From: an uncultured virus (IMG/VR IMGVR_UViG_3300031613_000001) | Taxonomy: Duplodnaviria; Heunggongvirae; Uroviricota; Caudoviricetes; Crassvirales | Direction: 5' to 3' (one strand) | DNA length: 64,000 nucleotides | IMG/VR virus record: IMGVR_UViG_3300031613_000001 | The notes under the pieces: model-generated | Databases searched by the model: none | Told to the model about the DNA's origin: nothing | What the model saw: the letters and a program-made list of their open reading frames with translations, nothing else | Position numbers and translations under genes: made by a program | Shown: piece after piece, positions 1 through 64,000 of the stretch | How positions within the stretch are numbered: the first letter of the stretch is position 1 | Layout: each line of letters begins with the position of its first letter

Positions 1-3000
1 CAATGCTATTAAAATCGGTTGTCGTATTTGATTTAAAAGCAATAACCTTAGACGACGTTATTAAACCAGCACCACCAGTTGCTATGTTGTCGGTTGCTTG
101 AATGCCCATTCTAAGACCGTAACCGATGCCGTTACGAAGCTGCAAATACTTAGTATTAAATGACTCGTCACCAATAAGCCCAATCATACCTTCTGATTTA
201 GTAAAAAAAGCAGAACCTGATATGTTTACATTACCTGTGCCTGTTATGTCATTGCTGTTCATCAACAAGTTACCACCTAATTGTGGGCTAGTGTCTTCTA
301 CTACATTTTGTAAAAAATCGTTTGTGTCTAGATTACCTGAATGCCATAACTTTTTCCAATCATTACTAAAACCTAAATTATTAGCTGTTCTAAACCAGAA
401 ATCTTTAGTTGCTGCACTGCTACTATTATTATTAACATCAACAGCTAGTTGTGTTGATAGACCTTTACTACCATTTGAGTTAGAACCTAAACTAAAAACA
501 GAGCCATGACTCATTCCAGATGGACCATTTGCCCAATGCCCAACGTCATCATAATTATAAATAACCCCATTTGGTACATCGTCTAAATCGACTGCAATGT
601 TTTGATGAGTAGTTAATAATTTTGATGTTGTATTTGCATTACCAGTTAAGTTACCAGTCACGTTACCAATAAAGCTTGTTGCTTTTACGTTTCCAACCAC
701 TTCAATTTTTTCCGTTGCCACTGTAATTCCTAACCCAATATTCCCACTTGGGGATATAGTCATGTTATTAGTGCTTGCGTGTGATAAATTAAATCCTATA
801 TAAGCGTAACTGTAAACTGTTCCGTTTCCAAATATTCCAATATTAAAAGGGTCATCTAAAGAAATGTTGTTAATTCCTTGAACAACATTTCTAGCATAAC
901 CACCAGACGGAAAAGATATAATTTTTCTAAACCCATTATTTCCTGATGAATTACTGGCAATATCCAAAATACCTGTAAAAGAAGTGTTTGCAGATACTGT
1001 TTGTCCCGCACCTGATTTTTGTACTGAATTATCTGCTAAAACACCTTGCGCTTCTGTTGCAAATTCTCCCGAATCCTTGTGTTGTAGCCAAGGGGTGAAA
1101 TTTACACCTTGTCCTTTTCTCGTGAACGTTTGACCAGAACTATCAACTAAAAATTGCGATTGATACGTTACACCACCATTTACAGTAATTAAACACCTAC
1201 CATTAATTGCGCCTACTGGTAAATTAGTAAGCCCACTAGAAGGTGTTAAGTAAAAACCTGATGCTGTATAATTATCTAAATTTGTTTCTGTACTTACCTT
1301 TTGTTCTCCTAAACCAAAATTTCTAAAATCGTAAAAATCAGGTAATTGGTCACCTAATGTGTTTGCATTACTAGCTGTCCCAGTTAATGTACCGATAAAG
1401 TTTATTGCTTTTACATTACCAGTGACGTCTAATGCTTCTGTCGGGTTTGTATTTTTTATTCCTACGTTTGCACCAGAAGACCCTAAAACTATTTTGCTAT
1501 TATCATTCCAAACATCTATGGCTCTATTTACTGTTGAACCACCTTTAGAAAACCAAGAACTAACCCCAGTGCCTAGTCCAAATGCAAATCCATTTATACC
1601 ACTTTCTGCATAGACTGAATTACTTTGTAAAAATGAAGTACTCCAAGAAGACTTTAATCTTAAAGCTCCAGTTAAAGTGCCACCTGTTAATGGTAATTTA
1701 CTAGGGTCTATTCTAATATCAGATAGTCTTGAGTCACTATCTAATACTGCTCCACCTGTTCCTGTCGGTATTCTATCAATATTAAATACGCCTGAACTAA
1801 TATCAGTCGCTCTAGTATCTTTACCTACAAATAAGTTAGTAAACCAAATAGTTTCACTTGCATTCCCTTGAAAATTCATTAACCATCCCATCCTTATAGA
1901 AGCAGTGCCTGGAGAAAATTTATTAGTTACGTTTGTACCTGAATAATCTACCCCATCCATGTAACCTGTATAAGTAACCCAATTTGTTGTGAGCGTATTA
2001 TTACTTAATACATTGTACTTATAACTATTACCTGAATTACCATTACTTAATTTTGAACCTACTGGATACGCTGGACCTGCCCAGGGAGTTCTAAGAGTAA
2101 TTACATTTCCTGAAATTGATCCAGGATCCCATTGATTGGGATAATATAATCTAGAATACGTTTCTACTGGATAAGTATAACCTAGACTATTAGTGTACTC
2201 CCAAAAGATTAATGACCTTAAATGAGGACTTACGTTAGCGGTTCCTGTATTATTATAATTAGCACCATTAGAAGCTAAAGTAACTGTAGTATCACCTGGA
2301 TTTAATGCGACTGCCAAAGTAGTAGCCGTATTAGCTTTATACATGTGATGAATAGCGCTGATTATTATACCATCTACGTCGTAAGCCATGGTCATCATGT
2401 AATACCTACCTACACCATTTAATGATTTAGCATCAACAGACATTCTATATCTATTAGAAGCATTAATAGCCATAAATTCATCAGTAGATATAACTTCAGT
2501 AGAAGCTGACGTATGTCTAAATGATCCAGGCGAAGAATTAGCTTCAACTCCATCAAAAGTGAAAGAGCTAAAATTGTAATTCGTACCTAATAGACCTGAG
2601 TAATTAGTTATAAGATTTTCACCTCTAGAAGCTATATACTTGCTATTTACTAATTGACCGCCATCCCAGTTTAGTTTACCTGCTACATTTTCTAACAATA
2701 AACCGTCACCAAGAGCTACGTTACCTTCATTAATATATATACTACCAGTTCTTAAGTTACCGTCGATACTCTGACTTGTCTCCCCGGTTTTCTTAACTAC
2801 ATTACTATCCGCTGCATAAAAAGCTGGCAATTGACCACCTAATAATCCAGCATCCAAATCAGAACCAACCCCATCATTACCTGCATGCCATATTACATTT
2901 TCATTAATACTGAAAACACCGTTGCTATAAATATCTATGTTGGTAAATCTTCTAAGCTCCTTACCTATAAATAATCGTCCACCCAAGTCAGTAACAGGTC

Positions 3001-3673
3001 TTATATATGATTCCACTCTACTCATTTCAATGCCTAAAAAACTAACTGAAGTGTAATCATTGTCAATACCGCCACGCATAGTGGATGCAATCAATGTTCC
3101 ATTAACTGTTTGAGTTGTCTGTCCAGTTTTTTGCACTGAATTATCAGCCAATACGCCTTGAGTACTTGAAGCTACTCCTGTTAAATTAGAACCATCTCCT
3201 ATGATATTATTTACAGTTAAATCACCTGAAATTGTTTGAGATAGTGCACCTATTTTAACTACTTTATTATCTAATGCTGATTGTAATCCTGCAATATTTG
3301 CAATTCCTAATGATTCTAATTCTGTCTTATTTTGTTTTATAAAATCTACAATCTCTTGAAGTTCATCTAATGTCAAATCATCACTATTTAATAGATTTTG
3401 TATTGCTAATATTTTACTATTTAATACTTGTCCTTGTAATGCTGATAATGGTTTATCTACTATAGATGATGTTAATGTATTTATTACATCTAATGGTTGT
3501 AAAGCACTATTAGATAATGCTGAATTTTCATTTATTGCAGATACTAAATTTGTAGCAACAGTGTTTAAACCAGAAACATTACCTATTGGTGATCCTGAAA
3601 TAAATGTTCTCAGTGTTTTAAATTCTGTAGCTATTCTTGCTATTACACTTTGTATATTTGTTGCTAAACTCAT
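1..3673 (-). CDS. Tail fibre / receptor-binding protein, partial (runs off window start, >1220 aa)
   Basis: ATG at 3673 (MSLATNIQSVIARIATEFKTL...), frame open to position 1; Gly/Asn/Thr-rich; fibre motifs GNIGLGIT, NVGIKNTNPTEALDVTGNVKA, NLDNYTASGFY, WKKLWHSGN; repeated QGVLADNSVQK. Confidence 0.85.
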   Translation of the reverse strand, partial: MSLATNIQSVIARIATEFKTLRTFISGSPIGNVSGLNTVATNLVSAINENSALSNSALQPLDVINTLTSSIVDKPLSALQGQVLNSKILAIQNLLNSDDLTLDELQEIVDFIKQNKTELESLGIANIAGLQSALDNKVVKIGALSQTISGDLTVNNIIGDGSNLTGVASSTQGVLADNSVQKTGQTTQTVNGTLIASTMRGGIDNDYTSVSFLGIEMSRVESYIRPVTDLGGRLFIGKELRRFTNIDIYSNGVFSINENVIWHAGNDGVGSDLDAGLLGGQLPAFYAADSNVVKKTGETSQSIDGNLRTGSIYINEGNVALGDGLLLENVAGKLNWDGGQLVNSKYIASRGENLITNYSGLLGTNYNFSSFTFDGVEANSSPGSFRHTSASTEVISTDEFMAINASNRYRMSVDAKSLNGVGRYYMMTMAYDVDGIIISAIHHMYKANTATTLAVALNPGDTTVTLASNGANYNNTGTANVSPHLRSLIFWEYTNSLGYTYPVETYSRLYYPNQWDPGSISGNVITLRTPWAGPAYPVGSKLSNGNSGNSYKYNVLSNNTLTTNWVTYTGYMDGVDYSGTNVTNKFSPGTASIRMGWLMNFQGNASETIWFTNLFVGKDTRATDISSGVFNIDRIPTGTGGAVLDSDSRLSDIRIDPSKLPLTGGTLTGALRLKSSWSTSFLQSNSVYAESGINGFAFGLGTGVSSWFSKGGSTVNRAIDVWNDNSKIVLGSSGANVGIKNTNPTEALDVTGNVKAINFIGTLTGTASNANTLGDQLPDFYDFRNFGLGEQKVSTETNLDNYTASGFYLTPSSGLTNLPVGAINGRCLITVNGGVTYQSQFLVDSSGQTFTRKGQGVNFTPWLQHKDSGEFATEAQGVLADNSVQKSGAGQTVSANTSFTGILDIASNSSGNNGFRKIISFPSGGYARNVVQGINNISLDDPFNIGIFGNGTVYSYAYIGFNLSHASTNNMTISPSGNIGLGITVATEKIEVVGNVKATSFIGNVTGNLTGNANTTSKLLTTHQNIAVDLDDVPNGVIYNYDDVGHWANGPSGMSHGSVFSLGSNSNGSKGLSTQLAVDVNNNSSSAATKDFWFRTANNLGFSNDWKKLWHSGNLDTNDFLQNVVEDTSPQLGGNLLMNSNDITGTGNVNISGSAFFTKSEGMIGLIGDESFNTKYLQLRNGIGYGLRMGIQATDNIATGGAGLITSSKVIAFKSNTTTDFNSI

Positions 3674-3993
3674 TATGTCAAATTACTTTCAAAAAATAAT
3701 GTTAAGTCTAAACCGTCTTGTATTTGTTCAGAATTAACATTGTGTGGATTATTAAAGTTGTTTATGTGTTGATTAAGAAGTAATTCTAAATCTGCTGTTA
3801 GTTGTCCTTCAAATAAATAAGATAAATTACTCCAAGAGTTAATACCATTACCTATTTTTATTTTTTTATTAGTTATATCATATGCTATTTCACCATCTAA
3901 TAAAACAGGGTTTCTAGCATTCCATGTAGTAATATCATCTCTTCTTATTTGTATTTTATATTCTTTACTATAATCATATTTGTTATTAAGCAT
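3673..3993 (-). CDS. Small tail protein with Mtd_N/hyaluronidase-type N-terminal domain
   Basis: IQIRRD...W...NPVLLDGEIAYD.T.KKIKIGNG...W..L.Y motif. Confidence 0.7.
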   Translation of the reverse strand: MLNNKYDYSKEYKIQIRRDDITTWNARNPVLLDGEIAYDITNKKIKIGNGINSWSNLSYLFEGQLTADLELLLNQHINNFNNPHNVNSEQIQDGLDLTLFFESNLT

Positions 3994-4534
3994 CTCCTAA
4001 GTCTATTATATTAGGATCATTTAATGAAAATAAATCTATTGCACTAATATTACTATAGTTACCACAAGCTTTACATGAATTACTACAATATTTATCAAGT
4101 GCTTTAAGATTATTTATAGCATCTTCTAAAAATCCTAATTCAAGTGAATATTCTGTTGCTATTAATAACGAATGTGAATTAGTTATTGCAACTTTAGTTT
4201 TTTCTAAACAGTCATTACACTGTATGTTTTCAATTATTTTTTCAAGGATGCACTCCTTGTACCTTGTTAAATTAAAGGTATATGCAGAAACAATTTGTGT
4301 TGGATCTTCTACTTCAATAAAATAAATACCATCAAAAACAGATTCTCCTATATCTGTTAATGATATAGTAATGTTTTCTGTGGCTACTCCAGTTAGCTTT
4401 GCTGTTAAATCAATAGCTTTACTAAAATCTTTATAGGTATTATCATTCCATAATCTAAGAAGTGTAGCTGCTGCTGCATTTTCTATTGTTAGTAATAAGT
4501 TACCATTATCTATATTAAATTGTGTAATCTGCAT
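3986..4534 (-). CDS. Conserved virion-module protein (Cys-rich C-terminus)
   Basis: 182-aa ORF coupled to neighbours in structural operon. Confidence 0.55.
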   Translation of the reverse strand: MQITQFNIDNGNLLLTIENAAAATLLRLWNDNTYKDFSKAIDLTAKLTGVATENITISLTDIGESVFDGIYFIEVEDPTQIVSAYTFNLTRYKECILEKIIENIQCNDCLEKTKVAITNSHSLLIATEYSLELGFLEDAINNLKALDKYCSNSCKACGNYSNISAIDLFSLNDPNIIDLGDA

Positions 4535-4544
4535 ATGTACTTAA

Positions 4545-4570
4545 TTAAAGAGGGGATTACTCCCCTCTAT
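4545..4570 (-). terminator. Rho-independent terminator
   Basis: AGAGGGGA-TTAC-TCCCCTCT hairpin downstream of 4591..5595. Confidence 0.6.
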
Positions 4571-4590
4571 AAGTTAAAAAATTATTGATA

Positions 4591-5595
4591 TTATGCTAAG
4601 TCCGCTATGGTCTTACCTGTTACAACCTCAAGGTCATTAATCAACGCATTAACTGCTGTAAAAACAGTTCCTGCTCCTGCACCATCTTGATCTTCATTAG
4701 CTACTGCTATTTGAAGCACTCTATACTGTCTTTCAACATTTGTATATTTACGTGCTTGATAATAAGCAATATTAATCATATGATAAGTTTTACCTGGTTG
4801 TGCAAAATAAGGTGTATCAAAGTTATTAGGATATCCCATCATGCGATATCTATCTCCTTCTTCACCAGATCTACACCATTCAAGGTTAGCAACTTGGTTA
4901 CCTGATCCAGTTCCTACATTACCAGCTTGTGTTACAACAATGCTTAGATCGTCATAACGAGTTGCTGATACAGTGTTATCACCACCGTTATCACGAACTG
5001 CTAATTGTAAGTCAAACTCTACTGGTCTACCATCTTTTTTACCTAATACAAAATCTCTAGTACCTGCTTCAACAGATAAAATACCTGCTCCAGTTGTTAT
5101 AGTAAAGCTTGAATTAGCTTCTCTAGATAAAGATTTATCTAGGCTACTTTTTAAACCTGCTAATACATCTGCGAATGTCAATGCTGATGCATCTTCAGGT
5201 GTTACATAAAAACCATTGATAAATCTAAAATTTTCAGGTGATAATGTACCACCATCATTCATAAGACGAATCATTACTTCATAAGTAACATTTCCTCTAA
5301 CTGTTCCTGTAAAACCAGAAGCTGTAAGGATTCTATTTACAGGCGCTTCATATGCAACCGCTGTGATATGCTCAATAGTATCTGGGTCAATCATTTCACT
5401 AAACTTAAATCCACCAGGGATATTGTTAGCTTTTTGAAAAACTTTAAAAGGTCCAGCAACTAATGTAGTTGAATCTTTTGATACTAATTGTAGAGATTTA
5501 TCTCCAGCATCACTAAAGTTGCTGAAATCAGGATCGCCATTGTATGTTTCACCAATAAGAAGGTGACCTACTTGATTTACTCCTATTACACTCAT
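4591..5595 (-). CDS. Probable auxiliary capsid protein (crAss-like)
   Basis: 334 aa, position downstream of MCP in conserved crAss-like gene order, own terminator. Confidence 0.55.
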   Translation of the reverse strand: MSVIGVNQVGHLLIGETYNGDPDFSNFSDAGDKSLQLVSKDSTTLVAGPFKVFQKANNIPGGFKFSEMIDPDTIEHITAVAYEAPVNRILTASGFTGTVRGNVTYEVMIRLMNDGGTLSPENFRFINGFYVTPEDASALTFADVLAGLKSSLDKSLSREANSSFTITTGAGILSVEAGTRDFVLGKKDGRPVEFDLQLAVRDNGGDNTVSATRYDDLSIVVTQAGNVGTGSGNQVANLEWCRSGEEGDRYRMMGYPNNFDTPYFAQPGKTYHMINIAYYQARKYTNVERQYRVLQIAVANEDQDGAGAGTVFTAVNALINDLEVVTGKTIADLA

Positions 5596-5615
5596 TTTAA
5601 TTTAATTTTAAATTA

Positions 5616-6365
5616 TTATTCTTTTCTTTTATATAAATCTACAAAATTTCCAAGTGAATCGTATTTATAAGATAATTTAGATAATTCTACAGCCAGTCTG
5701 ACAATTTCAGAATGAATTTCTTTATTTAATTCTGACGTCTGTTCTAATGATTGACCATCAATACTTAAACCTGATGGTAAATTAGAAATTATAATTGGTT
5801 TTGGATACCTTAAATACCTCATTTGATACTCAAAGATTGAAAATTTAGATATTAATTCAACAATGTTCGTACCAGGTTCACTTGAATTGTAATCTAATCT
5901 CCAAACTTTTTTATCATTTGGTCTTTTAAATGGATTCTTTATTTGAGTATTATACTCATCATGTGTTTTTGGTATTACTCCTACAGTCTTATAAACTATA
6001 TTTTTTTGAATTTTACCAATAGAACATGGATCTATTATTTTAGCTGATTCTTGTTTTATTAAAAATACATTGTTTGGTATTTGAAATATTACAGAATTAT
6101 CAGAAAGTTTATAATTTTGATTAGATAAAGAATTAGTTGTTCTAAAATTAGTTATTAACTCTTTTAAATCAACTCTTCTTTTATCAGAACCTTCAAAACC
6201 TTCTAATTTAATATTACTTTTTGGATCATTATAATTTTTAATTAACTCTTCTTGAGCTAATGTTAATAATAAAGATAATTCATAATCATCAAAACCTGGA
6301 CTAGCCATTGAATTAATATTATTATATAGTAAATTAAAAGATTCTTTAAATTCTAATGTAGTCAT
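5616..6365 (-). CDS. Probable tail ring / head-tail connector protein
   Basis: 249 aa; YNNINS..SPGFDDYELSLLLT.AQEE and Y.MRYLRYPKPII...ELN.EIHSEIV.LAVE motifs of crAss ring proteins. Confidence 0.65.
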   Translation of the reverse strand: MTTLEFKESFNLLYNNINSMASPGFDDYELSLLLTLAQEELIKNYNDPKSNIKLEGFEGSDKRRVDLKELITNFRTTNSLSNQNYKLSDNSVIFQIPNNVFLIKQESAKIIDPCSIGKIQKNIVYKTVGVIPKTHDEYNTQIKNPFKRPNDKKVWRLDYNSSEPGTNIVELISKFSIFEYQMRYLRYPKPIIISNLPSGLSIDGQSLEQTSELNKEIHSEIVRLAVELSKLSYKYDSLGNFVDLYKRKE

Positions 6366-6370
6366 TATTA

Positions 6371-7231
6371 TTATTTACTTTTTTTTACTTTTTTTGTTTT
6401 TGCTTCAATAATATCTACTATTTCTTGATTTAAAGGATTAGAAAGATATCTAACTGCATTTTCAAATGTTGCAATTTCTCCTTCTACGCAAAGATCTAAA
6501 CCATCTGCTGTAGAATATCTACGATTTTTTCTAACTATTACTTCAGCATCTTCTGCATTAGATATTAGTAATTTAATTTCATAATTTACATCTCTGAGAA
6601 GTGATACAAATTGTTCAGGTTTATTTTCTATGATAGATTCTACTTGTCCTTGTAACCAAAGAATATCTGCTGTTTTAGATATTGCTTTATTTTCTACAAG
6701 TTTAACAATACTACGTAATGTTTCTTGTGAATCTTCAATTTTTGAATATAATTTAAATGCTTCTTTTTTAGTTGAAAACTGATTTCTTTTAACTTTACCT
6801 TCTTCTCCTTGTTCTATAATTACAAAATTATAATTAAGATCGTTATTAGCATTTTCTAATCCTACTACTATATGTTTAGTATTACTTAAAAGAATTTTAT
6901 AATCAATATAATCAACTGGATTAGTTAAATCTAAGTAGTTATCTCCTTTTCTTAAAGATACAGTTCTGGTTGCCCAAAAGTCAATATTTTTGTATACAGA
7001 TAATTCAATACCCATTGTTTTTTCAAGGTATTCTTTTTCATCGCTTGTAAGTACATTTTTAATTGTTTTTTGTCTTGTTAACGGTGTACAATACTTACGT
7101 GTTGATCCATTTAACATTCCACCTGATATAACGTGTTTATCATCAACGTTACTTGCCATTCCTGTTTTTCTTCGTATATAACGAACAATTACTTTTTTTT
7201 CTGGCAATTTAAAATTTAATTCTTCACTCAT
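6371..7231 (-). CDS. Conserved crAss-like protein next to MCP
   Basis: 286 aa; LDLTNPVDYIDYKILL motif; position directly after MCP. Confidence 0.6.
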   Translation of the reverse strand: MSEELNFKLPEKKVIVRYIRRKTGMASNVDDKHVISGGMLNGSTRKYCTPLTRQKTIKNVLTSDEKEYLEKTMGIELSVYKNIDFWATRTVSLRKGDNYLDLTNPVDYIDYKILLSNTKHIVVGLENANNDLNYNFVIIEQGEEGKVKRNQFSTKKEAFKLYSKIEDSQETLRSIVKLVENKAISKTADILWLQGQVESIIENKPEQFVSLLRDVNYEIKLLISNAEDAEVIVRKNRRYSTADGLDLCVEGEIATFENAVRYLSNPLNQEIVDIIEAKTKKVKKSK

Positions 7232-7267
7232 GTCTTCTTCTTCTTTATTTTGTTTTTGTAATTAATC

Positions 7268-7297
7268 AGAAAACTACAGGATTTATCACCCTGTAGT
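7268..7297 (-). terminator. Terminator after major capsid gene
   Basis: ACTACAGG...CCTGTAGT stem followed by T-run on minus strand. Confidence 0.55.
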
Positions 7298-7313
7298 CTG
7301 ATCAAAATATATA

Positions 7314-8831
7314 TTATCCTAAAATATTAGGTAATAAACTTGCTGTTCTTGATGGGTCTAAAACCAAAGAACCTATTGTACACATTGCAGTAATAGTAGC
7401 AGAATCTTCCATTCTACTCATAGTACCACCTCTACGACCCGTAAACGGATCACGTATACCTGCTTGATAACCACGAAGCTCATCTTCTCCTTTAACCATA
7501 CATTTCTGAATGTTAGGTTCTTGTGTAGATCCTATATAGAAAATGTCATATCTATAAGATTCAGCTACACCACCATTAGGGTGAAGAATTTTGTTACGGA
7601 TTTTATCGTCATAAAAAGGATCTACGTCAATAGTTACTGTAACACCGTTTGGAGCTTTCCATTCAGTAAACTGAAATCCACCAGATAGTGAATTGTCATG
7701 AAGTTTAGAAGTTGTAGACTTAAGAACATTAACGTTAGTATTGTCAAATCCAATGGAAGTCCATCCCATTGCTTCTTTAGTTACTGCTTCATGGAACTGA
7801 ATAGCTCCACGTTCACCTGTTTTAATTACAAATTTACGTTCACCAAAATCAAGTTTACCTTCAGATAATTCAGATAACATATCAGTAAGTAAACGAAGAC
7901 TAAACAAATTATAAAAACTTGTGTTAGATACTTCCATTTGCTCACGAATACCTGAACCAGCTTTAATAGTAATACTAGATTTACCAGTGTTTAGATAACG
8001 TCCGTTTTCATCACGGTTTGTTTTTCCGAAGAATTGTGTACGTGATTTAATTTTAGCAATTGCTTGCTCAAATTGCCAATACACTTCTTGCATCCAAGTT
8101 TTAGATTCATGAATTTTACCAGTTTTACTATCCCGTGTTGGAATAGTAGCTGATACACCCATTGTACCTGTCAACTTTGTATCAATCATTTTACCAGAAA
8201 CCTTGTGTTCCATACGAATGTATGAAAAAGAGTTTCTCATTGTATAAGGAGTATTGAATTGAATACCAGCACCTTTAATAGATAACTCATCTTCAATCGG
8301 AGCTCCTTCAATGCTCCATCTAGTTTGCGGTACAAGTTCAGTACCTGGAATACCAGATAAAGAGCTTTCATCACCAAATACTTCTGCATCATACACAAAA
8401 CGATTCGTTCCATCAGGACGAGCATCACTTGTTAATATTACACGATAAGTATCTGGATTTTCACCAGCAATTTGCATTACATCTGTAAAGTAAGGCTCAG
8501 AGAATACTAATTGGAAAGGCAGTCTACCTGCACCAACACCAATGGTGCTTGCATCTACAATAATTCCTTCAAAAATAGCCTCTACAAGAGGAATATTTCT
8601 TTCAGAACTACCTGCTAATTTCCAAATGAAGTCATCATCTGTGTCAAAATACTTTACTGGGAACATGCTCAACATGGAGTCAATGTTTTTCATCCCTGAC
8701 TGTTGCAAAAGTTGTGTAGTGATCTTAGTTGCCATTTGAGGAGCCTGATGCCAAATAGCACCAAGGTGATTCCTTGTTGTAAGACCAGTAAACGATTTTG
8801 CGTGAGTCATTACGAATTTTCCTACGCTCAT
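7314..8831 (-). CDS. Major capsid protein (crAss-like)
   Basis: 505 aa; GLTTRNHLGAI N-terminus, TGERGAIQFH, GGFQFTEW.APNGV.V, HPNGGVAESYRYDI; order TerL-portal-acidic-MCP. Confidence 0.85.
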   Translation of the reverse strand: MSVGKFVMTHAKSFTGLTTRNHLGAIWHQAPQMATKITTQLLQQSGMKNIDSMLSMFPVKYFDTDDDFIWKLAGSSERNIPLVEAIFEGIIVDASTIGVGAGRLPFQLVFSEPYFTDVMQIAGENPDTYRVILTSDARPDGTNRFVYDAEVFGDESSLSGIPGTELVPQTRWSIEGAPIEDELSIKGAGIQFNTPYTMRNSFSYIRMEHKVSGKMIDTKLTGTMGVSATIPTRDSKTGKIHESKTWMQEVYWQFEQAIAKIKSRTQFFGKTNRDENGRYLNTGKSSITIKAGSGIREQMEVSNTSFYNLFSLRLLTDMLSELSEGKLDFGERKFVIKTGERGAIQFHEAVTKEAMGWTSIGFDNTNVNVLKSTTSKLHDNSLSGGFQFTEWKAPNGVTVTIDVDPFYDDKIRNKILHPNGGVAESYRYDIFYIGSTQEPNIQKCMVKGEDELRGYQAGIRDPFTGRRGGTMSRMEDSATITAMCTIGSLVLDPSRTASLLPNILG

Positions 8832-8869
8832 AATTTAATCTTTTTTTCTTTAATTATTATTTATTTATA

Positions 8870-9982
8870 TTAATCAACAACAATTTCATCACCTTTCAAG
8901 TCTATAAAATAGCTATCTGGATCTTGTAAATATGCTGGTGAACCTGGGTCATTTATTTTAGTAGTGGAATTAAAAGCAGCTTCTAAATCTTGAATTGCTT
9001 TACTTTGTGTATCTTGTTTAATACTATCAAAGCTTTTAAAACCATTAGTAATAGTAAATAGATAATATAGTTTTTTATCAAAATCAACTGGATTCTCTCT
9101 TTGAAATTTCATTAAAGAATTTTCTGGTTGATTGTTTGTAGGATTATCTCCAACAACATCAAACATGTTTTTTTTAATTTTATTCTTTATGTTTTCAGAA
9201 ACTTCATAACCAGGAATGATTTCTTTAATTGAATCAATTTCTTTTTGAATTTTATTAATATTATCTTCTTTAATTTTTTCTTGATTTTTTAAACCTTCTT
9301 GAATTTCAAAATTTTCTTTTTCCATTCTTTGTTGAGTAAACTCTCTAATAGATGCAATAGCTTCTTCAGCATCTTCAAAATCTACATCTAACTCTAAAGA
9401 TCTTTGAACAAGTTTTGTTGCTTTTTCATCAGAGTAACCTCTGTTTACAAAATCCTGATATATAACTCTTTTTCTAAGTTCTGGATCAGATTCTAAAGCA
9501 TCATTAGTAACTGTATTTAATTGATCTAATTGTCGTAAATCTTTAGTTACTTTTTCATGAGGTATTCCCTCTCTGATTTGTTTTAAATAATTTTTTTGAT
9601 TATCATCAAGATCTGAATACTCACTTTTTTCAATCTCTTTCTTAAAAAGTTCTACAAATGAATCTTCGTCTTCAACTTCAAAGTCTTCAGATGAGATTAA
9701 TGCTTTTTCTTTAAGAAGAGCAGCGAGAGATTTAAATAAATTTGATTTTGAAGAAGACGTATTATCATCTTCACTTTCTTCATCATTATCATCAATCTCA
9801 TCTTGAAGATCTTGATCCTCGACTACTTTCTCTGGATCAATATCTTGATCCTCATCTTGGTTATTATTATCACCATCAACTGGTGGGTTGTCATTGTCTA
9901 TATCTTCATCTTCTATAAAAGGATTTATATCTCCTTCTACGTCAATAAACATATCCATACTTAAATCGTTGTCTTCTTCCAT
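8870..9982 (-). CDS. Acidic scaffold-like protein
   Basis: 370 aa, very D/E-rich N-terminus, between portal and MCP. Confidence 0.6.
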   Translation of the reverse strand: MEEDNDLSMDMFIDVEGDINPFIEDEDIDNDNPPVDGDNNNQDEDQDIDPEKVVEDQDLQDEIDDNDEESEDDNTSSSKSNLFKSLAALLKEKALISSEDFEVEDEDSFVELFKKEIEKSEYSDLDDNQKNYLKQIREGIPHEKVTKDLRQLDQLNTVTNDALESDPELRKRVIYQDFVNRGYSDEKATKLVQRSLELDVDFEDAEEAIASIREFTQQRMEKENFEIQEGLKNQEKIKEDNINKIQKEIDSIKEIIPGYEVSENIKNKIKKNMFDVVGDNPTNNQPENSLMKFQRENPVDFDKKLYYLFTITNGFKSFDSIKQDTQSKAIQDLEAAFNSTTKINDPGSPAYLQDPDSYFIDLKGDEIVVD

Positions 9983-9986
9983 TGTG

Positions 9987-10019
9987 TAAATATATTAATA
10001 AATTGTTATAAGTTCCAAA
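9987..10019 (-). promoter_or_regulatory. Bacteroidota sigma-A-like promoter (near-consensus -7 box TATATTTA, -33 TTTGG)
   Basis: -7 box 9987-9994 only 4 nt from the ATG at 9982. Confidence 0.4.
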
Positions 10020-10065
10020 CTTCTAATAGTATATCTTCATTATACTGACGTTTGTTTAATAGCGT

Positions 10066-12447
10066 TTATTTACCTACGCTTTTTTGTTTAGATGCTGTAA
10101 TTTTTTGTTTTTCAATTTCCATTTTATCTTTATGCATTACCATGTTATTACCTATTTCTGTAAGTTTTATCATGATTTCATCTTTATGTTTTTGTATTTC
10201 AAGAGGATCAGTTATATCTTCTATACCATCATTATCAGAATCTCTATCTAACATTTGATGAGTAGATTGTAACAATGCTTTTTTCATATCAACATCAGCT
10301 TTTGTATCTATTTCGTATTTTTTAAGATCACGGTCAGCTTGTTTATTTGCACTTTCTTGCTCCATTTGAGCTTGTTGCACTTTGTTTTGTTCTTGAGCTT
10401 GTTGTTGACTTCTTTCTTGAGCATCTTCTTCTGCTGATTCAATTCTTCTTCTCATATCAGCAAGTGATGGAGATAAGTATACATCCATTACAGTAGCAAA
10501 ACTACCACCATTTTGCATAAATGATTGAGATAAGCCTTTAAGTGTTTCTTTAAGTTCTTTAGTTTTAAATGAGCTTGTTATAGCAATACCAAAATCTACT
10601 TCAGCAATATCATTAAAATCTAAATTTAATGTTTCTATAGATTGATCATCTAATATATATTGTGCTTTTTTATTAGATCCTTTAAGTGCTATTTTAGCAG
10701 TATCAATAAAACATTGCATTACTCTACGTTTAACATCTTCATGTTTCATAAACCACCATTCAGTAATATGACTTGATTGATTTACAGAACGTTCTACACC
10801 ACCTACAGTTTCTCTGTTTGATATTTGACCTTGTCTTTGTTGAGATATACCCATTATCTCACCCATTTCCATTTTAATATATTCAAGTAAACTAATGTGT
10901 TGTTGTATATATCCACCAGTTTCCAAATCAAAATAACCTTTTGATTGTTGCATACTACCAGCAACTTTTCCTGTAGAACTTCCTTTACTGCTTTCTTTAA
11001 AACTATCTTTAACTGCAATACCGTTTACTACAGCAAAATGTAACCATTTTTCAATTTCCCAGTTATCCGGAACAGATGCTAAGTCTAATTCTAATATTTT
11101 ACCATAATTTTTTTGTACTGATTTATTAAGTCTATCCCAAAGGATATCATACATGTATTGGTAATTTTTAGCTCTATCCATCATAGATACAGCGCGACCT
11201 TGATTAGTATTATATACTTCACCAATTATACCAGCGTGTGAATAAGAAGGATTATTTATTTTATTATACTGAACCGTTCTGGGTTTCATATTAATATAAA
11301 TATCTTTACCTAACTTAGTACCTTCCCAGAATTCTTTAACCCATAATACCTTAATTTCTTCACCTGCATTTTCATCAATAATATAGTTTTCATTCATCAT
11401 CTTATATTGAACGTCACCATTTTCGTCATAAAATTTTACTTTTAATAACTTTTTAAGTGATGCCCAGTATACACGTAATACTCTTACATTACCTTGACTA
11501 TCTGTATAATTAGGATTAAAACTATGACCATTTATTTCAGCAAGCCCAATGTAGTCATCTATAATGTCTCCATTAACATCTGTATCTCTAATAAATAAAT
11601 GGTTATTATGATCATCAGTATAATCACCATTTGTATTACTTTGCCCTGAGCTATAATGCATTAGCTCATCAATTTGCTTAGGTTTTAATTCTTCATGATA
11701 AGCATCAACAATTCTACCTGGTGACCAATGATCTTCAAGTATAACTAAATCTGAATCTTCTATTCTGGATGAATTACCGTTACGTACAGCATGAACTTTT
11801 AATGGATTTAATTTTTCCATTGTTGGCTCATTATTTTCTATATCACATTGATATATTTCTTCTGCAAACAACAACGCATCTTTAAAACCTTCATTAAACT
11901 TTTTATCAAAAGATAGTTCTACTGAATAATGATTAAGTAATCTATTTATTAACAGTTCTCTAGAGTCTTGCCATGATCTGACATCTCTACTTAACTGTTT
12001 CATTTGTTGTTCTAATTCTTTTTGATCTTTTGATTGCTCAATTAATGAAGCTAAATTTTTTATTAAAAATTGTTTTTTCTTATCTTCTTTTTGAGAAATA
12101 GCATTGGGATTAGTAATTATTGCACTGAATTCTGTACGTCTATTTATTTCTTCACCTATAAGTAATTCTATTTTAGGAACTACTATTGGGTGATGAGGTA
12201 TGTTATCAGGCACATATGATGCATCTAAACCAAAAGGATTTATAACTTTTTGAATATCTCTTCTGTCTACTATACCATTAAACAAGTGTAAGTTACTTAC
12301 TTTGTTTTGTAAAGTAGATCTAACTATATCATTATGATAAAATGAATAGTTGTCACCATAGTCTACATTTTCCTTTCTCCAATTTTTACTTTTGGATTTA
12401 TAAGAAAGTCGTTGTCTTGGTATTGATTTAAATGTAAATTTTCCCAT
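10066..12447 (-). CDS. Portal protein
   Basis: 793 aa; PRQRL..K.K.K.W, HHPIVVPKIELLIGEE, GISQQRQGQIS.RETVGGVERSV.QSSHITE; coiled-coil tail. Confidence 0.85.
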   Translation of the reverse strand: MGKFTFKSIPRQRLSYKSKSKNWRKENVDYGDNYSFYHNDIVRSTLQNKVSNLHLFNGIVDRRDIQKVINPFGLDASYVPDNIPHHPIVVPKIELLIGEEINRRTEFSAIITNPNAISQKEDKKKQFLIKNLASLIEQSKDQKELEQQMKQLSRDVRSWQDSRELLINRLLNHYSVELSFDKKFNEGFKDALLFAEEIYQCDIENNEPTMEKLNPLKVHAVRNGNSSRIEDSDLVILEDHWSPGRIVDAYHEELKPKQIDELMHYSSGQSNTNGDYTDDHNNHLFIRDTDVNGDIIDDYIGLAEINGHSFNPNYTDSQGNVRVLRVYWASLKKLLKVKFYDENGDVQYKMMNENYIIDENAGEEIKVLWVKEFWEGTKLGKDIYINMKPRTVQYNKINNPSYSHAGIIGEVYNTNQGRAVSMMDRAKNYQYMYDILWDRLNKSVQKNYGKILELDLASVPDNWEIEKWLHFAVVNGIAVKDSFKESSKGSSTGKVAGSMQQSKGYFDLETGGYIQQHISLLEYIKMEMGEIMGISQQRQGQISNRETVGGVERSVNQSSHITEWWFMKHEDVKRRVMQCFIDTAKIALKGSNKKAQYILDDQSIETLNLDFNDIAEVDFGIAITSSFKTKELKETLKGLSQSFMQNGGSFATVMDVYLSPSLADMRRRIESAEEDAQERSQQQAQEQNKVQQAQMEQESANKQADRDLKKYEIDTKADVDMKKALLQSTHQMLDRDSDNDGIEDITDPLEIQKHKDEIMIKLTEIGNNMVMHKDKMEIEKQKITASKQKSVGK

Positions 12448-12454
12448 ATCTGTA

Positions 12455-12484
12455 CAAATTTATAATATTTATTTTAATATACAA
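12455..12484 (-). promoter_or_regulatory. Bacteroidota sigma-A promoter (TAAATTTG -7 box)
   Basis: Exact TAnnTTTG at 12455-12462, TTG ~19 nt upstream, 7 nt before portal ATG. Confidence 0.55.
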
Positions 12485-12532
12485 TGATTATATATCTTTA
12501 TTTTATAATATTCACTATATAATTAATAGCAC

Positions 12533-14854
12533 TTAAAGATTAAAGTGAATTTTGTTTTTTGTTAGTTTTTTGTTATATGCTGTAAATTTTTTAAAATCAT
12601 AGTTTTTATTAAAGAATGAATCTTCTGATAAATTAGATACTTTTGGTTTAGTAGAATCTTCTAATGAATATTTAATAGTTTTATATCTATCTTCTACTAA
12701 TATAAGTAACATACCTAATGCCGAAATCCTATCAAAGTTACCAGTTGGACTAAAAGCAATAAGTTCTCTTATTATACCAGGACTACGTAATAATTGTACT
12801 GGTGTAACACCTTCTCTATCATCTAATTCATCATCATCTAACCACATTTCTATTAATTGTAAACCATAGTTGTTTACACCAACTGTTCCAGGTGTACCTT
12901 TTCTTGTATTACCTGTTTTACGTATAGTTGTGTTTGCTTCATCTTTTAATGATTCTGGTGTATCTGCTAATCTATTTAATGATTTTTTCTTTTCATAATG
13001 CCAGAATAAACCTTTTTTATTATTTTCATAATTATTTAAACCATTATAAAACATAGTAAGTTTTCTTGTTATTTCATAGAAATCTTTTGCGTTACGTCTA
13101 CCTGTATATTCTGCAACAATACGTTTAGTCCAACCATCCATTACTATAGATGAACCAAGTGAGTTAGTTGTACTTTCATCATCATCATATGTATCAGTAC
13201 CTATAAAATATCTATTTGGAAATACTTCATCATCATTATTACGTTTTGGCATTTCAAAAAATTCTATTATACCGGGATGTATTGAGTTATCAAGTATAGG
13301 ATAATTATGTACAACATCTTTTTTATCTTTAGGTGTAAACCTTAATTCACCCTTAGAGTTAAAAGTAAGATCTCCGTACCAATGTTTATCTGCATATTCT
13401 TTAGGATTTTGTTGTAAATTTTTCATTTGATTTTTTAAATCAGCAATTGGAAATCTATTACCTGTTTTATTAAGAAACATTTCTGATGGAACTAAAGGAT
13501 AATTCATCATTTCTAAATCTAATGCAGAGTTAGATTTAGCTTTTTTAGCTTTAGATCTTTCTTCTAACTTATAATCATACGCTTGTGCAAAGTTGGTGTT
13601 ACCGTTTTTATCTTTAAAACTATTAATACCATATATTGCTGGTACAAACCAACCTATTTTACCTGTTCCTTCCCATACATCTTCAAATTCAAGGAATTGA
13701 AATGCTTTTGGATCTCTAAATATAATTTCAGATTCAATAATTTTTTCCATGTTACCACCAGTACCTAAATATACAGAAGAACCAAATTTCCAGTTACCTT
13801 CCATTTGACATGCTATGTTGGATCCATGTGCTGTAAGTACATTAGACATAAGACCTACTTCTTCTATAACCATTACACCAGGTCTTGTACCTGCAGCTGC
13901 TTCTGGATTTTCTGTAGTGTATATACCATGTTTTATATTACTACCAGTACCTAGCTTAATCCAAGTACCACCTATATTTTTTTCATACTCGTGTCTCCAT
14001 GGGTTTTTCATGTTGTTTGGACCTAATGAACCTGCCATTGATTTAGTTAACGGAGAAGGATAATATTTACCGTTGGAATCAATATAATTACCCGGTAAGT
14101 GATCCATTGCTTCTCTTGTTTTACTAAGTATATCAGCTGATTTAGAAGATATTGCTGCTCCTGCAAATATTTCTACCTTATATGGGTTTTCTATTGTATA
14201 GCTATTGTATTCTTTAGCTCCATCAAATAACAACTCATATAAAATAACACCTACACCAACCATAAAAGATTTACCAAAACCCCTAGCACCAAGCATAAAT
14301 AGATTTCTAGCTTCATTATCATAAAGAGGTTTACCTTGAGGTTTATCTCTTAACATTCTTATATATGTTGCTGTTTCTATATACTTAAGATCTTTAAGAT
14401 GCTCAGGTAAGTCTTCATGTTTATATGTTACAAGTCTTCTGTCACAACTAAATTCTTTATCATCTGCAAATCCAGAAAAACCACGAGCCTCTAACCAGTT
14501 ATAAAAAAACCCCCATTCAATATCTCTAAGGTATGGACGCATTTTCATTTTAGGTGCTGATTTAGGACCCTTTTCGTCTTGGTGTAATATTGTACCAAAG
14601 TTTACATAAAAGTATAGGTTACCTGGCATATAGCGCCAGTTGTTAGACTCTATTGTGTAATCTATATCATTATCTATATTTACCTTAATACCTTTTTCAT
14701 CTAATCCCCAAAAACCTTCAATACATCTTTTTTTATGTAACTTCCAATACCTAAGATACCCAATGCTACTGGGATGTAGCTTGGGCACTCTAGAAATCAA
14801 AAAGTTTGATCTATTATTTATAAAAGGAATAGATGGGCTTTTAATTATGTTCAT
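12533..14854 (-). CDS. terL: Terminase large subunit
   Basis: Walker A GARGFGKS, Walker B VMVIEEVG, motif III GTGG, nuclease GTDTYD and GNFDRISA. Confidence 0.9.
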   Translation of the reverse strand: MNIIKSPSIPFINNRSNFLISRVPKLHPSSIGYLRYWKLHKKRCIEGFWGLDEKGIKVNIDNDIDYTIESNNWRYMPGNLYFYVNFGTILHQDEKGPKSAPKMKMRPYLRDIEWGFFYNWLEARGFSGFADDKEFSCDRRLVTYKHEDLPEHLKDLKYIETATYIRMLRDKPQGKPLYDNEARNLFMLGARGFGKSFMVGVGVILYELLFDGAKEYNSYTIENPYKVEIFAGAAISSKSADILSKTREAMDHLPGNYIDSNGKYYPSPLTKSMAGSLGPNNMKNPWRHEYEKNIGGTWIKLGTGSNIKHGIYTTENPEAAAGTRPGVMVIEEVGLMSNVLTAHGSNIACQMEGNWKFGSSVYLGTGGNMEKIIESEIIFRDPKAFQFLEFEDVWEGTGKIGWFVPAIYGINSFKDKNGNTNFAQAYDYKLEERSKAKKAKSNSALDLEMMNYPLVPSEMFLNKTGNRFPIADLKNQMKNLQQNPKEYADKHWYGDLTFNSKGELRFTPKDKKDVVHNYPILDNSIHPGIIEFFEMPKRNNDDEVFPNRYFIGTDTYDDDESTTNSLGSSIVMDGWTKRIVAEYTGRRNAKDFYEITRKLTMFYNGLNNYENNKKGLFWHYEKKKSLNRLADTPESLKDEANTTIRKTGNTRKGTPGTVGVNNYGLQLIEMWLDDDELDDREGVTPVQLLRSPGIIRELIAFSPTGNFDRISALGMLLILVEDRYKTIKYSLEDSTKPKVSNLSEDSFFNKNYDFKKFTAYNKKLTKNKIHFNL

Positions 14855-15004
14855 TAGATTTTTTTATTATATTTTTTATAGCTTTATCAAAAGCTTTTCT
14901 AGCATTAGGTCCTCCTGAAGAAGAATCTTGATAAATAATATTATATTTACTATATTTAAAATCTAAATCTTTTAATATATTTTTTAAATTTTCTAATGTA
15001 AATT
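14841..15004 (-). CDS. Small hypothetical protein (start uncertain)
   Basis: Open frame filling the gap between 15004..15576 and terL. Confidence 0.35.
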
Positions 15005-15576
15005 TAGAGTAGTCCTTGTTCTGCTGCTGATTCTTGCATTCCTCCTTTTGTTTTTCCTCCATCTGTTTTTTCTTTATCTACCATTTGTTGAACACTATCT
15101 AAGTATTCATATATTTTTTTAGTTTCAACTACCATCTTATCAAGTTGTGCAGCTGTACCTTTTGTCAGTTTTGATCTACCACCTACTTCTTCGTATTCAT
15201 CAAGACTATATTCTGTATTTTTTATAAATTTAGAACGCTCATTCATTTTTTCTATTATGTCAAACAAGTTACGTTCTCCTGGTGTAAGACATCTATTGTA
15301 ATATTCTTCAATTAAGTCTTCATGATTATCCCATTCTACTTTACAGTAGTCTGTTACAATTAAATTACGTTTATCTTGGTCAGCTAAGTTCTTCCATGGA
15401 TTATCAGTGTGTGGATCTACCAAAAAAGCAATAGCCCACATGATTTGTGAGCTAGTGTTTTTGTTTTTAGACTTATCTGATTTATTGAACTCTCTAAACT
15501 TCTTAATTGTAAGAAATGAAGGGTTTACCAACCAAAAGTTTTCATTAGTATCAAATGTTCTAACTATTGTTGTCAT
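15004..15576 (-). CDS. Conserved crAss-like protein, possible terminase small subunit
   Basis: 190 aa, DKSKNK..SS..MWAIA motif, upstream of terL. Confidence 0.5.
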   Translation of the reverse strand: MTTIVRTFDTNENFWLVNPSFLTIKKFREFNKSDKSKNKNTSSQIMWAIAFLVDPHTDNPWKNLADQDKRNLIVTDYCKVEWDNHEDLIEEYYNRCLTPGERNLFDIIEKMNERSKFIKNTEYSLDEYEEVGGRSKLTKGTAAQLDKMVVETKKIYEYLDSVQQMVDKEKTDGGKTKGGMQESAAEQGLL

Positions 15577-15929
15577 TATACTGTAAATTTACCTTTAACA
15601 AACCTACGTGAATCATCAACTAATATATACATATTATCATCAATTTCCATGCTTTTAAATTCAAGTGTTGACAATACCTCATTTGTATTAGTTGGATTTT
15701 TTTTATGTACAACAAATTCTTCAAGGTCTAATCTAATTTGATCACCTACTTTAAAATGACAACCTTCTCCTGCTGCTACAATAAATTGATTTTCATCAAA
15801 TATAGGTTCTTGACTATCTGAAAAGTCTAAATCATTTGTTGCAAAGTATTTATTAGTTGTTACTAAATATGTTGATCTATGTGGTTCAAAGTTTATTTCC
15901 AAATCTGTAATGTCTTTTGCTTTAATCAT
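15576..15929 (-). CDS. GroES-like co-chaperonin (divergent)
   Basis: 117 aa; FEP....LVT...IVAAGEG..FKVGDQI pattern; GroEL-like gene nearby. Confidence 0.45.
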   Translation of the reverse strand: MIKAKDITDLEINFEPHRSTYLVTTNKYFATNDLDFSDSQEPIFDENQFIVAAGEGCHFKVGDQIRLDLEEFVVHKKNPTNTNEVLSTLEFKSMEIDDNMYILVDDSRRFVKGKFTV

Positions 15930-16143
15930 TTTTCTTATTTAATTTATTTATTCGTTTGTAAATTTTTTTATTAAAATAAAACTTACCTAAGTGTTGATGA
16001 AAAAAGTTAGTTTTCTCATCGTTTTCTAAATCTTTTTTTTCTATTTTAGATACCATAAATTCATACACACTATCTACTACTTGTTTTATTTCTATATCTC
16101 TTCTACTAACTAGTAATCCTATTTTGTGTATAATTTTATCCAT
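15922..16143 (-). CDS. HU/IHF-like DNA-binding protein
   Basis: 73 aa; IKQVVDSVYEFM...HLGKFY. Confidence 0.45.
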   Translation of the reverse strand: MDKIIHKIGLLVSRRDIEIKQVVDSVYEFMVSKIEKKDLENDEKTNFFHQHLGKFYFNKKIYKRINKLNKKND

Positions 16144-16504
16144 CTATAATAAATTCAAATTTTAATTCGTATTTACCATTTTTAACATCTGGTATAAATT
16201 TATCTTTTATTTTTCTTTTTTCTATTATACCGGCTTTTCTTAATATAGTAAGACTATTTTGTATAATGTGATCTTCTATGTTTAAATCATTTCTTATTTT
16301 TAGTTTTGTTTCATAATCAAATACTGCTTTCCATAAATCGTCTTCATTATTATAGTCATTTTTTAGCATATCATGATGATATAATAACTCTGTTAAAATA
16401 GAAACTTGTCTTTTCTTTATTTTATGAAATGGTTGAGTTATTAATAACCATCTTTTAAAAAAATTTCTTTTATTACATGGTATTTTAAATTTTCCATTAT
16501 TCAT
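16136..16504 (-). CDS. Hypothetical, possible winged-HTH protein
   Basis: 122 aa; KIRNDLNI....IQNSLTILRKAGII. Confidence 0.45.
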   Translation of the reverse strand: MNNGKFKIPCNKRNFFKRWLLITQPFHKIKKRQVSILTELLYHHDMLKNDYNNEDDLWKAVFDYETKLKIRNDLNIEDHIIQNSLTILRKAGIIEKRKIKDKFIPDVKNGKYELKFEFIIDG

Positions 16505-17150
16505 CTCTTATTATATTTAATACTTTTTCTACAGCAGGATGTCTGTGATTTTTAGTAAGTTCTGCAACATAACAATATTCAGGTACTTGTTTTAGTTTAT
16601 TAAGTAATGTTATACAGCTAGAAAGTTTTTGTTTTAAGTCTACTTGTTGTCTACTACCTGAAAATATTAATTTAGATGTTTTACCTAATCTACCTATAAT
16701 CATTTCCATTTGACTTTTTGTACAGTTTTGAAACTCATCTACTATAACAATAGCATTATCATAACTTACACCCCTAGTAAACGCAATTGGTAATATTCTA
16801 ATTTCTTCTTTTTCAATATGCTTACTTATTTTATTCTTTTTTACATCTGTTGTTCCATATACGTTTCTTATATTTTCATATATTGGTTGTAAAAAAGGAT
16901 CTAATTTTTCTGAAATACCACCTGGTAAATAACCAAAATCTTCTGTGGTTACGGTTGGTCTTGTTATAATTATTTGTTTGTAATGTGTATCTTTTCTAAA
17001 AAATAAATCAAGTGCAATGTTTACAGCAAGCATTGTTTTACCAGTACCTTCTTTACCTATAATAAAATTTAAAGGCATTTTTAATACAGTATTTTTAATT
17101 TCTTTTTGTTCTTGTGTGAGCTTAATATTAAAATTTATTTCTTTTGACAT
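16497..17150 (-). CDS. phoH: PhoH-family ATPase
   Basis: GKEGTGKT, IIITRP, GYLPG, RGVSY, IVDEFQN, HRHP. Confidence 0.9.
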   Translation of the reverse strand: MSKEINFNIKLTQEQKEIKNTVLKMPLNFIIGKEGTGKTMLAVNIALDLFFRKDTHYKQIIITRPTVTTEDFGYLPGGISEKLDPFLQPIYENIRNVYGTTDVKKNKISKHIEKEEIRILPIAFTRGVSYDNAIVIVDEFQNCTKSQMEMIIGRLGKTSKLIFSGSRQQVDLKQKLSSCITLLNKLKQVPEYCYVAELTKNHRHPAVEKVLNIIRDE

Positions 17151-17419
17151 TAGTATCCTATTTTTTTTATAACTGTAAACAGTCTTTTATTTTCGTTTAT
17201 GAAATTACCTACTATATCATACATTTTATCTTTATCAGTTGTTAACGTTGATACATTTTTAAAAAGTTTTCCATTTAATCCAACTTTAGCATGTAATTCT
17301 TCTATAGTGTGTGAATGTATTTTAGTTGGTAAATATACTGTTCTATATCCTATTGGTTCTTCATCCGTATCATTATTATATAAAGGTATATTTACTATTT
17401 TAATAACTGTACTATCCAT
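17150..17419 (-). CDS. Hypothetical protein
   Basis: 89-aa ORF coupled to neighbours. Confidence 0.55.
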   Translation of the reverse strand: MDSTVIKIVNIPLYNNDTDEEPIGYRTVYLPTKIHSHTIEELHAKVGLNGKLFKNVSTLTTDKDKMYDIVGNFINENKRLFTVIKKIGY

Positions 17420-17621
17420 CTATGGCTTTAAAACCATGTTTTTCAAAATATACATATATAGTAGGTAAAGTTGATGTATGGTTTAAGCTATCACAATCAC
17501 CGCACCATACATTACTTTTGTTATCTTCTATTATATATAAACTTTTACATGCATTGCAAAACTCTACTTGTTCATCGTCGTAATTCATTATTTTGTGTTT
17601 ATTACTAGTTTTAGGTTCCAT
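17412..17621 (-). CDS. Small zinc-ribbon protein
   Basis: CNAC.SL.I ... CGDC. Confidence 0.6.
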   Translation of the reverse strand: MEPKTSNKHKIMNYDDEQVEFCNACKSLYIIEDNKSNVWCGDCDSLNHTSTLPTIYVYFEKHGFKAIDG

Positions 17622-17735
17622 AAATTTTTGTTTCTATATATAGTAATATCAGAAGTTCTTTTTGTGTTTTTTGTATTCATTTTATGGTTTTCAGCTAATG
17701 TTAAAGTAAGTATTTTATCTAATTCTTTAAATGTT

Positions 17736-18032
17736 TTATATTTGTATATGTATTGCATTTTCATTTTTATAATTTTTCCATTCTTGTTTTTCCATTAAAT
17801 CAGGAAATCTATTACCATCATTACAACTTTCTTTTAAATGACTTTTCTTTCTTGGTGGACATCCGCAATATATACATTCATTAGTAATAAGACAATCATC
17901 TTTACAAAGATTTAATCTATACAGTACTTGTTCTTTAATATACTTAGGTCTTCCAAATAATTCATTTATATAATATAAAATATTACCTTTAATAAAAGCT
18001 CTTACGTTTTTAAATGTTATTTCTTTATTCAT
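17736..18032 (-). CDS. Cys-rich hypothetical protein
   Basis: C.DDC....ECIYCGC...SCN.G.RFPDLM. Confidence 0.6.
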   Translation of the reverse strand: MNKEITFKNVRAFIKGNILYYINELFGRPKYIKEQVLYRLNLCKDDCLITNECIYCGCPPRKKSHLKESCNDGNRFPDLMEKQEWKNYKNENAIHIQI

Positions 18033-18327
18033 CGTTTGTAATTTTTAACATTATAGCTTGTTCATATTCGTCAAACATATTTTCTTTATCAAATTGTCTA
18101 ACTGTTTTACCAAAGTTGTCAAGAGTTAATTTTAAACCTTCTTTTTTGATTTCATTAGCAAGTTTTACTACGTATTTAATACGCTTTGTAAGTTCACTTG
18201 TATGAAATTGCATATCAACTTGAGTTTGTCTACCTTTAGTTCTTTTACTATTATTAAAAAGTCTTTTAGGTATTTTATTACCGTTTTCATCTATTTTACC
18301 TCTACGTTGTTGTCTAGCTATCCCCAT
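18025..18327 (-). CDS. Basic hypothetical protein
   Basis: 100-aa ORF overlapping neighbours. Confidence 0.55.
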   Translation of the reverse strand: MGIARQQRRGKIDENGNKIPKRLFNNSKRTKGRQTQVDMQFHTSELTKRIKYVVKLANEIKKEGLKLTLDNFGKTVRQFDKENMFDEYEQAIMLKITNDE

Positions 18328-19729
18328 TTATAATAATTGTATTAGTTGTTAATATTGTTCCAGCTACTGCTATGGCATTTGTAATTGCACACTTAAGTAC
18401 TAGTGATGGATCGTATATTTTATTTTTAATTATTTCTTCTTTATCATAACAATTTAATATAGACCATGGATCATTAAGTGCTTTGATTAATATTTTGTTA
18501 TCAATTTTATCAGCTATTTCCATTGCTGTAATACCACCACCTAATATTATACCATCTAGTAAAGCTGACTTACATGCGTTTACTGCATCTTCTAACTTGT
18601 CATGTAATTCTCTATATTCTATTTCTGAACCTGCTCCTATGTTAATTATACTAATACCGCATTTAAATTTACTAAGTAATGATAATAGTTGTTCTATTTC
18701 ATAACCATCAGTAGATTTATCTAATTTAAATTTTAAAAATTTAATTCTTTGGTTTAATTCTTTATTTTCTATATTATCGTTATGGAATATTAACCTATTA
18801 TTTTTACCACTAAATGTTTTTACAAATCCATAATCTAAACCTTTGTAAAACTGTGTTGTATTTAATACTTTAGTAGCTCCTGTATAAGCTCTAATATTTT
18901 CAAGTGTTTCTAATCTACCAGATGAATAACCTGGAGATTTAATAAGTTTAATGTTCCAATGTTGTCTATTACTATATATTATCTTTTGAATGTCATTAGA
19001 AAATTCTTCTGCTATAATAATTATATTTTCATTTACATTTTTTATTTCTTGTAAGAAAACACTCATGGATCTTACGTTGTCAATTTTACCATCTATTGTA
19101 TAAACTCTAGAATATGATAAAGTATCTTCTGTATAATCATACTGAGAATTAAATACATTACCATCTGTTGAATAACCTTCAATAAATTCTGTTGTAGTTA
19201 CTTTATCTTTTGATTGGTCAAACAATACATCAGCGTCAATATTACTACTAAAAACTTTTAGTATTAGTTCTGATACATTTTTATCACCATTTGTTGATAC
19301 CATTGCAATATCATAAATGTCATCTATTGTACATTCTCTTTTATATTTATTTATATGATCTATTATTTGAGGTAAACAATCTTCTAGTTCTCTTTTAAGT
19401 ATAATACCATTAGTATTAGATTTAAATCCTTCTTCTATAATAGTTCTTGCAAACAACATTGAAGTAGTTGTACCATCACCAGCTTGTGTGTTAGTAAGAA
19501 GACACGCTTCTTTTAACATTTGTATAGCTTCATTTTCAAACCTATCTTTTGAACTAATTTCTTTTGCTACTGATACACCATCTTTAGTAATAAATCTACT
19601 ACCATCCGGTTGACTAATAATTACATTATGACCATTTGGACCGTATGTACTAAGAACAGCGTCTGCTATTTTTTTTGTACCTATTAGTAATTTTTCTCTA
19701 GCTTCTACGTTGCTTAATATTTTACTCAT
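18314..19729 (-). CDS. groEL: GroEL-like chaperonin
   Basis: STYGPNG.NVII, ITKDGVSVAKEI, AGDGTTT, EDAVNA.KSA...GI..GGG; start taken at MSKILSN. Confidence 0.9.
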   Translation of the reverse strand: MSKILSNVEAREKLLIGTKKIADAVLSTYGPNGHNVIISQPDGSRFITKDGVSVAKEISSKDRFENEAIQMLKEACLLTNTQAGDGTTTSMLFARTIIEEGFKSNTNGIILKRELEDCLPQIIDHINKYKRECTIDDIYDIAMVSTNGDKNVSELILKVFSSNIDADVLFDQSKDKVTTTEFIEGYSTDGNVFNSQYDYTEDTLSYSRVYTIDGKIDNVRSMSVFLQEIKNVNENIIIIAEEFSNDIQKIIYSNRQHWNIKLIKSPGYSSGRLETLENIRAYTGATKVLNTTQFYKGLDYGFVKTFSGKNNRLIFHNDNIENKELNQRIKFLKFKLDKSTDGYEIEQLLSLLSKFKCGISIINIGAGSEIEYRELHDKLEDAVNACKSALLDGIILGGGITAMEIADKIDNKILIKALNDPWSILNCYDKEEIIKNKIYDPSLVLKCAITNAIAVAGTILTTNTIIINGDS

Positions 19730-19988
19730 CTTCTTTTCCAAATATGTCTTCTGTTAGTTCTATAGATATTGTTACTTCTAAATCATTATTACTATACGTA
19801 TAAATCCCATTGCAAACAATATTTCTAAACTCTTGATCTGATATAAGACCTTCTTTTAATTCACTTCCCATTTCCCTGCCAAGAAAGTCTTCAAAAACTT
19901 CCTCAGCTTTTTCACGGGAAGTTACATTTTTAAAGTCTTCAACGGTATCCCAACCATCACTTTTATAATATGTAACTGTATAATTCAT
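19722..19988 (-). CDS. Hypothetical protein
   Basis: 88-aa ORF. Confidence 0.55.
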   Translation of the reverse strand: MNYTVTYYKSDGWDTVEDFKNVTSREKAEEVFEDFLGREMGSELKEGLISDQEFRNIVCNGIYTYSNNDLEVTISIELTEDIFGKEDE

Positions 19989-20377
19989 TATTCTGTTTTT
20001 TTACGTTTAGTGTAATTACGTTTTTTGTTTTTAGGTGCTTTCACAATTTCAACATCTACAACTTCTGTTTCTTTAGATTTTTGTTCTTTTTCAAACTTAT
20101 CATTCTTTTCTTGAAACGATTTAAACAATTCTCTAAGTTGTTTATTTTCTGATTCAATAATGTTTGCAGTTTTTACAATTTGATTTGCTTCTGTAATTAC
20201 TGCTTGTTTAACAAAAAACTGATAAAGTCCAAATACTGATGAACTAATAGGTACAAGTGAAGCTAGAAATACTTCAAACCCAATTGAATCTGTGAATACT
20301 AATGCTAAACTTCCTAAACTTAATAGTGTTGCTATACCAATAAAAATTGCTTTAGGTTGTTTTAAAAATTCTTTCAT
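19988..20377 (-). CDS. Membrane protein, two TM helices plus coiled coil (possible holin-like)
   Basis: Two hydrophobic N-terminal segments, basic tail. Confidence 0.5.
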   Translation of the reverse strand: MKEFLKQPKAIFIGIATLLSLGSLALVFTDSIGFEVFLASLVPISSSVFGLYQFFVKQAVITEANQIVKTANIIESENKQLRELFKSFQEKNDKFEKEQKSKETEVVDVEIVKAPKNKKRNYTKRKKTE

Positions 20378-20416
20378 TTTTTTTAATTTTAAATTATGTT
20401 GTTTTTAATTATAGTA

Positions 20417-20452
20417 CAAAGGTACGATGGATATTTTTAATATGCAAGTAAA
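20417..20452 (-). promoter_or_regulatory. Bacteroidota sigma-A promoter
   Basis: TACCTTTG (20417-20424), 19-nt spacer, TTTACTTGC upstream; same layout as 20906 site. Confidence 0.65.
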
Positions 20453-20459
20453 ATCGTAT

Positions 20460-20876
20460 TTATTTTATATTTAGTTGTTTTAATAGTTTGATTAACTCTG
20501 ATTTATTTTTAATTTCTCCAAGATATAACCTCTTATTTCTTAATTCATCTAATATGGTATATTCAAAAACAGTACTATATTCATCTCTGTAATAACTAAA
20601 TACATAATGTTTTAATTTAAATACTTCTATTACTCCATTTGGAAAAGTTGAATATGAGTTATCTTTCCAACCTAAACTTTCTATATCTTCTTTATCTAGG
20701 TATTTAACTTTTTCTAATGACATATTAAGTTCATCTAATTTACTATTTCCTCTTTGATCTAACATTGTTTCATAAAAACATGGTAACCAACTATCACATT
20801 CTTTATTTAAATGTTCATATTCAAATCCTACATAAAACTCCTCTATACTTGGTGTGTAATATTCACTTTCTTTCAT
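20460..20876 (-). CDS. Hypothetical phage protein
   Basis: YYTPSIEEFYVGFEYE...VKYLDKEDIESLGW...GEIKNKSEL. Confidence 0.7.
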   Translation of the reverse strand: MKESEYYTPSIEEFYVGFEYEHLNKECDSWLPCFYETMLDQRGNSKLDELNMSLEKVKYLDKEDIESLGWKDNSYSTFPNGVIEVFKLKHYVFSYYRDEYSTVFEYTILDELRNKRLYLGEIKNKSELIKLLKQLNIK

Positions 20877-20905
20877 TTTATATTATTTAAGTTTTGTTAT
20901 TTTTA

Positions 20906-20941
20906 CAAAGTTAGTCATAATATTTGACAATAGCAAGTAAA
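20906..20941 (-). promoter_or_regulatory. Bacteroidota sigma-A promoter
   Basis: TAACTTTG (20906-20913), 19-nt spacer, TTTACTTGC upstream. Confidence 0.65.
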
Positions 20942-21066
20942 TCTAAGTATATTTTAAAACTTTAACATAATTTGTTATATATACATAGCACTAATAGTTA
21001 AATAGGTGATAAATTTTTTTATTTTTTATATTTAGAAAATTATTTATGGAATAGAGATATAGGACT

Positions 21067-21114
21067 AACAAACAAACCACCCCCATTCTTTTTAACAAAA
21101 GGGATATACCCCCT
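21067..21114 (+). repeat. Imperfect ~47-bp repeat, copy 1 (candidate early promoter)
   Basis: AACAAACAAA..CCATTCTTTTTAA....AGGGAT...CCC also at 22004-22049. Confidence 0.6.
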
Positions 21115-21139
21115 AGTAACTTTATAACATTGTAAACAT

Positions 21140-21397
21140 ATGAAAACTTTATTCGTATTATTACTGCTAGCAATAGCAGTACTATATCCAACGACTGAAG
21201 ATCTAACGATCGTGAAGTCAGAGATAACCACAAACAAACCGTTTGCTGGAACTATTAACAATAACCTTGTGGGTATTGACATCTCATGTGCATACTGGCT
21301 AAAACCAGACAGCATAGATGAAGTTACTACCTACAGGGTGACATCACCATTGCTACTTAAGTGGCTTGGTGCAATATATTCAACAGAGGTGCTATAA
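21140..21397 (+). CDS. Small secreted/membrane early protein
   Basis: 85 aa with signal-like N-terminus MKTLFVLLLLAIAV. Confidence 0.6.
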   Translation: MKTLFVLLLLAIAVLYPTTEDLTIVKSEITTNKPFAGTINNNLVGIDISCAYWLKPDSIDEVTTYRVTSPLLLKWLGAIYSTEVL

Positions 21398-21427
21398 GGC
21401 ATCTCTGAACCACTAAACAACAAAATT

Positions 21428-21733
21428 ATGATTGTAAATATAACTGAGGTGTCTTACGATAACCTCAAAATGAAAGGTAATAGTTGTGTAACTTTTAACA
21501 ATGATAGTGGTGTTCAACGTAAGTTGTCATCTTACTCTCATGGTATATCAGGTATCATAACTGTTGAAATGAATGGTGTAACTTATGTTGCTAAGTTTAA
21601 TTTCTCATGTATTGGAAATGATGGCTCTATTGAGTATATAACTGATACTCATATTAGTATGAGATTAAGATTAGATTCTTTTATGAAGCTTCAGATTACG
21701 TCTTATGCTTTGATTAAAAACATGGCATTATAA
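21428..21733 (+). CDS. Hypothetical early protein
   Basis: 101-aa ORF followed by terminator. Confidence 0.6.
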   Translation: MIVNITEVSYDNLKMKGNSCVTFNNDSGVQRKLSSYSHGISGIITVEMNGVTYVAKFNFSCIGNDGSIEYITDTHISMRLRLDSFMKLQITSYALIKNMAL

Positions 21734-21734
21734 T

Positions 21735-21760
21735 ATAAGGGGGAAAATCCTCCTTATTTT
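21735..21760 (+). terminator. Rho-independent terminator
   Basis: ATAAGGGGGA-AAA-TCCTCCTTAT-TTT. Confidence 0.65.
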
Positions 21761-22003
21761 AATTATTAAAACAAGCAATTATGTGTAACGAAGACTATGA
21801 GAACTCACTCTATGAGCGTACTGAGGACATCTATGAAAAGATGTGTAATGATTAAGACAGCATTCAACCTCAACCTAGCACTTATTACATTCTTTGTTGT
21901 AAGTGCTTACATCTTTGACCTAACAGCACTGTACGCATGTGCATGTGTATTCCTAATCATACTACCTGCTTGCTCACGCAAGGGGTAGTAGCTTTACGTA
22001 AAG

Positions 22004-22049
22004 AACAAACAAATCAAACCATTCTTTTTAATATCAGGGATTTTCCCTT
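22004..22049 (+). repeat. Imperfect ~47-bp repeat, copy 2
   Basis: Matches 21067-21114. Confidence 0.6.
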
Positions 22050-22131
22050 TACTTCATTGTTCTAGCCAATGTAGTTATAAAACACATATAAGTGACGATA
22101 CTAGATAGTCACAACACTAAATCACAGTATC

Positions 22132-22617
22132 ATGAGTAAATTAATTGAAATGAAAGCGAGTATCAACATTAACCCTGTTAATGGTGAGAAAACAAAGCAG
22201 TTTGTAGGAGAAGGTCGTCTTGTAGGTTCTATCGGAACTAAAGATATGGTTTACACCAATTCAAAAGGTGTTGAGAAAAGCTATCGTCTTGCAACAGCTA
22301 AGGTCAACATCAAAGGCTTGGGAGAACGTGCACTATTGTTGCAAGTACACCAATCTAACATTGAAAAAATGGAAGACGGTGTTGAGGGATTTGAATCAGG
22401 AGAAAACTACCTTACAACGGTACGTCTTGTAAAAAAGACAGACGGTACAGGTATGACGTTACTAGGTAACATCTCTCATTTAACTGGTTCTGGTTCTGAT
22501 AACGACGTTAGCGATGATGAACTTGCTGCACTTGGTGAAAACTTTGATGCAGATCAAGCTGAAGAACCTGTAGCAGCAGCAGCTGAAGCAGCACCATCAA
22601 TTGGCGGTGTTAACTAG
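22132..22617 (+). CDS. Highly expressed early protein, SSB/OB-fold-like with acidic tail
   Basis: 161 aa, beta-rich, acidic Ala-rich C-terminus, strong terminator. Confidence 0.5.
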   Translation: MSKLIEMKASININPVNGEKTKQFVGEGRLVGSIGTKDMVYTNSKGVEKSYRLATAKVNIKGLGERALLLQVHQSNIEKMEDGVEGFESGENYLTTVRLVKKTDGTGMTLLGNISHLTGSGSDNDVSDDELAALGENFDADQAEEPVAAAAEAAPSIGGVN

Positions 22618-22634
22618 TCCACACTAGTACTATC

Positions 22635-22661
22635 AAGGCTACCCTAACGGGTAGCTTTTTT
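22635..22661 (+). terminator. Rho-independent terminator
   Basis: GCTACCC-TAAC-GGGTAGC-TTTTTT. Confidence 0.85.
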
Positions 22662-22880
22662 ATTATGTAACACTCTCTGAATGAACAAACTATCTAATGT
22701 AGTATGTGAACAACCTGTAGCCTGATTAATCCAATACATGTTGATTTTACTAATACATAAATTAAAGGAATCCCAGAAATCCTAGAAAATAAAAGAAAGG
22801 GTAGTAATATATGAAATCATCCGTAAGATAGATGACACACTGTGAAAAGAGTTGTGCTGATATATTATGATAACAAACAG

Positions 22881-23018
22881 TAAATCTTTAGGAAGTAGCT
22901 TGAGTGTGCTGTATTTACTGATGTTTCAGTAATCATGGACAGTCATGACATTGTTGACTTATAAAACAGACCTATATAAAGTCAATTTACACTCACTCAA
23001 GCAAAACCTATTGATTTA
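22881..23018 (+). ncRNA. Candidate structured RNA (four-way junction)
   Basis: GCTTGAGTG/CACTCAAGC closing stem enclosing three hairpins, in a 500-nt ORF-free gap; strand inferred from neighbours. Confidence 0.5.
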
Positions 23019-23178
23019 AATTACATAGCATTAATCCAATTTAATTAAACACAAGATAACAAAACATCAAAGTTGATGTCTAGTTTTTAAATGGTTACAC
23101 GAGCTAAAAAAAATTGCAGTGCAAAGTAGTGAAATACTACGTTATATTATTATTAATTATTAATTTAAATTTTAACAA

Positions 23179-23604
23179 ATGAAAAAGTTATTTTTTATGT
23201 GCTTATTAATGTTTACATTTACTGTAGGTATGAATGCACAACCTGTTTACGATTATAACAAATCTACAACATCGGATACCACAAAAGATGTGGTAAATAA
23301 TACACCACTAGTATCAGTGGCTGATATTATTATTGATCAATTATCATCTGTAGATGATACTAATACATTTATTACAAATAACATACAACAAGTTAGCTTA
23401 GTAGTAGCTAATGATGTTGGTAATATGTTACAACCAACATTTAATGATCTATATCAAAGGTCATGTGTTGAATTTGGTAATATATATAATAGTAATTTAC
23501 AACACATGAGTCCACTTATTACAAATACAAATACAAATAGTGGATTTATACAAGATTACTATCCTAGTATTAACAATTTAGTAATCATACGTAGTAATAG
23601 ATAG
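23179..23604 (+). CDS. Secreted hypothetical protein
   Basis: Bacteroidota-type signal peptide MKKLFFMCLLMFTFTVGMNAQ. Confidence 0.65.
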   Translation: MKKLFFMCLLMFTFTVGMNAQPVYDYNKSTTSDTTKDVVNNTPLVSVADIIIDQLSSVDDTNTFITNNIQQVSLVVANDVGNMLQPTFNDLYQRSCVEFGNIYNSNLQHMSPLITNTNTNSGFIQDYYPSINNLVIIRSNR

Positions 23605-23649
23605 TAAAATATTAAATAAAAAATCGTCTTCTATTTAATATGGAAAACG

Positions 23650-23700
23650 ATTTTAATGCAGCTATTAACAGTCACAAGCCTGTATAAATGCAGAGTGTTT
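23650..23700 (+). ncRNA. Twister self-cleaving ribozyme (P1-type layout, P1 weak or absent)
   Basis: U^AA TGCA GC TATTA ACAG TCAC AAGC CTGT ATAAA TGCA GA GTG: P2 TGCA/TGCA, P4 ACAG/CTGT, pseudoknots CAC/GTG and GC/GC. Confidence 0.75.
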
Positions 23701-23717
23701 AACAAATAATAACAATT

Positions 23718-23879
23718 ATGCAAAGAAAACCACCACAACCTTGCAAACCATTCACAGAATGTTGGTGTGAACAAAGACCTAATAATCCAAATTGTAGTGA
23801 CGTTGGTACAGTACCAATAAATAACATATTATGGATATTCATTTCAATAATAATAATATTAATCATTAAATACAAATAA
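23718..23879 (+). CDS. 53-aa Cys/Pro-rich peptide with C-terminal TM helix
   Basis: MQRKPPQPCKPFTECWCEQRPNNPNCSDVGTVPINNILWIFISIIIILIIKYK. Confidence 0.55.
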   Translation: MQRKPPQPCKPFTECWCEQRPNNPNCSDVGTVPINNILWIFISIIIILIIKYK

Positions 23880-23881
23880 CC

Positions 23882-24103
23882 ATGAACACAATAATAATAA
23901 CAATAAGTATCATACTATGGATTAGTTATGGTATATTTACATGCTATCAAAGAGTATTAGAAAGTATAGATGATAATGACGGTATAAATACTTTAGCTTT
24001 TAGTGATGTAGTAATAATATTAACATTAATAATAATAGCACCTTTATCATTAATATACAGAATTATAATAGGTATATTTAAAATCCCTAGAAAATGGTAT
24101 TAA
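23882..24103 (+). CDS. Small membrane protein
   Basis: 73 aa, two hydrophobic segments. Confidence 0.55.
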   Translation: MNTIIITISIILWISYGIFTCYQRVLESIDDNDGINTLAFSDVVIILTLIIIAPLSLIYRIIIGIFKIPRKWY

Positions 24104-24856
24104 TAGAAATTAGCGATAACGAACTATCAAAAGGATTAGATCAAGTTGGTAGTTCATTAAATAGTTTATTCATAATATTAGTAATGATAATAATAATTAT
24201 ACTGATAATAAACTATATGATAGAAAAAAAAGAAAAATAATAATAGATTATATTCATTTTGGTTGGTGGTTAATCAGAAAGGGCTAGTAAGAAACCGATT
24301 AAAGTTTCCCTAGCCCTTTTATAAATACCCCTTACCCTTCAAATATTATCTTATTAACAAAGACGAATGTAGAGGATGTCAACACTGTTGTAGCTTTTCG
24401 TTTTTATATTGCACAAAGCTACAATTAATATTTGACAATTCCTAGTAATTAACAAACTATTTTATATTATTTAACCATAAAATATATGATATAATAATAT
24501 AGAGTGTATTAAAAAACAATAGAATGAAATCATATACAATAAAAGAGATAGAAACAATGGTAGAAAACATGATGTCACACACTAATAATCTTGAAGATTT
24601 ACGTGATCATTTAATGTTTGAAGGTGATTTTCCTGACTATGCTAAATAATCTATCATAAAATAATAGAGTGTCTATTATTTAATCATAAACAATTAATAA
24701 TCAACAACATGAAAATAATGTGGACACTAATAATATTAGGTATAATAATATTTGTACTATCAGATAGAGATTAATATATTATTATATAATATACTCTATG
24801 ATAAAAAAATATAGTAGTATATCTTAAAAAAATAGAATCAATTAAATAATAATAGA

Positions 24857-25168
24857 ATGATAGATAAAAAAGAAAATCCAATAGTAATAATGGTATTAAT
24901 TATTTTTACTTTAGTGCTTTTTATAGGTACCGTTACATCATGTTCATCTAAAAAAGCATATTGTCCTAACTATAACTATAGTAAAATAGATAGATTTGTC
25001 TCTATAGACGAGTGTAAAGCAATAACATTTTCTAATGATACATTATACAATGTAAATAAAAATGTAGCATCTAAGATAGTTATAGGTAAGGATTATATCA
25101 TAGATATAAAAGTTAGACATGATACATATTGTAACATAGTTCAAAAAGATTTATTAAATATACATTAA
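24857..25168 (+). CDS. Putative lipoprotein
   Basis: Hydrophobic leader ending VTSC. Confidence 0.55.
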   Translation: MIDKKENPIVIMVLIIFTLVLFIGTVTSCSSKKAYCPNYNYSKIDRFVSIDECKAITFSNDTLYNVNKNVASKIVIGKDYIIDIKVRHDTYCNIVQKDLLNIH

Positions 25169-25451
25169 TTATGAAATTAATAATAGTTTCTTATTTTATA
25201 TACAATGGTATATTTAGATGTTTTCCAGAAATAGTAAATTTAAATTTTGATGTAAAAACAAGAATTGATTCTTTTAATAAGAAAAATGAATCTTTTGCAG
25301 ATAAATATAATTATATATCTAAATCTGCAAAAAACAAAAGAAACAAATACTAAAATAAAACGTTAAACCTATGACGTTGTGATTAAAAATTAAGGCTTTA
25401 ACAATGTATGGTAGATTGCCGTATGAATTAGCTACCATTAATCACTAAATA

Positions 25452-25475
25452 AAGATAGAATATAAATTGTAAAAT
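25452..25475 (+). repeat. 24-bp exact repeat AAGATAGAATATAAATTGTAAAAT (copy 2 at 25794-25817), candidate promoter
   Basis: Identical copies, each directly upstream of a structured non-coding segment. Confidence 0.7.
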
Positions 25476-25588
25476 TAAATATTACTCAGGAAGGGTGAGT
25501 CAATGGTTTCTCCTTAATTAATAAATTAAGTGATTCAAAAAGGGAAGTGACTTATATTTAAATTTTACATATTACATCTGTCAATTAC

Positions 25589-25625
25589 CTACATTCAACA
25601 GGTTGAAAAATGAGTGTAGTTTTTT
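25589..25625 (+). terminator. Terminator-like hairpin
   Basis: CTACATTCA...TGAGTGTAG followed by T6. Confidence 0.55.
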
Positions 25626-25819
25626 ATTAACTTAAATTATTGATAAATGGAAATAAAATGGGATAACGAATGTAAAAGATGTAGTACGGGATGTACACAT
25701 GATTATTGTCATGATTGTCAAATGTTAGGACATGACCCCAGTTTAAGTAATTATAACAAGAGAACTGAAACCGACTAGTTCTATAAATATTAGAAGATAG
25801 AATATAAATTGTAAAATCA

Positions 25820-26268
25820 TTAATTGTTGTGGCTCATTAGTGGGCTTCCTTGAAATTACATATTAAATCTTATCAAGTGTACCAACTGTATTGTAATATG
25901 TTGGTTGTGTATAAAGAGACACTAGTGCGTCACATCACTTTACACTACACTTAGGAGTTTACAGCAAGAGATATTAACGTAATAAATTAGATTAGAATTT
26001 ATAAAGCCTCTTAATACCTCGCGACCATTTATAATAGTGAAGACGGATGTCTTTTATGAGATTTACCTCTAGCAGCTATTATAGATGGTGCTAAACGCAA
26101 AGCGTGAAATCAGTAAAAATTGACTCATAGGTTTAATATAATCCCTAAAGAGGTGTAGTAGTGACTAAATTTAGAATAATATGTACTAAAAAGAAACATA
26201 CTAAAGGAAGAGCTGCAAGGGGATGAAACCTCGCTTATAAACATTAACTAATGGGCAGTTAGTTTTTT
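25820..26268 (+). ncRNA. Candidate large structured ncRNA (~440 nt)
   Basis: Six nested long-range helices from 25832/26256 inwards plus local hairpins; no credible ORF; ends in T-run. Confidence 0.6.
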
Positions 26269-26335
26269 ATTAATTAAACAATTTTATATTATGAGTAAAC
26301 AAGGAAAGATAGATTAACAAAATGTTAACATTAAC

Positions 26336-26784
26336 GGGGCTGACTGGTTTTGACCGCAATGTAAATATTAATAAACAGTAGTGAGTGATCACTTTAAATA
26401 TTGTAGATGAAATTTCTAAACGGAAATAAAATGAGTACGCAGGAAACTGCACAGGAAATGGCTAACATGAGTGTTGTTCACAACATTCTTAACGGATCTG
26501 ACGATCTAGTTGCACCAGTTGCAAAAGTTAAGTTAGCAATGGCAGCATAATGCCAACGGTGAAAAAAGCATTGTAGTAGCCATTATGTAGTAACTTATCA
26601 CAGAATGCTTGATATTCTGGTATGTCCAGATAGACCCGAAGTACATTAGTATAGTGAAGCTGTATGATAAGTTAATTTAATTTAGTATGAGTACCTAATG
26701 TAGAAGAAAACTATAAATTGAAAAACTGTATAATTTATTAATAATCAAATTGTTGGGACAGGGGTTCGACTCCCCTCAGCTCCA
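26336..26784 (+). ncRNA. ssrA: tmRNA
   Basis: 5' GGGGCTGACTGGTTTTGAC; 3' AGGGG-TTCGACT-CCCCT-CAGCTCC-A; G3:U70 alanine determinant; internal frame ending ...KLAMAA-TAA at 26550. Confidence 0.92.
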
Positions 26785-26907
26785 CAGACTTCGCCGTCTA
26801 AAAAGCTGTGCCAGCAGGATATCTGGCAAATATAACATCATCCAGAATTTTTAACACTTTTCTAGATTTGGGTAAGGTTATGTATAAAAGTGTACTATAT
26901 TGCAATT

Positions 26908-26944
26908 AAATAGAGTCTACAACTGTTTTGTAGGCTCTTATTTT
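26908..26944 (+). terminator. Terminator after tmRNA
   Basis: AGAGTCTACAA-CTGTT-TTGTAGGCTCT-TATTTT. Confidence 0.6.
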
Positions 26945-26959
26945 AAAACATAATATAAA

Positions 26960-27111
26960 TGCTTATTAGCTCAGTTAGGTAGAGCACTTGGAAAAGATAA
27001 CGCTACAAAATATATAGTAAAGAACTTTTTTACTAAAGTTGTTAATCTTTATATTTGTATAGATAATTTCTAAAATTCAGGATGTCACTGGTTCAAATCC
27101 AGTATAAGCAT
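26960..27111 (+). tRNA. tRNA-like gene with 85-nt insert replacing the anticodon loop; identity undetermined
   Basis: Acceptor TGCTTAT/ATAAGCA, D arm GCTC-AGTTAGGTA-GAGC, stem CTTGG/TCAGG, variable ATGTC, T arm ACTGG-TTCAAAT-CCAGT. Confidence 0.75.
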
Positions 27112-27152
27112 TTTTATATTAAAAATTAATTATTAACTTAAATTTTATAACC

Positions 27153-27344
27153 ATGAATCAATCAAATGTAGCCATTCAGGCGTATCAAAGAAAAGAAAGA
27201 GTAATTCGAGTATTTAAAATGAAATACATAGGTGATAGACCTACTTGTAAATCAGTAAGAGTTATTGCTAGCACATGTAGATTTAATAGATTAAATAACC
27301 GAATGAGAGCTGAATTAGTTTCTGATTTTGCTATATTTAAATAA
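27153..27344 (+). CDS. Small basic hypothetical protein
   Basis: 63-aa ORF with AT-rich leader. Confidence 0.5.
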   Translation: MNQSNVAIQAYQRKERVIRVFKMKYIGDRPTCKSVRVIASTCRFNRLNNRMRAELVSDFAIFK

Positions 27345-27354
27345 ATTTAAAATC

Positions 27355-27672
27355 ATGTTAGAAATGTATATTATTGGAAGTTGTATAATAATAATAATGA
27401 TATATAATATTTATTATTATAAAAAGTATATTATACAACCTAAATTAGAAGAAATATTAGCTGGTGGTATATATTCAGTAGTAAAAGTATCAGAAAATAA
27501 ATATTGTATAGTTAAAAATTTTTCTAAATATCAAGATCATACTGTTGTATTAGGACTTGATAATTATGAATGGTTTAAATGTAAATCAAATATGCTTACG
27601 GTAAACACAACTTATGTAAATTATTATGAAGCATTTGATAAAGCAAAAATATTAAATATGAAAAACAAATAA
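27355..27672 (+). CDS. Hypothetical membrane-anchored protein
   Basis: N-terminal hydrophobic helix; ATG at 27355. Confidence 0.5.
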   Translation: MLEMYIIGSCIIIIMIYNIYYYKKYIIQPKLEEILAGGIYSVVKVSENKYCIVKNFSKYQDHTVVLGLDNYEWFKCKSNMLTVNTTYVNYYEAFDKAKILNMKNK

Positions 27673-27697
27673 ATAAAATTAAATAAACAAAATCTTT

Positions 27698-27910
27698 AAT
27701 ATCGTTTCACTATGATAGAGACACGGTAGCTGTAACTACAACTTATCATAGCTTAAAGTAGACTCTAACCTTTGGTCTTTAAAACAATTGGTAAAGTGAC
27801 AATGCAAAACCATAATATCGGGATTTATCTATCTATCCCACTTCTCTAAACAGGTACATACCTGAAAGGTATTATGGTTAAGTATTGTTAATAAGTTTCA
27901 GATGGATATT
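27698..27910 (+). ncRNA. Candidate structured RNA (~210 nt)
   Basis: Helices 27710-27717/27744-27751, 27797-27805/27882-27890, 27808-27819/27868-27879 with two inner hairpins. Confidence 0.5.
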
Positions 27911-27917
27911 TTAAAAC

Positions 27918-27982
27918 AATTTGATGGTACTCATAAATGCTTTTACTCTGAACCATATACACAAAAAGAGTATTGTTTATAA
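27918..27982 (+). repeat. 65-bp direct repeat (copy 2 at 28577-28641, 3 mismatches)
   Basis: Duplicate of the 3' end of ORF 28369..28641; identity stops at the TAAC core. Confidence 0.9.
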
Positions 27983-28040
27983 CGGTTGGGCTATGTGTAG
28001 TGCCTTAAAAAAATACACTAACTTTTAAATAAAAACTAAA

Positions 28041-28253
28041 ATGAGTAAAGAGACACAAAACAACGAATTAAGTAATAACAAGGCATTACATATAGATAGT
28101 TTTAGCAACAGTACTCTCATTTACAATGCAATAAAAGAACAGACTAAAAGGAAAGTAGCTATAAGAAAAGGATGCCCAAACCAACAATGCTTTTGCACTG
28201 GTAAATGCCAAGAGATAATTGGATGGCGTGATAAGTTGCCAAATGAGTATTAG
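28041..28253 (+). CDS. Array ORF crossing an attC-like junction
   Basis: ATG inside hairpin A; KALHIDSFSNS is encoded by the right arm; Cys-rich body. Confidence 0.65.
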   Translation: MSKETQNNELSNNKALHIDSFSNSTLIYNAIKEQTKRKVAIRKGCPNQQCFCTGKCQEIIGWRDKLPNEY

Positions 28254-28368
28254 TATTGTTGCTAACGCTTGGGCTATGAATTGAAGCCCTAAACACAAAG
28301 TTCGATTCACAACAATAACCTTGACAGGGCTTTTATTTATAGCCTGTGTTATAAATTTTACGGAAATT

Positions 28369-28641
28369 ATGCGAGAAAGATTGCTAAACCCTAAAACATT
28401 GAACATAGAACTGGAAGCATTGCAAATCACAATTATAGATGGTGTTTCTTATAGAATATTTACTAAAAAATATACTTCTATTGATAACGGTAGTTGCCAA
28501 TGTTATAAAGATTGTAATTGCAGTAGTAAAAGAGGAACAATAACAAATACAGAAATAACTTGGTATAGAAATATTAAATTTGATAGTACTGATAAATGCT
28601 TTTACTCTGAACCATATACACAAAAAGAGTATTCTTTATAA
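28369..28641 (+). CDS. Array ORF, Cys-rich (start uncertain; frame open from within hairpin B)
   Basis: MRERLLNPK...CQCYKDCNC; stop coincides with TTTATAA core. Confidence 0.6.
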   Translation: MRERLLNPKTLNIELEALQITIIDGVSYRIFTKKYTSIDNGSCQCYKDCNCSSKRGTITNTEITWYRNIKFDSTDKCFYSEPYTQKEYSL

Positions 28642-28832
28642 TGTAAAGTATAACAATAGTAAAGGATTAATAAACTAAAATTAAATATTATGAAAGAAAG
28701 TGAGCCAATGAATTGGACTAAAAGACAAACACAGTATTATGGTGGATTTTTGGCGGTGTTAGGATTGCTAATTGAAATATTTGGAACGACGATAGTTATT
28801 GATGTTATACAGTGTTATCAAATCGTTTTTTT

Positions 28833-29027
28833 ATGTTTAGAATAACCAAAGTAGATAAAGGATGGATAGTTGAAATACTTGAATTTAAATACAATTTTTT
28901 AGGATTACATTTTTGCCAAGTTTGGAAACCTTATATTAAGACTTCGGGAATGGATGAATGTTGGGGACACCTTACAAAGGACTACGCAATCATGAACCTT
29001 ATAGACCAAGTTAAAAAAGACACTTAA
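28833..29027 (+). CDS. Array ORF, hypothetical
   Basis: MFRITKVDKGWIVE... begins just after GTTATCA core at 28814. Confidence 0.55.
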   Translation: MFRITKVDKGWIVEILEFKYNFLGLHFCQVWKPYIKTSGMDECWGHLTKDYAIMNLIDQVKKDT

Positions 29028-29069
29028 GGTATAAGGATTGATTTTTAACCGATTAAACAAATAAATATT

Positions 29070-29321
29070 ATGACAACACAAGAAAAATTAAACAATGTAT
29101 TAGGCTATTTAATAGCAATGTCTTTTGATAAGCCAGAATTAAGTAATGCCTTAGTAGAACCTCTAAACACTTTAAGTGAAGCAATAAGCGAGGTTGAAAA
29201 TTTGTCTTTATCTGGTGTTGTGAACTGTTTGTCCTGCGGTAAAAACCACGCTGAACTTTGTGGAAGCTGTGTATTTGATATTGCACAAGGAACAGCAGAA
29301 CAGGCAATAAGTAGCAGGTAA
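29070..29321 (+). CDS. Array ORF crossing an attC-like junction
   Basis: ATG inside hairpin D; VENLSLSGVVNC encoded by right arm with GTT=Val; CxxC...CxxC body. Confidence 0.65.
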   Translation: MTTQEKLNNVLGYLIAMSFDKPELSNALVEPLNTLSEAISEVENLSLSGVVNCLSCGKNHAELCGSCVFDIAQGTAEQAISSR

Positions 29322-29404
29322 ATTGTTTACAACGAACGAGATTAGAAATTAAAGAAATTGCAAGTAAAATAAAGTAATGAAAAAACTAATAGACATAAAA
29401 GCAA

Positions 29405-29698
29405 ATGAAGAATGATACAAAAATAGTAAATAATATAGATAGAATAAAACCAATTTTAAATATTCTTTCTACTGATGTAAAAAATATAATATTTGAAAAC
29501 GTAAGAGTATTTAAAGATAATCAAGTAGCAATGTTTGTTTTAGTTATAAGTTATTATCAATATGTACAACATTCAGATTTAATATACGACAAACAATCAA
29601 TAAAAGAATATATTATTAAAAAAAATATTCAAAATATATATGTTACATTAGACTCAGATGAAAAAAAACCCTATATTCAAATAATAATAAGCGTATAA
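29405..29698 (+). CDS. Hypothetical protein
   Basis: 97-aa ORF; IKPI.N.L motif shared with 29930..30250. Confidence 0.55.
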   Translation: MKNDTKIVNNIDRIKPILNILSTDVKNIIFENVRVFKDNQVAMFVLVISYYQYVQHSDLIYDKQSIKEYIIKKNIQNIYVTLDSDEKKPYIQIIISV

Positions 29699-29699
29699 T

Positions 29700-29927
29700 A
29701 TGGATATTTTAAAAGCATTATTAAAGGTTACATTTGATGGACCTAAAGAAGAAATTAACAAAGTAAACAAAAAACAACCTAGTAATTCTTCAACATCAAA
29801 TACATGTATTAATTGTGTTAATGTAGTAGAATTAAAATCATCACCCAATCTTTGGTGTTATTTAACTAGTGATGATGTAAATGAAAATTACAGTTGTCTT
29901 GATTTTGAAAAATCAAAAATAAATTAA
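29700..29927 (+). CDS. Small Cys-containing hypothetical protein
   Basis: CINC...WC...SC..F. Confidence 0.55.
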   Translation: MDILKALLKVTFDGPKEEINKVNKKQPSNSSTSNTCINCVNVVELKSSPNLWCYLTSDDVNENYSCLDFEKSKIN

Positions 29928-29929
29928 TT

Positions 29930-30250
29930 ATGACAAAAAAAATAAATAATAATAAAAATAAAAAAACTTTAGATGTAAACGTATCAACATTTATAAATAA
30001 TATTAAACCTATATTTAATTTATTAACAGGGTTTAATATAAATATGGATTCTGATACAAGTAAAGATTATACATATGCTTTAGTTTCATTTGAAGCTGAA
30101 AACAATAATAATAATAAAAGATTATTATCATCATTTATTGATAAATCTAGTTCTATTTTGGATAAAAATTTTGAAAATGTTTATACTTCAAAATATACTA
30201 AAGATGGTAAACTATTGGAAGCATCAATATACTATGATAAAGGACTTTAA
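29930..30250 (+). CDS. Hypothetical protein
   Basis: 106-aa ORF. Confidence 0.55.
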   Translation: MTKKINNNKNKKTLDVNVSTFINNIKPIFNLLTGFNINMDSDTSKDYTYALVSFEAENNNNNKRLLSSFIDKSSSILDKNFENVYTSKYTKDGKLLEASIYYDKGL

Positions 30251-30294
30251 ACTAAGGTTGTTAATTTTTTATTAGACTTTTTAAAAACAAAAAT

Positions 30295-30684
30295 ATGAAA
30301 GACAAAATAATTAGTTTTAAAACAGCTAAATTAGCTAAAGAAAAAGGGTTTGATATACCACAATTAAAAAGATATTTGTTAGATCAACATAATAATCATT
30401 GTCTTGCAAATAATAAAGGTTTACAAAATATAGGAATACAAGCACCAACACAATCTCTACTACAAAAATACTTAAGAGAAAAACATAATTTACATATTCA
30501 AGTACAAATAGGGGGGTATATAAATGGTAAAAATACAGCTTATTGTAATGTTTTTAAATTTGGTAAAACTTTATGGATTAGTAAATTTAGAAGTAAAACA
30601 TCTATATATACTTATGAAGAAGCTTTAGAAATAGGATTACAAGAAGCATTAAAATTAATAAAAAATGGAAAAAAAATGAAATAA
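30295..30684 (+). CDS. Hypothetical phage protein
   Basis: ISFKTAKLAKEKGF...APTQSLLQKYLRE.H...TYEEALEIGL. Confidence 0.7.
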   Translation: MKDKIISFKTAKLAKEKGFDIPQLKRYLLDQHNNHCLANNKGLQNIGIQAPTQSLLQKYLREKHNLHIQVQIGGYINGKNTAYCNVFKFGKTLWISKFRSKTSIYTYEEALEIGLQEALKLIKNGKKMK

Positions 30685-32602
30685 TAAAACTTACATATAT
30701 GATTTAGAAACATATAAAGATTTATTTCTTGCTACTTTTAAATGTATTGATACAAATGAATTTTGAAGATTTGAAATAAGTAAATATAAAACAGAAATTA
30801 AAAAACTGTATGAATTTCTTGAACAAAGAAATATAACTTTAATAGGTTATAACAATGTTAACTTTGATTATCCTGTATTACACAATACAATACTTAGACG
30901 TAAACGTAGATGAACATCAGAAGATATATATTATGAAGCTCAAAATATCATTGAAGCAGAGTATTCAGCTATATGGGATAGTGAAACAAAGATACCTCAG
31001 ATAGATTTATTTAGGATTAAGCACTATGATAACAAGGCACGTAGAACATCTCTTAAATGGCTTGAATATGCTATGAGAATGAATGATATTCGTGATTTAC
31101 CTTATCCACCAGGAGACTCTTTAACAAGAGAAATGATGGATGAGATAATATCTTATTGTGATCATGATGTTAATGCTACACATCTATTTTATAAGCTTTG
31201 TGAAAAGGATATAGAGCTTAGGTTGCAGTTATCAAAACAATATGGATTAAATCTTACTAATGCTAATGATCCTAAGATTGGTAGTGAGATCTTTTTAGAT
31301 TTATTATCTAAGGAAATGAATATTGATAAAAAGGAACTTAAAGAAAAGCGTACTTACAGAAAAAGAATTGATTTTAGTGAAATAATACTTGATTATATTA
31401 AGTTTGAAACACCTGAAATGAATAGCGTTCTTGATGGATTTAAAAGCTATAGAGCAATAGATACAAAGGGAGACTTTAAGTTTACTGGTAAAATTGGTAA
31501 TATATATAATGACTTTGGTCAAGGTGGTATTCACGGTTGTACTAAATCTGGTATTTATGAAAGTGATAGCAAAAAAGTTATTATAGATATTGACGTTGCA
31601 AGTTATTATCCTAATTTAGCTATTAACAATGGTTTTAGACCACAACATTTAGGAGATGCATTTAGTAAAATTTATAAAAGTATTTACGAGCTCAGGAAAA
31701 CATTTCCAAAATCAGATCCTCGTAATGCTGCATGTAAGTTAATGCTCAATGGTGCATTTGGTAAGATGAATGATGTTTATAGTTTTTTATATGATCCTAA
31801 GTGTTTATTAAGCATAACTCTTAACGGTCAGTTATTACTAGCAATGTTAATGGAAAAGATAAACAGTAACGTTAGTGATATTGAATTTCTTCAATCTAAT
31901 ACAGATGGTTTTACTTTTCTTATTGATAGAGATAAAGTAGAATATATGAAGAAGATAGTAACTGCATGGGAAAAGAAAACTGAACTTGTTATGGAGTATG
32001 CTATTTATGATAAAATGATTATACGTGATGTTAATAATTATATGAGTGTTACAGACACTGGTTATATTAAGTATAAAGGTTGTTTTGAAATGGATAGGGA
32101 CTATAATAAGAATCACAGTAAAAGGATTGTACCTATTGCTTTAGCTAACTACTTTATAAACAATGTAGATCCTGAATTTACATTATATAATCATTTAACT
32201 AAGTTTAAAAGTGATATAGTAAAATCTGATTATGAGTTTTGTAAAAACTATGGAATACACGACTTTTGTTTAGCCGTTAAAATGACAGGTCAAAACAAGC
32301 TTGTAAGAAGAATTGTAAAAGACTATCAACCAGAAGATCACAAGTTAGGTAAGGTAACAAGATATTATATTTCTAATGATGGTAATATGCTTGTTAAAAA
32401 ATTACCACCATTACCTGATAAAACACCTACTATGCAAATTAATATCTTTAATGAAGTTGATATGGGTGATAGAGAATCAAGTATAGAAGCTGGTTATGAT
32501 AGCACAGTTTTCAATAAATATTATGATAGTGATAATTATAATATTAATTATGACTATTATTTAAGAGAAATAAACAAAATTATTAACGTAATAAAAAATT
32601 AA
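30665..32602 (+). CDS. polB: Family B DNA polymerase, 645 aa if TGA=Trp (TGA at 30677, 30764, 30911)
   Basis: ExoI YIYDLET and ExoII GYNNVNFD lie upstream of the called ORF in the same frame; ExoIII YCDHDV; DVASYYP, KLMLNGAFGK, NTDG, YKG. Confidence 0.9.
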
Positions 32603-32767
32603 ATGAGCACTCAAATATGCCCACTTTGTTGTGGTAGTAAAAAGTACATGACACAGAAATCTACAGTTGAAAAAAATGGTTTAATTTACGTAGATTGTAA
32701 TACTTGTGATAATAATGGTTTAGTAGACTCAGATTTATTTATAGATGTTACAGATATGGATTATTAA
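32603..32767 (+). CDS. 54-aa zinc-finger protein
   Basis: CPLCCG...CNTCDNNG. Confidence 0.6.
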   Translation: MSTQICPLCCGSKKYMTQKSTVEKNGLIYVDCNTCDNNGLVDSDLFIDVTDMDY

Positions 32768-32796
32768 ATCTAAACAAAATTAATTAAAATATTAAA

Positions 32797-33384
32797 ATGA
32801 AATTATGAGATATAGAAAATTTATCATTTAACTTTAAAGACATAAAGTTACTAGATATAAATATTAACCAAATATTATGTATTATAAAAATATATTTAAG
32901 CTCAAACAAAATTTATTTTGATTATGATATAAGTAAACCTTATATAAATGATTTAATTAACAAAAACTATTTAATATCTGATTCTAAAGGTATATACCTT
33001 AGAGATAAAGGAAAAAAAGTTGTTAAAGTATTTGTTAAAATAAAAGAAGACAGTAGAAAAGAAGAAGAACTTGAAAATCAAGTTAAAAAGTATAGAACAT
33101 TATTTAAAGATATTAAAGTCGGATCAATGGGATCATCTATTTCTACTAAAAAAAAATTACAAAGGTTTATGGATAATAATCCTGAAATAACTTTTGAAGA
33201 AATCATTAATGCATCTGAAATGTATATAGATAGTTTTAATGATAGTTTTAAATATATAAAAAGAGCTGATTACTTTATATATAAACAAAATTATAAAGGT
33301 GAAGAAACATCTGACCTAGAAATATGGTTAGAACAATCCATGAAAGAACCTGAAAATTCAGATTGGAGAACAGAATTAATTTAA
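32797..33384 (+). CDS. Putative replication protein, 195 aa if TGA=Trp (TGA at 32806)
   Basis: ATG AAA TTA TGA GAT... in frame with ORF 33127..33384; YI..ADYFIYK motif. Confidence 0.65.
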
Positions 33385-33580
33385 TTAAAAAAAATGATTA
33401 CAGAATGGAAAGTATTAGTTAACGGTACAATAAATAATATAACTTCTGATAAATTTGATGTACAAGATCAATTTAAAGATATTAAAAAAAAAGTTTATAA
33501 AAAAATAGGTGTTAACAAAAAAACAATAGTTAAACCTGAAATTTATATTATAAATAGAGTATAATAACAAAACATAAATA

Positions 33581-34510
33581 ATGAAAAATACAATAAAAAG
33601 AATAGATTTTATTATACCTGGTTTTAAACATAAATTTATAACTAAAAATAATAATAGAGGGTTTGCAGTATCTTGTTGGGATAAATATTTTGAAAGAACA
33701 AAATTAAATCTTCCTTCTTCAAAATCATTAGATTTAATTTTTTATAATGAAAATGATGATTCTATTAAATTTGAAGAATGTATTATCTTATCTAATATAA
33801 TTTTTAAATTAAAAGATATAGTAAGCTATACATGTATTAAAAAAAAAAAAGAAAAAACAACATTATTTTATTATAACTTTAAATTTAAATCATTAATGGC
33901 AAGAATGTTTTTTATGAGAATAATAAGAGCATACATGGCTAAAGATGGTGAAAAGTTTTTAAATAAATGTTTAGAATATAATAGTCAATCAAGGAAAAAT
34001 ATTTATCAATGTATTTTTATTGTATCATCATATTATGAAATTATTGAAGGTTGTTTATTTAAATATAAATATATTAGTAATAATTATAAGATAGTATTAC
34101 CATCGGTTGTATGTAATACATATCTCTTTTTTTTACAAAAATCGAAATTAAATTTATCTTATAAAGAAACATCAAAGCATTTTTTAAGATATTATTCATC
34201 TAACTCTATTAATTTATATTATATGAATAATAAAACTAAAAAACAATGGATAGATGCTATAAATAGCAATGCATGTTATCATTTACATGATATAAGAGAA
34301 AGTCACACTTTAACTTATTATACAAGAATAACAGTATCATCAAAACGTAATATTGGAACTGTTCTTTTTATAAAAGAATATTTATTATTTCAAGAAAAGT
34401 ATTTCAATATATTTAAAAAAATGAAAAGTGTTAAAAAACATGATTTTAAAGCATTTAATAAAAATGTAATAAAATTTGAGAAATTATTAAAAGAATATAA
34501 TATAATATAA
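33581..34510 (+). CDS. Hypothetical protein
   Basis: 309-aa ORF. Confidence 0.65.
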   Translation: MKNTIKRIDFIIPGFKHKFITKNNNRGFAVSCWDKYFERTKLNLPSSKSLDLIFYNENDDSIKFEECIILSNIIFKLKDIVSYTCIKKKKEKTTLFYYNFKFKSLMARMFFMRIIRAYMAKDGEKFLNKCLEYNSQSRKNIYQCIFIVSSYYEIIEGCLFKYKYISNNYKIVLPSVVCNTYLFFLQKSKLNLSYKETSKHFLRYYSSNSINLYYMNNKTKKQWIDAINSNACYHLHDIRESHTLTYYTRITVSSKRNIGTVLFIKEYLLFQEKYFNIFKKMKSVKKHDFKAFNKNVIKFEKLLKEYNII

Positions 34511-34529
34511 CATATTAAAAAAACAAAAA

Positions 34530-35240
34530 ATGACAAAATTAGTAGAATGCGTAAATTCAATGAATTACAGTATTACAAGAGGTAATCAATACGAAGTTGA
34601 AATTGATCCTAAAAACAAAAAAAGATACATTTTAAAAAATGATCGTAATATAAGAACTAAATATGGTATAAACTTATTTAAAAATGTTATAAAAGCTGTA
34701 CCTGAATCACAACCTATTTTACCACAAGTAGTTAGAAATAATATTGCTGATATATTAAATGGTATTTCAAAAAATGATAATGTATTTACTTATGAAGTAA
34801 TAAGAGGTGTTAGAAAAACATTAACACATTTAAATCTTACAGAAACAAATATTGGTATTAGTTGTGGTCTTATTGGTGTTCATGGTATAAATCGTGTATA
34901 TTCAAATATAATTAATTCTCTTTCTAGATATAATTTAAATGATGAGAATCAATTAACTCAAGCTGAAATAACACAAATTACTAATAGAATGTTTCAAATG
35001 ATTTTAACATCATATATGAGAGATTTAGGATATGGTGGTGTTATTTTTTCTACATCTATAACTGGAAATGAATTTTTTGAAGATATTGATGATGTAATGA
35101 GTACATTTGAAACTACATCAACTAGACTTAATAACCCAAATTCAGGTAATGAAATTATTGTTTATGTAATTAATCTATTAAAAGATCTACAAGTTGATGA
35201 AGATGATGATATCGTCGAAGATGATGAAGATGATGAATAA
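34530..35240 (+). CDS. Hypothetical protein with acidic tail
   Basis: 236-aa ORF; ISCG, NPNSGN motifs. Confidence 0.65.
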   Translation: MTKLVECVNSMNYSITRGNQYEVEIDPKNKKRYILKNDRNIRTKYGINLFKNVIKAVPESQPILPQVVRNNIADILNGISKNDNVFTYEVIRGVRKTLTHLNLTETNIGISCGLIGVHGINRVYSNIINSLSRYNLNDENQLTQAEITQITNRMFQMILTSYMRDLGYGGVIFSTSITGNEFFEDIDDVMSTFETTSTRLNNPNSGNEIIVYVINLLKDLQVDEDDDIVEDDEDDE

Positions 35241-35276
35241 ATCATTTTTTAACTAAACCAAATTTTAATATTAAAA

Positions 35277-36410
35277 ATGAAAGAAGATGAAAAATTAGAT
35301 AATTATGGCAGACTAAAAAAACATTTGTGAAAGAGAAGAGATAATATATTATCTGGTAAAGCTAATTGTATACCATTTGGACTACCTCGATTTGAAGAAG
35401 TAGTTCCTGGTATACAACAAGGTAAAATGACATTAGTTACAGCATCTACTAAAGTAGGTAAAACTAAGATTACAGATAATTTATATATGTATAATCCAAT
35501 TAAATGAAAGTTAAATAACCCAGATAGTCCTATAACATTAAAAATAGTATATTTTACATTAGAGATGTCTGAACGTCAGAAAATGACACAAGCAGCTTGT
35601 AATAGATTATATACAACATCTAAAGGTAATATAAGAATTGATCCTATTAAATTACAATCTACACGTGACCCTATAAGTGAGGATATATTAAATGAAATAA
35701 ATAATCAAGATGAATATTTTGAATTCTTTAATAAAACTGTAACATTTATAGACAATGTAAAACATGCTTATGGTATATTTCGTTATATGGACGATTATGC
35801 TAAAGCAAATGGTACTATTCATTACAAAACAGTTACTTTTAATGATAATAACACTGGTGAAGGTAAAGAACATAAAGTTTTTGATTATTATGAACCTGAT
35901 AAACCAGATGAATACGTAATTATAATAGTTGATCATATATCTTTATTATATCCAAAAAAAGGTAATAGTTTACATCAAGAAATTTCAGATTTATCTTCTA
36001 AGTATTTCATACAACTTAGAAATAGATACAACCACAGTCCTGTTATTGTTCAACAGCAAAGTGCAGCTTCTGAATCTCTTGATAATATGAAAGCTAATAG
36101 GTTAAAACCTAGCCTTGTAGATATAGCAGATAACAAGTTAACTAGTAGAGATGTAGATTTAGCATTAGGATTATTTAGTCCTTATAGGCATGGTATTAAA
36201 CAATACCCTGAAAAAGATGGTTATAATATAATTAAATTTAAGGATAACATAAGATTTCTTGAAATATTAGCTTCCAGAGATGGTGGTGGTAATACTGTAT
36301 GTCCATTATATTTTGATGGTGCAGTGGATTTTTTCAAGGAATTATCAACAACCGACGATGATGTTGGAATGAGAAAAGCATATAATATGCTAAACAAAAT
36401 TAGAGAATAA
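35277..36410 (+). CDS. dnaB: DnaB-like replicative helicase, 377 aa if TGA=Trp (TGA at 35328, 35505)
   Basis: Walker A ASTKVGKT and YFTLEMS upstream of called ORF; IIVDHISL, VQQQ, RDVDLALGLFSP. Confidence 0.85.
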
Positions 36411-36473
36411 TTAAAAATATGGAATTATGAATATTATTAAAAATAATTTCAAAAATAACAACAAGATTTTGAT

Positions 36474-36866
36474 ATGTTTACAAAAGAAATAATAGGTAAA
36501 GCATTTGATACGTCATCTATTGAAAATAATAGAACTACGGACAGTTTTTTTTCTAAAAATGATAATATACTCGAAAAAGGTAGTATAAGGCATACTATAA
36601 CAGAAAATGACGAAGAAGATATTCCAGTTACTATAATAACAAGGGAATACAGTGCATTTGATGGTAGTTTAAACTATAAAGAACAAGTAACTGTTGCTTC
36701 AAGTGTTTTCAATGAAAGAAAAAAAATGATTGTTGGTGATATGAATATATTATCAAGAGTAAATTATTTAAAAAGACAAATTCGACATTATTCTGAAAAA
36801 GAAAGTTATGAAATATGTCAAGGAATGAAAGTTGAACTTGAAAAACTAGAAGAACTATTAAAATAA
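36474..36866 (+). CDS. Hypothetical protein with UvrB/C-like C-terminal helix
   Basis: 130 aa; LKRQI......ESYE.C..MK.EL. Confidence 0.5.
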   Translation: MFTKEIIGKAFDTSSIENNRTTDSFFSKNDNILEKGSIRHTITENDEEDIPVTIITREYSAFDGSLNYKEQVTVASSVFNERKKMIVGDMNILSRVNYLKRQIRHYSEKESYEICQGMKVELEKLEELLK

Positions 36867-36872
36867 AAAAAA

Positions 36873-37085
36873 ATGGCAAAAATAGATGTTGAATATCATA
36901 AACTATTACAAAAAATTAAAAATGAAAGATTTAAATATGAAGATCCTAATCGCAAAGGTGTATTTAGGTATCAGATACCAACTTACACGCTGGTACACAA
37001 TTTTACAGATGGTTTTCCCGCAATGACTACTAAAAAACTATTTTGGAAAGGAATTGTTGGGGAATTATTATGGTTTTTACGTGGT
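36873..37085 (+). CDS. thyA: Thymidylate synthase exon 1
   Basis: [25 protein letters not shown]. Confidence 0.9.
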
Positions 37086-37515
37086 GAATTATTGCCTAGT
37101 TAAGTAGGGATACTTAACCGTAATCTGTCTAAACAGGGAATCTCCTATTAATAGGACAATCCTGTACTAAATTTTATAATTTAAATCATTACAAAATTAT
37201 AAATAAATGTGCAACGACTAGCTCATAAAAGAGCGTACACAATAAGCTTATGATTGTGGAAACGGCAGAAACCTAGAACAGGTTAAGATATAGTCTAATC
37301 TATACAGTAATGTATAGCAGTTTAATTAATTAAAAATAAAAAACATGACAACTTATAAAATAATAGTATTAACAATTGGAAGTATAGGAATTATAGCAAT
37401 ATCATTAATGTTTATACTTATGGGAGATTGTGCTATTAATGATGATGATGATGATGATTGTGATGATTGTTAATTAAACGTATAAACAAGTTGCGTTGTT
37501 TATAGAATATAAATG
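37086..37515 (+). mobile_element. Group I intron in thyA (430 nt), no homing endonuclease
   Basis: Exon ends GGU pairing with GCC (U:G), terminal G; AAACAGGGAA 37131, AATCCTGTAC 37158, GCAACGACTAG 37211, AAGATATAGTC 37285; splicing restores LLWFLRG-DTNIKYL. Confidence 0.92.
37345..37473 (+). CDS. Intron-borne 42-aa peptide (TM helix plus acidic Cys tail)
   Basis: MTTYKIIVLTIGSIGIIAISLMFILMGDCAINDDDDDDCDDC, A-rich leader, looped out of stem GTTTAATTAA/TTAATTAAAC. Confidence 0.55.
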   Translation: MTTYKIIVLTIGSIGIIAISLMFILMGDCAINDDDDDDCDDC

Positions 37516-38382
37516 GATACTAATATTAAATATCTTGTAGATAATGGTATAAACATTTGGAATAAAGATGCTTATAATTATTTTAAATCACAATTAAGTG
37601 GTGAATGGTATGAGTTAAAAAATCTAACTTTAAAAGATTTTATTGAAGCTATAAAAAACAATGAAACTGGATATAATTTTGATAATTATGTGTTAGGTGA
37701 TTTAGGTAGAGTATATGGTGCTCAATGGAGAGATTGGCAATGTAAAGATAATTTTGGAGTAACTTGGTTTAAAGATCAAATATCTAATCTTATAAAAGGA
37801 TTAAAAGAAACACCTATGGGTACAAAACACATAGTTACTGCTTGGAATCCTGCAGAGTTAGATGATATGGCTTTACCTCCTTGTCATTGGAGTTTTGAAA
37901 TATTAGTTGAGCCTTTATCTAAAACTGAAATATTAATGAAATTGTATGAAGGTGTATCCTTTAGCGATATGAATTTTCAAAATCCAAATCCTAATAAAAA
38001 TGTACCTAGATATAAATTTACTTTAAAATGGCATCAACGTTCAGTGGACACATTTTTAGGTTTACCATTTAACATAGCTTCTTACGCCACTTTAGCACAC
38101 ATAATAGGTAAGATGACCAATATGGTTCCGAAAGCTATTATAGGTGATCTTAGCAATGTACATATCTATGAAAATCACTTGGATGCTGTTAAAGAACAGT
38201 TGTCTAGAGATCTTAATAAACATGGTAAATGTGAATTAAATATTAGTTCATTAGGATTAAATAATTTAGAGCATAATAAAATTAATACTTGTTTAGATAA
38301 TTTAAATATTGATAATTTTCAATTAGATAATTATAAATCTTATCCAGCAATTAAAGCAAAAATGTTAGCTTATGATAATTAA
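37516..38382 (+). CDS. thyA: Thymidylate synthase exon 2
   Basis: GDLGRVYGAQWR, MALPPCH, QRSVDTFLGLPFNIASY, HIYENH. Confidence 0.92.
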   Translation, partial: DTNIKYLVDNGINIWNKDAYNYFKSQLSGEWYELKNLTLKDFIEAIKNNETGYNFDNYVLGDLGRVYGAQWRDWQCKDNFGVTWFKDQISNLIKGLKETPMGTKHIVTAWNPAELDDMALPPCHWSFEILVEPLSKTEILMKLYEGVSFSDMNFQNPNPNKNVPRYKFTLKWHQRSVDTFLGLPFNIASYATLAHIIGKMTNMVPKAIIGDLSNVHIYENHLDAVKEQLSRDLNKHGKCELNISSLGLNNLEHNKINTCLDNLNIDNFQLDNYKSYPAIKAKMLAYDN

Positions 38383-38941
38383 AAAAGATAAAGAATTTAA
38401 TGATTTTTCATGTCATTATTATATTATAAATAACAGTGGGTTATATAAATGTTCTTCTGCTTGTTGGTCAGATATAAAAAATTATATTTATAAAGATTAT
38501 ATTTATATTGATCATAAAAGTATAATTAAAACTAAATATTTAAAAAGATTAGTTAATTTAATTAATAATATAACTGAATGTAAATTAGTAAATATTAATA
38601 ATAAAAATTTAATTAAATATAAGATATTTAATCAGAATCTTTCTCAAAACTGTTGTTATAAAACAAATTTAGTTTTGTTAAATTTTATAAGAACATTGTG
38701 GCATAAACCTTCAGGTTTTAATAACAAGAAATTTTATAAATCTATAATGAAAAATTTAAAAAGACAAGAGAGTTTATATTTTTTAATGGAATGTTTGAAA
38801 AATAGTGTTATTAAATTAAATAATAGAAATTCTATGTACGGAGATCATTCTAATATTTATCCTAATATAATACCTAAACACAAAAATAAATTAATTAATA
38901 AAAAATGGTTATCATGTAAAAAATTTATGATTTCTAAATAA
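38372..38941 (+). CDS. Hypothetical protein
   Basis: 189-aa ORF. Confidence 0.6.
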   Translation: MIIKKDKEFNDFSCHYYIINNSGLYKCSSACWSDIKNYIYKDYIYIDHKSIIKTKYLKRLVNLINNITECKLVNINNKNLIKYKIFNQNLSQNCCYKTNLVLLNFIRTLWHKPSGFNNKKFYKSIMKNLKRQESLYFLMECLKNSVIKLNNRNSMYGDHSNIYPNIIPKHKNKLINKKWLSCKKFMISK

Positions 38942-38954
38942 TTAATACTACTAA

Positions 38955-38975
38955 ATAAGTCAACAATGTCAACTT
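38955..38975 (+). promoter_or_regulatory. 21-nt motif ATAAGTCARCAATGTCAACTT (copy 2 at 39686-39706)
   Basis: One mismatch between copies; each ends 21 nt before a start codon. Confidence 0.6.
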
Positions 38976-38996
38976 AATTTATTGAATAAAAACAAT

Positions 38997-39671
38997 ATGG
39001 CACATTTAGTATACATTGTAGGTGAATCAGGTACTGGTAAATCTACAAGTCTTAGGAAATTAAATCCTGACGAAACCGTAATCGTAAATACGGATCAAAA
39101 AGCACTACCTTTTAGAAAATACAAGCAAATATATAATGAAGAAAAAGGTAATTATATACAATCTAGTAATATAAAAGATGTAGTTGGAAAACTTTCAGAA
39201 GCTAATGCTAATGAAAATATCAAAACTGTTATAGTAGATACATGGTCACGTATTATGACTGATTCTGTAATGAGTAATGAATTTAACAATGCAAAAAACG
39301 GTATGCAAGCATGGGCTAACATGGCTAGAAATCAATATAAATTGATTAACTATGTTAACGATATTATGCGTAACGACATTATTGTTTATTTCTTTTGTCA
39401 TCCAGAAAAAATATATGATGATATGGGTACTATGAATCAACGAATAGCAGTTCAAGGTAAACAATTAGCAAAATTAAGCCCTGAAAGTTTTAGTAGTATA
39501 GTGTTATATACAGAGGTAAAAAAAGAGCCGGGAAAACCAGCTAGATACCTTTTTAGAACACATAATGATTCTACAGATACTTGCAAAACACCAATGGATA
39601 TGTTTGAAGAAGACTATATTGAAAATGATTTGGTGGAAGTAAATGATACAATTAGAGCATACTATGACTAA
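38997..39671 (+). CDS. AAA/Sak4-like ATPase (recombination)
   Basis: GESGTGKSTS, IVDT, TCKTPMDMF, IENDL. Confidence 0.8.
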   Translation: MAHLVYIVGESGTGKSTSLRKLNPDETVIVNTDQKALPFRKYKQIYNEEKGNYIQSSNIKDVVGKLSEANANENIKTVIVDTWSRIMTDSVMSNEFNNAKNGMQAWANMARNQYKLINYVNDIMRNDIIVYFFCHPEKIYDDMGTMNQRIAVQGKQLAKLSPESFSSIVLYTEVKKEPGKPARYLFRTHNDSTDTCKTPMDMFEEDYIENDLVEVNDTIRAYYD

Positions 39672-39727
39672 TCATTAGTTTGTATATAAGTCAGCAATGT
39701 CAACTTTAAACTTATATATAAAAATAA

Positions 39728-40342
39728 ATGATTGATTTAAACGAATTTTCGGAAACAAATAACGATGTGTTAATCTTTAACAACGGAGACGCAGGACGAG
39801 TAACAGACTTGTCTGTATCTGTTAAAAAGAAGACCGCAGAAGATAATCAAAATGCACCTGATTATAAAATACATTATACACAAGCAAATGGTGCTGATGT
39901 TAATGATGGTATTTATTACCCTCAAGATTCAGATGGCAACCCAGGCTTTGTCTTGAAAAGATTAGTTACAGTTTTACATGCAGTAAATCCTGAAAGTAAA
40001 GATGTAGCTTTACCAACTTTTCCAAGTTATACAGCAGCAGTAGATTTTCTAATGAAGAAAATTAATGAAGCTGGTAAACAAGGACATAAAGTAAATGTAT
40101 TTGTTAATTATGGTGTAAAACAGTATCCGAAAAATTATTTAACTGTTAGAAAAATCAACTTTGTTGAATCATCTTCAAAAGATGAGTCACTAAGTAGATT
40201 AAAAGCAGTTAAAAGTACAGATGTAACCAAGGTTGGTTATAATGACATTATGTCAAGACCTGAACCAGATAATAATGAAGATGTATTTCAAAGCAAGGAC
40301 AATTCTCCTGCTAATGATGAAGCAACTGATGATTTTTTCTAG
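39728..40342 (+). CDS. Probable single-stranded DNA-binding protein
   Basis: 204 aa, acidic C-terminus ending DDFF, between ATPase and primase. Confidence 0.6.
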   Translation: MIDLNEFSETNNDVLIFNNGDAGRVTDLSVSVKKKTAEDNQNAPDYKIHYTQANGADVNDGIYYPQDSDGNPGFVLKRLVTVLHAVNPESKDVALPTFPSYTAAVDFLMKKINEAGKQGHKVNVFVNYGVKQYPKNYLTVRKINFVESSSKDESLSRLKAVKSTDVTKVGYNDIMSRPEPDNNEDVFQSKDNSPANDEATDDFF

Positions 40343-40354
40343 AAGGTCAAAATT

Positions 40355-40380
40355 AAAGAGGGGGAAACCCCTCTTTTTTT
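40355..40380 (+). terminator. Rho-independent terminator
   Basis: AGAGGGG-GAAA-CCCCTCT-TTTTTT. Confidence 0.85.
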
Positions 40381-40395
40381 ATAATAAAACAAAAT

Positions 40396-41436
40396 ATGAA
40401 TATAGATTTAAATAATCATGTTCCTAAACCTTTAATAAATAGTAAAGTATTAGATCAAGAATTGACTGATAGTCAAATATATTCATTTTATATGAATACA
40501 TCTGATCTTAAACTAAACACGGCAATGAGTTCACCTCTTAGAGATGATCCAACACCTTCTTTTGGTTTCTTTTTGAATAAAAAAAGTAAAATCATTTATA
40601 ATGATTTTGTAACTGGTGGTGGGGATTGCTATAAATTTGTAAAAGAACTTTTTGGTTATTCACAATGGTTTGACGTATATAGTCAAATTGCTGTTGATTT
40701 TAATTTAGATAGTAAATATATTTGTAGTAGAAATATTACAAGTGATAAAACTAAATCTAATATTAAATATGACAAAAATATTCAAATACAAAAAAAAGCT
40801 AAGTGTGACATTGGTGTTACTAAAAGGGAATGGCAGACACATGATTTAGAATATTGGAATTCTTTTAATATATCTAAACCTATGTTAATAAAATACAGAG
40901 TTTTTCCTTTAAGATATATATTCTTAAATAAAAGACCTATTGCAGCTGACAAACATGCATATGTATATATAGAAACAAAGGATAGAAAGATTACGCATAA
41001 AATTTATCAGCCATTTAGTAAATTTAAATGGATAACTGATAATGATAATTCAGTATGGCAAGGTTGGCAACAACTTCCAAACAGAGGTGATGTTTTAATT
41101 ATAACAAAATCTTTAAAGGATGTTATGTCAATAAAAGCTACAACTGGATTTAATGCAATAGCTTTACAAAATGAAAAAGCTAATCCTAAAGATGTAGTAA
41201 TAGAAGAATTAAAAGTTAGGTTTGATAGAGTTTTTATATTATTTGATAATGATTATGATAAATCAGAAAACTGGGGACAGATTAATGGGAAAGAAATATC
41301 CCGAGATTACATGATCAAGAATTTACTAATAGAAAAAGAATATAAATCTAAAGATTTCTCTGATTTAGTTGCAAACCATGGAAAGAATTTTGCAAAAGAA
41401 TTATTAAATTCAAAAATAAACAAAAAAGATGAATAA
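40396..41436 (+). CDS. dnaG: DNA primase (crAss-type DnaG)
   Basis: SPLRDDPTPSF, DF..GGGDC..FV, IITKSLKDVM, FDND, KDFSD. Confidence 0.85.
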   Translation: MNIDLNNHVPKPLINSKVLDQELTDSQIYSFYMNTSDLKLNTAMSSPLRDDPTPSFGFFLNKKSKIIYNDFVTGGGDCYKFVKELFGYSQWFDVYSQIAVDFNLDSKYICSRNITSDKTKSNIKYDKNIQIQKKAKCDIGVTKREWQTHDLEYWNSFNISKPMLIKYRVFPLRYIFLNKRPIAADKHAYVYIETKDRKITHKIYQPFSKFKWITDNDNSVWQGWQQLPNRGDVLIITKSLKDVMSIKATTGFNAIALQNEKANPKDVVIEELKVRFDRVFILFDNDYDKSENWGQINGKEISRDYMIKNLLIEKEYKSKDFSDLVANHGKNFAKELLNSKINKKDE

Positions 41437-41818
41437 AAAAAATATGAATGTAGCAGTATATGGAACTCTTAGAACTGGTTTTCACAACCACGGTGTTTTA
41501 GGTAATTCCAAACTAATTGGTTCTGGTTGGACCAAAGAAAAGTACGAACTTACAGCAAATGGTATTCCATTTGTAAACAAAGAAAAACCAACAAGTAACG
41601 TCAGAGTAGAAGTTTATTCTGTAACACCAGAACAAATACCTTCTGTTGATAGACTTGAAGGTTATAACCCAAATGACCATGATGGATCATGGTATAAAAG
41701 ATCACCTATTGACATCACTTTGGATAATAATGAAAAAGTTAAAGCTTCTTTGTATTTCTGCAATAAAAGTGCTCAAACCTTAATTAAATCAGGTGATTAT
41801 GCAGATTATAAAAGATAA
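41429..41818 (+). CDS. Gamma-glutamylcyclotransferase (AIG2-like)
   Basis: VAVYGTLR.G..NH, EVY, DRLEGY, YKR. Confidence 0.88.
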   Translation: MNKKNMNVAVYGTLRTGFHNHGVLGNSKLIGSGWTKEKYELTANGIPFVNKEKPTSNVRVEVYSVTPEQIPSVDRLEGYNPNDHDGSWYKRSPIDITLDNNEKVKASLYFCNKSAQTLIKSGDYADYKR

Positions 41819-42257
41819 AAAATTATATACAGCTTTAAGAAGAAGAAATTCAATTAAATTAATGTTACTTGATTTAATTAATGTTAGACCTACTAGTTAT
41901 ATTAATAAAAATTTTACTAATCTTCAGTGTTGTAGAAATAGAAATAGATCTATATACGATATATATAATATATTAAAAACTGAATATAAATCAATTACAT
42001 GGAATAAATACTTAAAAATAGTTTTTAAAACAATAATTTTTGAAGATAAAACAAGATTATTTTACTGTCCTGATATTAAAGCTTTGGTTTTTACAATACC
42101 AAGATATGAAAAAGATAAAAAATATCCTTTTTTAATGAAATTAGATTATAAACCTTGGAATACTGAAAGTAGAATGAAAGAAAAAGGTTTTAAACATGAA
42201 TTTGCAAATTTAGAAAATATTAACAAAGCTTATAAAAAATATATTAATGAAAAATAA
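41793..42257 (+). CDS. Hypothetical protein
   Basis: 154-aa ORF; QC..NR.RS..D, YCPDI. Confidence 0.55.
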   Translation: MIMQIIKDKKLYTALRRRNSIKLMLLDLINVRPTSYINKNFTNLQCCRNRNRSIYDIYNILKTEYKSITWNKYLKIVFKTIIFEDKTRLFYCPDIKALVFTIPRYEKDKKYPFLMKLDYKPWNTESRMKEKGFKHEFANLENINKAYKKYINEK

Positions 42258-43134
42258 AAAAAAATATACTAAATTTAGACCAGTAATATTTAGTAGGCAT
42301 CCTTCTCATACAAATTTAAGAAGAAAAAATGCTAAAATTGAATTAGTTCCCTTTAAATCAGTAGTAAGATTAGGTTCTACTACTGATAAAGAAGACACTG
42401 TTACCAATGGTGGTAATAGAATAGAACTTAATACAATTGAAGCTGTTCGTAATAGTAGTAGTAAACTTCGTATGAAAAATTGTTTTCAAAACGCAGAACC
42501 AAGTGTTAAATCAGCAGACTGGTATAGATCTAGTAATGACAATAATATGTTTTTATTGCAAACAAAAGCTGAAATAATAAGAGTGCGTTTAGAAGATATG
42601 CCACTACCATTAGTTGCTAAATCATTATATGGTAGTAGAGGTCAAGGTAATACTTTACTTAACACAACAGAAGAAATTACAAGTTATCTAAGATCTGGTG
42701 TTGATTTAAGTAATCGTATTTTTGAACGTTATTATAACTATTCAAGAGAATACAGACTACATGTTGATGCTAATGGTTGTTTTTATACTTGTCGTAAAAT
42801 GATGAAAAAAGATACTCCTAATGAAAACAAATGGTATAGAAACGATGATAATTGTGTGTGGATATTAGAAAATAATGAAGCATTTGATAAACCTACTAAT
42901 TGGGATAATGTTGTTAATGAATCAGTAAAAGCTTTAAAAGCTGTTGGTCTTGATTTTGGTGCTATTGATCTTAGAATACAAAATTCTACAGATAGAGATG
43001 GTAATAAAAGACAAGAACCAGAATTTATTATAGTAGAGATAAATTCAGCACCAAGTTTTGGTGAAGTTACTGAACAAAAATATATAGAGCATATACCAGT
43101 AATGTTAAAAAATAAATATAATGAAAGTATTTAA
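42247..43134 (+). CDS. ATP-grasp ligase
   Basis: PLVAK...GSRGQG, EYRLHV, GLDFGAID, EINSAP. Confidence 0.85.
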   Translation: MKNKKKYTKFRPVIFSRHPSHTNLRRKNAKIELVPFKSVVRLGSTTDKEDTVTNGGNRIELNTIEAVRNSSSKLRMKNCFQNAEPSVKSADWYRSSNDNNMFLLQTKAEIIRVRLEDMPLPLVAKSLYGSRGQGNTLLNTTEEITSYLRSGVDLSNRIFERYYNYSREYRLHVDANGCFYTCRKMMKKDTPNENKWYRNDDNCVWILENNEAFDKPTNWDNVVNESVKALKAVGLDFGAIDLRIQNSTDRDGNKRQEPEFIIVEINSAPSFGEVTEQKYIEHIPVMLKNKYNESI

Positions 43135-43399
43135 AATTATAAAAGAAATTGGTGATAATTTAGAAAGTACATCTTTTTATGAAACTGGTATTTATTTAGT
43201 TACTTTAAGACCTAATTTTATAGAAAGATTATTTGGTTATAAACAAGAAGTTGTTAGAATAAAACCAACAACTAATATTTATAGTTTTGGTGAAGATAGA
43301 GTTTACTTAGAAGAAAATGGAAAAGAATTAAGTAATGATAATTATATAGTTAAAGCTATAGATAATTACAAAAGAAAATTTAATATTAAAAATAAATAA
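43121..43399 (+). CDS. Hypothetical protein
   Basis: 92-aa ORF. Confidence 0.55.
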   Translation: MKVFKIIKEIGDNLESTSFYETGIYLVTLRPNFIERLFGYKQEVVRIKPTTNIYSFGEDRVYLEENGKELSNDNYIVKAIDNYKRKFNIKNK

Positions 43400-43409
43400 A
43401 GAAAAAACA

Positions 43410-44183
43410 ATGTCAAAAAAGAAAACAGTAGTAGGAATTTTAGCTCATAATCATTTTGGTAAATATCAACCAGGATATGGTCAAAATGCAGCTTATATTC
43501 ATTTTGCAAGAAGCTTTGATGCTGATGTAATAATGATAGATGCTCAAAATGAATCTATTATTCCAGTTGATCTTCTTATTTTACCAGGAGGTAGAGATGT
43601 AAATCCACTTAGATATGGTGAACGACCACATTATATGACTGATTCTCCAGATATGGAATATGAAGCATTTTATGATAAAAATTTAGGTGCTATAAATGGT
43701 TATATTGAACGTGCTGAAAAAGGATTAACTGCTATATATGGTATATGTGCAGGTTTTCAGAATTTAAATGTTCACTTTGGTGGTACAATAGTTCAACATG
43801 TTAATAATGATAGATCAACTACATTTAGAGGAGAACTTGTTGATGATTTAGAATCAGTAGTAGAAAATTTTCCAAAAGATTATATTGGCATAAAAAGTCC
43901 TTTTAATAAAAAAGAAAAATTGAGTTATACATATAATATACCTGGTTTATTTAAAACTAACTCAATTCATCATCAAGCAATTTTTAGTCATAATCTTTCT
44001 GATCATTTTTTACCATTAGCTTATGATTGTAAACATGGTAATATTGAATTTATGATTCATAAAGAATTACCTATAGCTGCTGAACAATCTCATCCGGAAG
44101 AAAGAGAAAATCCTTTTGTGGCAATTGGTATTATTAACACATTATTAAATAGAATACAAAAAAATGAAAAAAGAGAAAATTAA
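43410..44183 (+). CDS. Class I glutamine amidotransferase / peptidase C26
   Basis: LILPGGRDVNP..YG, GICAGFQ.LNV.FGG, NSIHHQA, QSHPE. Confidence 0.88.
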   Translation: MSKKKTVVGILAHNHFGKYQPGYGQNAAYIHFARSFDADVIMIDAQNESIIPVDLLILPGGRDVNPLRYGERPHYMTDSPDMEYEAFYDKNLGAINGYIERAEKGLTAIYGICAGFQNLNVHFGGTIVQHVNNDRSTTFRGELVDDLESVVENFPKDYIGIKSPFNKKEKLSYTYNIPGLFKTNSIHHQAIFSHNLSDHFLPLAYDCKHGNIEFMIHKELPIAAEQSHPEERENPFVAIGIINTLLNRIQKNEKREN

Positions 44184-44811
44184 AATATTTACGTTATATG
44201 CGTATCTTACTGTACAGTATTTAGATTTTTTTAGTGATAAATATGACGTTGTAATAACTGAAGATCCTAATGAAGAAGATATAACCATTGCTTTATTTAC
44301 AGGTGGTGAAGATGTTAATCCTGATTATTATGGTGAAAGTATTGGATCAAGTACTTTTATTAATATTAAAAGAGATACTTTAGAACAAGAAGCTTTTAAT
44401 AGTTTATCACCACATATTTTAAAAGTTGGTATTTGTAGAGGATCTCAATTTTTAACTGTGATGAATAATGGTAGATTAATTCAACACGTTAGTGGTCACG
44501 GACAAAGTCATGATGTTATAGATAAAGAAGAAAATATTTTTGAAGTTACATCTACTCATCATCAAATGATGTATCCTTTTGATTTAGATAAATCTGAATA
44601 TGAAATAATAGCAACTTCTAAAATTAATATTTCTGAAAAATATCTTGATGGTAATGATCAAGAAATTAATTTAAGTAAGGATTTTAAAGAATGCGAAATT
44701 GTTTATTATAATAAAACAAAAAGTCTTGCTATTCAAGGTCATCCTGAATTTAATTATGCTACTGATGAATTTAAAAAATATTGCTATAACCTAATCGACA
44801 AATTATTATAA
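44164..44811 (+). CDS. Class I glutamine amidotransferase / peptidase C26 (second)
   Basis: FTGGEDVNP..YG, GICRGSQ, TSTHHQM, QGHPE. Confidence 0.88.
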   Translation: MKKEKIKIFTLYAYLTVQYLDFFSDKYDVVITEDPNEEDITIALFTGGEDVNPDYYGESIGSSTFINIKRDTLEQEAFNSLSPHILKVGICRGSQFLTVMNNGRLIQHVSGHGQSHDVIDKEENIFEVTSTHHQMMYPFDLDKSEYEIIATSKINISEKYLDGNDQEINLSKDFKECEIVYYNKTKSLAIQGHPEFNYATDEFKKYCYNLIDKLL

Positions 44812-44812
44812 T

Positions 44813-45676
44813 ATGAATTTAGAAAAAAAATATGAATACAAAAATTTAACAATTGGATCTGATCCTGAAATTTTTGTTAGAGATGTTAAAACTAAAAAAT
44901 TAGCATCTATAATAGGTATCATCAATGCTACAAAAGAAGAACCTTTATCAATTGGTGAAGGTTGTTTTATTCAAGAAGATAATATACTCGCTGAGTTTAA
45001 TATCCCAGCTTGTAAAACTAAAGAAGCGTTTGTTAGTGCAATGAATTATGCAAAATCGCATATTGAATTGATAATAGCACCTCGTGGTTTAGAGCTTCAT
45101 TATGCAAGTAGTGAAAAAGTAAATAATGATATTTTAAAAGATAAAGCTGCTCATGTATTTGGATGTGCTTCATCATATAATTGTATTACTGAAAAACCTT
45201 CTAATATGGAAGATTTAGATACATCTAAATTAAAAATGAGATCTTCTGGTTTTCATATTCATTTTGGTTGGGAAAATCCAACTGAAGAACAGAGAGACAG
45301 ACTTTGTATGATGTTTGAATTAGGAGTTTCATTACCTTTAATTTTAGAAGATAATGATTATTATAATAGAAGATCTTTATATGGTAAATTTGGAGATTCT
45401 AGAGATAAAGATTATGGTGTTGAATGCAGATCTTTAGGAGGTTATTTTTTAAAAGATGAAGAAAGTATCAGTAACATATGGGATAGATCTTTAATGGCTG
45501 TTAAAATGGCTGAAGAATGGGATATATCTAATGAAGATCTCAGAAAAGATATATTAAAATATTTAAATCCAGAAAAAGAAGAATTGGATTTAGATAAAAT
45601 TAATATACTTGTTGAGAAATACGAAATAAAAAAATTAATTCAAAAATACAAAATAAAAGAATATGTTAATATTTAA
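44813..45676 (+). CDS. phiEco32-like COOH-NH2 ligase
   Basis: IGSDPEIF, QEDNILAEFN, FGC, RSSGFHIHFG, RRSLYG..G..R.K.YGVECR. Confidence 0.85.
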   Translation: MNLEKKYEYKNLTIGSDPEIFVRDVKTKKLASIIGIINATKEEPLSIGEGCFIQEDNILAEFNIPACKTKEAFVSAMNYAKSHIELIIAPRGLELHYASSEKVNNDILKDKAAHVFGCASSYNCITEKPSNMEDLDTSKLKMRSSGFHIHFGWENPTEEQRDRLCMMFELGVSLPLILEDNDYYNRRSLYGKFGDSRDKDYGVECRSLGGYFLKDEESISNIWDRSLMAVKMAEEWDISNEDLRKDILKYLNPEKEELDLDKINILVEKYEIKKLIQKYKIKEYVNI

Positions 45677-47786
45677 TATAGTACTTACATGTTTAATACT
45701 TCAAATGTTATTAAATATTTTTAGTATTAATAAACAAAAAGAAACACTTTCTTGTGGAATATTTGGATGGACAGGTTCTGAATCTTCATTATTTGACATA
45801 GATAAATTTAAAATATTAGGTATATTAAACCAATCTAGAGGTAAAGATTCATGTGGTGTATATATGAATGAAGAACTTTACAAGGGTGACAATATAGGAA
45901 CTAATAACGAGGCTTTATTTACAGATATGATGATTCATCAGAAACTAAAAATTGAAAAAGAATCTAAAATTGTAATTGGTCATACTAGAAATTCATCAAG
46001 AGCTGGTATTAAAAGTGTAGATAATACACATCCTTTTATGTTTGAAATAGAAAATAATCATAATTTTATAGGTGCTCATAATGGTACTCTTGACAATCAT
46101 GTTTTTCTTGCTGAAAAATATGATATTAAACTTACAGATAATAATGGAAGAGTTAAAGTAGATAGTGAAATATTATTAGAAATAATATCTAAAACTACTT
46201 CTGATAATCCTCATTATATTAAAGTTTTACAAGAATATAAAGGAGCAGCTGCTTTAGTTATGCATTCTACTAAAGATCCTGATATAATGTATGTTTATAG
46301 AGGTAGATCTAAAAAGTTTGATTATAGTACTTCTCAAATACAAGATGAAAGACCTTTACATTACTGGAATAATTCTAAATCAAGTATGTATTTTTCTTCA
46401 GATTATGAACCTCTTGAGCTTATTGCTAATAAAAAACACAATGAAAAAGATTCTAACATATTTACATTTAAATCAAACGTTTTATATACTATTAAAAAAG
46501 GTGTTATAATAAGTATGAATGAAATAGATAGATCTAAAAACAAAAAGTATATTAGTATGCATGAGTTTAAATCTCAATCTAGAAATAATAACAAAAAGAA
46601 AAACATTTTTGTTAGAAAAACTGATACTTATGTTAATAAGCAACCTAATAGATCTAAAAATATCATGTATAAATCAGAAAGCGAAAAGATGAGAGAAAAT
46701 GTTATTTCTAACATGTCTAATGAAGAAGCTAATATATGTAAAAGTATTTTTTATGAAAAAGTTATTAGAAATGAAAAAAATGTTAAAAATAACAGAATTT
46801 ATTTTGAAAATTTTAGATATAAACAAAATGGTAAATTTCCAGCTGACGGTGCTTATATTCACTCTGATAATAATGGTTTTGTTTTCTTAAGTAAAAGTAT
46901 TACTGAAGCTAAAGAAAAACTTAAGAAATTATCAATAAAAGATAGTGAAACTAGTTCTTTAGTTACTATACATAATGCAGATTTAGATTTATTTTATATT
47001 GTTGATGGTATTTTACTTAATAAAGAACTTGATTATAAAATTATTACAGAAAGAGGTGTTGATAAATATACTGTTATTGATCTTTCACATATGAGTATGT
47101 ATCCTATTACTAGTTATTATGAACCATCTTATTTGAAAAATAAAAAAGATACTCTTTTATACAAAGAACATAATCTTACTAAAAATCAAATTTTAAGAAA
47201 TGGTAAGTATGTTAAATCTGAAAGTATTCAACCTATATCTTCTACTTACATTTATATAATAAAAGATGGTATAATAAGTAATTCTTTTTATAATCAAGTA
47301 TGGAATAGTACCAAACAATATAAAGTTTTAAAAAATGGTAAAGTAAATGTTACAAACGCTTATAAACCTATATTACCAGTAGTAATTAAAAATCCTAATA
47401 GTGGTACTTTTGAAATTAATGTAAATTCTTTAATTAGTGAAAAAATAAAAGATGAAAATATTGATGATGAAGAAATTGAATTTTTAGAAAATGATAATAA
47501 AAAAGATAAATTAAAATATTCATTATCGGATTTTAAAGAAACTATAGAAAGTGCATTAGAGTTAGGTGTAGAAATATCTAATGATAATTATGATGATAAT
47601 GAAGTTGCAATGACTTTATTTCATTTTTGTCAAAATTTAGAAGATATTTATAATCCTATGAAAAAATGGTTAGATAATTATTTAAGTTTGGATAATAATC
47701 TTGAAATTGATGAATATGATGAATATTATGATGATGAAGAAGTAATGTTTATAGAACAAAAACGATTTAATACTACTGGTAACTAA
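45663..47786 (+). CDS. Class II (Ntn) glutamine amidotransferase with hydrophobic leader and long C-terminal extension
   Basis: CGIFG at residue 31, RGKDSCG, GHTR, NTHPF, AHNGTL, VDSE, ERPL. Confidence 0.82.
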   Translation: MLIFNIVLTCLILQMLLNIFSINKQKETLSCGIFGWTGSESSLFDIDKFKILGILNQSRGKDSCGVYMNEELYKGDNIGTNNEALFTDMMIHQKLKIEKESKIVIGHTRNSSRAGIKSVDNTHPFMFEIENNHNFIGAHNGTLDNHVFLAEKYDIKLTDNNGRVKVDSEILLEIISKTTSDNPHYIKVLQEYKGAAALVMHSTKDPDIMYVYRGRSKKFDYSTSQIQDERPLHYWNNSKSSMYFSSDYEPLELIANKKHNEKDSNIFTFKSNVLYTIKKGVIISMNEIDRSKNKKYISMHEFKSQSRNNNKKKNIFVRKTDTYVNKQPNRSKNIMYKSESEKMRENVISNMSNEEANICKSIFYEKVIRNEKNVKNNRIYFENFRYKQNGKFPADGAYIHSDNNGFVFLSKSITEAKEKLKKLSIKDSETSSLVTIHNADLDLFYIVDGILLNKELDYKIITERGVDKYTVIDLSHMSMYPITSYYEPSYLKNKKDTLLYKEHNLTKNQILRNGKYVKSESIQPISSTYIYIIKDGIISNSFYNQVWNSTKQYKVLKNGKVNVTNAYKPILPVVIKNPNSGTFEINVNSLISEKIKDENIDDEEIEFLENDNKKDKLKYSLSDFKETIESALELGVEISNDNYDDNEVAMTLFHFCQNLEDIYNPMKKWLDNYLSLDNNLEIDEYDEYYDDEEVMFIEQKRFNTTGN

Positions 47787-47799
47787 TAAAAATAATAAA

Positions 47800-49314
47800 A
47801 TGATAGTTAAAACCTATAATGGTAAAAATATCGATAAATTAAAATGTCGAAAAATTAAAAATGAATATTATGAAATAGGTAATATTGAAGTTAAAAATAG
47901 TGGAGGATGTTATAAAGTAAATAATAAGTATCACAGATTTAATAATGGTCTTATTGAATATGATCACGAAAATAAATCTTATGTATTAGTAAATAAACAA
48001 CTTTTAACAAAAGGTATTATTAATATAAATGATGATGATACTTTTGAATTAGGTTTTTTTAGTCCAAATGTTACTGAAAATATAAAAGTTTCATTAGATA
48101 AATTTTCTTTTCAAACATGTATTAATAAAAATGTATTAAATAATAATTACTTAGAGCATTATAACACTGGTGTTTTTTACAAAAAAGATATGATGTCAAA
48201 ATCATCTTTTAAAAAAATTGGAAAAGCACCTGTAGATAAAAATACTTTAAATTATGATAGTAGATTTGTTAGTAAAATGATTGAAAAATCATATTCTGAT
48301 TATTATAAACCTTCCACTAAAAATAAAATGGTAGAAGAATTTGGATTATTATTAGAAAAAAATGGTATCACTTTTGGTCTTGAATTTGAAACATCTAGAG
48401 GTTATTTACCAGATAGATTATGTTATAAACATGGAATAATAGCATTGAGAGATGGTAGTATTTCAGGTTTAGAATATGTAACAGTACCTTTATCTGGTAC
48501 AAAAGGTTTATACAATGTTATGGAAATTTGTAATCTGTTAAAAGAAAGAACACAATACGATTATAATTGTTCATTACACCTTCATTTAGGTGGTCTTAAA
48601 AGAACTCCTAATAATATTCTTGCTATTAATAATATATCAACTTTATTAGAACGTGATATTTATTCTTTACAACCTTTGTATAAAGAAATTTCTACAAATT
48701 ATGATAAAAATAAAAATTATAGTGGTCCTATGAATACTACTTCATTAGAAATAATGATGGATTATAAAAATACTGATATTAAAAAACTTAAACAAATTGC
48801 TTTTGATAATTTATTTAGTGGTTTATCAGGAGGTTATACTTTTTCCGAATTTGGTGAAGATTTAGCCAATGTAAATAAACATCCTAAAGATCCTAATGGT
48901 ACTTCTAAATGGAATATTAAAGCTAGGTATGTGTGGTTTAATATGATACCTATTATATTTACTAATATGAAAACTGTTGAATTTAGACAACATAACAATA
49001 CTTTTGATTTTTTTAAAATATTTCATTTTATGTTAATGTCATCTGTAATTGTAGTTTCTGCTAATAAGTTAGAAAATAAATTTAATGACCCTAAATTTTT
49101 AAAATCCTTTAGCAAACTTAATAATAAATATAGTTCACTTTTAAAGCTTCTTAATAAAAAAGCTCCTGAATTTAGTAATTTACTTTGTGATAGTAATCAA
49201 AAATATTTTGATGAAAGAGTTGAAGTAATGAAAGAAATGAACAAAAAAGATCCCAAAGGTCTTAGTGAACATTCTTATTATAGTAGTTTTACAGATTCAG
49301 TAATTGAAAAATAA
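47800..49314 (+). CDS. Putative amidoligase (COOH-NH2 ligase fold)
   Basis: TFGLEFET, DGSISGLEYVT.P, CSLHLH, RY.WFN, TVEFRQH. Confidence 0.82.
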   Translation: MIVKTYNGKNIDKLKCRKIKNEYYEIGNIEVKNSGGCYKVNNKYHRFNNGLIEYDHENKSYVLVNKQLLTKGIININDDDTFELGFFSPNVTENIKVSLDKFSFQTCINKNVLNNNYLEHYNTGVFYKKDMMSKSSFKKIGKAPVDKNTLNYDSRFVSKMIEKSYSDYYKPSTKNKMVEEFGLLLEKNGITFGLEFETSRGYLPDRLCYKHGIIALRDGSISGLEYVTVPLSGTKGLYNVMEICNLLKERTQYDYNCSLHLHLGGLKRTPNNILAINNISTLLERDIYSLQPLYKEISTNYDKNKNYSGPMNTTSLEIMMDYKNTDIKKLKQIAFDNLFSGLSGGYTFSEFGEDLANVNKHPKDPNGTSKWNIKARYVWFNMIPIIFTNMKTVEFRQHNNTFDFFKIFHFMLMSSVIVVSANKLENKFNDPKFLKSFSKLNNKYSSLLKLLNKKAPEFSNLLCDSNQKYFDERVEVMKEMNKKDPKGLSEHSYYSSFTDSVIEK

Positions 49315-50008
49315 TATTATAAATTTTCAAAAAACTTTTGGTGAATGGGTTAACGATGAAAGCTTTTTATATATGATTAAATCAGATTATTTTAAAGAGC
49401 TTATCATTTATTTAAACAAAAGTTATGAAAAAAAAACTATATTTCCTTTAAAAAGAAATATATTTAGAGCTTTTAGATATGTTCCTTATAATAAAGTAAA
49501 AGTGGTGATAATAGGAAATACTCCTAATCCTAATATTTCAGCAAATGGTTTTTCATTTGCTAATAGTGATGAAACTATTAGGATATCACCTTCTTTATTT
49601 AAAATAAGAGAACGGGTTGAGCAAACATATAATAGTTTAGATATTAATTTTGATGTTACTTTAAAACACTGGGCTTTACAAAATGTAATGCTTCTAAACA
49701 CATCATTAACAATTCAAGCTGGAATTGTAAACTCACATCAAAAAATATGGGATAATTTTATTAAAGTTACTATTAATACTATTATAGATAATAATCCAGG
49801 TGTAATATTTTGTTTATGGGGAAAGGATGTTATGAAAACTTTTCACGAAGTTGTTCCAGAAAACAAATTAAAATTTTGCTATGCTTTAAAATGTATACAT
49901 CCTGAACTTGCTGCAAAAAGAAATGAAGAATGGAATTGTAATCATTTTAAGCAAATTAATGAATTAATAAAAGAAAACAATGGAAAAGAATTTTGTATTA
50001 AATGGTAA
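49304..50008 (+). CDS. ung: Uracil-DNA glycosylase family 1 homologue with altered motif A
   Basis: IFRAF, VKVVIIGNTPNP (normally GQDPY), ANGFSF, PSL..I, LLNTSLT, LWG, HPE. Confidence 0.8.
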   Translation: MKNNIINFQKTFGEWVNDESFLYMIKSDYFKELIIYLNKSYEKKTIFPLKRNIFRAFRYVPYNKVKVVIIGNTPNPNISANGFSFANSDETIRISPSLFKIRERVEQTYNSLDINFDVTLKHWALQNVMLLNTSLTIQAGIVNSHQKIWDNFIKVTINTIIDNNPGVIFCLWGKDVMKTFHEVVPENKLKFCYALKCIHPELAAKRNEEWNCNHFKQINELIKENNGKEFCIKW

Positions 50009-50354
50009 TAAATTAATAGCTGAGTTTTTATATAAAAATAGATATAAGAATAGTAAAGATATAGAAGATTGTTATGTAGAAGAACCTAATTCATCAATGA
50101 TTACTTTTTATATTACAGATAGTAAATATCATAAATCTTGGGATTGGTTAATGCCTGTAGTTGAAAAAATAGAAAATCAATTTTGCAGTTCTAATATTCA
50201 CTATTATAGTGCTGGTAAAATGAAACAACAATATATTGTTGAATTTTTAGGTTATAATATTGATTATGATAATTCTCAATGGGATAAATCTAAAATCAAA
50301 GCTGTTTATCAAGCAGTAATTGAATTTATAGAATGGTATAACAAAAATAAATAA
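49980..50354 (+). CDS. Hypothetical phage protein
   Basis: NKLIAEF...YHKSWDWLMPVVEKIE...AVY.AV.EFI.WYN. Confidence 0.7.
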   Translation: MEKNFVLNGNKLIAEFLYKNRYKNSKDIEDCYVEEPNSSMITFYITDSKYHKSWDWLMPVVEKIENQFCSSNIHYYSAGKMKQQYIVEFLGYNIDYDNSQWDKSKIKAVYQAVIEFIEWYNKNK

Positions 50355-50362
50355 TTTATAAA

Positions 50363-50521
50363 ATGGCAGGTGATATAAATAAAATAACAAGACTAGAAGT
50401 TATTGATAATAATGGAAGGTCTTATGTAAATATGAAAGTTAAAGATATTGAATTATCATTTCAAGATGATTCTAGAACTCTTAAAATTTTTCTAAACAAA
50501 AACGATAAAATTAAAAAATAG
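50363..50521 (+). CDS. 52-aa hypothetical phage protein
   Basis: ITRLEVID.NGRSYV...QDDSRTLKIF. Confidence 0.6.
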   Translation: MAGDINKITRLEVIDNNGRSYVNMKVKDIELSFQDDSRTLKIFLNKNDKIKK

Positions 50522-50522
50522 T

Positions 50523-50900
50523 ATGATGTTATTTTGTGATGGCTCAGTGCCATCAAGCAAAAATGGACGCAGATGAACTGGTAAATATTTTATAGCTTCT
50601 AAAGCTACTAAAAAATGAAAAACAGACACTGCACAATGGTGGAAAGATAATAAAAACGCTTTTCACCAAATGATAAAAGGTAAAAAAAAACCTTACAAAA
50701 TAGGAATACATTTTATAAGAGGTACTCATCATAAATATGATTGGGTAAATCCTATTCAAACAATTCAGGATGAGATGACTCATGCTGGATGAATAGATGA
50801 TGACAACATTACAGAAATGGTTCCTTTTCCTTTTAAAATTAAAGGAAATTACACTGGGTATAATAAAGAAAAACCTGGTTTTTATTTAAAAGTATATTAA
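50523..50900 (+). CDS. RusA-like Holliday junction resolvase, 125 aa if TGA=Trp (TGA at 50574, 50616, 50790)
   Basis: VPSSKNGRR*TGKYFIASK...YDWVNPIQTIQD...G*IDDDN; fills the gap exactly; absent from ORF track. Confidence 0.78.
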
Positions 50901-52217
50901 ATGTTAAACAAAGATAAAGATTATCATTCATATAGTTCTATATTACGCTTTATACAAGAAGGTCCTTCTTCCCTTATTACTGAAAAAGAAAAAAAAACAA
51001 AAGGCTTGTCAAAAGGTAAAATGTTAGATGATTATGTTTATAATAATTTTGAAGAAATATATTATATAAGTGATAATAGTACCAAATTAACATCAATGGA
51101 GAGTGATCTTTTAAATTTAATTTATAAAGAATTAGATGGTAGTATATCAAAAAAGCTTATTAACAATGACGAATTCTTTAACGTTTGTTTTGATATTTGC
51201 AAAGAAAATAAATTATTTGTAAGTGATATATCAAACAAAAATAAAATACAAGAAAGGGTTAGTAAAGTGAAAGACATAATGTTAGATAATATAAAAGCTG
51301 AAGGTAAAATAAAAATTACTTCACAAAATTATATTGATATTACAAATATGTCTAATAAGTTAAAAGAAAATATTTATGTTAAAAAGTATTTTAATTATAA
51401 ATCATCTGGTGATTTTCAAAATTTAAATCAAATATTAATTAAATTTGAATATGAAAATATTAAATATAAATCTTATTTAGACAATATTCATATTGATCAT
51501 AAAAATAAAACAATACAAGAAATTGATTTAAAATATACTTCGTTTTTAATGAAGGACTTTAAGAAAAGTTATTATAATTATAGGTATGATATACAAGCAT
51601 GTATTTACACACTTGCTTTACATCATTATGTAGAAAATAATTTATCACTTAAAGATTATCGTATTTTAGAACCCTGTATTGTTGCTGTAAATACATTTGA
51701 AGAACCTCTTTTATTTAAAATAACTTCTGAAACTATTTATTCTGCATATACAGGTAGTATTACAATGTATAATAATCCAATATTAGGAATACATGAAATA
51801 GTTAATAAAATAAAATATCATATAGAAAACAAAAAATTTATATATGATTATGAATATTATATAAATGGTTATCAAAAATTAGAAAATATTAATAATAATG
51901 GTAATACGTTTGGATTTGTAAAAACATTTAGAAATCATTTAGAAAATAATGATGAGTTAATACTTGAGGAAGTACCTTTACCACAACATAATAGTTTTTC
52001 AAATAATACTTATGATAACACTAATTTTCGTAAAAAAAAAAACGAATTTAATATAAATGACTTAAATGAACAAAAAAAAGAAATAGGTTTAAGTTTTAAT
52101 TCTAAAGTTCAATCAAATTTTTCTAATGAAAGAAAAAGTTTAATAACTGATGAAAATTTATTAGAAATTTTAAATTTAAATAAAGATAAATATAAATATA
52201 AAAAAAATAACAAATAA
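50901..52217 (+). CDS. PD-(D/E)XK exonuclease-like protein
   Basis: SYSS, KSYLDNI.ID......EIDLK, YRYDIQACIY. Confidence 0.7.
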   Translation: MLNKDKDYHSYSSILRFIQEGPSSLITEKEKKTKGLSKGKMLDDYVYNNFEEIYYISDNSTKLTSMESDLLNLIYKELDGSISKKLINNDEFFNVCFDICKENKLFVSDISNKNKIQERVSKVKDIMLDNIKAEGKIKITSQNYIDITNMSNKLKENIYVKKYFNYKSSGDFQNLNQILIKFEYENIKYKSYLDNIHIDHKNKTIQEIDLKYTSFLMKDFKKSYYNYRYDIQACIYTLALHHYVENNLSLKDYRILEPCIVAVNTFEEPLLFKITSETIYSAYTGSITMYNNPILGIHEIVNKIKYHIENKKFIYDYEYYINGYQKLENINNNGNTFGFVKTFRNHLENNDELILEEVPLPQHNSFSNNTYDNTNFRKKKNEFNINDLNEQKKEIGLSFNSKVQSNFSNERKSLITDENLLEILNLNKDKYKYKKNNK

Positions 52218-52219
52218 CT

Positions 52220-52798
52220 ATGAAAAAAAAAAATATTAGTCATGGTTATGTTTTACCTATATTATCACAATGAGTTGATTTAAACGTCAATATACAATCT
52301 CATATTATTAATACTTATTTATTTACAAATAGAAATTTAAATATTGGTAAATTTTATATTGAATGCACTTTTAATTACAGGGATGTAACATTTACAGAAA
52401 AAGAAAATATACTTACTGATAATGAATTATATAATACATCTTATTCTGTTGGTTCAAATGTACTTTATGAGTATGATATACCAAAAGAATATTATAAGGA
52501 TATATTAAATTTAATGAAAGGTAAATATTCAGAAATTTCAAATGATTACAAAATGCAAGTAAAAAAGTATTGGATTGAATTATATGGTAAAATACCAGGA
52601 TTTGTAAATTCAACAATAAAAAGATTTGATGATATATTTAATAAGTCAGACAAGCTAAGAGAAAAAATGGAAATAGACTTATGCGTTAAGCTAAAAAAAG
52701 GCTGTGAACTTGGTCAGACATTAGATATATCAAATGAAACTTATGAATTTAAAAATGAAAAAAAGATTAAATTAGAAAATATACATAATATATTTTAA
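52220..52798 (+). CDS. Hypothetical protein, 192 aa if TGA=Trp (TGA at 52271)
   Basis: ATG 52220 in frame with ORF 52514..52798; GKYSEIS..YK motif. Confidence 0.68.
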
Positions 52799-52824
52799 CA
52801 AAACTTAATTCTAAATAGAGAAAT

Positions 52825-53127
52825 ATGAATTATAGTGAATTACAACAGCTTATAGTAAAATGAGGAGAAGAAAAAGGAATCCTTGCAAAAGGAACACCGA
52901 TGGGACAAGCAATTAAAACACTTGAAGAAGTCAATGAATTATTAGCTGCCATAAATAATGGTGATCAAGTGGAAATAAAGGACGCACTTGGCGATATTCT
53001 TGTAACTATTATATTACAAGCAGAATTACAACAAATGGATCTAGTAGATTGCCTAGAAAGTGCTTATAATATTATAAGTAAACGCAATGGCAAAATGGTA
53101 GACGGAGTATTTGTAAAAAACGATTAA
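52825..53127 (+). CDS. MazG-like NTP pyrophosphohydrolase, 100 aa if TGA=Trp (TGA at 52861)
   Basis: IVK*GEEKGI, EEVNEL, DALGDILVT, AYN.I.KR.GKMVDGVFVK. Confidence 0.85.
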
Positions 53128-53145
53128 ATATAAAAAGATAGAAAA

Positions 53146-53328
53146 ATGAGTAAAATTAAAACAAACACAGGATTTAAAGGAGTAACAAAAAGAGCTGATA
53201 GAAGTAATAAATATGAAGCTTGGATTAGTACTGGTAAAACAATAAATAAAATTCATGTTGGAACTTTTGTTAAACTAAAAGATGCTGTTAATGCAAGAAT
53301 GACAAAATTAGAAACACTAATAGCATAA
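53146..53328 (+). CDS. Stand-alone AP2-like DNA-binding domain
   Basis: TGFKGV......KYEAWI.......HVGTF....DAV.AR. Confidence 0.7.
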   Translation: MSKIKTNTGFKGVTKRADRSNKYEAWISTGKTINKIHVGTFVKLKDAVNARMTKLETLIA

Positions 53329-54302
53329 TGAATATATTTGAAAAAAGAAAATCAGTGTTACCTTATGAGTATCCTGAACTTTTAAAGTATAAAAATGCTA
53401 TAAGACATTCTTACTGAATACATAGTGAGTTTAATATAACAGAAGACATCTCTGATTTTATGACTAAAGTTACAGACAGTCAACGTGAGGCAATCAAGCG
53501 TTCCATGCTTGCAATAGCTCAGATAGAAGTTAACGTGAAAGCGTTTTGGGGTGATCTGTATAAACGTCTACCAAAATATGAAATTCAATCAATAGGAGCT
53601 ACATTTAGTGAAAGTGAAGCTAGGCACTTTGATGCTTATAAACATTTACTTGAGGTTCTTGGATTAGAAGATGAATTTCAAACAATTACTGAAGTACCAG
53701 CTATTAAAGGTAGAATTAACTACCTTAGCAAATACCTTGATGGAACAAGGAGTAAAAGTAATAAGATGTATACAAAATCTATTCTTTTATTCAGCTTATT
53801 TATAGAACATGTTTCTTTATTTAGCCAGTTTCTGATAATGATGTCATTCAATAAAGAACTTAATTTGTTCAAGGGTGTATCAAATATAGTAGAAGCAACA
53901 AGCAAGGAAGAAGATGTACATGGTAATTTTGGTATTGAATTAATCAATATAATTAAAAAAGAAAACCCTGGATGGTTTGATGAAGAATTTGAAGAGATAA
54001 TTAAATCTGCGTGCGTCAAGGCTTTAGAAGCCGAGTGTAAAGTTTTAGATTGGATTTTTGAAAAAGGTGAACTAGATTTCTTATCAAAGGAAACAATTAC
54101 TGAATTTATTAAAAACAGATTTAACAACAGCTTAGAAAGCATTGGAATGAGTAAAGCTTTTGAGGTCCAAACTCAAAAGTTAGAAAGTACAATGTGGTTT
54201 GACGTTGAAATTAAATCAACCAAAGAAGGAGATTTCTTTTACAAAAAGAGTATTGACTATAATAAAAAATCAGAAAGTATTACAGAAGATGACCTTTTCT
54301 AA
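53328..54302 (+). CDS. nrdB: Class I ribonucleotide reductase beta subunit, 324 aa if TGA=Trp (TGA at 53415)
   Basis: PYEYP...AIRHSY*IHSEF upstream of called ORF; EARH, IEHVSLFSQF, EEDVH, DFF. Confidence 0.9.
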
Positions 54303-54325
54303 ACAAAAATATTAAATTAAATTAA

Positions 54326-54532
54326 ATGAGAGATTTTGAAAAAGTAGATATAAATAAACTACATGAAATGGAATTACATTCAACTATACATATAGATGAA
54401 TATGTGGAAGTAATGAGAGTTTCAGGTGGATGGAATTATATTTATAACATGGTATGGGATTATCAAGGAGATAGAGAGAAAATAAATACTAATGTTGTAT
54501 TTGTACCTAATCCTTTAGAAATACTAGAATAA
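54326..54532 (+). CDS. Hypothetical phage protein
   Basis: MRVSGGWNY...VFVP. Confidence 0.6.
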   Translation: MRDFEKVDINKLHEMELHSTIHIDEYVEVMRVSGGWNYIYNMVWDYQGDREKINTNVVFVPNPLEILE

Positions 54533-54533
54533 C

Positions 54534-56174
54534 ATGGAAAAAGAAAAAAGAGATAGATATTATTGGCTCAATGAAGAATCAAGAAAATTTCTTTCCCGTG
54601 GTTACTTAAGAGAGGGAGTAACTGCGGAACAAAGGATTAAAGATATTGCAAATCACGCAGAAAAAATACTAGGAATAAAAGAATGAGCTGAGAAATTTGA
54701 AAACTATATGGCTTTAGGTTATTATAGTTTATCAACTCCTGTATGGTGTAATTTTGGATATGAAAAAACTTTACCTATAAGTTGTTACGGATCTGACATT
54801 GATGATACAATGGATAGTATTCTAAATGGAGCAAGAGAAATAGGTATGATGTCTAAATATGGAGGTGGAACATCTATGTATTTAGGTAACATTAGAAAAC
54901 GTGGTTCGTCAATATCAGGTGGTGGAAATGCGGACGGACCTGTTCACTATGCAAAAATCTATGATACAATTATAGATAGATGTAAACAAGGTGAATCAAG
55001 AAGAGGAGCTTGTGCTTTATACTTACCAGTAGAGCATGAAGACATAATGGAGTTCCTTAAAATTGGTGACGAAGGAAATCCAATTCAGAATCTTCAATTT
55101 GGAGTTACAGTTACAGATGCATGGATGATGTCCATGAAAGAAGGTGATTCTGAAAAAAGAAAAATATGGGCTAAAATCATACAAAAACGTAAAGATTTTG
55201 GTTTTCCATATATTATGTTTAAAGACAATTCCAATAACAATAGTCCATACAAAGAATTAGGACTAGATATTAAAGCTAGTAATCTTTGTTCGGAAATACA
55301 GCTACCACAGGACAGTTACAACAGTTTTGTCTGTTGTTTAGGTAGTATCAATATACTTCATTGGAAAGATATTGAAAAGACTGATGCTGTAGAGACTTAT
55401 ATTCAATTCCTTAATGCAGTAATAGATGATTTTATCATAAAATCTGAGCACCTTCCTGGTATGAAGAGAGCTTGGAGATTTGCTAAAAACCATAGAGCCA
55501 TCGGGCTTGGCGTACTAGGTTGGCATTCATTTCTACAAAGTGAATTATTAGAAGTTGATAGTATAAAGGCTAAATATTGGAATAATGTAATATTTAAAGA
55601 AATAAACAAAAGATCACAAGAAGCAAGTAAATGGTGTCATGATTTTTTAGGAAAAAAATCTATACGAGAAGGATATGCTAATACAACGGTAATGGCAATT
55701 GCACCAACTAAAAGTTCATCATATATATTAGGACAGGTTAGTATGGGTATTGAACCAATAAAATCTAATTATTTCATAAAAGATTTGGCTAAAACCAAGT
55801 CAGTATATAAGAACGAAATGTTGAGAGCGCAACTCCAACAGTACAATCTTGATACACCAGAAATATGGAATAGTATTCTTGATAATGATGGTAGTGTTCA
55901 ACATTTAGATTTTCCTACAAAGGAAGTATTTAAATCATTTATTGAAATATTACCAAGAGAACTTGTATTACAAGCAGCACAAAGACAAAAATATATTGAT
56001 CAGTCACAATCATTAAATTTAATGATACACCCTTCAGTACCAGCAAAAGAAATAAATAAACTTTATATCTATGCTTGGGAATCAGGAGTAAAGACCTTGT
56101 ATTATCAATTTAGTCAAAGTGCAGCTCAAAGTTTTGCAAGAGAAATTAACGAGTGTGATTCGTGTCATAGTTAA
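54534..56174 (+). CDS. nrdA: Class I ribonucleotide reductase alpha subunit, 546 aa if TGA=Trp (TGA at 54684)
   Basis: YWLN..SR.FL.RGYL upstream of called ORF; PISC, SNLCSEI, APT, KTLYY, C-terminal CxxC. Confidence 0.9.
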
Positions 56175-56361
56175 AATCAGGTAATGCTGGGTAGGTGGGT
56201 GGATCTAACATATATAATTAGCGTAAAGGCTGGGTGGGATGGTGGTAATAAAATTATGAAAAAAGCAATACAAAAACTTCAACAAATGTTAGATTGGAGT
56301 GATAGATTAGGTAGTGATGAAATACATGAAATTAATAGTATTATAACTTTATTAAAATCTA

Positions 56362-56532
56362 ATGAATAAAAAAGAAATAGTTAAAAAACTACAAAAAAAC
56401 AATTTATTATGGGAGAATTTCCAAAAATGAACAAAGGACCAGTCTATGGAGAAGGATTTTTATTGCTATCAAGACATAGATCAATTTATATCTTTAAAAA
56501 AAGAAGGATTAAACATTTATTGAAATCAATAG
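56362..56532 (+). CDS. 56-aa hypothetical protein if TGA=Trp (TGA at 56428, 56521)
   Basis: MNKKEIVKKLQKNNLLWENFQK*TKDQ...; fills gap between neighbours. Confidence 0.4.
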
Positions 56533-56541
56533 TAAGATTTC

Positions 56542-56880
56542 ATGAAAAAATTAACAAACATAAACATGGATAAAAAAACTATATTATTAGGTAGACCTAA
56601 TACCTCAGGTGGATTAACTAATATTTATTTAAATGTACAATCAGAAGAAAAAATAAAACCTGGTGATGAAATTAAATCTATTGGTATAATTTTAAAAATA
56701 GAAACTGATGTTTATAATTTTATAAATAATGGTATTTTAACTAAAACTACTTATATTGATTTAAATAGTAAATTTTTACAATGTTTTATTATAAAAAAAG
56801 AGTATGAATATTATAATTATAATTTATATAAGATAAAAAGTAAATTTAATATTATAAACGAAATAAGAAAAATTTTATAA
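56542..56880 (+). CDS. Hypothetical protein
   Basis: 112-aa ORF. Confidence 0.5.
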   Translation: MKKLTNINMDKKTILLGRPNTSGGLTNIYLNVQSEEKIKPGDEIKSIGIILKIETDVYNFINNGILTKTTYIDLNSKFLQCFIIKKEYEYYNYNLYKIKSKFNIINEIRKIL

Positions 56881-56881
56881 T

Positions 56882-58078
56882 ATGGATAAAAGAGATGAAG
56901 TCCAAAAAGAAGCATTAAAAAAATGAATTGGTGCAGGTAAACGTGGGACTGTGGAGGTTAGTACTGGTGTCGGAAAAACTTTTATAGCATTACATGCATT
57001 ACATTCAATGAAAAGTAACGAAAAACTTCATTTATATTTAGCTGAAACAACAGAACGAAAAAAGGATTTATTAAAATCTATTAAGTTATACGATGACATT
57101 TTTAAGGTTAACACTTTAAAATCATATAATCTTAAATTCTATTGTTATCAGTCTGCTTATAAATGAAGAAATAAAGAATTTGGTTTAGTTATTGCTGATG
57201 AAATTCATGATAGCTTAACCCCTTCATATTCTAATTTTTATAAAAATAATACTTATGATGGTATTATTGGATTATCTGCAAAAGTAGATACAAAAACAGA
57301 GTATGAAGATAGGTATGGTAATATTATTAACAAAGGAAAATATCTTAACGAGTATTGTCCTATATGTTATAAATATTCCATAGATGATGCAAGAGAAGAT
57401 GATTTAAATCGTAATCTTAATATTCATATAATTTACAACCAGCTTGAAGAAATAGAAAAAACAGTAAAAGCTGGTAGTATAAAAAAACCTTTTTACCAAA
57501 CAGAAAAAGAAGCATATAGTTATTGGAGTAAAAGACTTGCTCAAAGTAGATTTATGGAAACTACAGAAAAACAAAATCTATTTGCTAGAATATCAGTAGC
57601 TAAAAGAGCTACATTATTATACAATCTTGATTCAAAGATAAAATCTACTAACTTATTATTACCTCATCTTAAAAGAACTTTAGTTTTTGGTAATTCATTA
57701 GATGCTTTAGAAAAAGTAACAAAGAACGTTATATCATCGAGAAATAGCTCTGATATAAATGATAAAATAAGAAATGATTTTGAGAAAGAGATTGTAAATA
57801 CTATAGGAAGCTTTAAATTACTTAAGCAAGGTGCTAATATCAAAGGACTTGATAACCTTGTTATAATGTCTTATTATAGCTCTGAGAAAGACCTTATCCA
57901 AAGAGCTGGGCGAATTCGTAGGGATGGGAAAGAAAAAGGTGCTGTATTTATATTCGTAACACAAGGAACTCAAGAAGAAAAATGGTATGACAGGATGTTT
58001 GGAAATATTAACGCTTACAATGTAATTAGTCACAAAGACATTTATGATTGTATTAAACATATAAAAAATGAGATATAG
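56882..58078 (+). CDS. Superfamily 2 DExH helicase, 398 aa if TGA=Trp (TGA at 56924, 57164)
   Basis: Q.EALKK*, TGVGKT, IADEIH, GLSA, QRAGRIRR all in one frame joining two called ORFs. Confidence 0.88.
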
Positions 58079-58343
58079 ATTAACAAAACTTACTGATGAT
58101 AAATTCAAAGGTAAGCATCCAAATGGAATTTTACAAGGTTTTGTATATAATGGTCATATAACAAGTAAACCAAAAATAGGTGAACGATTTCATTTTGGTA
58201 CACATCAAGATCATCCTAAACATCATTTATGGACTTCTGTAGTTACTAAAATAATTAAATATAATAAAGAAATCGTATTTAAAACTGAAAACAGTACTTA
58301 CAAACTATTAAAAATAAAAAATGAAAGCAAGACAGAATTATAA
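58068..58343 (+). CDS. Hypothetical phage protein
   Basis: HPNGI..G, P.IGERF, TS.VT.I, FKTENSTYKL. Confidence 0.65.
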   Translation: MRYRLTKLTDDKFKGKHPNGILQGFVYNGHITSKPKIGERFHFGTHQDHPKHHLWTSVVTKIIKYNKEIVFKTENSTYKLLKIKNESKTEL

Positions 58344-58399
58344 GCATTTAGATGCTTCAGGTTTTATTAAAAGACCAAAACCAGTAAAAAAAACAGAAG

Positions 58400-58687
58400 A
58401 TGATAAACAAGCTAATAAAAGATAATCCTAATACAGAATTATTTTTGACTGGTTTTTTACAAGTAATATTAGTATGTTTAAATACATATCAAATTGCAGC
58501 ATTTGTAAAAAAGCAAAATTTTATAATTTTATTAGGTATATTTATTGTTGGGTTTTTAATATCTTTGTTATGGTCTTTCAATGTAAAAAAAGTGGCATTC
58601 GGAAGTTTGCTAAACAGAGTTTGGTACGCTAGTGGTGCTGCATGTGGCAGTGTTATTGGTGTTATCATAGGTTATATATTATATTAA
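58400..58687 (+). CDS. Small membrane protein
   Basis: Three hydrophobic segments. Confidence 0.65.
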   Translation: MINKLIKDNPNTELFLTGFLQVILVCLNTYQIAAFVKKQNFIILLGIFIVGFLISLLWSFNVKKVAFGSLLNRVWYASGAACGSVIGVIIGYILY

Positions 58688-59004
58688 TGACTACAGAAAC
58701 AGAAATTGAATTAATTAAAAAGCTTGATGCAAAAACATTAGATATAATGCAAAGCAAAGGGGCTGACTATGCTAATACTGATGTATTATCTAACTTTAAA
58801 GAAGTATCAACAGTTGTAAAAACATTAAACATTGACACTGGTACACCAGAAGGATATGCAATGCTTATGATTATACTTAAATTAAGTAGAATTAACAATC
58901 TTAAAAAAGACAATAAAGATCCAACTAACGAAAGTTTGCTTGACTCATATGAAGATATGATCAATTATGCTAAGTTAGCTTATCTTTGTGAATATGAAAA
59001 ATAA
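58687..59004 (+). CDS. Nucleotide-modification-associated domain protein (DUF1599-like)
   Basis: KGADYA...SNF...KLSRI.NL...ESLLDSYEDMINYA; ATG at 58687. Confidence 0.65.
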   Translation: MTTETEIELIKKLDAKTLDIMQSKGADYANTDVLSNFKEVSTVVKTLNIDTGTPEGYAMLMIILKLSRINNLKKDNKDPTNESLLDSYEDMINYAKLAYLCEYEK

Positions 59005-59010
59005 CAATAT

Positions 59011-59037
59011 AACCCATCTAGAAATAGGTGGGTTTTT
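59011..59037 (+). terminator. Rho-independent terminator
   Basis: ACCCATCTA-GAAA-TAGGTGGGT-TTTT. Confidence 0.8.
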
Positions 59038-59049
59038 AATAAACAAAAT

Positions 59050-59547
59050 ATGGGAGCTGTAATAAGATATATATCAGATCTTCATTTTGGTCATAAAAGT
59101 ATGGCTACAATGAGGGGTTTTCATGATGAATTTTATCATGATGAACACATAGTAGAAGAATGGAACAAAACAGTAAACAAGCATGATACAACATGGATAC
59201 TTGGTGATGTAACAATGGAAAAAGCTAATTATGAAATATTAAATAGGTTAAATGGAATAAAACGTGTGATATTAGGTAACCATGATATGGGTAACCACGC
59301 AAAATCAACGCTTGTAAACTATGTAAATTCAATTCATGGAATGGTTAAGCTACGTAACAAAAAATATGGAAACATATGGCTTACACACTGTCCAGTACAC
59401 CCTAGAGAACTTGATTTTAGAGTTAATTTAAATATACACGGTCATGTACATAAAAACAATATTGATGATAAAAGATACATTAATGTATCTGCAGAAGTGA
59501 TAGACTATAAACCAAAAACAATTGAAGAATTATGCAAAAACTTATAA
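59050..59547 (+). CDS. Calcineurin-like metallophosphoesterase
   Basis: SDLHFGH, LGD, GNHD, THCP, HGHVH. Confidence 0.88.
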   Translation: MGAVIRYISDLHFGHKSMATMRGFHDEFYHDEHIVEEWNKTVNKHDTTWILGDVTMEKANYEILNRLNGIKRVILGNHDMGNHAKSTLVNYVNSIHGMVKLRNKKYGNIWLTHCPVHPRELDFRVNLNIHGHVHKNNIDDKRYINVSAEVIDYKPKTIEELCKNL

Positions 59548-59586
59548 ATAAATATAAAACAATTAAAATAATAAAATCAAAAATTT

Positions 59587-59862
59587 ATGGCAATTAAATA
59601 TAACAAAGTTGTAAGAGATTTACTTATTAAAAAAAATAAAGCTAAATTTAACCACACTAAAGCTGCTGAAGAACTATCTGAAGCAGCTACAGTTGTTTTA
59701 CAACGTGTTAACAAAGGGGCGGGTGTATCTAATAATAAAATACATGAAGAGTTGTCACACGCTTTATTAAGAATTAATGTTTTAGTTAAAGTATATGGTA
59801 AAAAAAATATACAAAAAGAATTAGAAAAAAAAGAAAACTATTTAATTAAAAAATATAAGTAA
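59587..59862 (+). CDS. MazG-like all-alpha protein (divergent)
   Basis: KAAEELSE...IHEELSH. Confidence 0.5.
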   Translation: MAIKYNKVVRDLLIKKNKAKFNHTKAAEELSEAATVVLQRVNKGAGVSNNKIHEELSHALLRINVLVKVYGKKNIQKELEKKENYLIKKYK

Positions 59863-60497
59863 TGATAAATAAAATTTTAAAAAATGATGATAATCATATT
59901 ATAATACAATTAGTTTTTTTTGTATTATTTTATTTATTATCAATGATTATTTTAATGGATATTTCAATTTTTCTTATAATATTTTTACTATTTAGCGTAT
60001 TTCTATATTATATAGTAGATAAAAAACAATATAGAAAATTAATGCAATATAATATTATACCAATGTGGTATTTAAATTATCGTAAAAAACAAATTGAAAG
60101 AAATATTGAAAAATATAATTTAAAATATGTTGATGCTTTTCATAGAAATTTTATAACTGATAGAACTGATGTTATTAGATACAAAAAAAGAGCTTATGTA
60201 TTTAAATTAATATCCAATCCTTTTGATAATTGTCAAAGTGTATCTATATCAAATTTTATAAATTTATTGGCATTAGGTACAACAGAAAAAAATGAACATG
60301 AAAATTATATAAATTCTTTTTTTGATAATGTAAAATGTTTATATAATAAACGTATGTATATTGTAGATATTAATGAATATGCATTATTTAAATTTAAAGT
60401 TTTTAAAAAAAGATTTAATTTAACTGATGTTAAAAAAATGAATTATACTAGTACTAACGGTAGTGCAATGGTAATAATAAAATTTGTTAAAGAATAA
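59862..60497 (+). CDS. Hypothetical membrane-anchored protein
   Basis: Two N-terminal hydrophobic segments. Confidence 0.6.
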   Translation: MINKILKNDDNHIIIQLVFFVLFYLLSMIILMDISIFLIIFLLFSVFLYYIVDKKQYRKLMQYNIIPMWYLNYRKKQIERNIEKYNLKYVDAFHRNFITDRTDVIRYKKRAYVFKLISNPFDNCQSVSISNFINLLALGTTEKNEHENYINSFFDNVKCLYNKRMYIVDINEYALFKFKVFKKRFNLTDVKKMNYTSTNGSAMVIIKFVKE

Positions 60498-60534
60498 AAA
60501 AAACCTTAGTGCAATTAAGCATTAAGGTTTTTTT
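60496..60534. terminator. Bidirectional terminator between convergent modules
   Basis: A8-CCTTAGTGC-AATTAA-GCATTAAGG-T7. Confidence 0.85.
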
Positions 60535-60571
60535 AGACTTTTTATTTTACTACACGTTTTTTTTAGACTTT

Positions 60572-63500
60572 TTATTTTGCTGAATTCTCTAAAAAGTTAA
60601 AAAGTTCTTGTGGTGAACGTTCAAATTGAGCTATTACTGGTATTAATTTTTTAAATTTAATCCAAGCTCTATTTTCACCTCTATTTCTTCCACCTTCATA
60701 ATCTTCACCTATTGACCATGGCATTATTTGAGTAAAAAATGAATACGTTTTTTCTAAAGTATTAAGTGCTACTGCTGGAGATCTAAATACTCTCATATTT
60801 TCTGATGGATGATAAAATTGCATAAATTCAGATTGTTGTCTTCTAAATATATAAGCTAATGTAAATAATATTTCATCATCATCGTCATCTGCAGCTGCAT
60901 ATGTAAGCATTGCTGCTGTTGCCATCATTCCAGTTATCATAAGTTCAGTTATTGTTTTTCTTATATTAGACTTTTCCATATCGGTCATTTCTTTCCAATT
61001 TTGAGTAGCAAGTTCTAATTTAAAATTAGCAATAGCTGGCATAACACCATGTCTTATATATCTAACAAAACTAGTATAAATACCTTCATCAAACCTTTTC
61101 ATTTCATAATCATAGATTCTTTGTTCATCAGTAAGATCTTCTTGTTTTTTTAATGAATGTAAAGCACCTGCATATCTTCTTTTATAAGCACTAACCATCC
61201 ATTTTCTAAACATTAAAATTAATTTACCCCACCAATATCTTTCTATGTGTGACTGCCATTTGCTATCATACTGACCATGTAGCTTTATTGTAAGCTTTCT
61301 AATTAATTGCTGATGATGTATTTGACCTGTACCTTTTATTGATTCAGCACTATGAGAAGTTGATTCTGCATTTTTATTTAATTCAAGAGTAACAATACCA
61401 TCTTTATCTACTTTTTTTTCATAAGCTTCATATAATGTCATTGCTTTCTTTTTAGTAGTGACATTACCATTAAAATCTATAAATTGTCCTTTTTTGTTTT
61501 TAACTTTAATAGAATTCATTACAGCAATCATTAGTGTAGCTTGTGCATAATGTTCACCCATACCATTCATTGCATGTATAGAATTTTTATTAGCAACAGA
61601 TCTTAATTTAGATCTACTTTCAAATGCATTTTTAATAATACTAAAATTACCCATTAAATCAAAAGTTTCAATAAGTACATTAATTTTACTACTATTAGTA
61701 GTACTACCTATATCATTTAATATATTAGCCATGTCAGCAGCATATATTTTTTCAGCTTTTGCTATATCTCTTACTGTAAATATATCACCACCTATTCCTT
61801 CAATAAAATTTTGAAATTTAGCTTGTAATACGTTAGGTAATGCAGTAAGTGCATTTAAACCTAATTGTAAATCAGCTGTTGCTGATGCTGTTGAATTTGA
61901 AAGTTGGTTTATACTAATTCCTAATATTTTACCTTGATAAACATCAGTAATTCCATATATTCTATTATCCATCATAGACTTTAGTTTTTTATATATATTA
62001 CTATTTTTACCTTGCTCTCTTACTAAATCACTTTTACTTATTTCACCTGTTTTTTTAAAAAAAGCAACAAGAGCTTTTGCGTCAATATTTCTTCTAAGAA
62101 CACTTGATTCACCTATTACAGTTAATAAAACATCTGCTTCTGCTTCTATTTCTTTCTTTTGTTTGTAATTTTCAGCCATCATAGTATCCATAGCTAACAT
62201 AGTACTTAAATCATAAGATTGATCTTTAACATTTATTTTATTTCTATAGTAAACAGGTAATGAATTAACAGCTTGATTATTTAAATCTGTACGAGTTCTT
62301 TCATACATTTGATCATCAGTTTCTTCATTTATTAAATTACCGTAACTATCTTCATCTTTTCTATCTTTAAAAATATCTTTTATTCCTGTTTTAACAGCAT
62401 TTACAGCTTTACCACTGAGTATTTTATCACTAGTTGACTGTGTAATACCATTTAATCTAATAAAAACAGGTCCATCTTCAAAAGGTTGTCTAAAAAGACT
62501 ATTTATACCATTAGTTTTTTCATTGTTTTCTTTTAATTGCTGAATATAAAAATCATAATAATCTTTTTTAAAACCACTTAAAGCAGTGTATTTTGGATTT
62601 ATCCATTTATTAATAGGTTTATTATTTTTATAATTTTCTTTAATCCATTTATTTCTTTCATTTTTAATTTGAATATGTTCTTTACTACCATATTCTAAAT
62701 TATTTAACTTTCTTTCAAAATCTTCAACTATATCATTAAACTCTGATTTATATTGAGTTACAAAATATTGATTATCTTTGGTTTTATCAAGCATAAAAGC
62801 ATAACGCTTTTCATTAGAATTACCTTGGAAATTAGCTTTTCTTTCTTTTACTGCTATTTTATTACGTTGAGTCATTGATACTTGTCTAACTTTAAAATCA
62901 GCTTCATCAATTTTTTCACTCAATATACTTATAAAAGTACTATCTGTTAATTTTTCACTAGATGCATAAGTATCAAAACCTGAAATGTCTATATTAATAA
63001 GATCTAAACTTTTTCTTATTTTTGCTCTTTTTTCAGCTTGAATAGAATCTATATTTTCATTCATTTGCTCAGTTATATATTCATCTTTAGTATAACCTGT
63101 AGGTTTGTTTTTATTATATTCTCTTTCAAAGATTTCATAATACTCTGTAGTAACCCTATCATTTTTAGCTGCTAAAGGTTCTATTAAAGCATCTTTCATT
63201 TTATCAATTAAAGATTTATAAACTGTATTATATTGAGATTCTACATAATCTAAATTTTTTGTAAGTTTTTTATATTCTTCTTCAGTTATTTTATTATATT
63301 TTTTTAAACTAAAAGCAATATCTCTAATGCTATCATTATTAGAAAATATTACCATATAAGATTTAAATCTAGATAAATAATCTAAAGAAGGGTTCTCTTT
63401 ATTTTGTATTGAATTTTTTAATATATATAACTCATCTACTGAAAAATTTAGATATTCTAATATTGCTTTTTCTTCAGATTTACTTTGAAGATCTTTTAAA

Positions 63501-64000
63501 TTATCTTGTATTTTTTTATATTTATCTTTATATTTACCACCTTTTGCATCATTTGACTTAACTTTAACATCTTCAATAGTTGCATATATACGTGTTATAA
63601 GATTTTTTACGTTAGTAAGTTCTTTTTCAAGATTGTCTTCAATCTCTTTTTTACTTTTTATACTATCTCTAGTTCTTTTTTCAAAAGTCATATTAAGAGA
63701 TGACTGATTATTATTACTATATTCTTCTGATGCAATATCTATAATGGAATTTACAATTTCTTGAACTTTAATAGAATCATAATTTTTATTATTTAAACCT
63801 AAAAATTCTTTAATTGCATTTATAAATTGCTTCCATACAGATTCATTACTTTCAACAGCTTTTAATTTATTTCTAAAGCTACTATTAGTCATTATCTCTG
63901 ATGTAAATTCATTTATATTAGTGAAACCATAATTGTCACCTTTTAAATTTGCATACTCAGCAGCTTTAGTATAATAATCAAAAGCTTTTTGTATATTATT
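60572..64000 (-). CDS. Giant virion cargo protein, C-terminal part (runs off window end)
   Basis: Frame open to 64000; YGFTNINEFTSEIMTN resembles the distal zincin motif of crAss giant virion proteins; helical, hydrophobic segment near C-terminus. Confidence 0.7.
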   Translation of the reverse strand, partial: NNIQKAFDYYTKAAEYANLKGDNYGFTNINEFTSEIMTNSSFRNKLKAVESNESVWKQFINAIKEFLGLNNKNYDSIKVQEIVNSIIDIASEEYSNNNQSSLNMTFEKRTRDSIKSKKEIEDNLEKELTNVKNLITRIYATIEDVKVKSNDAKGGKYKDKYKKIQDNLKDLQSKSEEKAILEYLNFSVDELYILKNSIQNKENPSLDYLSRFKSYMVIFSNNDSIRDIAFSLKKYNKITEEEYKKLTKNLDYVESQYNTVYKSLIDKMKDALIEPLAAKNDRVTTEYYEIFEREYNKNKPTGYTKDEYITEQMNENIDSIQAEKRAKIRKSLDLINIDISGFDTYASSEKLTDSTFISILSEKIDEADFKVRQVSMTQRNKIAVKERKANFQGNSNEKRYAFMLDKTKDNQYFVTQYKSEFNDIVEDFERKLNNLEYGSKEHIQIKNERNKWIKENYKNNKPINKWINPKYTALSGFKKDYYDFYIQQLKENNEKTNGINSLFRQPFEDGPVFIRLNGITQSTSDKILSGKAVNAVKTGIKDIFKDRKDEDSYGNLINEETDDQMYERTRTDLNNQAVNSLPVYYRNKINVKDQSYDLSTMLAMDTMMAENYKQKKEIEAEADVLLTVIGESSVLRRNIDAKALVAFFKKTGEISKSDLVREQGKNSNIYKKLKSMMDNRIYGITDVYQGKILGISINQLSNSTASATADLQLGLNALTALPNVLQAKFQNFIEGIGGDIFTVRDIAKAEKIYAADMANILNDIGSTTNSSKINVLIETFDLMGNFSIIKNAFESRSKLRSVANKNSIHAMNGMGEHYAQATLMIAVMNSIKVKNKKGQFIDFNGNVTTKKKAMTLYEAYEKKVDKDGIVTLELNKNAESTSHSAESIKGTGQIHHQQLIRKLTIKLHGQYDSKWQSHIERYWWGKLILMFRKWMVSAYKRRYAGALHSLKKQEDLTDEQRIYDYEMKRFDEGIYTSFVRYIRHGVMPAIANFKLELATQNWKEMTDMEKSNIRKTITELMITGMMATAAMLTYAAADDDDDEILFTLAYIFRRQQSEFMQFYHPSENMRVFRSPAVALNTLEKTYSFFTQIMPWSIGEDYEGGRNRGENRAWIKFKKLIPVIAQFERSPQELFNFLENSAK

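Follow-up and report, generated by a model that had tools for sequence, protein, structure and literature searches.

A decaying cassette array with folded attC-like sites in a salt-lake crAss-like phage, probably part of an integron-like system

The 64,000-nucleotide stretch of DNA analysed here (the window) carries an array of four and a half gene cassettes on the + strand of a salt-lake crAss-like phage, spanning positions 27894-29334 (Table 1). The best reading of this mini-array is that it is a recombinase-less, decaying part of an integron-like system, and the system probably circulates among phages that infect Flavobacteria-type hosts of marine and saline habitats. The initial annotation had described an attC-like array of folded sites bounding mobile modules, and both parts of this description were borne out, as the sites form one covariance-model family and the modules join at AAC|G.

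Table 1. Coordinates of the cassettes and folded sites of the array.
Feature	Position	Strand	Stem arms	Pairs	Cores, loop or ORF
K0	27902-27982	+			26-aa ORF, 3' remnant of a 90-aa-family cassette
Cassette K1	27985-28267	+			site A and 70-aa Cys-rich ORF (28041-28253); end TTGTTGCTAAC|G
Site A (class I)	27973-28110	+	27991-28006/28080-28095	16/16 (2 G.T)	5' core TTATAAC|G, ending at 27984; loop 73 nt with ATG at 28041; arms followed by GTTTTAG in place of TGTTAGC
Cassette K2	28268-28648	+			site B and 90-aa ORF (28369-28641)
Site B (class II, intact)	28256-28357	+	28270-28290/28326-28346	20/21	5' core TGCTAAC|G; loop 35 nt; 3' core TGTTA (28347-28351); ORF begins downstream of the site
Cassette K3	28649-29030	+			51-aa membrane-like ORF (28690-28845); second ORF (28833-29027) in another frame, overlapping the first and beginning at the 3' core
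Site C (class I, decayed)	28632-28823	+	28648-28662/28796-28810	14/15	5' core mutated to TATAAT|G; loop 133 nt with ATG at 28690; 3' core TGTTA (28813-28817)
Cassette K4	29031-29334	+			site D and 83-aa ORF (29070-29321); ends in motif TTGTTTACAAC|G (29323-29334)
Site D (class I, decayed)	29029-29220	+	29029-29046/29196-29213	16/18 (5 G.T)	5' core and spacer lost in the window copy; loop with ATG at 29070; arms followed by GG-TGTTG; 3' core TGTTG (29216-29220)
Last core	29323-29334	+			TTGTTTACAACG

The element common to these sites consists of 5'-nnTAAC|G, an unpaired spacer of about 5 nt, an imperfect stem of 13-24 bp enclosing a loop, and TGTTA-3'. The 3' core TGTTA pairs with the 5' core, and the cassette runs on to the next TAAC. 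Elements are 67-192 nt long with loops of 6-149 nt. The attC hairpin of integrons is imperfect, spans about 57-141 nt, and has a variable loop and two paired boxes, the outer R and the inner L; sites C and D exceed this usual length range. Hairpins A and B were confirmed. Hairpin C is real with its 3' core at 28813, and its arms are longer than had been noted; the stem of D also exists, as a decayed member of the family, with the annotated register off by about 3 nt. Only 8 of the 485 TGTT sites of the window (1.6%) have a partner with at least 16/18 pairs, and site D is among them. The proposed last left core proved to be a true cassette-end motif, and the complementarity claimed for the module ends was recovered in the pair TTAGCAACAGTACT and AGTATTGTTGCTAA, which match at 13 of 14 positions. 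The motif TTGTTNNNAACG occurs three times in 64 kb, always on the + strand and within the array, against 0.34 copies expected; none of 100 shuffles reached three, with two of the three copies having defined the pattern. As had been suggested for several sites, three of the four sites here (A, C and D) are degraded. A variant of site A that is abundant in the community carries a canonical 3' core, with differences at 28096, 28098, 28099 and 28101. In addition, metagenome contigs carry canonical TAACG and the spacer in front of the D cassette, and the loose end before 29031 reads TAACGTATTAG.

The covariance model R1 was built from 17 elements, with site A in the training set and sites B and C outside it. 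It gave 112.8 bits for A, a training member, 55.7 bits for B (E 1.6e-8) and 24.4 bits for C (E 0.024), and a search of the whole window with filters off placed A, B and C on top with no other match below E 0.4. Site D scored weakly (11.7 bits, E 7.5). One structured element family comprises A, B and C, with D as a decayed member. Alignment A3 of 17 class I elements revealed compensatory changes in 13 of 21 pairs, with the R box TAACG/TGTTA essentially invariant and paired. Paired cells make up 94.4% of A3 compared to 71.6% after shuffling (0/500 shuffles reach this value) and 26-46% with the partner slid, a percentage that is partly built in because the elements were first picked by a stem-requiring scan; that choice had no bearing on sites B and C or on the matches in the recombinase loci. 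Folding of the single sites was only partly significant, with z-scores of -4.7 (RNA) and -2.4 (DNA) for B, -1.55 (RNA) for A and about 0 for C and D. A search of Rfam at the gathering thresholds and at E<=1 returned only tmRNA and one chance match.

G.T pairs are conserved at three positions of the stem (17/17, 16/17 and 13/17), which would make the fold strand-specific; the folding strand is the coding strand. All 48 R1 matches at E<=0.1, from 33 loci, lie on the + strand, as do all 31 matches in the 80 recombinase loci, and a simple scan gave 55 matches on the + strand versus 20 on the - strand. No conserved extrahelical (bulged) bases were found in the A3 alignment, and the conserved G.T pairs may be their equivalent. 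It is hardly credible that the hairpins are chance inverted repeats in AT-rich DNA lying beside ordinary paralogous gene ends. This explanation can draw on C and D, which by themselves fold no better than shuffles, on the looser motif TGTTNNNAAC, which shows no enrichment in the window (16 found, 16.75 expected), and on the window's + strand, where a lax scan yields 50 AAC-stem-GTT candidates; however, it is contradicted by the E-values that B and dozens of elements elsewhere reach, by the stem covariation and complete strand bias, and by exact breakpoints that recur.

The ORFs of sites A, C and D start within the loop and read across the 3' core, as the initial annotation had observed. Class I loops contain an A-rich leader and the ATG followed by the first 13-40 codons, and translation therefore continues across the right arm and the 3' core; the ORF of a class II site begins downstream of it. 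An A-rich leader with an ATG lies in the loop of 28 of the 43 elements. The 3' GTT is read in all three phases (phase 0, n=21; phase 1, n=5; phase 2, n=2 elements), which indicates a constraint at the DNA level and not at the protein level. Sigma-70 and generic terminator scans gave no signal at the sites, the host promoter type being different from sigma-70, and the Bacteroidota-type -7 box (TAnnTTTG/T) is weakly represented, in 4 of 17 loops.

The cassette K1 is found in other phage contigs with 80-99% nucleotide identity. It has eight different left neighbours, which share only nnnnAAC, and more than ten right neighbours, and its joins are always at AAC|G. Similarity ends sharply at 27969-27980 and at 28266-28267 in many loci, with the right end at 28267 in nine of them. 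The elements were compared in pairs for the upstream flank (U), the site (H) and the downstream body (D), each similar (+) or different (-). In 32 pairs the site and body are the same and the upstream neighbour differs (U-H+D+), and in 45 pairs the upstream cassette is the same and the next site differs (U+H-D-). In addition, loci L017 and L018 are distinguished by the replacement of a single cassette between two TAAC joins. The main unit of exchange is the whole cassette, site plus ORF, joined at the 5' AAC|G. A test set beforehand had asked whether homologues change partners and whether the breaks fall at the AAC/GTT cores, and both were seen. The idea of interchangeable N-terminal heads on cargo bodies was upheld for a minority of cases, and does not describe the main unit: exchange at the 3' GTT was found in L036 at the DNA level and in P0011 and P0013 at the protein level, and two site lineages occur on a single 70-aa body. 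Head/body swapping is thus real but secondary to whole-cassette exchange. The pair L018_398 and L034_1494 was not accepted as a clean case of head/body swapping and exemplifies it only weakly, since its loops have diverged and similarity reaches about 15 nt beyond the GTT. Chimeras formed across the shared cassette could underlie the left-right pairings of metagenome contigs. Cassettes K2, K3 and K4 had no match in any of the retrieved loci. A search of viral sequences with the 90-aa family returned only the window's own phage, a genome-contig search with the same family gave two weak matches that were discarded as irrelevant, and neither blastn with 27000-30500 nor tblastn with the 70-aa protein matched any cultured phage.

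Four salt-lake metagenomes, used as assembled contigs instead of raw reads, gave direct evidence at the community level: their depth and contig breaks show single cassettes to be present in many genomes. In most runs K1, K2 and K4 exceed the depth of the phage backbone; stretches lacking cover in some runs were left out of the interpretation. In run X8 the depth of K1 is 96-131 compared to 8.6 for the backbone, and K4 contigs (29031-29333/4) have depths of 23-47 versus 6-9 for the backbone in X8 and X10. The K2 contigs (28264-28648) have depths of 95, 37, 25 and 67 and loose ends on both sides. K3 stays at the backbone level (8.2 in X8), and one contig bridges 28604-29060. Contigs end at 27979/84, 28257-67, 28629-48, 29031 and 29333/4, which are cassette edges. 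Recombination itself was not observed, and no deletion or circle joints at cassette edges were present in the assembled contigs.

As annotated, the window has no recombinase: no recombinase family was found among its 49 + 15 ORFs. In the complete relative G002, neither PF00589 nor R1 gave a match. The tyrosine recombinase whose search in phages had been advised was found beside arrays of the same element. In seven other viral contigs and in L017/L018, such arrays are found directly upstream of a compact Xer-like tyrosine recombinase and share its direction. Among the nearest recombinase loci with upstream DNA, 7 of 9 have 2-10 sites, all upstream and none downstream, and a TAAC is located 56-63 nt before the recombinase start codon in 7 of 11 loci. 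The single-protein search for the recombinase found only L017/L018, and the alignment-based search used very general motifs, so that most of its 80 loci are distant integrases; the link rests on the seven contigs and L017/L018. R1 sites were absent beside integrases of 33-37% identity in two cultured phages, Cellulophaga phage Ingeline_1 (16 kb around the integrase) and Polaribacter phage Freya_1. The IntI integrase has an extra domain near patch III, and integrons, which are regarded as bacterial, are thought to need this IntI-specific domain for the folded attC. The linked enzyme, of 264-289 aa, lacks the IntI-specific insert. The best fit of its profile is to XerA (209 bits), the alignment with IntI4 (2A3V) breaks into two stretches, and the enzyme falls below the cut-offs of the integron-integrase models (128 bits against TIGR02249, cut-off 265, again in two stretches). 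It is not an integron integrase.

A different explanation, which we judge unlikely, is that the hairpins are regulatory elements of RNA or DNA, such as sites for mRNA processing or stability, modules for starting translation, or weak terminators combined with promoters. Being alike between small early genes, they would then serve as linkers for homologous or microhomology recombination during co-infection, without a dedicated site-specific enzyme. The folding strand is also the mRNA strand, conserved G.U pairs are typical of RNA, and the A-rich leader and ATG in the loops fit an RNA role equally well. In the same direction point the up to about 25 nt shared by neighbouring sites (AGTATTGTTnnTAACGsTTGGGCTATG) and the breakpoints at both hairpin ends (L036; L017_533/L019_4194, U+H+D-), unlike the prediction of a one-strand integron mechanism, together with those inside site A (28016-28019 and 28051). 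Most carriers examined, including the complete genomes of the G002-type backbone and G006, have no tyrosine recombinase. A precedent is offered by the PeSLs, described as combining a promoter with a stem-loop and as mediating both modular shuffling and mini-circles (PMC2839356). However, the joins share just 3-5 nt (nnTAAC|G) with otherwise unrelated upstream DNA in L027, L035 and L032, which is too little for homologous exchange, and chimeric left arms were not seen. The scarcity of the -7 box and the lack of terminator signals at these sites may also speak against regulatory elements, and the tight one-strand placement upstream of one recombinase clade is left unexplained by them.

A further explanation, very improbable in our view, holds that a bacterial integron supplied these cassettes and that their sites are genuine attC (a CALIN), which the host's classical IntI would recognise. 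Such an origin would account for the same layout of AAC...GTT cores, paired R box, unpaired spacer and variable loop within 67-192 nt. CALINs are also on record in other virulent phages: Qi et al. (2023; PMC9892861) report them in 17 phages, including a Polaribacter phage, with IntI1 recombining 5 of 6 sites tested. The attC core consensus given there is R'' RYYYAAC and R' GTTRRRY (PMC9892861), which the present sites break (TTATAAC, TGCTAAC and TTACAAC; GTTATAA and GTTAGCA), only AAC and GTT being conserved. In addition, the ORFs begin within the site and occupy the strand whose behaviour is that of the attC bottom strand, the sole linked enzyme is without the IntI insert, and R1 finds nothing in Polaribacter phage P12002L.

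The array is nevertheless close to integrons and CALINs in its design. Both have one-gene cassettes in a co-oriented row and an imperfect hairpin that folds from a single strand, with paired AAC/GTT cores, unpaired spacer and variable loop, and join at the core. As in integrons, in the phage relatives a tyrosine recombinase gene adjoins the array after the terminal core, and enzyme-less arrays exist too. The phage system differs in its compact Xer-like enzyme without the IntI-specific insert, in its cores outside RYYYAAC/GTTRRRY, in having conserved G.T pairs instead of obvious extrahelical bases, in ORFs that face the recombinase gene on the folding strand with many starting inside the site, and in its carriers, which are phages. 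In the CTX phage, a Xer-type enzyme acts on the attP hairpin of the single-stranded phage DNA; that system integrates the whole phage at dif and is not known to involve cassette arrays. By its description, rAID-1 of Bacteroidales, defined by a XerD-like recombinase more than 44% identical to BF9343_RS08045 lying 5' of co-directional low-GC genes, resembles the phage system in belonging to the same phylum and placing a XerD-family recombinase beside an array of co-directional small low-GC genes, and its repetitive intergenic sequences were called reminiscent of integrons (Ross et al. 2019, 10.1101/471110). The same description differs in placing the recombinase 5' of the array, in a cargo of immunity genes and in gut bacteria as hosts (10.1101/471110). 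The PeSL cassettes of T4-type phages are likewise short conserved stem-loops between small non-essential genes, marking points of module insertion, deletion or replacement between related phages (Arbiol et al. 2010, PMC2839356). They differ in being sigma-70 promoter and terminator units shuffled by homologous recombination, and are not known to have a linked recombinase, AAC/GTT cores or ORF read-through. Searches limited to open-licence PMC and bioRxiv papers found no description of the present cassette system.

Based on the shared sites, the exact joins and the recombinase link, we propose that the Xer-like recombinase would cut the folded coding strand at the 5' AAC and exchange cassettes as IntI does at attC, while rarer exchange at the 3' GTT may produce N-terminal swaps. 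The virulent-looking crAss-like phage may have obtained its array from a recombinase-bearing donor. It would be unable to move the array by itself, which could be why sites A, C and D are degrading. In a wider and more tentative reading, which we hold possible and rather doubtful, phages of Flavobacteria-type hosts, virulent crAss-like ones included, might share one pool of one-gene cassettes moved by a Xer-like recombinase on folded single-stranded sites, with enzyme-less phages using the enzyme in trans at co-infection. Since the sites also serve to start translation, an occasional exchange at the 3' core would mix N-terminal leaders with different bodies, and the system would act as a natural generator of protein chimeras besides trading genes.

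The phage system combines the logic of integrons, namely folded sites, core joins and arrays beside a tyrosine recombinase, with a plain Xer-like enzyme. If true, it would offer a mechanism by which marine and saline phages rapidly replace their small early and accessory genes, open a route of gene flow between unrelated phage families, and serve as a simple test bed for the evolution of single-strand site recognition by tyrosine recombinases. The window adds a decaying enzyme-less array in a crAss-like genome, and its analysis adds a link, put to the test, of the sites with a single recombinase clade.

The cargo was compared with known proteins. Searches of PHROGs and Pfam with 15 small ORFs matched only phrog_12005 (a 129-aa ORF) and DNA polymerase. 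The AlphaFold model of the 70-aa protein is poor (pLDDT 68); that of the 90-aa protein (pLDDT 83) has no PDB match below E 0.6. The 90-aa ORF of K2 belongs to a family of 16 colinear homologues, and the K0 peptide aligns to the C-terminus of this family. At the DNA level, 27918-27982 is a 65-nt repeat of 28577-28641 (repeat D1, 95% identity).

Protein searches found 21 homologues of the 70-aa cassette protein, whose C-terminal part is Cys-rich and conserved (CPNQQCFCTGxCQEIIGWRDK) and whose N-termini vary, and 16 colinear homologues of the 90-aa protein. For 8 viral and 31 metagenome loci with a relative of the 70-aa gene, the surrounding DNA was retrieved, and its similarity to the window was confined to one block corresponding to cassette K1. 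The right end of this block fell at 28267 in nine loci and at 28266 in one, followed by at least 10 different sequences after ...GCTAAC/G. The left end fell at 27969-27980 in nine loci, where the upstream contexts had only nnnnAAC in common; each of the eight variants (TTATAAC, ACATAAC, TGATAAC, TCTGAAC, ATACAAC, TGCTAAC, CCCTAAC and CGCTAAC) was followed by the invariant GGTTGGGCTATG. In three loci, L036 (98.8% identity), L039 and L019, similarity began at 28102-28104, the 3' core of hairpin site A, and in L037 and L038 at 28018-28019.

Pairwise comparison of 43 elements (861 pairs) was scored for the upstream flank, the site and the downstream body. Site and body were kept with a different upstream flank in 32 pairs, and the same upstream cassette was followed by different sites and bodies in 45. 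Another 24 pairs shared the body only, each of them pairing the two site lineages found with the 70-aa body (identity 0.60-0.68 for the site, 0.87-0.96 for the body). The site was uncoupled from the downstream body in one pair and coupled to the upstream cassette in one. These patterns argue that site and body usually move as one unit, with the join at the 5' AAC, and that exchange at the 3' core is less frequent. The initial annotation had asked whether partners change exactly at GTT, which is the case for L036, whose body is 100% identical to that of L032 yet lacks the site, and for the 70-aa homologues P0011 and P0013, in which long unrelated N-termini meet the body exactly before the Val (GTT) codon; it is not the main mode, as most joins lie at the 5' AAC with site and body together. 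The pair L018/L034 turned out to be a weak example of 3' core exchange.

Downstream neighbours in the fetched loci showed the same site architecture. When 57.8 kb were scanned for AAC followed by a stem (13 or more pairs, no more than one mismatch), 55 matches lay on the + strand, 32 of them with GTT within 6 nt after, versus 20 and 4 on the - strand. Seventeen class I elements, in which the ORF starts in the loop, aligned well, with 21 RNAalifold pairs, compensatory changes in 13 of them and a covariation score of 0.58 versus 0.16. Paired cells reached 94.4%, versus 71.6% after shuffling and 26-46% when the partner was slid, a percentage that is partly circular because the elements were picked for having stems; the covariance model R1 built from them served as the independent test. 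On 33 loci R1 gave 48 matches at E<=0.1, all on the + strand and confined to AT-rich phage-like loci with close cassette relatives, with none in the corresponding region of the complete relative G002 or in distant loci; whole-genome matches numbered zero in G002 and five in the complete genome G006. Three pairs of the stem are conserved as G.T, so C.A mismatches would result on the opposite strand. Translation passes the invariant 3' GTT in phase 0 in 21 elements, phase 1 in five and phase 2 in two; the constraint is therefore on the nucleic acid and not on the protein. An internal ATG with an ORF reaching at least 10 codons beyond the 3' core was found in 28 of the 43 elements. The main rival reading, regulatory hairpins serving as recombination linkers similar to PeSLs (PMC2839356; the nearest phage precedent), accounts for such RNA-friendly features of the sites and for the extra breakpoints.

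All five features of the initial annotation, hairpins A-D and a last left core, were found again in the window. R1 with filters off ranked A first, as a training member, followed by B (55.7 bits, E 1.6e-8) and C (24.4 bits, E 0.024), with nothing else in the window below E 0.4. Folding energy by itself picks out only B (RNA z -4.7 on the + strand and -2.9 on the - strand; DNA z -2.4), A having z -1.55 and C and D lying at chance level. B is also the sole intact site: the 3' core of A is missing its G, C reads AAT instead of AAC, and D no longer has a 5' core or spacer, a pattern consistent with an array whose servicing is no longer possible. Three copies of the motif TTGTTNNNAACG are present in the 64 kb, always within the array and just past a stop codon; a looser form showed no enrichment in the window. 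A 27-nt direct repeat (D5) common to A and B runs from the last part of the preceding gene through the AAC core into the left arm. A 65-nt repeat (D1) identifies the 26-aa ORF at 27902-27982 as the tail of a second copy of the 90-aa gene.

A candidate enzyme came from L017 and L018, two variants of one HK97-type phage that differ by one cassette between ...GCTAAC/G and ...CTAAC/TACAATATA. A 276-aa tyrosine recombinase gene (PF00589, PF13495) starts 62-63 nt past the latter on the same strand. It scored under all curated NCBIfam cut-offs (XerC 152 bits, XerA 152 bits, integron integrase 128 bits in two stretches), and a profile of it with 12 short relatives fitted XerA best among solved structures (209 bits), matching IntI4 in two pieces only. 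Scanning viral contigs with this profile yielded 80 loci, in which R1 gave 31 matches, all on the recombinase strand and upstream of the gene (L064, 10; L073, 7; L065 and L066, 6 each; L071, L072 and L075, 2 each); seven of the nine best-matching loci having upstream DNA were positive. In 7 of the 11 inspected loci (those named include L017 1000-1051, L064, L070, L072, L073 and L075), the start codon is preceded at a distance of 56-63 nt by a terminal ...TGCAnnTAAC, which is a candidate attI-like site. From the layout, join points, strand specificity and enzyme link, we propose that a Xer-like enzyme would cut the coding strand, in its folded form, at the 5' AAC. PeSL-like linkers leave both the 3-5 nt joins and the recombinase link unaccounted for. 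An ORF search bore out the earlier remark that the window encodes no such recombinase, and neither G002 nor G006 encodes one. Classical integrons and phage CALINs (PMC9892861) are nearest to the cassette system in logic, and rAID-1 (10.1101/471110) in phylum and enzyme type; the linked enzyme lacks the IntI insert and the sites lack the integron core consensus.

We read the array as foreign DNA, at least four cassettes and a remnant, inserted into the hypervariable early region of a crAss-like phage. The window is AT-rich (GC about 27%) and carries a Crass_capsid match of 602 bits, crAss auxiliary capsid and tail-ring proteins, and a DNA polymerase whose nearest cultured-phage counterpart is that of Cellulophaga phage phi14:2 (40.7% identity). 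The array is located towards the left of the + strand early/replication block, with a tmRNA and then a structured non-coding block on one side and the polymerase on the other. G002 (100,482 bp, terminal repeats; polymerase 81% identical) conserves 75% of nucleotides in the 5' part of the tmRNA, and the structured block, which has no Rfam match, is 77% identical in G002/G004. Window 27893-30700 has no similar DNA in G002, where other small ORFs occupy that place. The 3' end of the block (AGTATTGTTAATAAG) is similar to the cassette-end motif and adjoins the array, suggesting that it may be the entry point. An additional ORF in the corresponding stretch of L002 looks by eye like a GIY-YIG homing endonuclease at its N-terminus. 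The polymerase ORF spans only positions 183-652 of phrog_1252, with the N-terminal part upstream in a different frame in the window and G002 alike; the phi14:2 match is likewise in two pieces. Possible explanations are a split gene, an intron and a frameshift. The metagenome contig L026 equals the window over 25946-29129, with indels just upstream.

Features in the window and in related loci
Feature	Window	Other locus	Strand	Evidence
Cpn60-like chaperonin gene	18314-19741		-	Pfam
Second variable small-ORF patch of the same phage	25352-25946	L026 1-690		indels
Phage-encoded tmRNA	26336-26787		+	Rfam RF00023, 53.8 bits; ARAGORN tag peptide AKVKLAMAA
Conserved structured non-coding block	27759-27893	L002 7310-7447	+	RNA fold z -4.66; 4 compensatory pairs
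Cassette array	27894-29334	L002 7463-9609 (complete relative)		five unrelated small ORFs in its place in L002
DNA polymerase	30700-32602 (ORF 31073-32602)	L002 9602-11512		phrog_1252
Glutamine amidotransferase, amidoligase, COOH-NH2 ligase cluster	43410-49314		+	Pfam

The stretch is contained in 24 salt-lake metagenome runs, and assembled contigs of four were placed on 27000-30800.

Contig depth over the backbone and the cassettes in four metagenome runs
Segment	X8	X10	X13	X17
Backbone	about 8.6	about 4-6	about 2-4	about 0-5
K1 (27985-28267)	96-131	97-125	18-26	49-72
K2 (28268-28648)	95	37	25	67
K3 (28649-29030)	about 8	0.4-4	4-6	0.1-3
K4 (29031-29334)	23-29	38-47	4-6	4-8

Contigs ended at 27979/27984, 28257-28267, 28629-28648, 29031 and 29333/29334, their loose ends running into other sequences, one of which is the upstream context of L029 and another a canonical TAACGTATTAG before site D. 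The abundant K1 variant has a canonical 3' core, from which the window copy deviates at 28096, 28098, 28099 and 28101. Contigs at backbone depth span backbone-K0 (the remnant), K2-K3-K4 and K4-backbone, and therefore the array is really part of this phage. No deletion joints were seen in these contigs. A low-depth contig (X8, depth 2) leads from 30684 back to 27391, with 38 letters added; it may come from a relative with another gene order, or from a tandem or circular form.

Follow-up and report, generated by a model that had tools for sequence, protein, structure and literature searches.

The locus analysed here occupies positions 27797-28642 of the window, the whole 64,000-nucleotide stretch of DNA from an uncultured crAss-like phage, and its features all lie on the plus strand. 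A repeat search showed that 27918-27982 (copy 1) and 28577-28641 (copy 2) match at 62 of 65 positions (95%) and form the largest direct repeat within 24000-33000. The sequence-only reading had reported this duplication as ending at a TAAC core, and the search returned the same coordinates and identity. Copy 2 comprises the final 21 codons and the stop codon of gene X, and each of the three differences between the copies changes the encoded amino acid in their common frame. Past TTTATAA(C/T)G the copies agree at only 8 of 21 positions, with copy 1 continuing into GGTTGGGCTATG and copy 2 into GTAAAGTATAAC. Within the 64 kb, TTGGGCTATG has exactly two occurrences, one at 27986 and the other at 28269, where it is the left arm of a large hairpin.

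A plain local duplication, a chance repeat ending at a stop codon, or an assembly artefact would be the most trivial explanations, and the repeat is indeed short and its right end is also merely the end of an ORF. However, the identity is far above chance, copy 1 differs from the L013 allele at two positions and from copy 2 at three (that is, it is about equally close to both), and the same boundary recurs in ten sequence contexts. Independent records and contigs also carry both copies with their flanks. The whole repeat region was found at 100% identity in two further records, L002 (24000-29157) and L010 (25946-29129); G001 and L002 are identical fragments of one phage, the window's own, and add no variation. 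Contigs without any difference from metagenome runs X1 and X2 connect the copy 1 variants to unique flanks on both sides (records 1, 2, 17 and 18) and the 3' variant of copy 2 to its right flank (records 7 and 23); the runs possibly include the window's own source sample, and Logan contigs cannot cross the 42-nt identical core of the repeat. The duplication is real, and misassembly, which the sequence-only reading had named as the finding that would overturn it, is ruled out as far as contigs can show. We consider these trivial explanations extremely improbable.

Upstream of copy 1 is a hairpin (27797-27890) whose right end, ...AAGTATT|GTT, is like the right arms of the hairpin family described below and whose left core is a degenerate TGAC, not TAAC. 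It contains a perfect 10-bp inverted repeat, AACCATAATA/TATTATGGTT, at 27808-27879, and folding of the 110-nt segment 27791-27900 gives -33.8 kcal/mol, against a window mean of -14.0 (sd 5.3). Sequence reading and protein alignment revealed that copy 1 lies in a chimeric ORF of 26 codons (27902-27982; MDILKQFDGTHKCFYSEPYTQKEYCL and a stop codon). The ORF closes with the 21-codon tail of gene X, and its beginning resembles that of ORF 29700-29927, with 27895-27921 matching 29693-29719 at 81%, a weak similarity possibly due to chance. We read this ORF as the relic of an older X cassette. Its stop codon and the following C form the TAAC at 27980-27983, the putative AA|C junction between the X relic and the next unit, the Y cassette (27984-28266). 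The arms of the Y cassette (27990-28005 and 28080-28095) form 16 pairs, including two G.U; their match scores 24 where shuffles reach 25 and is, alone, not significant. ORF Y (28041-28253, 70 aa) has its start codon within the hairpin loop. The cassette is flanked by GTTTTAGCAAC at 28099-28109 on the 5' side and GTTGCTAAC at 28258-28266 on the 3' side, and in four runs the major allele at 28099-28109 is the canonical GTTAGCAAC. The same layout and flank type were seen at 6181-6494 of locus L004.

The large hairpin, H0 (28264-28350, AAC...GTT, 87 nt), is an attC-like site that we assign to the X cassette. It folds at -34.6 kcal/mol as RNA (z -3.28), none of 200 shuffles being equally stable, and its length falls within the 84-90 nt class of the 243 array hairpins described below. 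The body of the X cassette (28348-28642) consists of a 5' flank, GTTATAAAT (consensus GTTATAAAC), ORF X (28369-28641) and a 3' flank with core, CTTTATAAT (consensus GTTTATAAC). ORF X encodes a Cys-rich protein of 90 aa with no match in Pfam or PHROG. In the window phage the X core AAC is mutated to AAT and the flank pair is likewise mutated; the contig allele at 28356 is C, the consensus base, in runs X2, X8 and X12. The window contains H0 and the two weaker hairpins within 600 nt, with no integrase in the 64 kb. The window's own sites are degenerate (TAAT, TGAC), and perfect GTT...AAC repeats show no enrichment there. Rfam returned only tmRNA, both at the gathering score in the window and at E<=1 within 24000-33000, and a structured RNA or intron reading of 27673-27917 was therefore dropped. 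The sequence AGTATTGTTNNTAA was rejected as a general signal: its three exact sites are all in this locus, and the overall count (45 against 41.7 expected) is at chance level.

Comparison with 25 related loci by blastn showed that L003, L004, L011-L014, L016 and L017 share only the X module with the window, and the 36 pairwise comparisons of nine loci were in agreement with this. Gene X was found in at least ten sequence contexts. When ten X tails were aligned (45 pairs), mean identity was 0.92 in the 20 nt ending at AAC and 0.50, 0.35 and 0.30 in the following 10-nt bins, falling base-sharply directly after (T/C)AAC. The population data branch at the same place. Half of the 24 contig loose ends listed lie 4 nt or less from TAAC at 27980-27983 or 28263-28266, among them ends at 27979, 27980 and 27984. 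These alignments and contigs bear out the earlier proposal of a crossover at the left end of the hairpin and indicate that TAAC there is a recombination junction. Such a junction would explain why the repeat ends at TAAC, and why X tails match up to the end of the cassette (TAAC/TAAT) and differ beyond it, where the next cassette differs. The flanks of X are mutually complementary, GTTATAAAC...GTTTATAAC in L004 and others and GTTGTGCGTA...TACGCACAAC in L030. Right arms for the half-hairpins 3' of X are clear only in L004 and L030 and borderline in L012 (28, with shuffles reaching 27), and those of the remaining loci did not score above shuffles. The depth of Y, H0 and X was 5-10x that of the backbone in runs X8 and X12. 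No excised or cassette-less form was seen and the contig layout contained no joints, Logan contigs being prone to lose rare variants and unable to cross the repeat.

Classical integrons keep attC with its upstream gene. The sequence-only reading had started from this premise and proposed that hairpin heads and gene bodies are independently exchangeable, with a second junction at GTT. We found H0 on the 5' side of X in the window, L004 and L011, where each time a different gene lies upstream and identity begins at AAC; L016, L017 and L030 have diverged versions of H0 in the corresponding place. In six loci, then, H0 has stayed attached to X, which speaks against independent exchange. Across GTT, pairwise identity merely rises from 0.77 to 0.92, so there is no step, and GTT 28348-28350 carries none of the 24 listed loose ends; a second junction there is not needed. 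Mapping breakpoints on X homologues, as the earlier reading had suggested, gave a base-sharp right end at AAC but no identity step at GTT.

Separate heads and bodies, with crossovers at both AAC and GTT (for example, if either strand of a near-symmetric hairpin were recombined), would nevertheless account for some observations. AAC and GTT are mutually complementary, which makes the sites near-symmetric. L004 6369-6483 and L012 3467-3581 have a body in common behind different hairpins, with breaks at T|GTTAGCAAC (the GTT end) and at the stop codon, not at AAC. The hairpin at L004 3070-3115 is chimeric, its left and right arms pairing poorly (-2.0 kcal/mol), and the flank pair GTTAGCATTA...TAATGCTAAC follows four different hairpins and encloses unrelated genes in L004, L011 and L013. 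Judging by the L004/L012 comparison, exchange at the GTT end may occasionally occur. An apparent head-only exchange between L011 and L013 was rejected, because translation showed different genes behind the common flank and two whole cassettes suffice. In L012-L014 the front of H0 is absent, with a breakpoint about 20 nt within the hairpin, at no core. Given the coupling of H0 to X, the smooth identity across GTT, and the segment and strand counts presented below, we regard separate heads and bodies as unlikely.

The X unit also occurs beside a recombinase. L004 is part of a 78-kb complete phage, G002, which is not crAss-like as judged by its capsid protein, and its hairpin and X unit sits within an array of about 12 units with gene-specific inverted flanks such as GTTGTGTGTAATAC...GTATTACACACAAC. 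Seven perfect inverted repeats of 10-14 bp were found in L004, and gene-specific inverted flanks of 9-14 bp abut GTT and AAC. The G002 array terminates in ...GCTAAC (AAC first), 42 nt 5' of a gene for a 269-aa tyrosine recombinase (L004 7770-8579). This protein matches PF00589 at 5.7e-39, and its NCBIfam scores (XerA 180, XerD 159, integron integrase 158 bits) are all below the cut-offs. The integron-integrase model TIGR02249 gave 157.7 bits against a cut-off of 265 and matched in two stretches, the IntI-specific insertion being absent. The layout of array and recombinase is common to 36 distinct viral loci, including that of G002. In these loci, perfect inverted-repeat units starting with GTT[AG] number 167 upstream of the recombinase and 6 downstream. 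The motif AAC-TAnnATATA adjoins the recombinase in 45 of 46 viral loci, compared with 33 of 230 control windows, and the junction lies 31-89 nt ahead of the start of the recombinase match. An initial hairpin scan by regular expression and folding was discarded as unspecific.

All evidence on polarity comes from genomes other than the window. Ten of 31 long shared segments start at the last AAC and extend into the recombinase gene, two run from AAC to AAC, and none runs from GTT to GTT. This census replaced one of short matches, in which hairpin-to-hairpin matches (AAC start, GTT end) dominate and which was uninformative on polarity. One cassette, 99.9% identical over 960 nt, has its AAC| end joined in L085 to the motif beside the recombinase and in L091 to a different hairpin. 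In 243 array hairpins, the better-folding strand was the gene- and recombinase-sense one in 195 cases and the opposite one in 40, an asymmetry that also argues against interchangeable hairpin strands. G.T pairs make up 464 of 7513 pairs on the gene- and recombinase-sense strand and 196 of 6896 on the other. RNA structure in the transcript could equally cause this bias. Genes are co-directional with the recombinase in L004 and in the 36 full-flank loci, and start codons lie within several hairpin loops.

Some of these features fit a reading in which no dedicated recombinase takes part: the hairpins would be conserved regulatory or RNA-processing elements lying between early genes, and ordinary homologous or microhomology recombination within them, of the kind proposed for the PeSL cassettes of T4-type phages, would produce the mosaic, with selection keeping junctions at gene ends. 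The start codons in loops and the G.U pairs favouring the transcript strand are in keeping with it. So is the window itself, in which no Pfam integrase was found among 64 ORFs scanned and no tblastn match to the L004 enzyme was obtained, as is the early region of the cultured relative phi14:2, which has no GTTA/GTTG...AAC units. At its left end copy 1 shows an ordinary breakpoint within a gene, and a group of remoter X genes, L022-L029 (about 50% identity to the window X), has mosaic borders near gene ends with no hairpin or TAAC. The available part of a phi14:2 transcription paper reports no common motif upstream of early transcripts (10.1101/2020.03.07.982082), which neither supports nor excludes a regulatory role of the hairpins. 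Against this reading stand the inverted flanks that are specific to each gene and abut both cores, the restriction of arrays to one side of the recombinase, the conserved motif after the last AAC, and the base-sharp identity step in 45 pairs. Moreover, sigma-70-like promoters are not enriched (9 against 12.8 expected, with a sigma-70-type consensus only, not one of Bacteroidota or phage type), and no plus-strand terminator was found at the hairpins or elsewhere in 27300-29300. We consider it quite unlikely that the locus arose without a dedicated recombinase.

The explanation that we find likely is that this crAss-like phage holds a short, partly decayed row of integron-like cassettes in its early-gene region, joined at AA|C, in which X and its upstream hairpin form one cassette and the 26-codon ORF is a relic left by deletion. 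On the gene-sense strand each cassette would run from C through an imperfect hairpin, GTT with a short flank, a small gene and the inverse flank to AA, and cassettes would be connected at AA|C. H0 and gene X (28267-28642) would then be a single cassette. An older X cassette upstream presumably lost its front by illegitimate deletion, leaving the relic at 27902-27982, which would still adjoin its original downstream neighbour, the Y cassette. A Xer/IntI-like tyrosine recombinase, supplied by a co-infecting phage or by the rest of the genome, would cut the folded sense strand at AA|C. Since the conserved recombinase-side sequence directly follows AAC in the recombinase-linked arrays, the simplest model would be a single crossover at AA|C of the gene-sense strand, equivalent to the classical G|TT on the other strand, with the hairpin belonging to the downstream gene. 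The AAC junctions and the better folding of the gene-sense strand would likewise fit one crossover at G|TT of the bottom strand. On this model, and contrary to the sequence-only reading, the locus would not be unlike an integron; standard integron logic would have seemed to fail because each hairpin goes with the gene that follows it and cleavage falls at AA|C.

Integrons consist of IntI, attI and cassettes bounded by attC, as the available texts describe them (Cury et al. 2016, PMC4889954; Ghaly et al. 2021, PMC8618304). Set beside those descriptions, the phage arrays are alike in their small, mostly single-gene units, in imperfect hairpins with ...AAC and GTT... cores and an unpaired spacer, in two core flanks that are complementary cassette by cassette (X in L004 and L030, and the L004 repeats), and in an array that abuts the 5' side of a Xer/IntI-clade tyrosine recombinase with a conserved site adjoining it. 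The better-folding recombinase-sense strand would correspond to the classical "bottom strand". In contrast, an integrase with the IntI-specific extra domain was found neither in the window nor in G002, whose 269-aa enzyme falls below the integron-integrase cut-off. The phage genes also point toward the recombinase (L004 and 36 loci) rather than being transcribed away from intI, from Pc; the hairpin is upstream of the gene and the junction reads AA|C; start codons often lie in the hairpin loop; and the carriers are phages. The window further differs in having no recombinase in view and decayed cores.

CALINs, attC clusters without an integrase, are described in virulent phages, including the Flavobacteriia phage Polaribacter P12002L, and the accessible text of that study contains none of the terms crAss, Cellulophaga, Bacteroid- and Flavobacter- (Qi et al. 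2023, PMC9892861). The window resembles them in carrying attC-like sites and cassettes in a lytic phage genome with no integrase nearby, but, as far as that text describes, CALIN sites are called by standard attC models (PMC9892861), whereas the window hairpins are candidate sites by their architecture. A further difference is the dedicated phage-borne recombinase family tied to arrays in related phages.

Three other systems bear comparison. Inverted integron integrases have the integrase gene flipped beside an otherwise classical array. Members of that group, such as those of Treponema, share with the phage arrays the common direction of recombinase and cassette genes, as the available text indicates (Cury et al. 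2016, PMC4889954). The phage array, however, is on the 5' side of the recombinase, and it is the genes that are reversed, not the sites. In pdif modules of Acinetobacter plasmids, XerC/D sites, which are duplex 28-bp sites with no long hairpin, flank gene modules. There, as here, alternately oriented Xer-type sites bound small exchangeable modules, but the phage inter-gene elements are hairpins of 46, 87 or 122 nt whose stems covary and which show a strand bias. In the PeSL cassettes of T4-type phages, an early promoter is coupled to a terminator-like stem-loop, and the mechanism is homologous recombination. They too show conserved stem-loops between small early genes, gene shuffling and a hyperplastic phage region; the window hairpins differ in lacking a promoter or terminator signal, in their core-specific junctions, and in the linked recombinase of related phages.

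At least 211 relatives of the recombinase were found in IMG/VR, and the closest bacterial relatives are 40-52% identical, with one partial match at 64%. The bacterial relatives have no arrays (15 chance-level upstream units in the 66 loci examined of 80 fetched), and the docking motif occurs in none of the 66 loci, counted with a regular expression and window slightly unlike those of the viral loci; on this count the platform would have been invented by phages or have been in their possession for a long time. The chances seem to us evenly balanced that low-GC phages own an integron-like platform, comprising a small Xer-like recombinase that lacks the IntI insertion, a docking site (AAC-TAnnATATA) and arrays of hairpin-first cassettes, that trades across unrelated phage families, with crAss-like phages as recipients that keep decaying fossils. 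A description of this phage cassette family was not found in the literature, of which our coverage is incomplete.

Phage mosaicism at gene borders is usually explained by rare illegitimate recombination and selection. In the present case, a small early gene has its borders at a single base in ten contexts, and dozens of viral contigs link this family of sites to a recombinase gene. The process appears to be integron-like recombination read from the other strand. This gives a testable polarity rule, namely that the hairpin goes with the downstream gene and the sense strand is cut at AA|C, and surveys built on IntI and the classical orientation may overlook this phage family. The pattern suggests that phages, the abundant crAss-like group among them, may use site-specific cassette exchange to trade small early genes, whose probable role is in host takeover or counter-defence.

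The 65-bp duplication noticed in the sequence-only reading was recovered as the largest direct repeat within 24000-33000, with 62 of 65 positions identical between 27918-27982 (copy 1) and 28577-28641 (copy 2). The similarity ends, as described there, at TTTATAA(C/T)G; by sequence reading, 8 of the 21 following bases agree. Misassembly was refuted, for two database loci (L002 and L010) contain the entire stretch at 100% identity. Mismatch-free contigs from the salt-lake metagenome runs X1 and X2 joined the private variants of copy 1 to both its unique flanks and the 3' variant of copy 2 to its right flank; the 42-nt identical core is unbridgeable by Logan contigs, and X1 and X2 may include the source sample. 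Copy 2 is the final 21 codons and stop of gene X (28369-28641), a Cys-rich gene of 90 codons without a Pfam or PHROG match. Copy 1 lies in frame within a 26-codon ORF (27902-27982), whose first five codons, MDILK, weakly resemble the start of ORF 29700-29927 (81% over 27 nt). All three differences between the copies alter the amino acid, and at the two residues where the X relatives agree on G and on C, respectively, instead of the S of copy 2, copy 1 has the relatives' residue. Therefore, copy 1 is no recent duplicate of copy 2.

Searches with X returned 23 metagenome loci and four viral ones, two of which are distinct once the window phage's own locus and a fragment at a contig edge are set aside. 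What the window has in common with L003, L004, L011-L014, L016 and L017 is confined to X and some tens of surrounding bases, and X-only sharing was repeated in 36 pairwise comparisons among nine loci. Ten X tails, those of the two copies and of eight loci, were aligned at the C of (T/C)AAC; over their 45 pairs, identity averaged 0.92 in the last 20 nt ending at AAC, 0.50 at +1 to +10, 0.35 at +11 to +20 and 0.30 at +21 to +30. Thus, the repeat stops on its right where the X module generally stops, and the proposal of a junction at the AAC core, the left end of the hairpin, holds, with breakpoints mapping to one base in all ten tails. The sequence after X in four loci resembles that after copy 1, not that after copy 2, with matches to the window extending to 28070 (L013), 28049 (L016), 28035 (L003) and 27995 (L011), indicating that copy 1 occupies the X position of the relatives, before a Y-type neighbour. 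Borders are also shaped by selection for intact genes: in L022-L029, a more distant group of X with about 50% identity to the window X, they fall near the gene ends, without any hairpins.

The hairpin upstream of X, H0 (28264-28350, AAC...GTT), is an imperfect hairpin of 87 nt (-34.6 kcal/mol as RNA, z -3.3). In L004 and L011, too, it stands before X, each time after a different upstream gene and with identity from AAC onward, and a diverged yet recognisable form is found before X in L016, L017 and L030. At GTT, the other proposed junction, there is no identity step (0.77 before versus 0.92 after; 21 pairs). Because H0 is kept with X and no step occurs at GTT, the hairpin belongs to the downstream gene. 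This is the opposite of what had been assumed from classical integrons, in which attC goes with the upstream gene, and it removes the paradox of duplicates that do not share a hairpin. Of the suggestion that hairpins and bodies exchange independently at both ends, the AAC junction survives and the two-ended exchange does not, there being neither a step at GTT nor a listed loose contig end at 28348-28350.

Loose contig ends in four runs mark branch points of other contexts. Among the 24 listed of 39 rows, 12 fall within 4 nt of one of two TAACs (27980-27983, 28263-28266). A further eight fall in the loop and start of the Y cassette (28016 or 28051), two at 29031, one at 27971 and one 6 nt beyond the TAAT of 28639-28642, whereas GTT 28348-28350 has none of the listed ends. 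The depth of Y, H0 and X was 5-10x that of the phage backbone in runs X8 and X12, and they are therefore carried by other, more abundant genomes in the samples. In X1 and X2, depth over 29031-29300 was about tenfold above the backbone. Other left-hand contexts, which end in ...TAACGTATTAG, meet the window at 29031, and 29157 and 29196 are the ends of two IMG/VR fragments of the window phage. Gene 29070-29321 is probably a further cassette that many genomes share.

L004 belongs to a complete phage of 78 kb with direct terminal repeats (G002), whose capsid protein places it outside the crAss-like group. In it, H0 and X form one unit of an array of about twelve, whose genes are each enclosed by a gene-specific inverted repeat abutting GTT and AAC (GTTAGGCAC...GTGCCTAAC, GTTGTGTGTAATAC...GTATTACACACAAC, GTTATCTTTA...TAAAGATAAC, GTTGTAAGTA...TACTTACAAC); the pair around X is GTTATAAAC...GTTTATAAC, and in L030 GTTGTGCGTA...TACGCACAAC. 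Eight of 39 listed perfect repeats of at least 10 bp run from GTT to AAC, and seven of these bound array units; the eighth (GTTTTTTTGC) does not and was read as chance. A tyrosine recombinase of 269 aa (L004 7770-8579, array-gene strand) starts 42 bases after the last AAC of the array. It matches PF00589 at 5.7e-39 and, below the cut-offs in every case, the NCBIfam models of XerA (180 bits), XerD (159) and the integron integrase (158, in two stretches). DNA methyltransferase-like genes, with DPPY and DPPF motifs in their translations, occur among the cassettes (L004 6645-7364, L011 about 2657-3140); Qi et al. 2023 (PMC9892861) likewise note such genes in phage attC clusters.

IMG/VR holds at least 211 relatives of this recombinase, of which 80 loci (L036-L115) were kept. 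The Xer-like family (269 aa) occurs on contigs of 5-360 kb, with a co-directional cassette array 5' of it and an AAC-TAnnATATA junction. Perfect 10-mer inverted-repeat units starting with GTT[AG] numbered 167 upstream versus 6 downstream of the recombinase in 36 distinct full-flank loci, G002 included, and the AAC-TAnnATATA motif lay 31-89 nt ahead of the recombinase match start in 45 of 46 loci versus 33 of 230 control windows. Ten of 31 long segments shared between loci run from the last AAC into the recombinase gene, two from AAC to AAC and one from AAC to GTT; one ends at AAC, 17 fit neither pattern, and none runs from GTT to GTT. One cassette, 99.9% identical between two loci over 960 nt, has its AAC| joined in L085 to the recombinase-side motif and in L091 to the hairpin of a different cassette. 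The strand in gene and recombinase sense was better folded in 195 of 243 inter-gene hairpins and the opposite strand in 40, a bias that could be a property of the RNA; G.T pairs made up 464/7513 in sense versus 196/6896 on the other strand. By length the hairpins cluster tightly at about 46, 84-90 and 121-125 nt, with peaks at the last two. Among 66 examined of 80 fetched bacterial loci of the closest enzyme relatives (40-52% identity, one partial match 64%), a slightly different regex found 15 upstream units, which is chance level, and no docking motif. Two of them, L135 and L139, have five and seven GTT-start units downstream, not upstream, of the recombinase relative, possibly representing a related system with another geometry.

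In the proposed mechanism, the array, once flipped to point its recombinase leftward, would have the recombinase, docking site, cassettes ending in a hairpin and G|TT cut of a classical integron, the sole geometric difference being the reversed direction of its genes. Read along the gene-sense strand, the hairpin would come first and the gene second, with the cut at AA|C, and this strand would presumably fold and be exchanged, like the attC 'bottom strand'. This polarity evidence comes entirely from genomes other than the window. Other observations pull the other way: a body that L004 and L012 have in common has its two breaks at T|GTTAGCAAC and its own stop codon, one L004 hairpin is a chimera with arms that do not pair, unrelated genes are enclosed by the same flank type, and in L012-L014 the front of H0 is missing, with homology stopping about 20 nt inside the hairpin. 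Therefore, exchange by another route, at or inside the hairpin, does happen. ORFs starting in hairpin loops (L013 about 918-975, L004 4721-4891, L012 3325-3488) read across the right arm and GTT, and the hydrophobic stretch common to L013 and L004 (YTLLALV, YTLLSLV) is therefore dictated by the DNA site.

The window is crAss-like by its major capsid protein, which shares 73% identity with the Cellulophaga phage phi14:2 protein, and its portal, terminase and capsid match PHROGs at E 1e-123 to 1e-182. Its early region holds a complete tmRNA gene (26336-26787, +; RF00023, 53.8 bits; ARAGORN tag peptide AKVKLAMAA); a transcription study of phi14:2 (10.1101/2020.03.07.982082) found its early transcripts to have no upstream motif in common. 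The strongest local fold (21263-21337, +; -44.2 kcal/mol per 110-nt window; mean -14.0, sd 5.3) lies inside ORF 21140-21397, just within the divergent early region. Several core genes appear split or truncated: thymidylate synthase is two ORFs (36873-37103 and 37513-38382; Pfam positions 2-66 and 66-265) with about 410 nt between, the PolB ORF (31073-32602) covers PHROG positions 183-652 only, and the match of the RNR large subunit (54708-56174) begins at profile position 254. The phi14:2 PolB annotation is a join of two pieces. No intron family was found in the window at the Rfam gathering score.

Three consecutive units can be recognised in the window. The first (27797-27983) consists of a degenerate hairpin (left core TGAC) followed by a chimeric relic that closes with the X tail and has its TAAC intact. 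Position 27918, where the repeat starts, would be an ordinary mid-gene deletion endpoint, and the deletion that made the relic may have been guided by ATTTGATGGT, a 10-nt stretch identical in ORF 29700 and ancestral X. The second, the Y cassette (27984-28266; arms 27990-28005 and 28080-28095), has the Y start codon in the hairpin loop, as in L004 6181-6494 and L012; its flanks in the window are GTTTTAGCAAC and GTTGCTAAC, and the major allele at the 5' flank is the canonical GTTAGCAAC in all four runs. In the third, H0 with X (28267-28642), mutation has turned the core into AAT and the 5' flank into GTTATAAAT; the contig allele of this flank in X2, X8 and X12 retains the C.

According to Qi et al. 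2023 (PMC9892861), whose text mentions neither crAss-like phages nor Bacteroidota, temperate phages can carry integrons and virulent ones attC clusters; Bacteroidota are listed among integron-carrying phyla by Ghaly et al. 2021 (PMC8618304). In the main texts searched, we found no description of a recombinase-linked phage array of this type. The window has no recombinase (64 ORFs against Pfam; tblastn with the L004 enzyme), nor an excess of perfect flank repeats. Taken together, it is likely that the AAC-end junction of integron-like cassettes stands and that exchange at both ends does not, and we read the window phage as a recipient with fossil cassettes.

Follow-up and report, generated by a model that had tools for sequence, protein, structure and literature searches.

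In-frame UGA as a rare tryptophan codon near the 5' ends of early genes in a small clade of crAss-order phages

In the phage represented by the 64,000-nucleotide stretch of DNA analysed here (the window) and in three sister lineages, comparison of coding sequences shows that UGA is a rare tryptophan codon that has been dropped as a terminator. The source phage is a crAss-order phage of salty and marine waters, and the TGA pattern is common to a small clade of four lineages (the window, G002, G004 and L197) related to Cellulophaga phage phi14:2 (Crassvirales). The window was surveyed for stops and ORFs by code 4 and code 11 calls together with a codon table, and gene functions were taken from matches to PHROG and Pfam profiles (phrog_ and PF identifiers). 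The complete relative G002 was used for the genome-wide counts and the decoder search, and the standard-code relatives included phi14:2, G006 and G007. The observation in the earlier note on this DNA is confirmed, and its interpretation as an inverted recoding switch is partly supported.

TGA codons and the residues aligned with them

The survey exactly reproduced the reported 15 in-frame TGAs in nine intact genes, all within codons 4-95 (Table 1), and the codon table shows no TAA or TAG interruption in these nine frames. As had been stated, the later Trp codons of the nine genes are TGG, namely all 20 beyond codon 100; six more TGG lie within the first 100. Two additional TGAs formerly placed in a tentative small ORF have to be withdrawn, since those of ORF 29894-30250 (codons 3 and 5) precede the ATG at 29930 that starts the code-11 ORF. 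ORF 27788-27982 is likewise not credible and overlies a conserved non-coding block.

Table 1. Features of the window, with codon numbers (and window positions) of the TGA codons
Feature	Coordinates	Strand	TGA codons	TGG codons	Matches and remarks
Late/virion strand	2..21315	-			Tail fibre, MCP 7314-8831, portal 10066-12447, TerL 12533-14854, GroEL-like 18314-19741; PHROG matches
Phage tmRNA gene	26336..26787	+			RF00023, 53.8 bits, E 2e-18; tag AKVKLAMAA, TAA end
tRNA-like gene	26959..27112	+			Rfam tRNA 28.5 bits (gathering 29), E 0.08; 78-nt insert replacing anticodon loop
polB, Family B DNA polymerase, 645 aa	30665..32602	+	5, 34, 83 (30677, 30764, 30911)	104, 132, 435	phrog_1252, E 1e-158
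32797 gene, 195 aa	32797..33384	+	4 (32806)		Weak winged-helix match; no assigned function
DnaB-like helicase, 377 aa	35277..36410	+	18, 77 (35328, 35505)	none	PF03796, E 3e-10
TGA-free block	36873..50354	+	none		Split thyA, Sak4-like ATPase, primase, amidoligase/GATase/ATP-grasp cluster, UDG-like gene
RusA-like resolvase, 125 aa	50523..50900	+	18, 32, 90 (50574, 50616, 50790)	39, 40, 74	phrog_1682, E 2e-13
52220 gene, 192 aa	52220..52798	+	18 (52271)	118	No assigned function
MazG-like pyrophosphatase, 100 aa	52825..53127	+	13 (52861)		PF03819, E 3e-8; phrog_715, E 1.5e-27
nrdB, ribonucleotide reductase small subunit, 324 aa	53328..54302	+	30 (53415)		PF00268, E 3.5e-55
nrdA, ribonucleotide reductase large subunit, 546 aa	54534..56174	+	51 (54684)	11 and ten later places	PF02867, E 1.6e-94
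SF2 (ResIII/DEAD-type) helicase, 398 aa	56882..58078	+	15, 95 (56924, 57164)	215, 368	PF04851, PF00271
Giant virion-protein gene	60572..64000	-	none	10 in number	Extends past window end

Alignment of homologues at the TGA sites, which had been proposed as a check, shows that the standard-code relatives carry Trp or other aromatic or hydrophobic residues there. Phage phi14:2 has TGG at seven of the 15 places, among them all three sites of the RusA-like gene and codon 83 of polB, which is TGA in both G002 and G004. Codon 30 of nrdB aligns with the W in the RHSYWIH segment of a solved NrdB (6sf4/5olk, E 1e-133) and is W/TGG in 70/70 aligned standard-code phage loci. In the SF2 helicase, standard-code loci hold W in 56/59 cases at codon 15 and in 36/63 at codon 95, and codon 77 of the DnaB-like helicase corresponds to Y (16), W (15) or F (5) among 43 such loci. 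The nrdA site is F in 72 of 80 related loci, W encoded by TGG in five, and W encoded by TGA in three, these three being the clade. The TGAs of the 32797 gene, the 52220 gene and the MazG-like gene are retained in G002 and G004, the first also at the matching place in L197, and the DnaB-like helicase of G004 has TGA at the identical two places. In addition, TGA and TGG are swapped between sister lineages at polB 7, RusA 90, thyA 58, Sak4 106, SF2 215 and codon 118 of the 52220 gene; RusA 90 is TGG in G002 and G004, and the codon of G004 matching codon 118 is TGA.

A sequencing or assembly error, or a reading of TGA as selenocysteine or glycine (code 25), is hardly credible, and no point in favour of either was found. 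The same TGA codons occur in a separate 25-kb IMG/VR contig (L001) for the genes covered there; between 50400 and 58200 all 10 TGAs are covered by contigs of four further runs (none flagged as a possible source), with 0 alternative letters, so that assembly error is ruled out. The aligned residues are not Gly or Cys, and the 60 nt 3' of TGA show no extra structure (mean MFE -6.79 vs -6.52 after TGG, p 0.6).

It is also very improbable that the TGAs terminate, leaving short N-terminal peptides and re-initiated truncated proteins, or that the genes are decaying pseudogenes. Code 11 does leave a long downstream ORF in each gene, but the first ATG available in frame is at codons 26-225; re-initiation there would lose the ExoI motif of polB, the Walker A/B motifs of the helicase and the conserved Trp of NrdB. 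In polB, TGAs flank the ExoI motif DLE (residues 13-15), and the following in-frame ATG is codon 137; in the SF2 helicase, Walker A (GVGKT) has a TGA on either side, and the following in-frame ATG is codon 225. Moreover, the upstream parts are conserved as protein among lineages 55-96% identical, the stretch before the last TGA being conserved about as well as the remainder (in polB, for example, 0.74-0.83 vs 0.81-0.83), and under code 4 all nine genes read through without interruption in three or four lineages.

Terminators, late genes and the early module

Only five of 97 greedy code-11 ORFs of the window end in TGA, and because three of them run antisense and the other two are merely the 5' pieces of nrdA and the helicase, no credible window gene has a TGA end. 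The earlier statement to this effect is true of the window and G004, and in G002 a TGA stop may remain in no more than three ORFs, all small and early. In four standard-code relatives, TGA ends 28/357 ORFs, giving a probability of 5e-4 for 0 of 92.

The late strand is free of TGA. The codon table confirms 7, 11, 14 and 10 TGG (42 in all) and 0 TGA in the MCP, portal, TerL and giant protein genes, respectively, and 16 TGG without TGA in the tail fibre. On the late strand of the window, the complete ORFs of 100 aa or more, together with 60572-63892, hold 59 TGG and 0 TGA. The giant virion protein shares 59% identity with a G002 ORF of 1391 aa. TGA in structural genes elsewhere in the genome would have spoken against the pattern, and there is none among the 141 late-strand Trp codons of the complete G002, nor among the 262 of the late strands of three genomes together.

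The description of the bearers as replication and dNTP genes is loose. Two of them have no assigned function, the primase, exonuclease and UDG-like genes lack TGA in any lineage checked, and Sak4 and thyA are TGA-free in the window and TGA-bearing in L197. According to the available part of a preprint (10.1101/2020.03.07.982082), the early gene class of phi14:2 is transcribed by the virion RNA polymerase; by synteny, the whole replication module belongs to this early class, and a decoder must therefore be available from the start of infection.

Position, context and modes of decoding

The 5' bias is strong. When a list of 80 genes (15 TGA, 178 TGG) is split at codon 100, TGA falls 15/0 and TGG 69/109 (Fisher p 1.8e-6); the nine bearers by themselves give 15/0 for TGA and 6/20 for TGG (p 1.1e-6), and permuting within genes yields p 7e-5. 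Confinement to 5' ends, as previously claimed, is too strict for the clade, with TGA at codon 106 in Sak4 of L197 and at codons 117 and 213 in G004. The base after TGA is a purine at 23/23 distinct sites, usually A and never U, compared with a purine after 108/178 TGG (p 3e-5). Among the TGA-free plus-strand genes (the block at 36873..50354 and others), 21 have TGG within their first 100 codons, 34 in all; 19 of the 34 are followed by a purine, and these stay TGG.

Among 60 Trp columns common to three lineages, 57 have a single codon state (47 TGG, 10 TGA), whereas A and G occur together in 198/538 K/E/Q columns of these genes (Fisher p 7e-8), which indicates that TGG is held against strong A-pressure. 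Two-fold A/G sites are about 83-88% A, but TGA makes up only 15/193 Trp codons (8%). None of the ten TGAs shared by three lineages has gone back to TGG (p between 0.007 and 0.18, by the polarisation of three mixed sites), which hints that TGA itself is kept. The median GC3 of the bearers (0.169) exceeds that of the other genes of the strand (0.108, p 0.011), and a simple AT-drift in weakly constrained genes consequently does not fit.

The explanation we favour, with about even confidence, is inefficient decoding of UGA as Trp in competition with release factor 2, allowed only where failure is cheap. UGA would be read via third-position C:A mispairing against the release factor, the decoder being not a canonical phage tRNA but most likely a host tRNA-Trp or a readthrough-prone variant. 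Every in-frame UGA would then pass only a fraction of ribosomes, and selection would therefore tolerate it only where failure costs little and decoding is favoured: inside the initial ~100 codons, which leave a short aborted peptide, before a purine (usually A), and in the early module. It would be excluded from the massively expressed late virion genes. The purine context and the strict retention of TGG agree with such costly competition no less well than with a designed gate. If this is true, the output of polB, the helicases, RusA, MazG and ribonucleotide reductase would hinge on the cellular UGA-reading capacity, which would act as a throttle. Against competitive decoding, polB requires three UGAs to be read and TGA stops are completely lost, so that decoding would have to be fairly efficient, beyond ordinary near-cognate leakage. 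The higher GC3, the absence of reversion, the TGG kept in purine contexts, the three possible TGA-ended ORFs of G002 and the tRNA-like gene found throughout the clade (below) also count against it.

We regard as unlikely a fully recoded host (code 4, with no RF2 and a tRNA-Trp that reads UGA) which the phage simply follows, the sparse 5' TGAs being a codon-usage effect. The loss of TGA stops, the presence of TGA in genes required from the start of infection, as judged from the phi14:2 preprint excerpt, and the search results for phage tRNA, release factor and TrpRS given below agree with it. However, a freely read TGA should dominate the Trp codons at the A content noted above, instead of being rare beside a strictly conserved TGG, and the dependence on the +4 base implies competition with a release factor. 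Furthermore, UGA = Trp in Bacteroidota is limited to one insect endosymbiont, with none free-living, in the portions of the literature covered (PMC13712303, PMC13462651), and in-frame stops were found in 0/74 nrdB matches from 301 genomes of the bacterial family with the nearest cellular nrdB.

Candidate decoders and comparison with known systems

The search for a tRNA-UCA, TrpRS or RF1, which the earlier note had recommended, gave no canonical candidate in the complete G002: ARAGORN in default mode found 0 canonical tRNAs there, and neither an RF-1 nor a tRNA-synt_1b (TrpRS-type) domain turned up in G002, G004 or G001. The sole candidate for a phage-borne decoder is the tRNA-like gene, which ARAGORN calls once introns are allowed. 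It is present in 4/4 clade members (homologues in G004, G002 and L197), with compensatory changes in 5/8 acceptor pairs, and its D-arm motif occurs in 1/9 standard-code relatives, there without the insert. Its anticodon is not assignable, as ARAGORN calls four different ones, so that no UCA is readable. The adjoining tmRNA gene is not specific to the TGA clade: the standard-code G006 and G007 have one too, and phi14:2 has one scoring 46 bits.

This tRNA-like gene bears on a further explanation, a programmed gate or attenuator, in which the 5' UGAs are selected to delay or lower the replication and nucleotide enzymes until UGA decoding rises, the capacity being supplied either by the phage (for example through the tRNA-like RNA with its insert) or by the altered infected cell. 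We consider it possible but doubtful. The ten TGAs stay at fixed sites without reversion in three lineages with A/G for the most part scrambled at synonymous sites, the bearer genes encode conserved enzymes, are higher in GC3 and are not drifting, the tRNA-like gene follows the clade, and the three G002 ORFs would suit a standard-code first phase. On the other hand, the bearer set varies (thyA and Sak4 have TGA in L197 alone, RusA 90 is TGA in the window alone, and the four lineages have 3, 3, 2 and 1 TGAs in polB), the primase, exonuclease and UDG-like genes are spared in every lineage checked, and the tRNA-like gene offers no readable anticodon. A-biased mutation also predicts retention of TGA, with p as weak as 0.18. 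The "switch" or "checkpoint" proposed earlier goes beyond what these results show: the whole module forms one early class in the phi14:2 material covered, and no canonical decoder was found.

As excerpted, the published accounts of recoded crAss-like phages place reassigned stops mainly in late genes and keep the replication machinery in the standard code (Yutin 2021, PMC7886860; Borges preprint 10.1101/2021.08.26.457843). The layout here is the opposite, as had been noticed, with TGA in early replication genes and none in virion genes, and it holds genome-wide in G002. The crAss-like beta/delta/zeta groups (PMC7886860) and the Agate and Jade phages (10.1101/2021.08.26.457843), recoded TGA-to-Trp or TAG-to-Gln, resemble the studied clade in reading a stop as an amino acid at conserved intragenic sites, in belonging to Crassvirales and in the same TGA-to-Trp change. 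The clade differs from them, so far as those excerpts describe them, in its reversed layout, rare codon, 5' bias and invariable purine, and in that the searches gave neither a canonical suppressor tRNA nor a release factor or TrpRS. Some phages reassign stops without a detectable suppressor tRNA, according to the part of Yutin 2021 (PMC7886860) covered.

Natural read-through by normal tRNA-Trp, in the available text of PMC5289835, involves the same codon, residue and favourable 3' neighbour: UGA is especially misread before +4A, and +4U, which is avoided here, reduces read-through (Engelberg-Kulka 1981, cited therein). Known read-through is, however, a low-level leakage or a single C-terminal extension, whereas here 15 codons lie in the N-terminal parts of nine essential-looking genes, in a clade that has given up TGA stops entirely. 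The A1 protein of coliphage Qbeta is a single C-terminal extension of this kind, made by UGA read-through.

Compared with these, Zinderia and Stammera, in which UGA is read as Trp with a CCA-anticodon tRNA-Trp (PMC13092985, PMC13712303), are cellular genomes, with UGA in most genes where fully recoded, in the sections of these papers covered. tRNA-Trp(CCA) variants having a 4-bp anticodon stem read UGA in standard-code bacteria and are tied to a lower use of UGA stops, as the same part of PMC13092985 reports. All of these illustrate how UGA can be read as Trp with no UCA tRNA involved, which could apply here, and we consider a host route for the decoding plausible.

Affiliation and layout of the window phage and its sister lineages

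The nearest named relative of the window phage, a tailed phage with a G+C content of ~27% over the 64 kb, is Cellulophaga phage phi14:2, which its record places in Crassvirales, Steigviridae, Akihdevirus. The gene order is the same in both, and the identity to phi14:2 is 45-50% in polB, 54% in the helicase, and 63% in RusA. On homology and shared gene order in the replication module and in the MCP, portal, TerL, and giant virion proteins, the window phage is a phi14:2-like member of Crassvirales.

Coordinates of the features in the window, its sister lineages (G002, G004, L197), and phi14:2
Feature	Genome	Coordinates	Strand	Remark
Tail fibre and GroEL-like gene	window		minus	late/virion block
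MCP	window	7314-8831	minus	late/virion block
Portal	window	10066-12447	minus	late/virion block
TerL	window	12533-14854	minus	late/virion block
Giant virion protein	window	60572-64000	minus	late/virion block
Long plus-strand block	window	21.4 to 60.5 kb	plus	small ORFs and non-coding RNA genes first, then replication/nucleotide-metabolism genes
Twister-like match	window	23650-23701	plus	type P1, ORF-poor early region
Non-coding blocks	window	24256-24891; 27759-27894	plus	70-85% identity with G004 and G002
tmRNA gene	window	26336-26787	plus	53.8 bits; tag AKVKLAMAA ending in TAA
tmRNA homologue	phi14:2	4031-4502		46 bits, just below the Rfam threshold; only tiny ORFs annotated in the record
tRNA-like gene	window	26959-27112	plus
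tRNA-like gene	G004	3216-3369		locus L080
tRNA-like gene	L197	2542-2694
tRNA-like gene	G002	68081-68226	minus	8081-8226 (minus) on locus L008
Clade-only ORFs	window	33581-34510; 36474-36866; near 56542
DnaB-like	window	35277-36410		single ORF, as in G004
DnaB-like pieces	G002	61985-62143; 58377-59294
DnaB-like pieces	phi14:2	12994-13152; 15766-16653
thyA ORFs	window	36873-37103; 37513-38382	plus	Pfam positions 2-66 and 66-265
Ligase/amidotransferase cluster	window	41429-49314	plus	common to phi14:2; zero TGA
60-aa clade-only ORF	window	53146-53328	plus	between MazG and nrdB
nrdA/nrdB	window	53328-56174		loci L102-L111
DUF1599	window	58642-59004		'nucleotide modification associated'
Possible TGA-ended ORFs	G002	69807-69971; 70973-71296; 71773-72087	minus	54, 107, and 104 aa; early region

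Relatives sharing the TGA trait were sought by IMG/VR scans with polB, helicase, and nrdA queries and by one metagenome scan. The IMG/VR scans yielded three lineages only, namely the window, G002 (also seen as L003; a complete genome of 100,482 bp with terminal repeats), and G004 (also seen as L017; 66.7 kb), and the metagenome scan added L197, which covers 18.4 kb of a ~100-kb scaffold. Among 64 helicase loci, 60 lack TGA in the homologues of 15 query genes and three belong to the clade; the remaining locus (L025) has one TGA, six codons before the end of a small gene. No TGA occurs in 76 of the 80 nrdA loci. The window is a part-genome, and the genome-wide layout was judged on the complete relative G002.

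The plus-strand cluster shared with phi14:2 encodes a gamma-glutamyl cyclotransferase, a RimK-like ATP-grasp protein, two GATase/peptidase C26 genes, a COOH-NH2 ligase, a GFAT-like amidotransferase, and an amidoligase. The two thyA halves of the window are separated by ~410 nt without an ORF, in which no intron was matched in Rfam; thyA of G004 is uninterrupted (359 aa). In G002 and phi14:2, residues 10-62 of the DnaB-like protein are encoded ~2.7 kb upstream of the remainder with two to four ORFs between, which means either that the gene is split or that it holds a very large insertion. The 60-aa ORF upstream of nrdB has its PHROG match in an HNH endonuclease family (E 7e-7) and is possibly a homing endonuclease remnant. 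The nrdA/nrdB genes of the clade are 89-96% identical among lineages, 27-40% identical to those of phi14:2, and 58-63% identical to an NrdB with an ATP cone from one bacterial family (60/301 genomes), which suggests that this type of ribonucleotide reductase was acquired separately.

In-frame TGA as a tryptophan codon

The codon table agreed exactly with the 15 in-frame TGAs reported in the earlier note, which fall at codons 4-95 of nine genes that are broken under code 11 and joined by code 4. The functions assigned there to polB, DnaB-like helicase, RusA, MazG, NrdB, NrdA, and SF2 helicase were confirmed, and two of the nine bearers received no function from the matches searched. In practice, code-11 gene callers truncate nine core genes; with code 4, the coding density is 0.905 instead of 0.845. 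Two extra TGAs attributed to a tentative small ORF were not credible, as they precede the probable start at 29930 or belong to an ORF that overlaps a conserved non-coding block. The 80 strand-consistent genes of the window contain 15 TGA and 178 TGG, so that TGA makes up 15/193 Trp codons; the count of 42 Trp in the MCP, portal, TerL, and giant protein, all TGG, was exact. Assembly error is contradicted by a separate 25-kb IMG/VR contig (L001), which carries identical TGAs in polB, the 32797 gene (g32797), and DnaB, and by contigs of four runs that bear no flag as a possible source and cover all ten TGAs of 50400-58200, with their only listed differences at 54242-54273. None of the 24 runs listed as carrying the phage is an RNA data set.

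The 5' bias held when the 80 genes were split at codon 100 (TGA 15/0, TGG 69/109, Fisher p 1.8e-6), within the nine bearer genes (TGA 15/0 vs TGG 6/20, p 1.1e-6), and when TGA labels were shuffled among the Trp sites within each gene (p 7e-5). The bias also follows the strand: within their first 100 codons, plus-strand genes at and beyond 30295 have 15 TGA and 40 TGG, and late-strand genes 0 and 22 (p 0.004). A-ending K/E/Q/L/R codons make up 0.89 in the first 100 codons vs 0.81 later (p 0.006), but a general 5' A-richness of this size is far too weak a cause for TGA at 15/21 early Trp codons vs 0/20 later ones.

Alignment to homologues supported a tryptophan at many of these sites, named here by gene and codon number. 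At seven of the 15, phi14:2 has TGG (polB 83, RusA 18/32/90, nrdB 30, and helicase 15/95). Residue tallies drawn from 77 standard-code loci gave W at nrdB 30 (8/8), helicase 15 (56/59), helicase 95 (36/63), and polB 83 (4/7), and mostly aromatic or hydrophobic residues at DnaB 77 (Y 16, W 15, F 5; n=43), RusA 32 (Y 21/27), RusA 90 (I 10, W 7, F 7; n=27), nrdA 51 (F 5, L 3), and g52220 18 (the 52220 gene; L/V/I 13/16). Less supportive are RusA 18 (K 15/27), DnaB 18 (I 8/13), polB 34 (Y 3/7), and polB 5 (W 1/3). In 80 phage loci with nrdA 70-96% identical, nrdB 30 is W-TGG in 70/70 standard-code loci and TGA in the three clade loci only, and nrdA 51 is F in 72, W-TGG in five, and TGA in three. 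A solved NrdB structure (6sf4/5olk, E 1e-133), which we take to come from a marine flavobacterium, has W aligned to nrdB 30 within RHSYWIH, a residue that presumably corresponds to Trp48 of E. coli R2. The protein segments before the last TGA are conserved as well as the remainder of each protein, and the next in-frame ATG lies at codons 26-225, where re-initiation would remove the ExoI motif of polB and the Walker motifs of the helicase. Judging from these alignments, in-frame TGA in the clade is read as tryptophan. Import of the TGAs from a code-4 donor was ruled out, since phi14:2 and 76 other nrdA-bearing phage loci have TGG there (F at nrdA 51). A selenoprotein reading was rejected as well: no SECIS-type excess structure follows the TGAs, and the homologues carry W, Y, F, or L, with Cys only at RusA 18 (4/27).

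The set of TGA-bearing genes shifts between lineages. G002 has TGA at helicase 12, 15, and 95, nrdA 53, nrdB 30, g52220 18, RusA 19 and 33, g32797 4, polB 80, and MazG 32 (codon 13 from the homologous start), as well as at codons 14 and 21 of two further genes. G004 carries the window set minus RusA 90, which is TGG, plus the counterparts of g52220 118 and helicase 215. L197, read outside the RusA-to-helicase region, has TGA at polB 7 and 80, g32797 4, thyA 58, and Sak4 106. The claim that the TGAs are confined to 5' ends thus stands for 20 of the 23 distinct sites, which lie within 100 codons, but is not absolute, as three lie later. On the late strands, TGA is absent from all 262 Trp codons (141 in G002, 62 in G004, and 59 in the window), and the early strands have 16, 16, and 18 TGAs, respectively, a few doubtful ORFs included. 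The inverted layout, with all TGAs on the early/replication strand and none on the late strand, was therefore borne out in three genomes.

The clade has given up TGA as a stop codon. No credible gene ends in TGA in the window, as first noticed, nor in G004, and G002 has 0-3 such genes. Among the greedy code-11 ORFs of the window, 5/97 end in TGA, of which three are antisense and two are the 5' fragments of nrdA and helicase. TGA ends 14/116 ORFs in phi14:2, 28/357 ORFs of at least 80 aa in phi14:2 and three further standard-code relatives (G005, G006, and G012), and 26/198 in ten low-GC standard-code loci; at this rate of the relatives, 0 of 92 would have a probability of 5e-4. The three small ORFs of G002, each extended by 11-17 codons under code 4 and each lacking a homologue in both the window and G004, may be the last genes of the clade to stop at TGA.

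Candidate decoders, host, and timing

No tRNA was found in the window, G002, or G004 by ARAGORN in default mode, and the search for a release factor or tryptophanyl-tRNA synthetase suggested earlier gave no RF-1 or tRNA-synt_1b Pfam match in G002, G004, or G001, with controls matched. In these searches, the 'code-change module' of published recoded phages (canonical tRNA, RF-1, tRNA-synt_1b) was not found. A tRNA-like gene just 3' of the tmRNA in all four clade lineages came up when Rfam was scanned permissively and ARAGORN was allowed introns. Its acceptor stem shows compensatory changes in 5/8 pairs, the D and T arms are conserved, and the anticodon-stem strands covary too (by eye). In place of the anticodon loop, it has a 58-78-nt insert that folds as a long irregular hairpin. 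ARAGORN proposed four different anticodons (AAA, CAA, CTT, and TAT), no UCA is conserved across the four lineages, and no anticodon is assignable. The D-arm motif is absent in eight of nine standard-code relatives (phi14:2, G005, G012, and G007-G011), and the ninth, G006, has the motif without the insert. The gene may be a processing signal, a decoy, or an unrecognised decoder.

The tmRNA has homologues in G004, G006, and G007, and was ruled out as a link to UGA because the standard-code G006 and G007, together with phi14:2 at its lower score, carry it too. Two abundant unexplained early non-coding RNAs near g004-g006 of phi14:2 are described in part of 10.1101/2020.03.07.982082; one of them may be this tmRNA, although the gene numbering differs. 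The twister ribozyme-like match scores 49.1 bits (gathering threshold 67.2; E 1e-8), and ~100 nt around it are conserved in G004 and G002. Neither of the two non-coding blocks matched an Rfam family; the second is closed by a 9-bp stem and contains two hairpins, one with a compensatory change (CAGGT/ACCTG vs CAAGT/ACTTG). The clade-only ORFs, MazG-like included, were rejected as a phage factor, as they gave no translation-related match; they have positional counterparts in phi14:2.

That the host itself is fully recoded is unlikely. TGA is too rare for such a host, and the available portions of PMC13712303 and PMC13462651 report UGA=Trp in Bacteroidota only for one insect symbiont. The nrdB matches obtained from 401 Bacteroidia genomes and from 301 genomes of one family were at most 63% identical and free of in-frame stops (0/74 in the 301 genomes of this closest family). 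A host search by genome-contig scan returned two binned phage contigs (L100 and L101), both without TGAs, and no host emerged from either the contig or the nrdB searches.

According to an excerpt from 10.1101/2020.03.07.982082, the replicative module of phi14:2 is of the early class and is transcribed rightward by a virion-packaged RNA polymerase, and the host polymerase serves the middle and late genes. The synteny with phi14:2 argues that all TGA-bearing genes would be early and that the decoder would be present at the start of infection. Premature stops on transcripts of the virion polymerase may escape Rho-type polarity, which would restrict TGA to the early strand.

Cost of decoding and comparison with known recoding systems

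Trp is conserved across the window, G002, and G004 in 60 columns, of which 47 are all-TGG, 10 are all-TGA, and three are mixed; by contrast, A and G are mixed in 198 of the 538 columns of these genes that conserve K, E, or Q (Fisher p 7e-8). G is kept in all three lineages in only 13 of the 211 K/E/Q columns having any G. With synonymous A/G sites near-scrambled and the Trp columns frozen, TGG is held against an A usage of 77-88%. The base following TGA (+4) is a purine at all sites in the window (15/15; A 11, G 4), G002 (13/13), and G004 (16/16), and at the five credible sites of L197, i.e., at 23/23 distinct TGA sites vs 108/178 TGG (p 3e-5), and +4U occurs at 0/23 vs 50/178. The preceding base is A at 12/15 TGA sites vs 82/178 TGG (p 0.015), and no excess of RNA structure was found downstream of the TGAs. 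A passage of PMC5289835 states that tRNA-Trp misreads UGA particularly before +4A and that +4U reduces read-through.

The rarity, context dependence, and 5' bias of the TGA codon beside unchanging TGG sites speak for an inefficient decoder that competes with RF2, and the loss of TGA stops speaks for considerable read-through all the same. Both features together would be expected from a host tRNA-Trp(CCA) variant like the one described in part of PMC13092985. The TGAs might then be purely passive, an inefficient decoding merely tolerated by the phage. However, the GC3 of the bearer genes is above that of their neighbours (p 0.011), no reversion is seen at the ten TGA sites common to the lineages (p 0.007-0.18), 19 TGG that precede a purine within the first 100 codons of 21 other genes remain TGG, and the tRNA-like gene tracks the clade. 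The TGAs might also form a designed gate, but lineages differ in which genes carry TGA and in how many each gene has, and several replication genes have none. We also put forward a speculative and rather improbable reading, in which the 5' UGAs of these environmental crAss-order phages would act as a translational throttle or timer on early replication enzymes translated from transcripts of the virion polymerase and would be decoded non-canonically, by host tRNA-Trp(CCA) mispairing that is exploited or boosted or by the insert-bearing tRNA-like RNA. If true, phages would have a second, inverted way of recoding stop codons, and perhaps a decoding RNA of a new type. The 5' limit, the +4 purine, and TGG held against A-pressure provide quantitative handles, the competition between tRNA-Trp and RF2 is testable on natural messages, and the family includes a cultivable model, as phi14:2 grows on Cellulophaga.

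Recoded stop codons in phages are already on record, among them TGA to Trp in the crAss-like group (parts of PMC7886860 and 10.1101/2021.08.26.457843), and a zeta-group polB with several TGAs is shown in a section of PMC7886860. We found no literature report of early-strand-only, 5'-proximal, purine-followed TGA without TGA stops or a canonical suppressor, nor of an insert-bearing tRNA in such phages. In the relevant portions of Yutin 2021 (PMC7886860) and Borges (10.1101/2021.08.26.457843), recoding is interpreted as a late-gene lock with a phage suppressor tRNA as the key. The clade departs from this threefold, with the recoded codon in early replication genes, none in late genes, and no canonical suppressor found.

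In the published recoded phages (Yutin 2021, Borges 2021), the recoded codon is enriched in late, structural, and lysis genes and the early genes are standard, which is the reverse of the clade; its avoidance as a terminator is shared by both, as is its in-frame placement where relatives carry one particular amino acid. Programmed stop-codon read-through likewise uses a leaky stop in a favourable context, here the +4 purine, but typically one stop that ends a complete ORF and leads to a C-terminal extension, whereas the clade TGAs lie inside catalytic proteins, with up to three per gene. In a genetic code 4 system, RF2 is absent and UGA is a frequent Trp codon throughout, the latter unlike in the window, where it is a small minority and TGG is strictly conserved. 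As a case of stop-codon capture, UGA has been lost as a stop and is still expensive as a sense codon, and the state of the clade corresponds to the intermediate stage predicted by the codon capture and ambiguous intermediate models.
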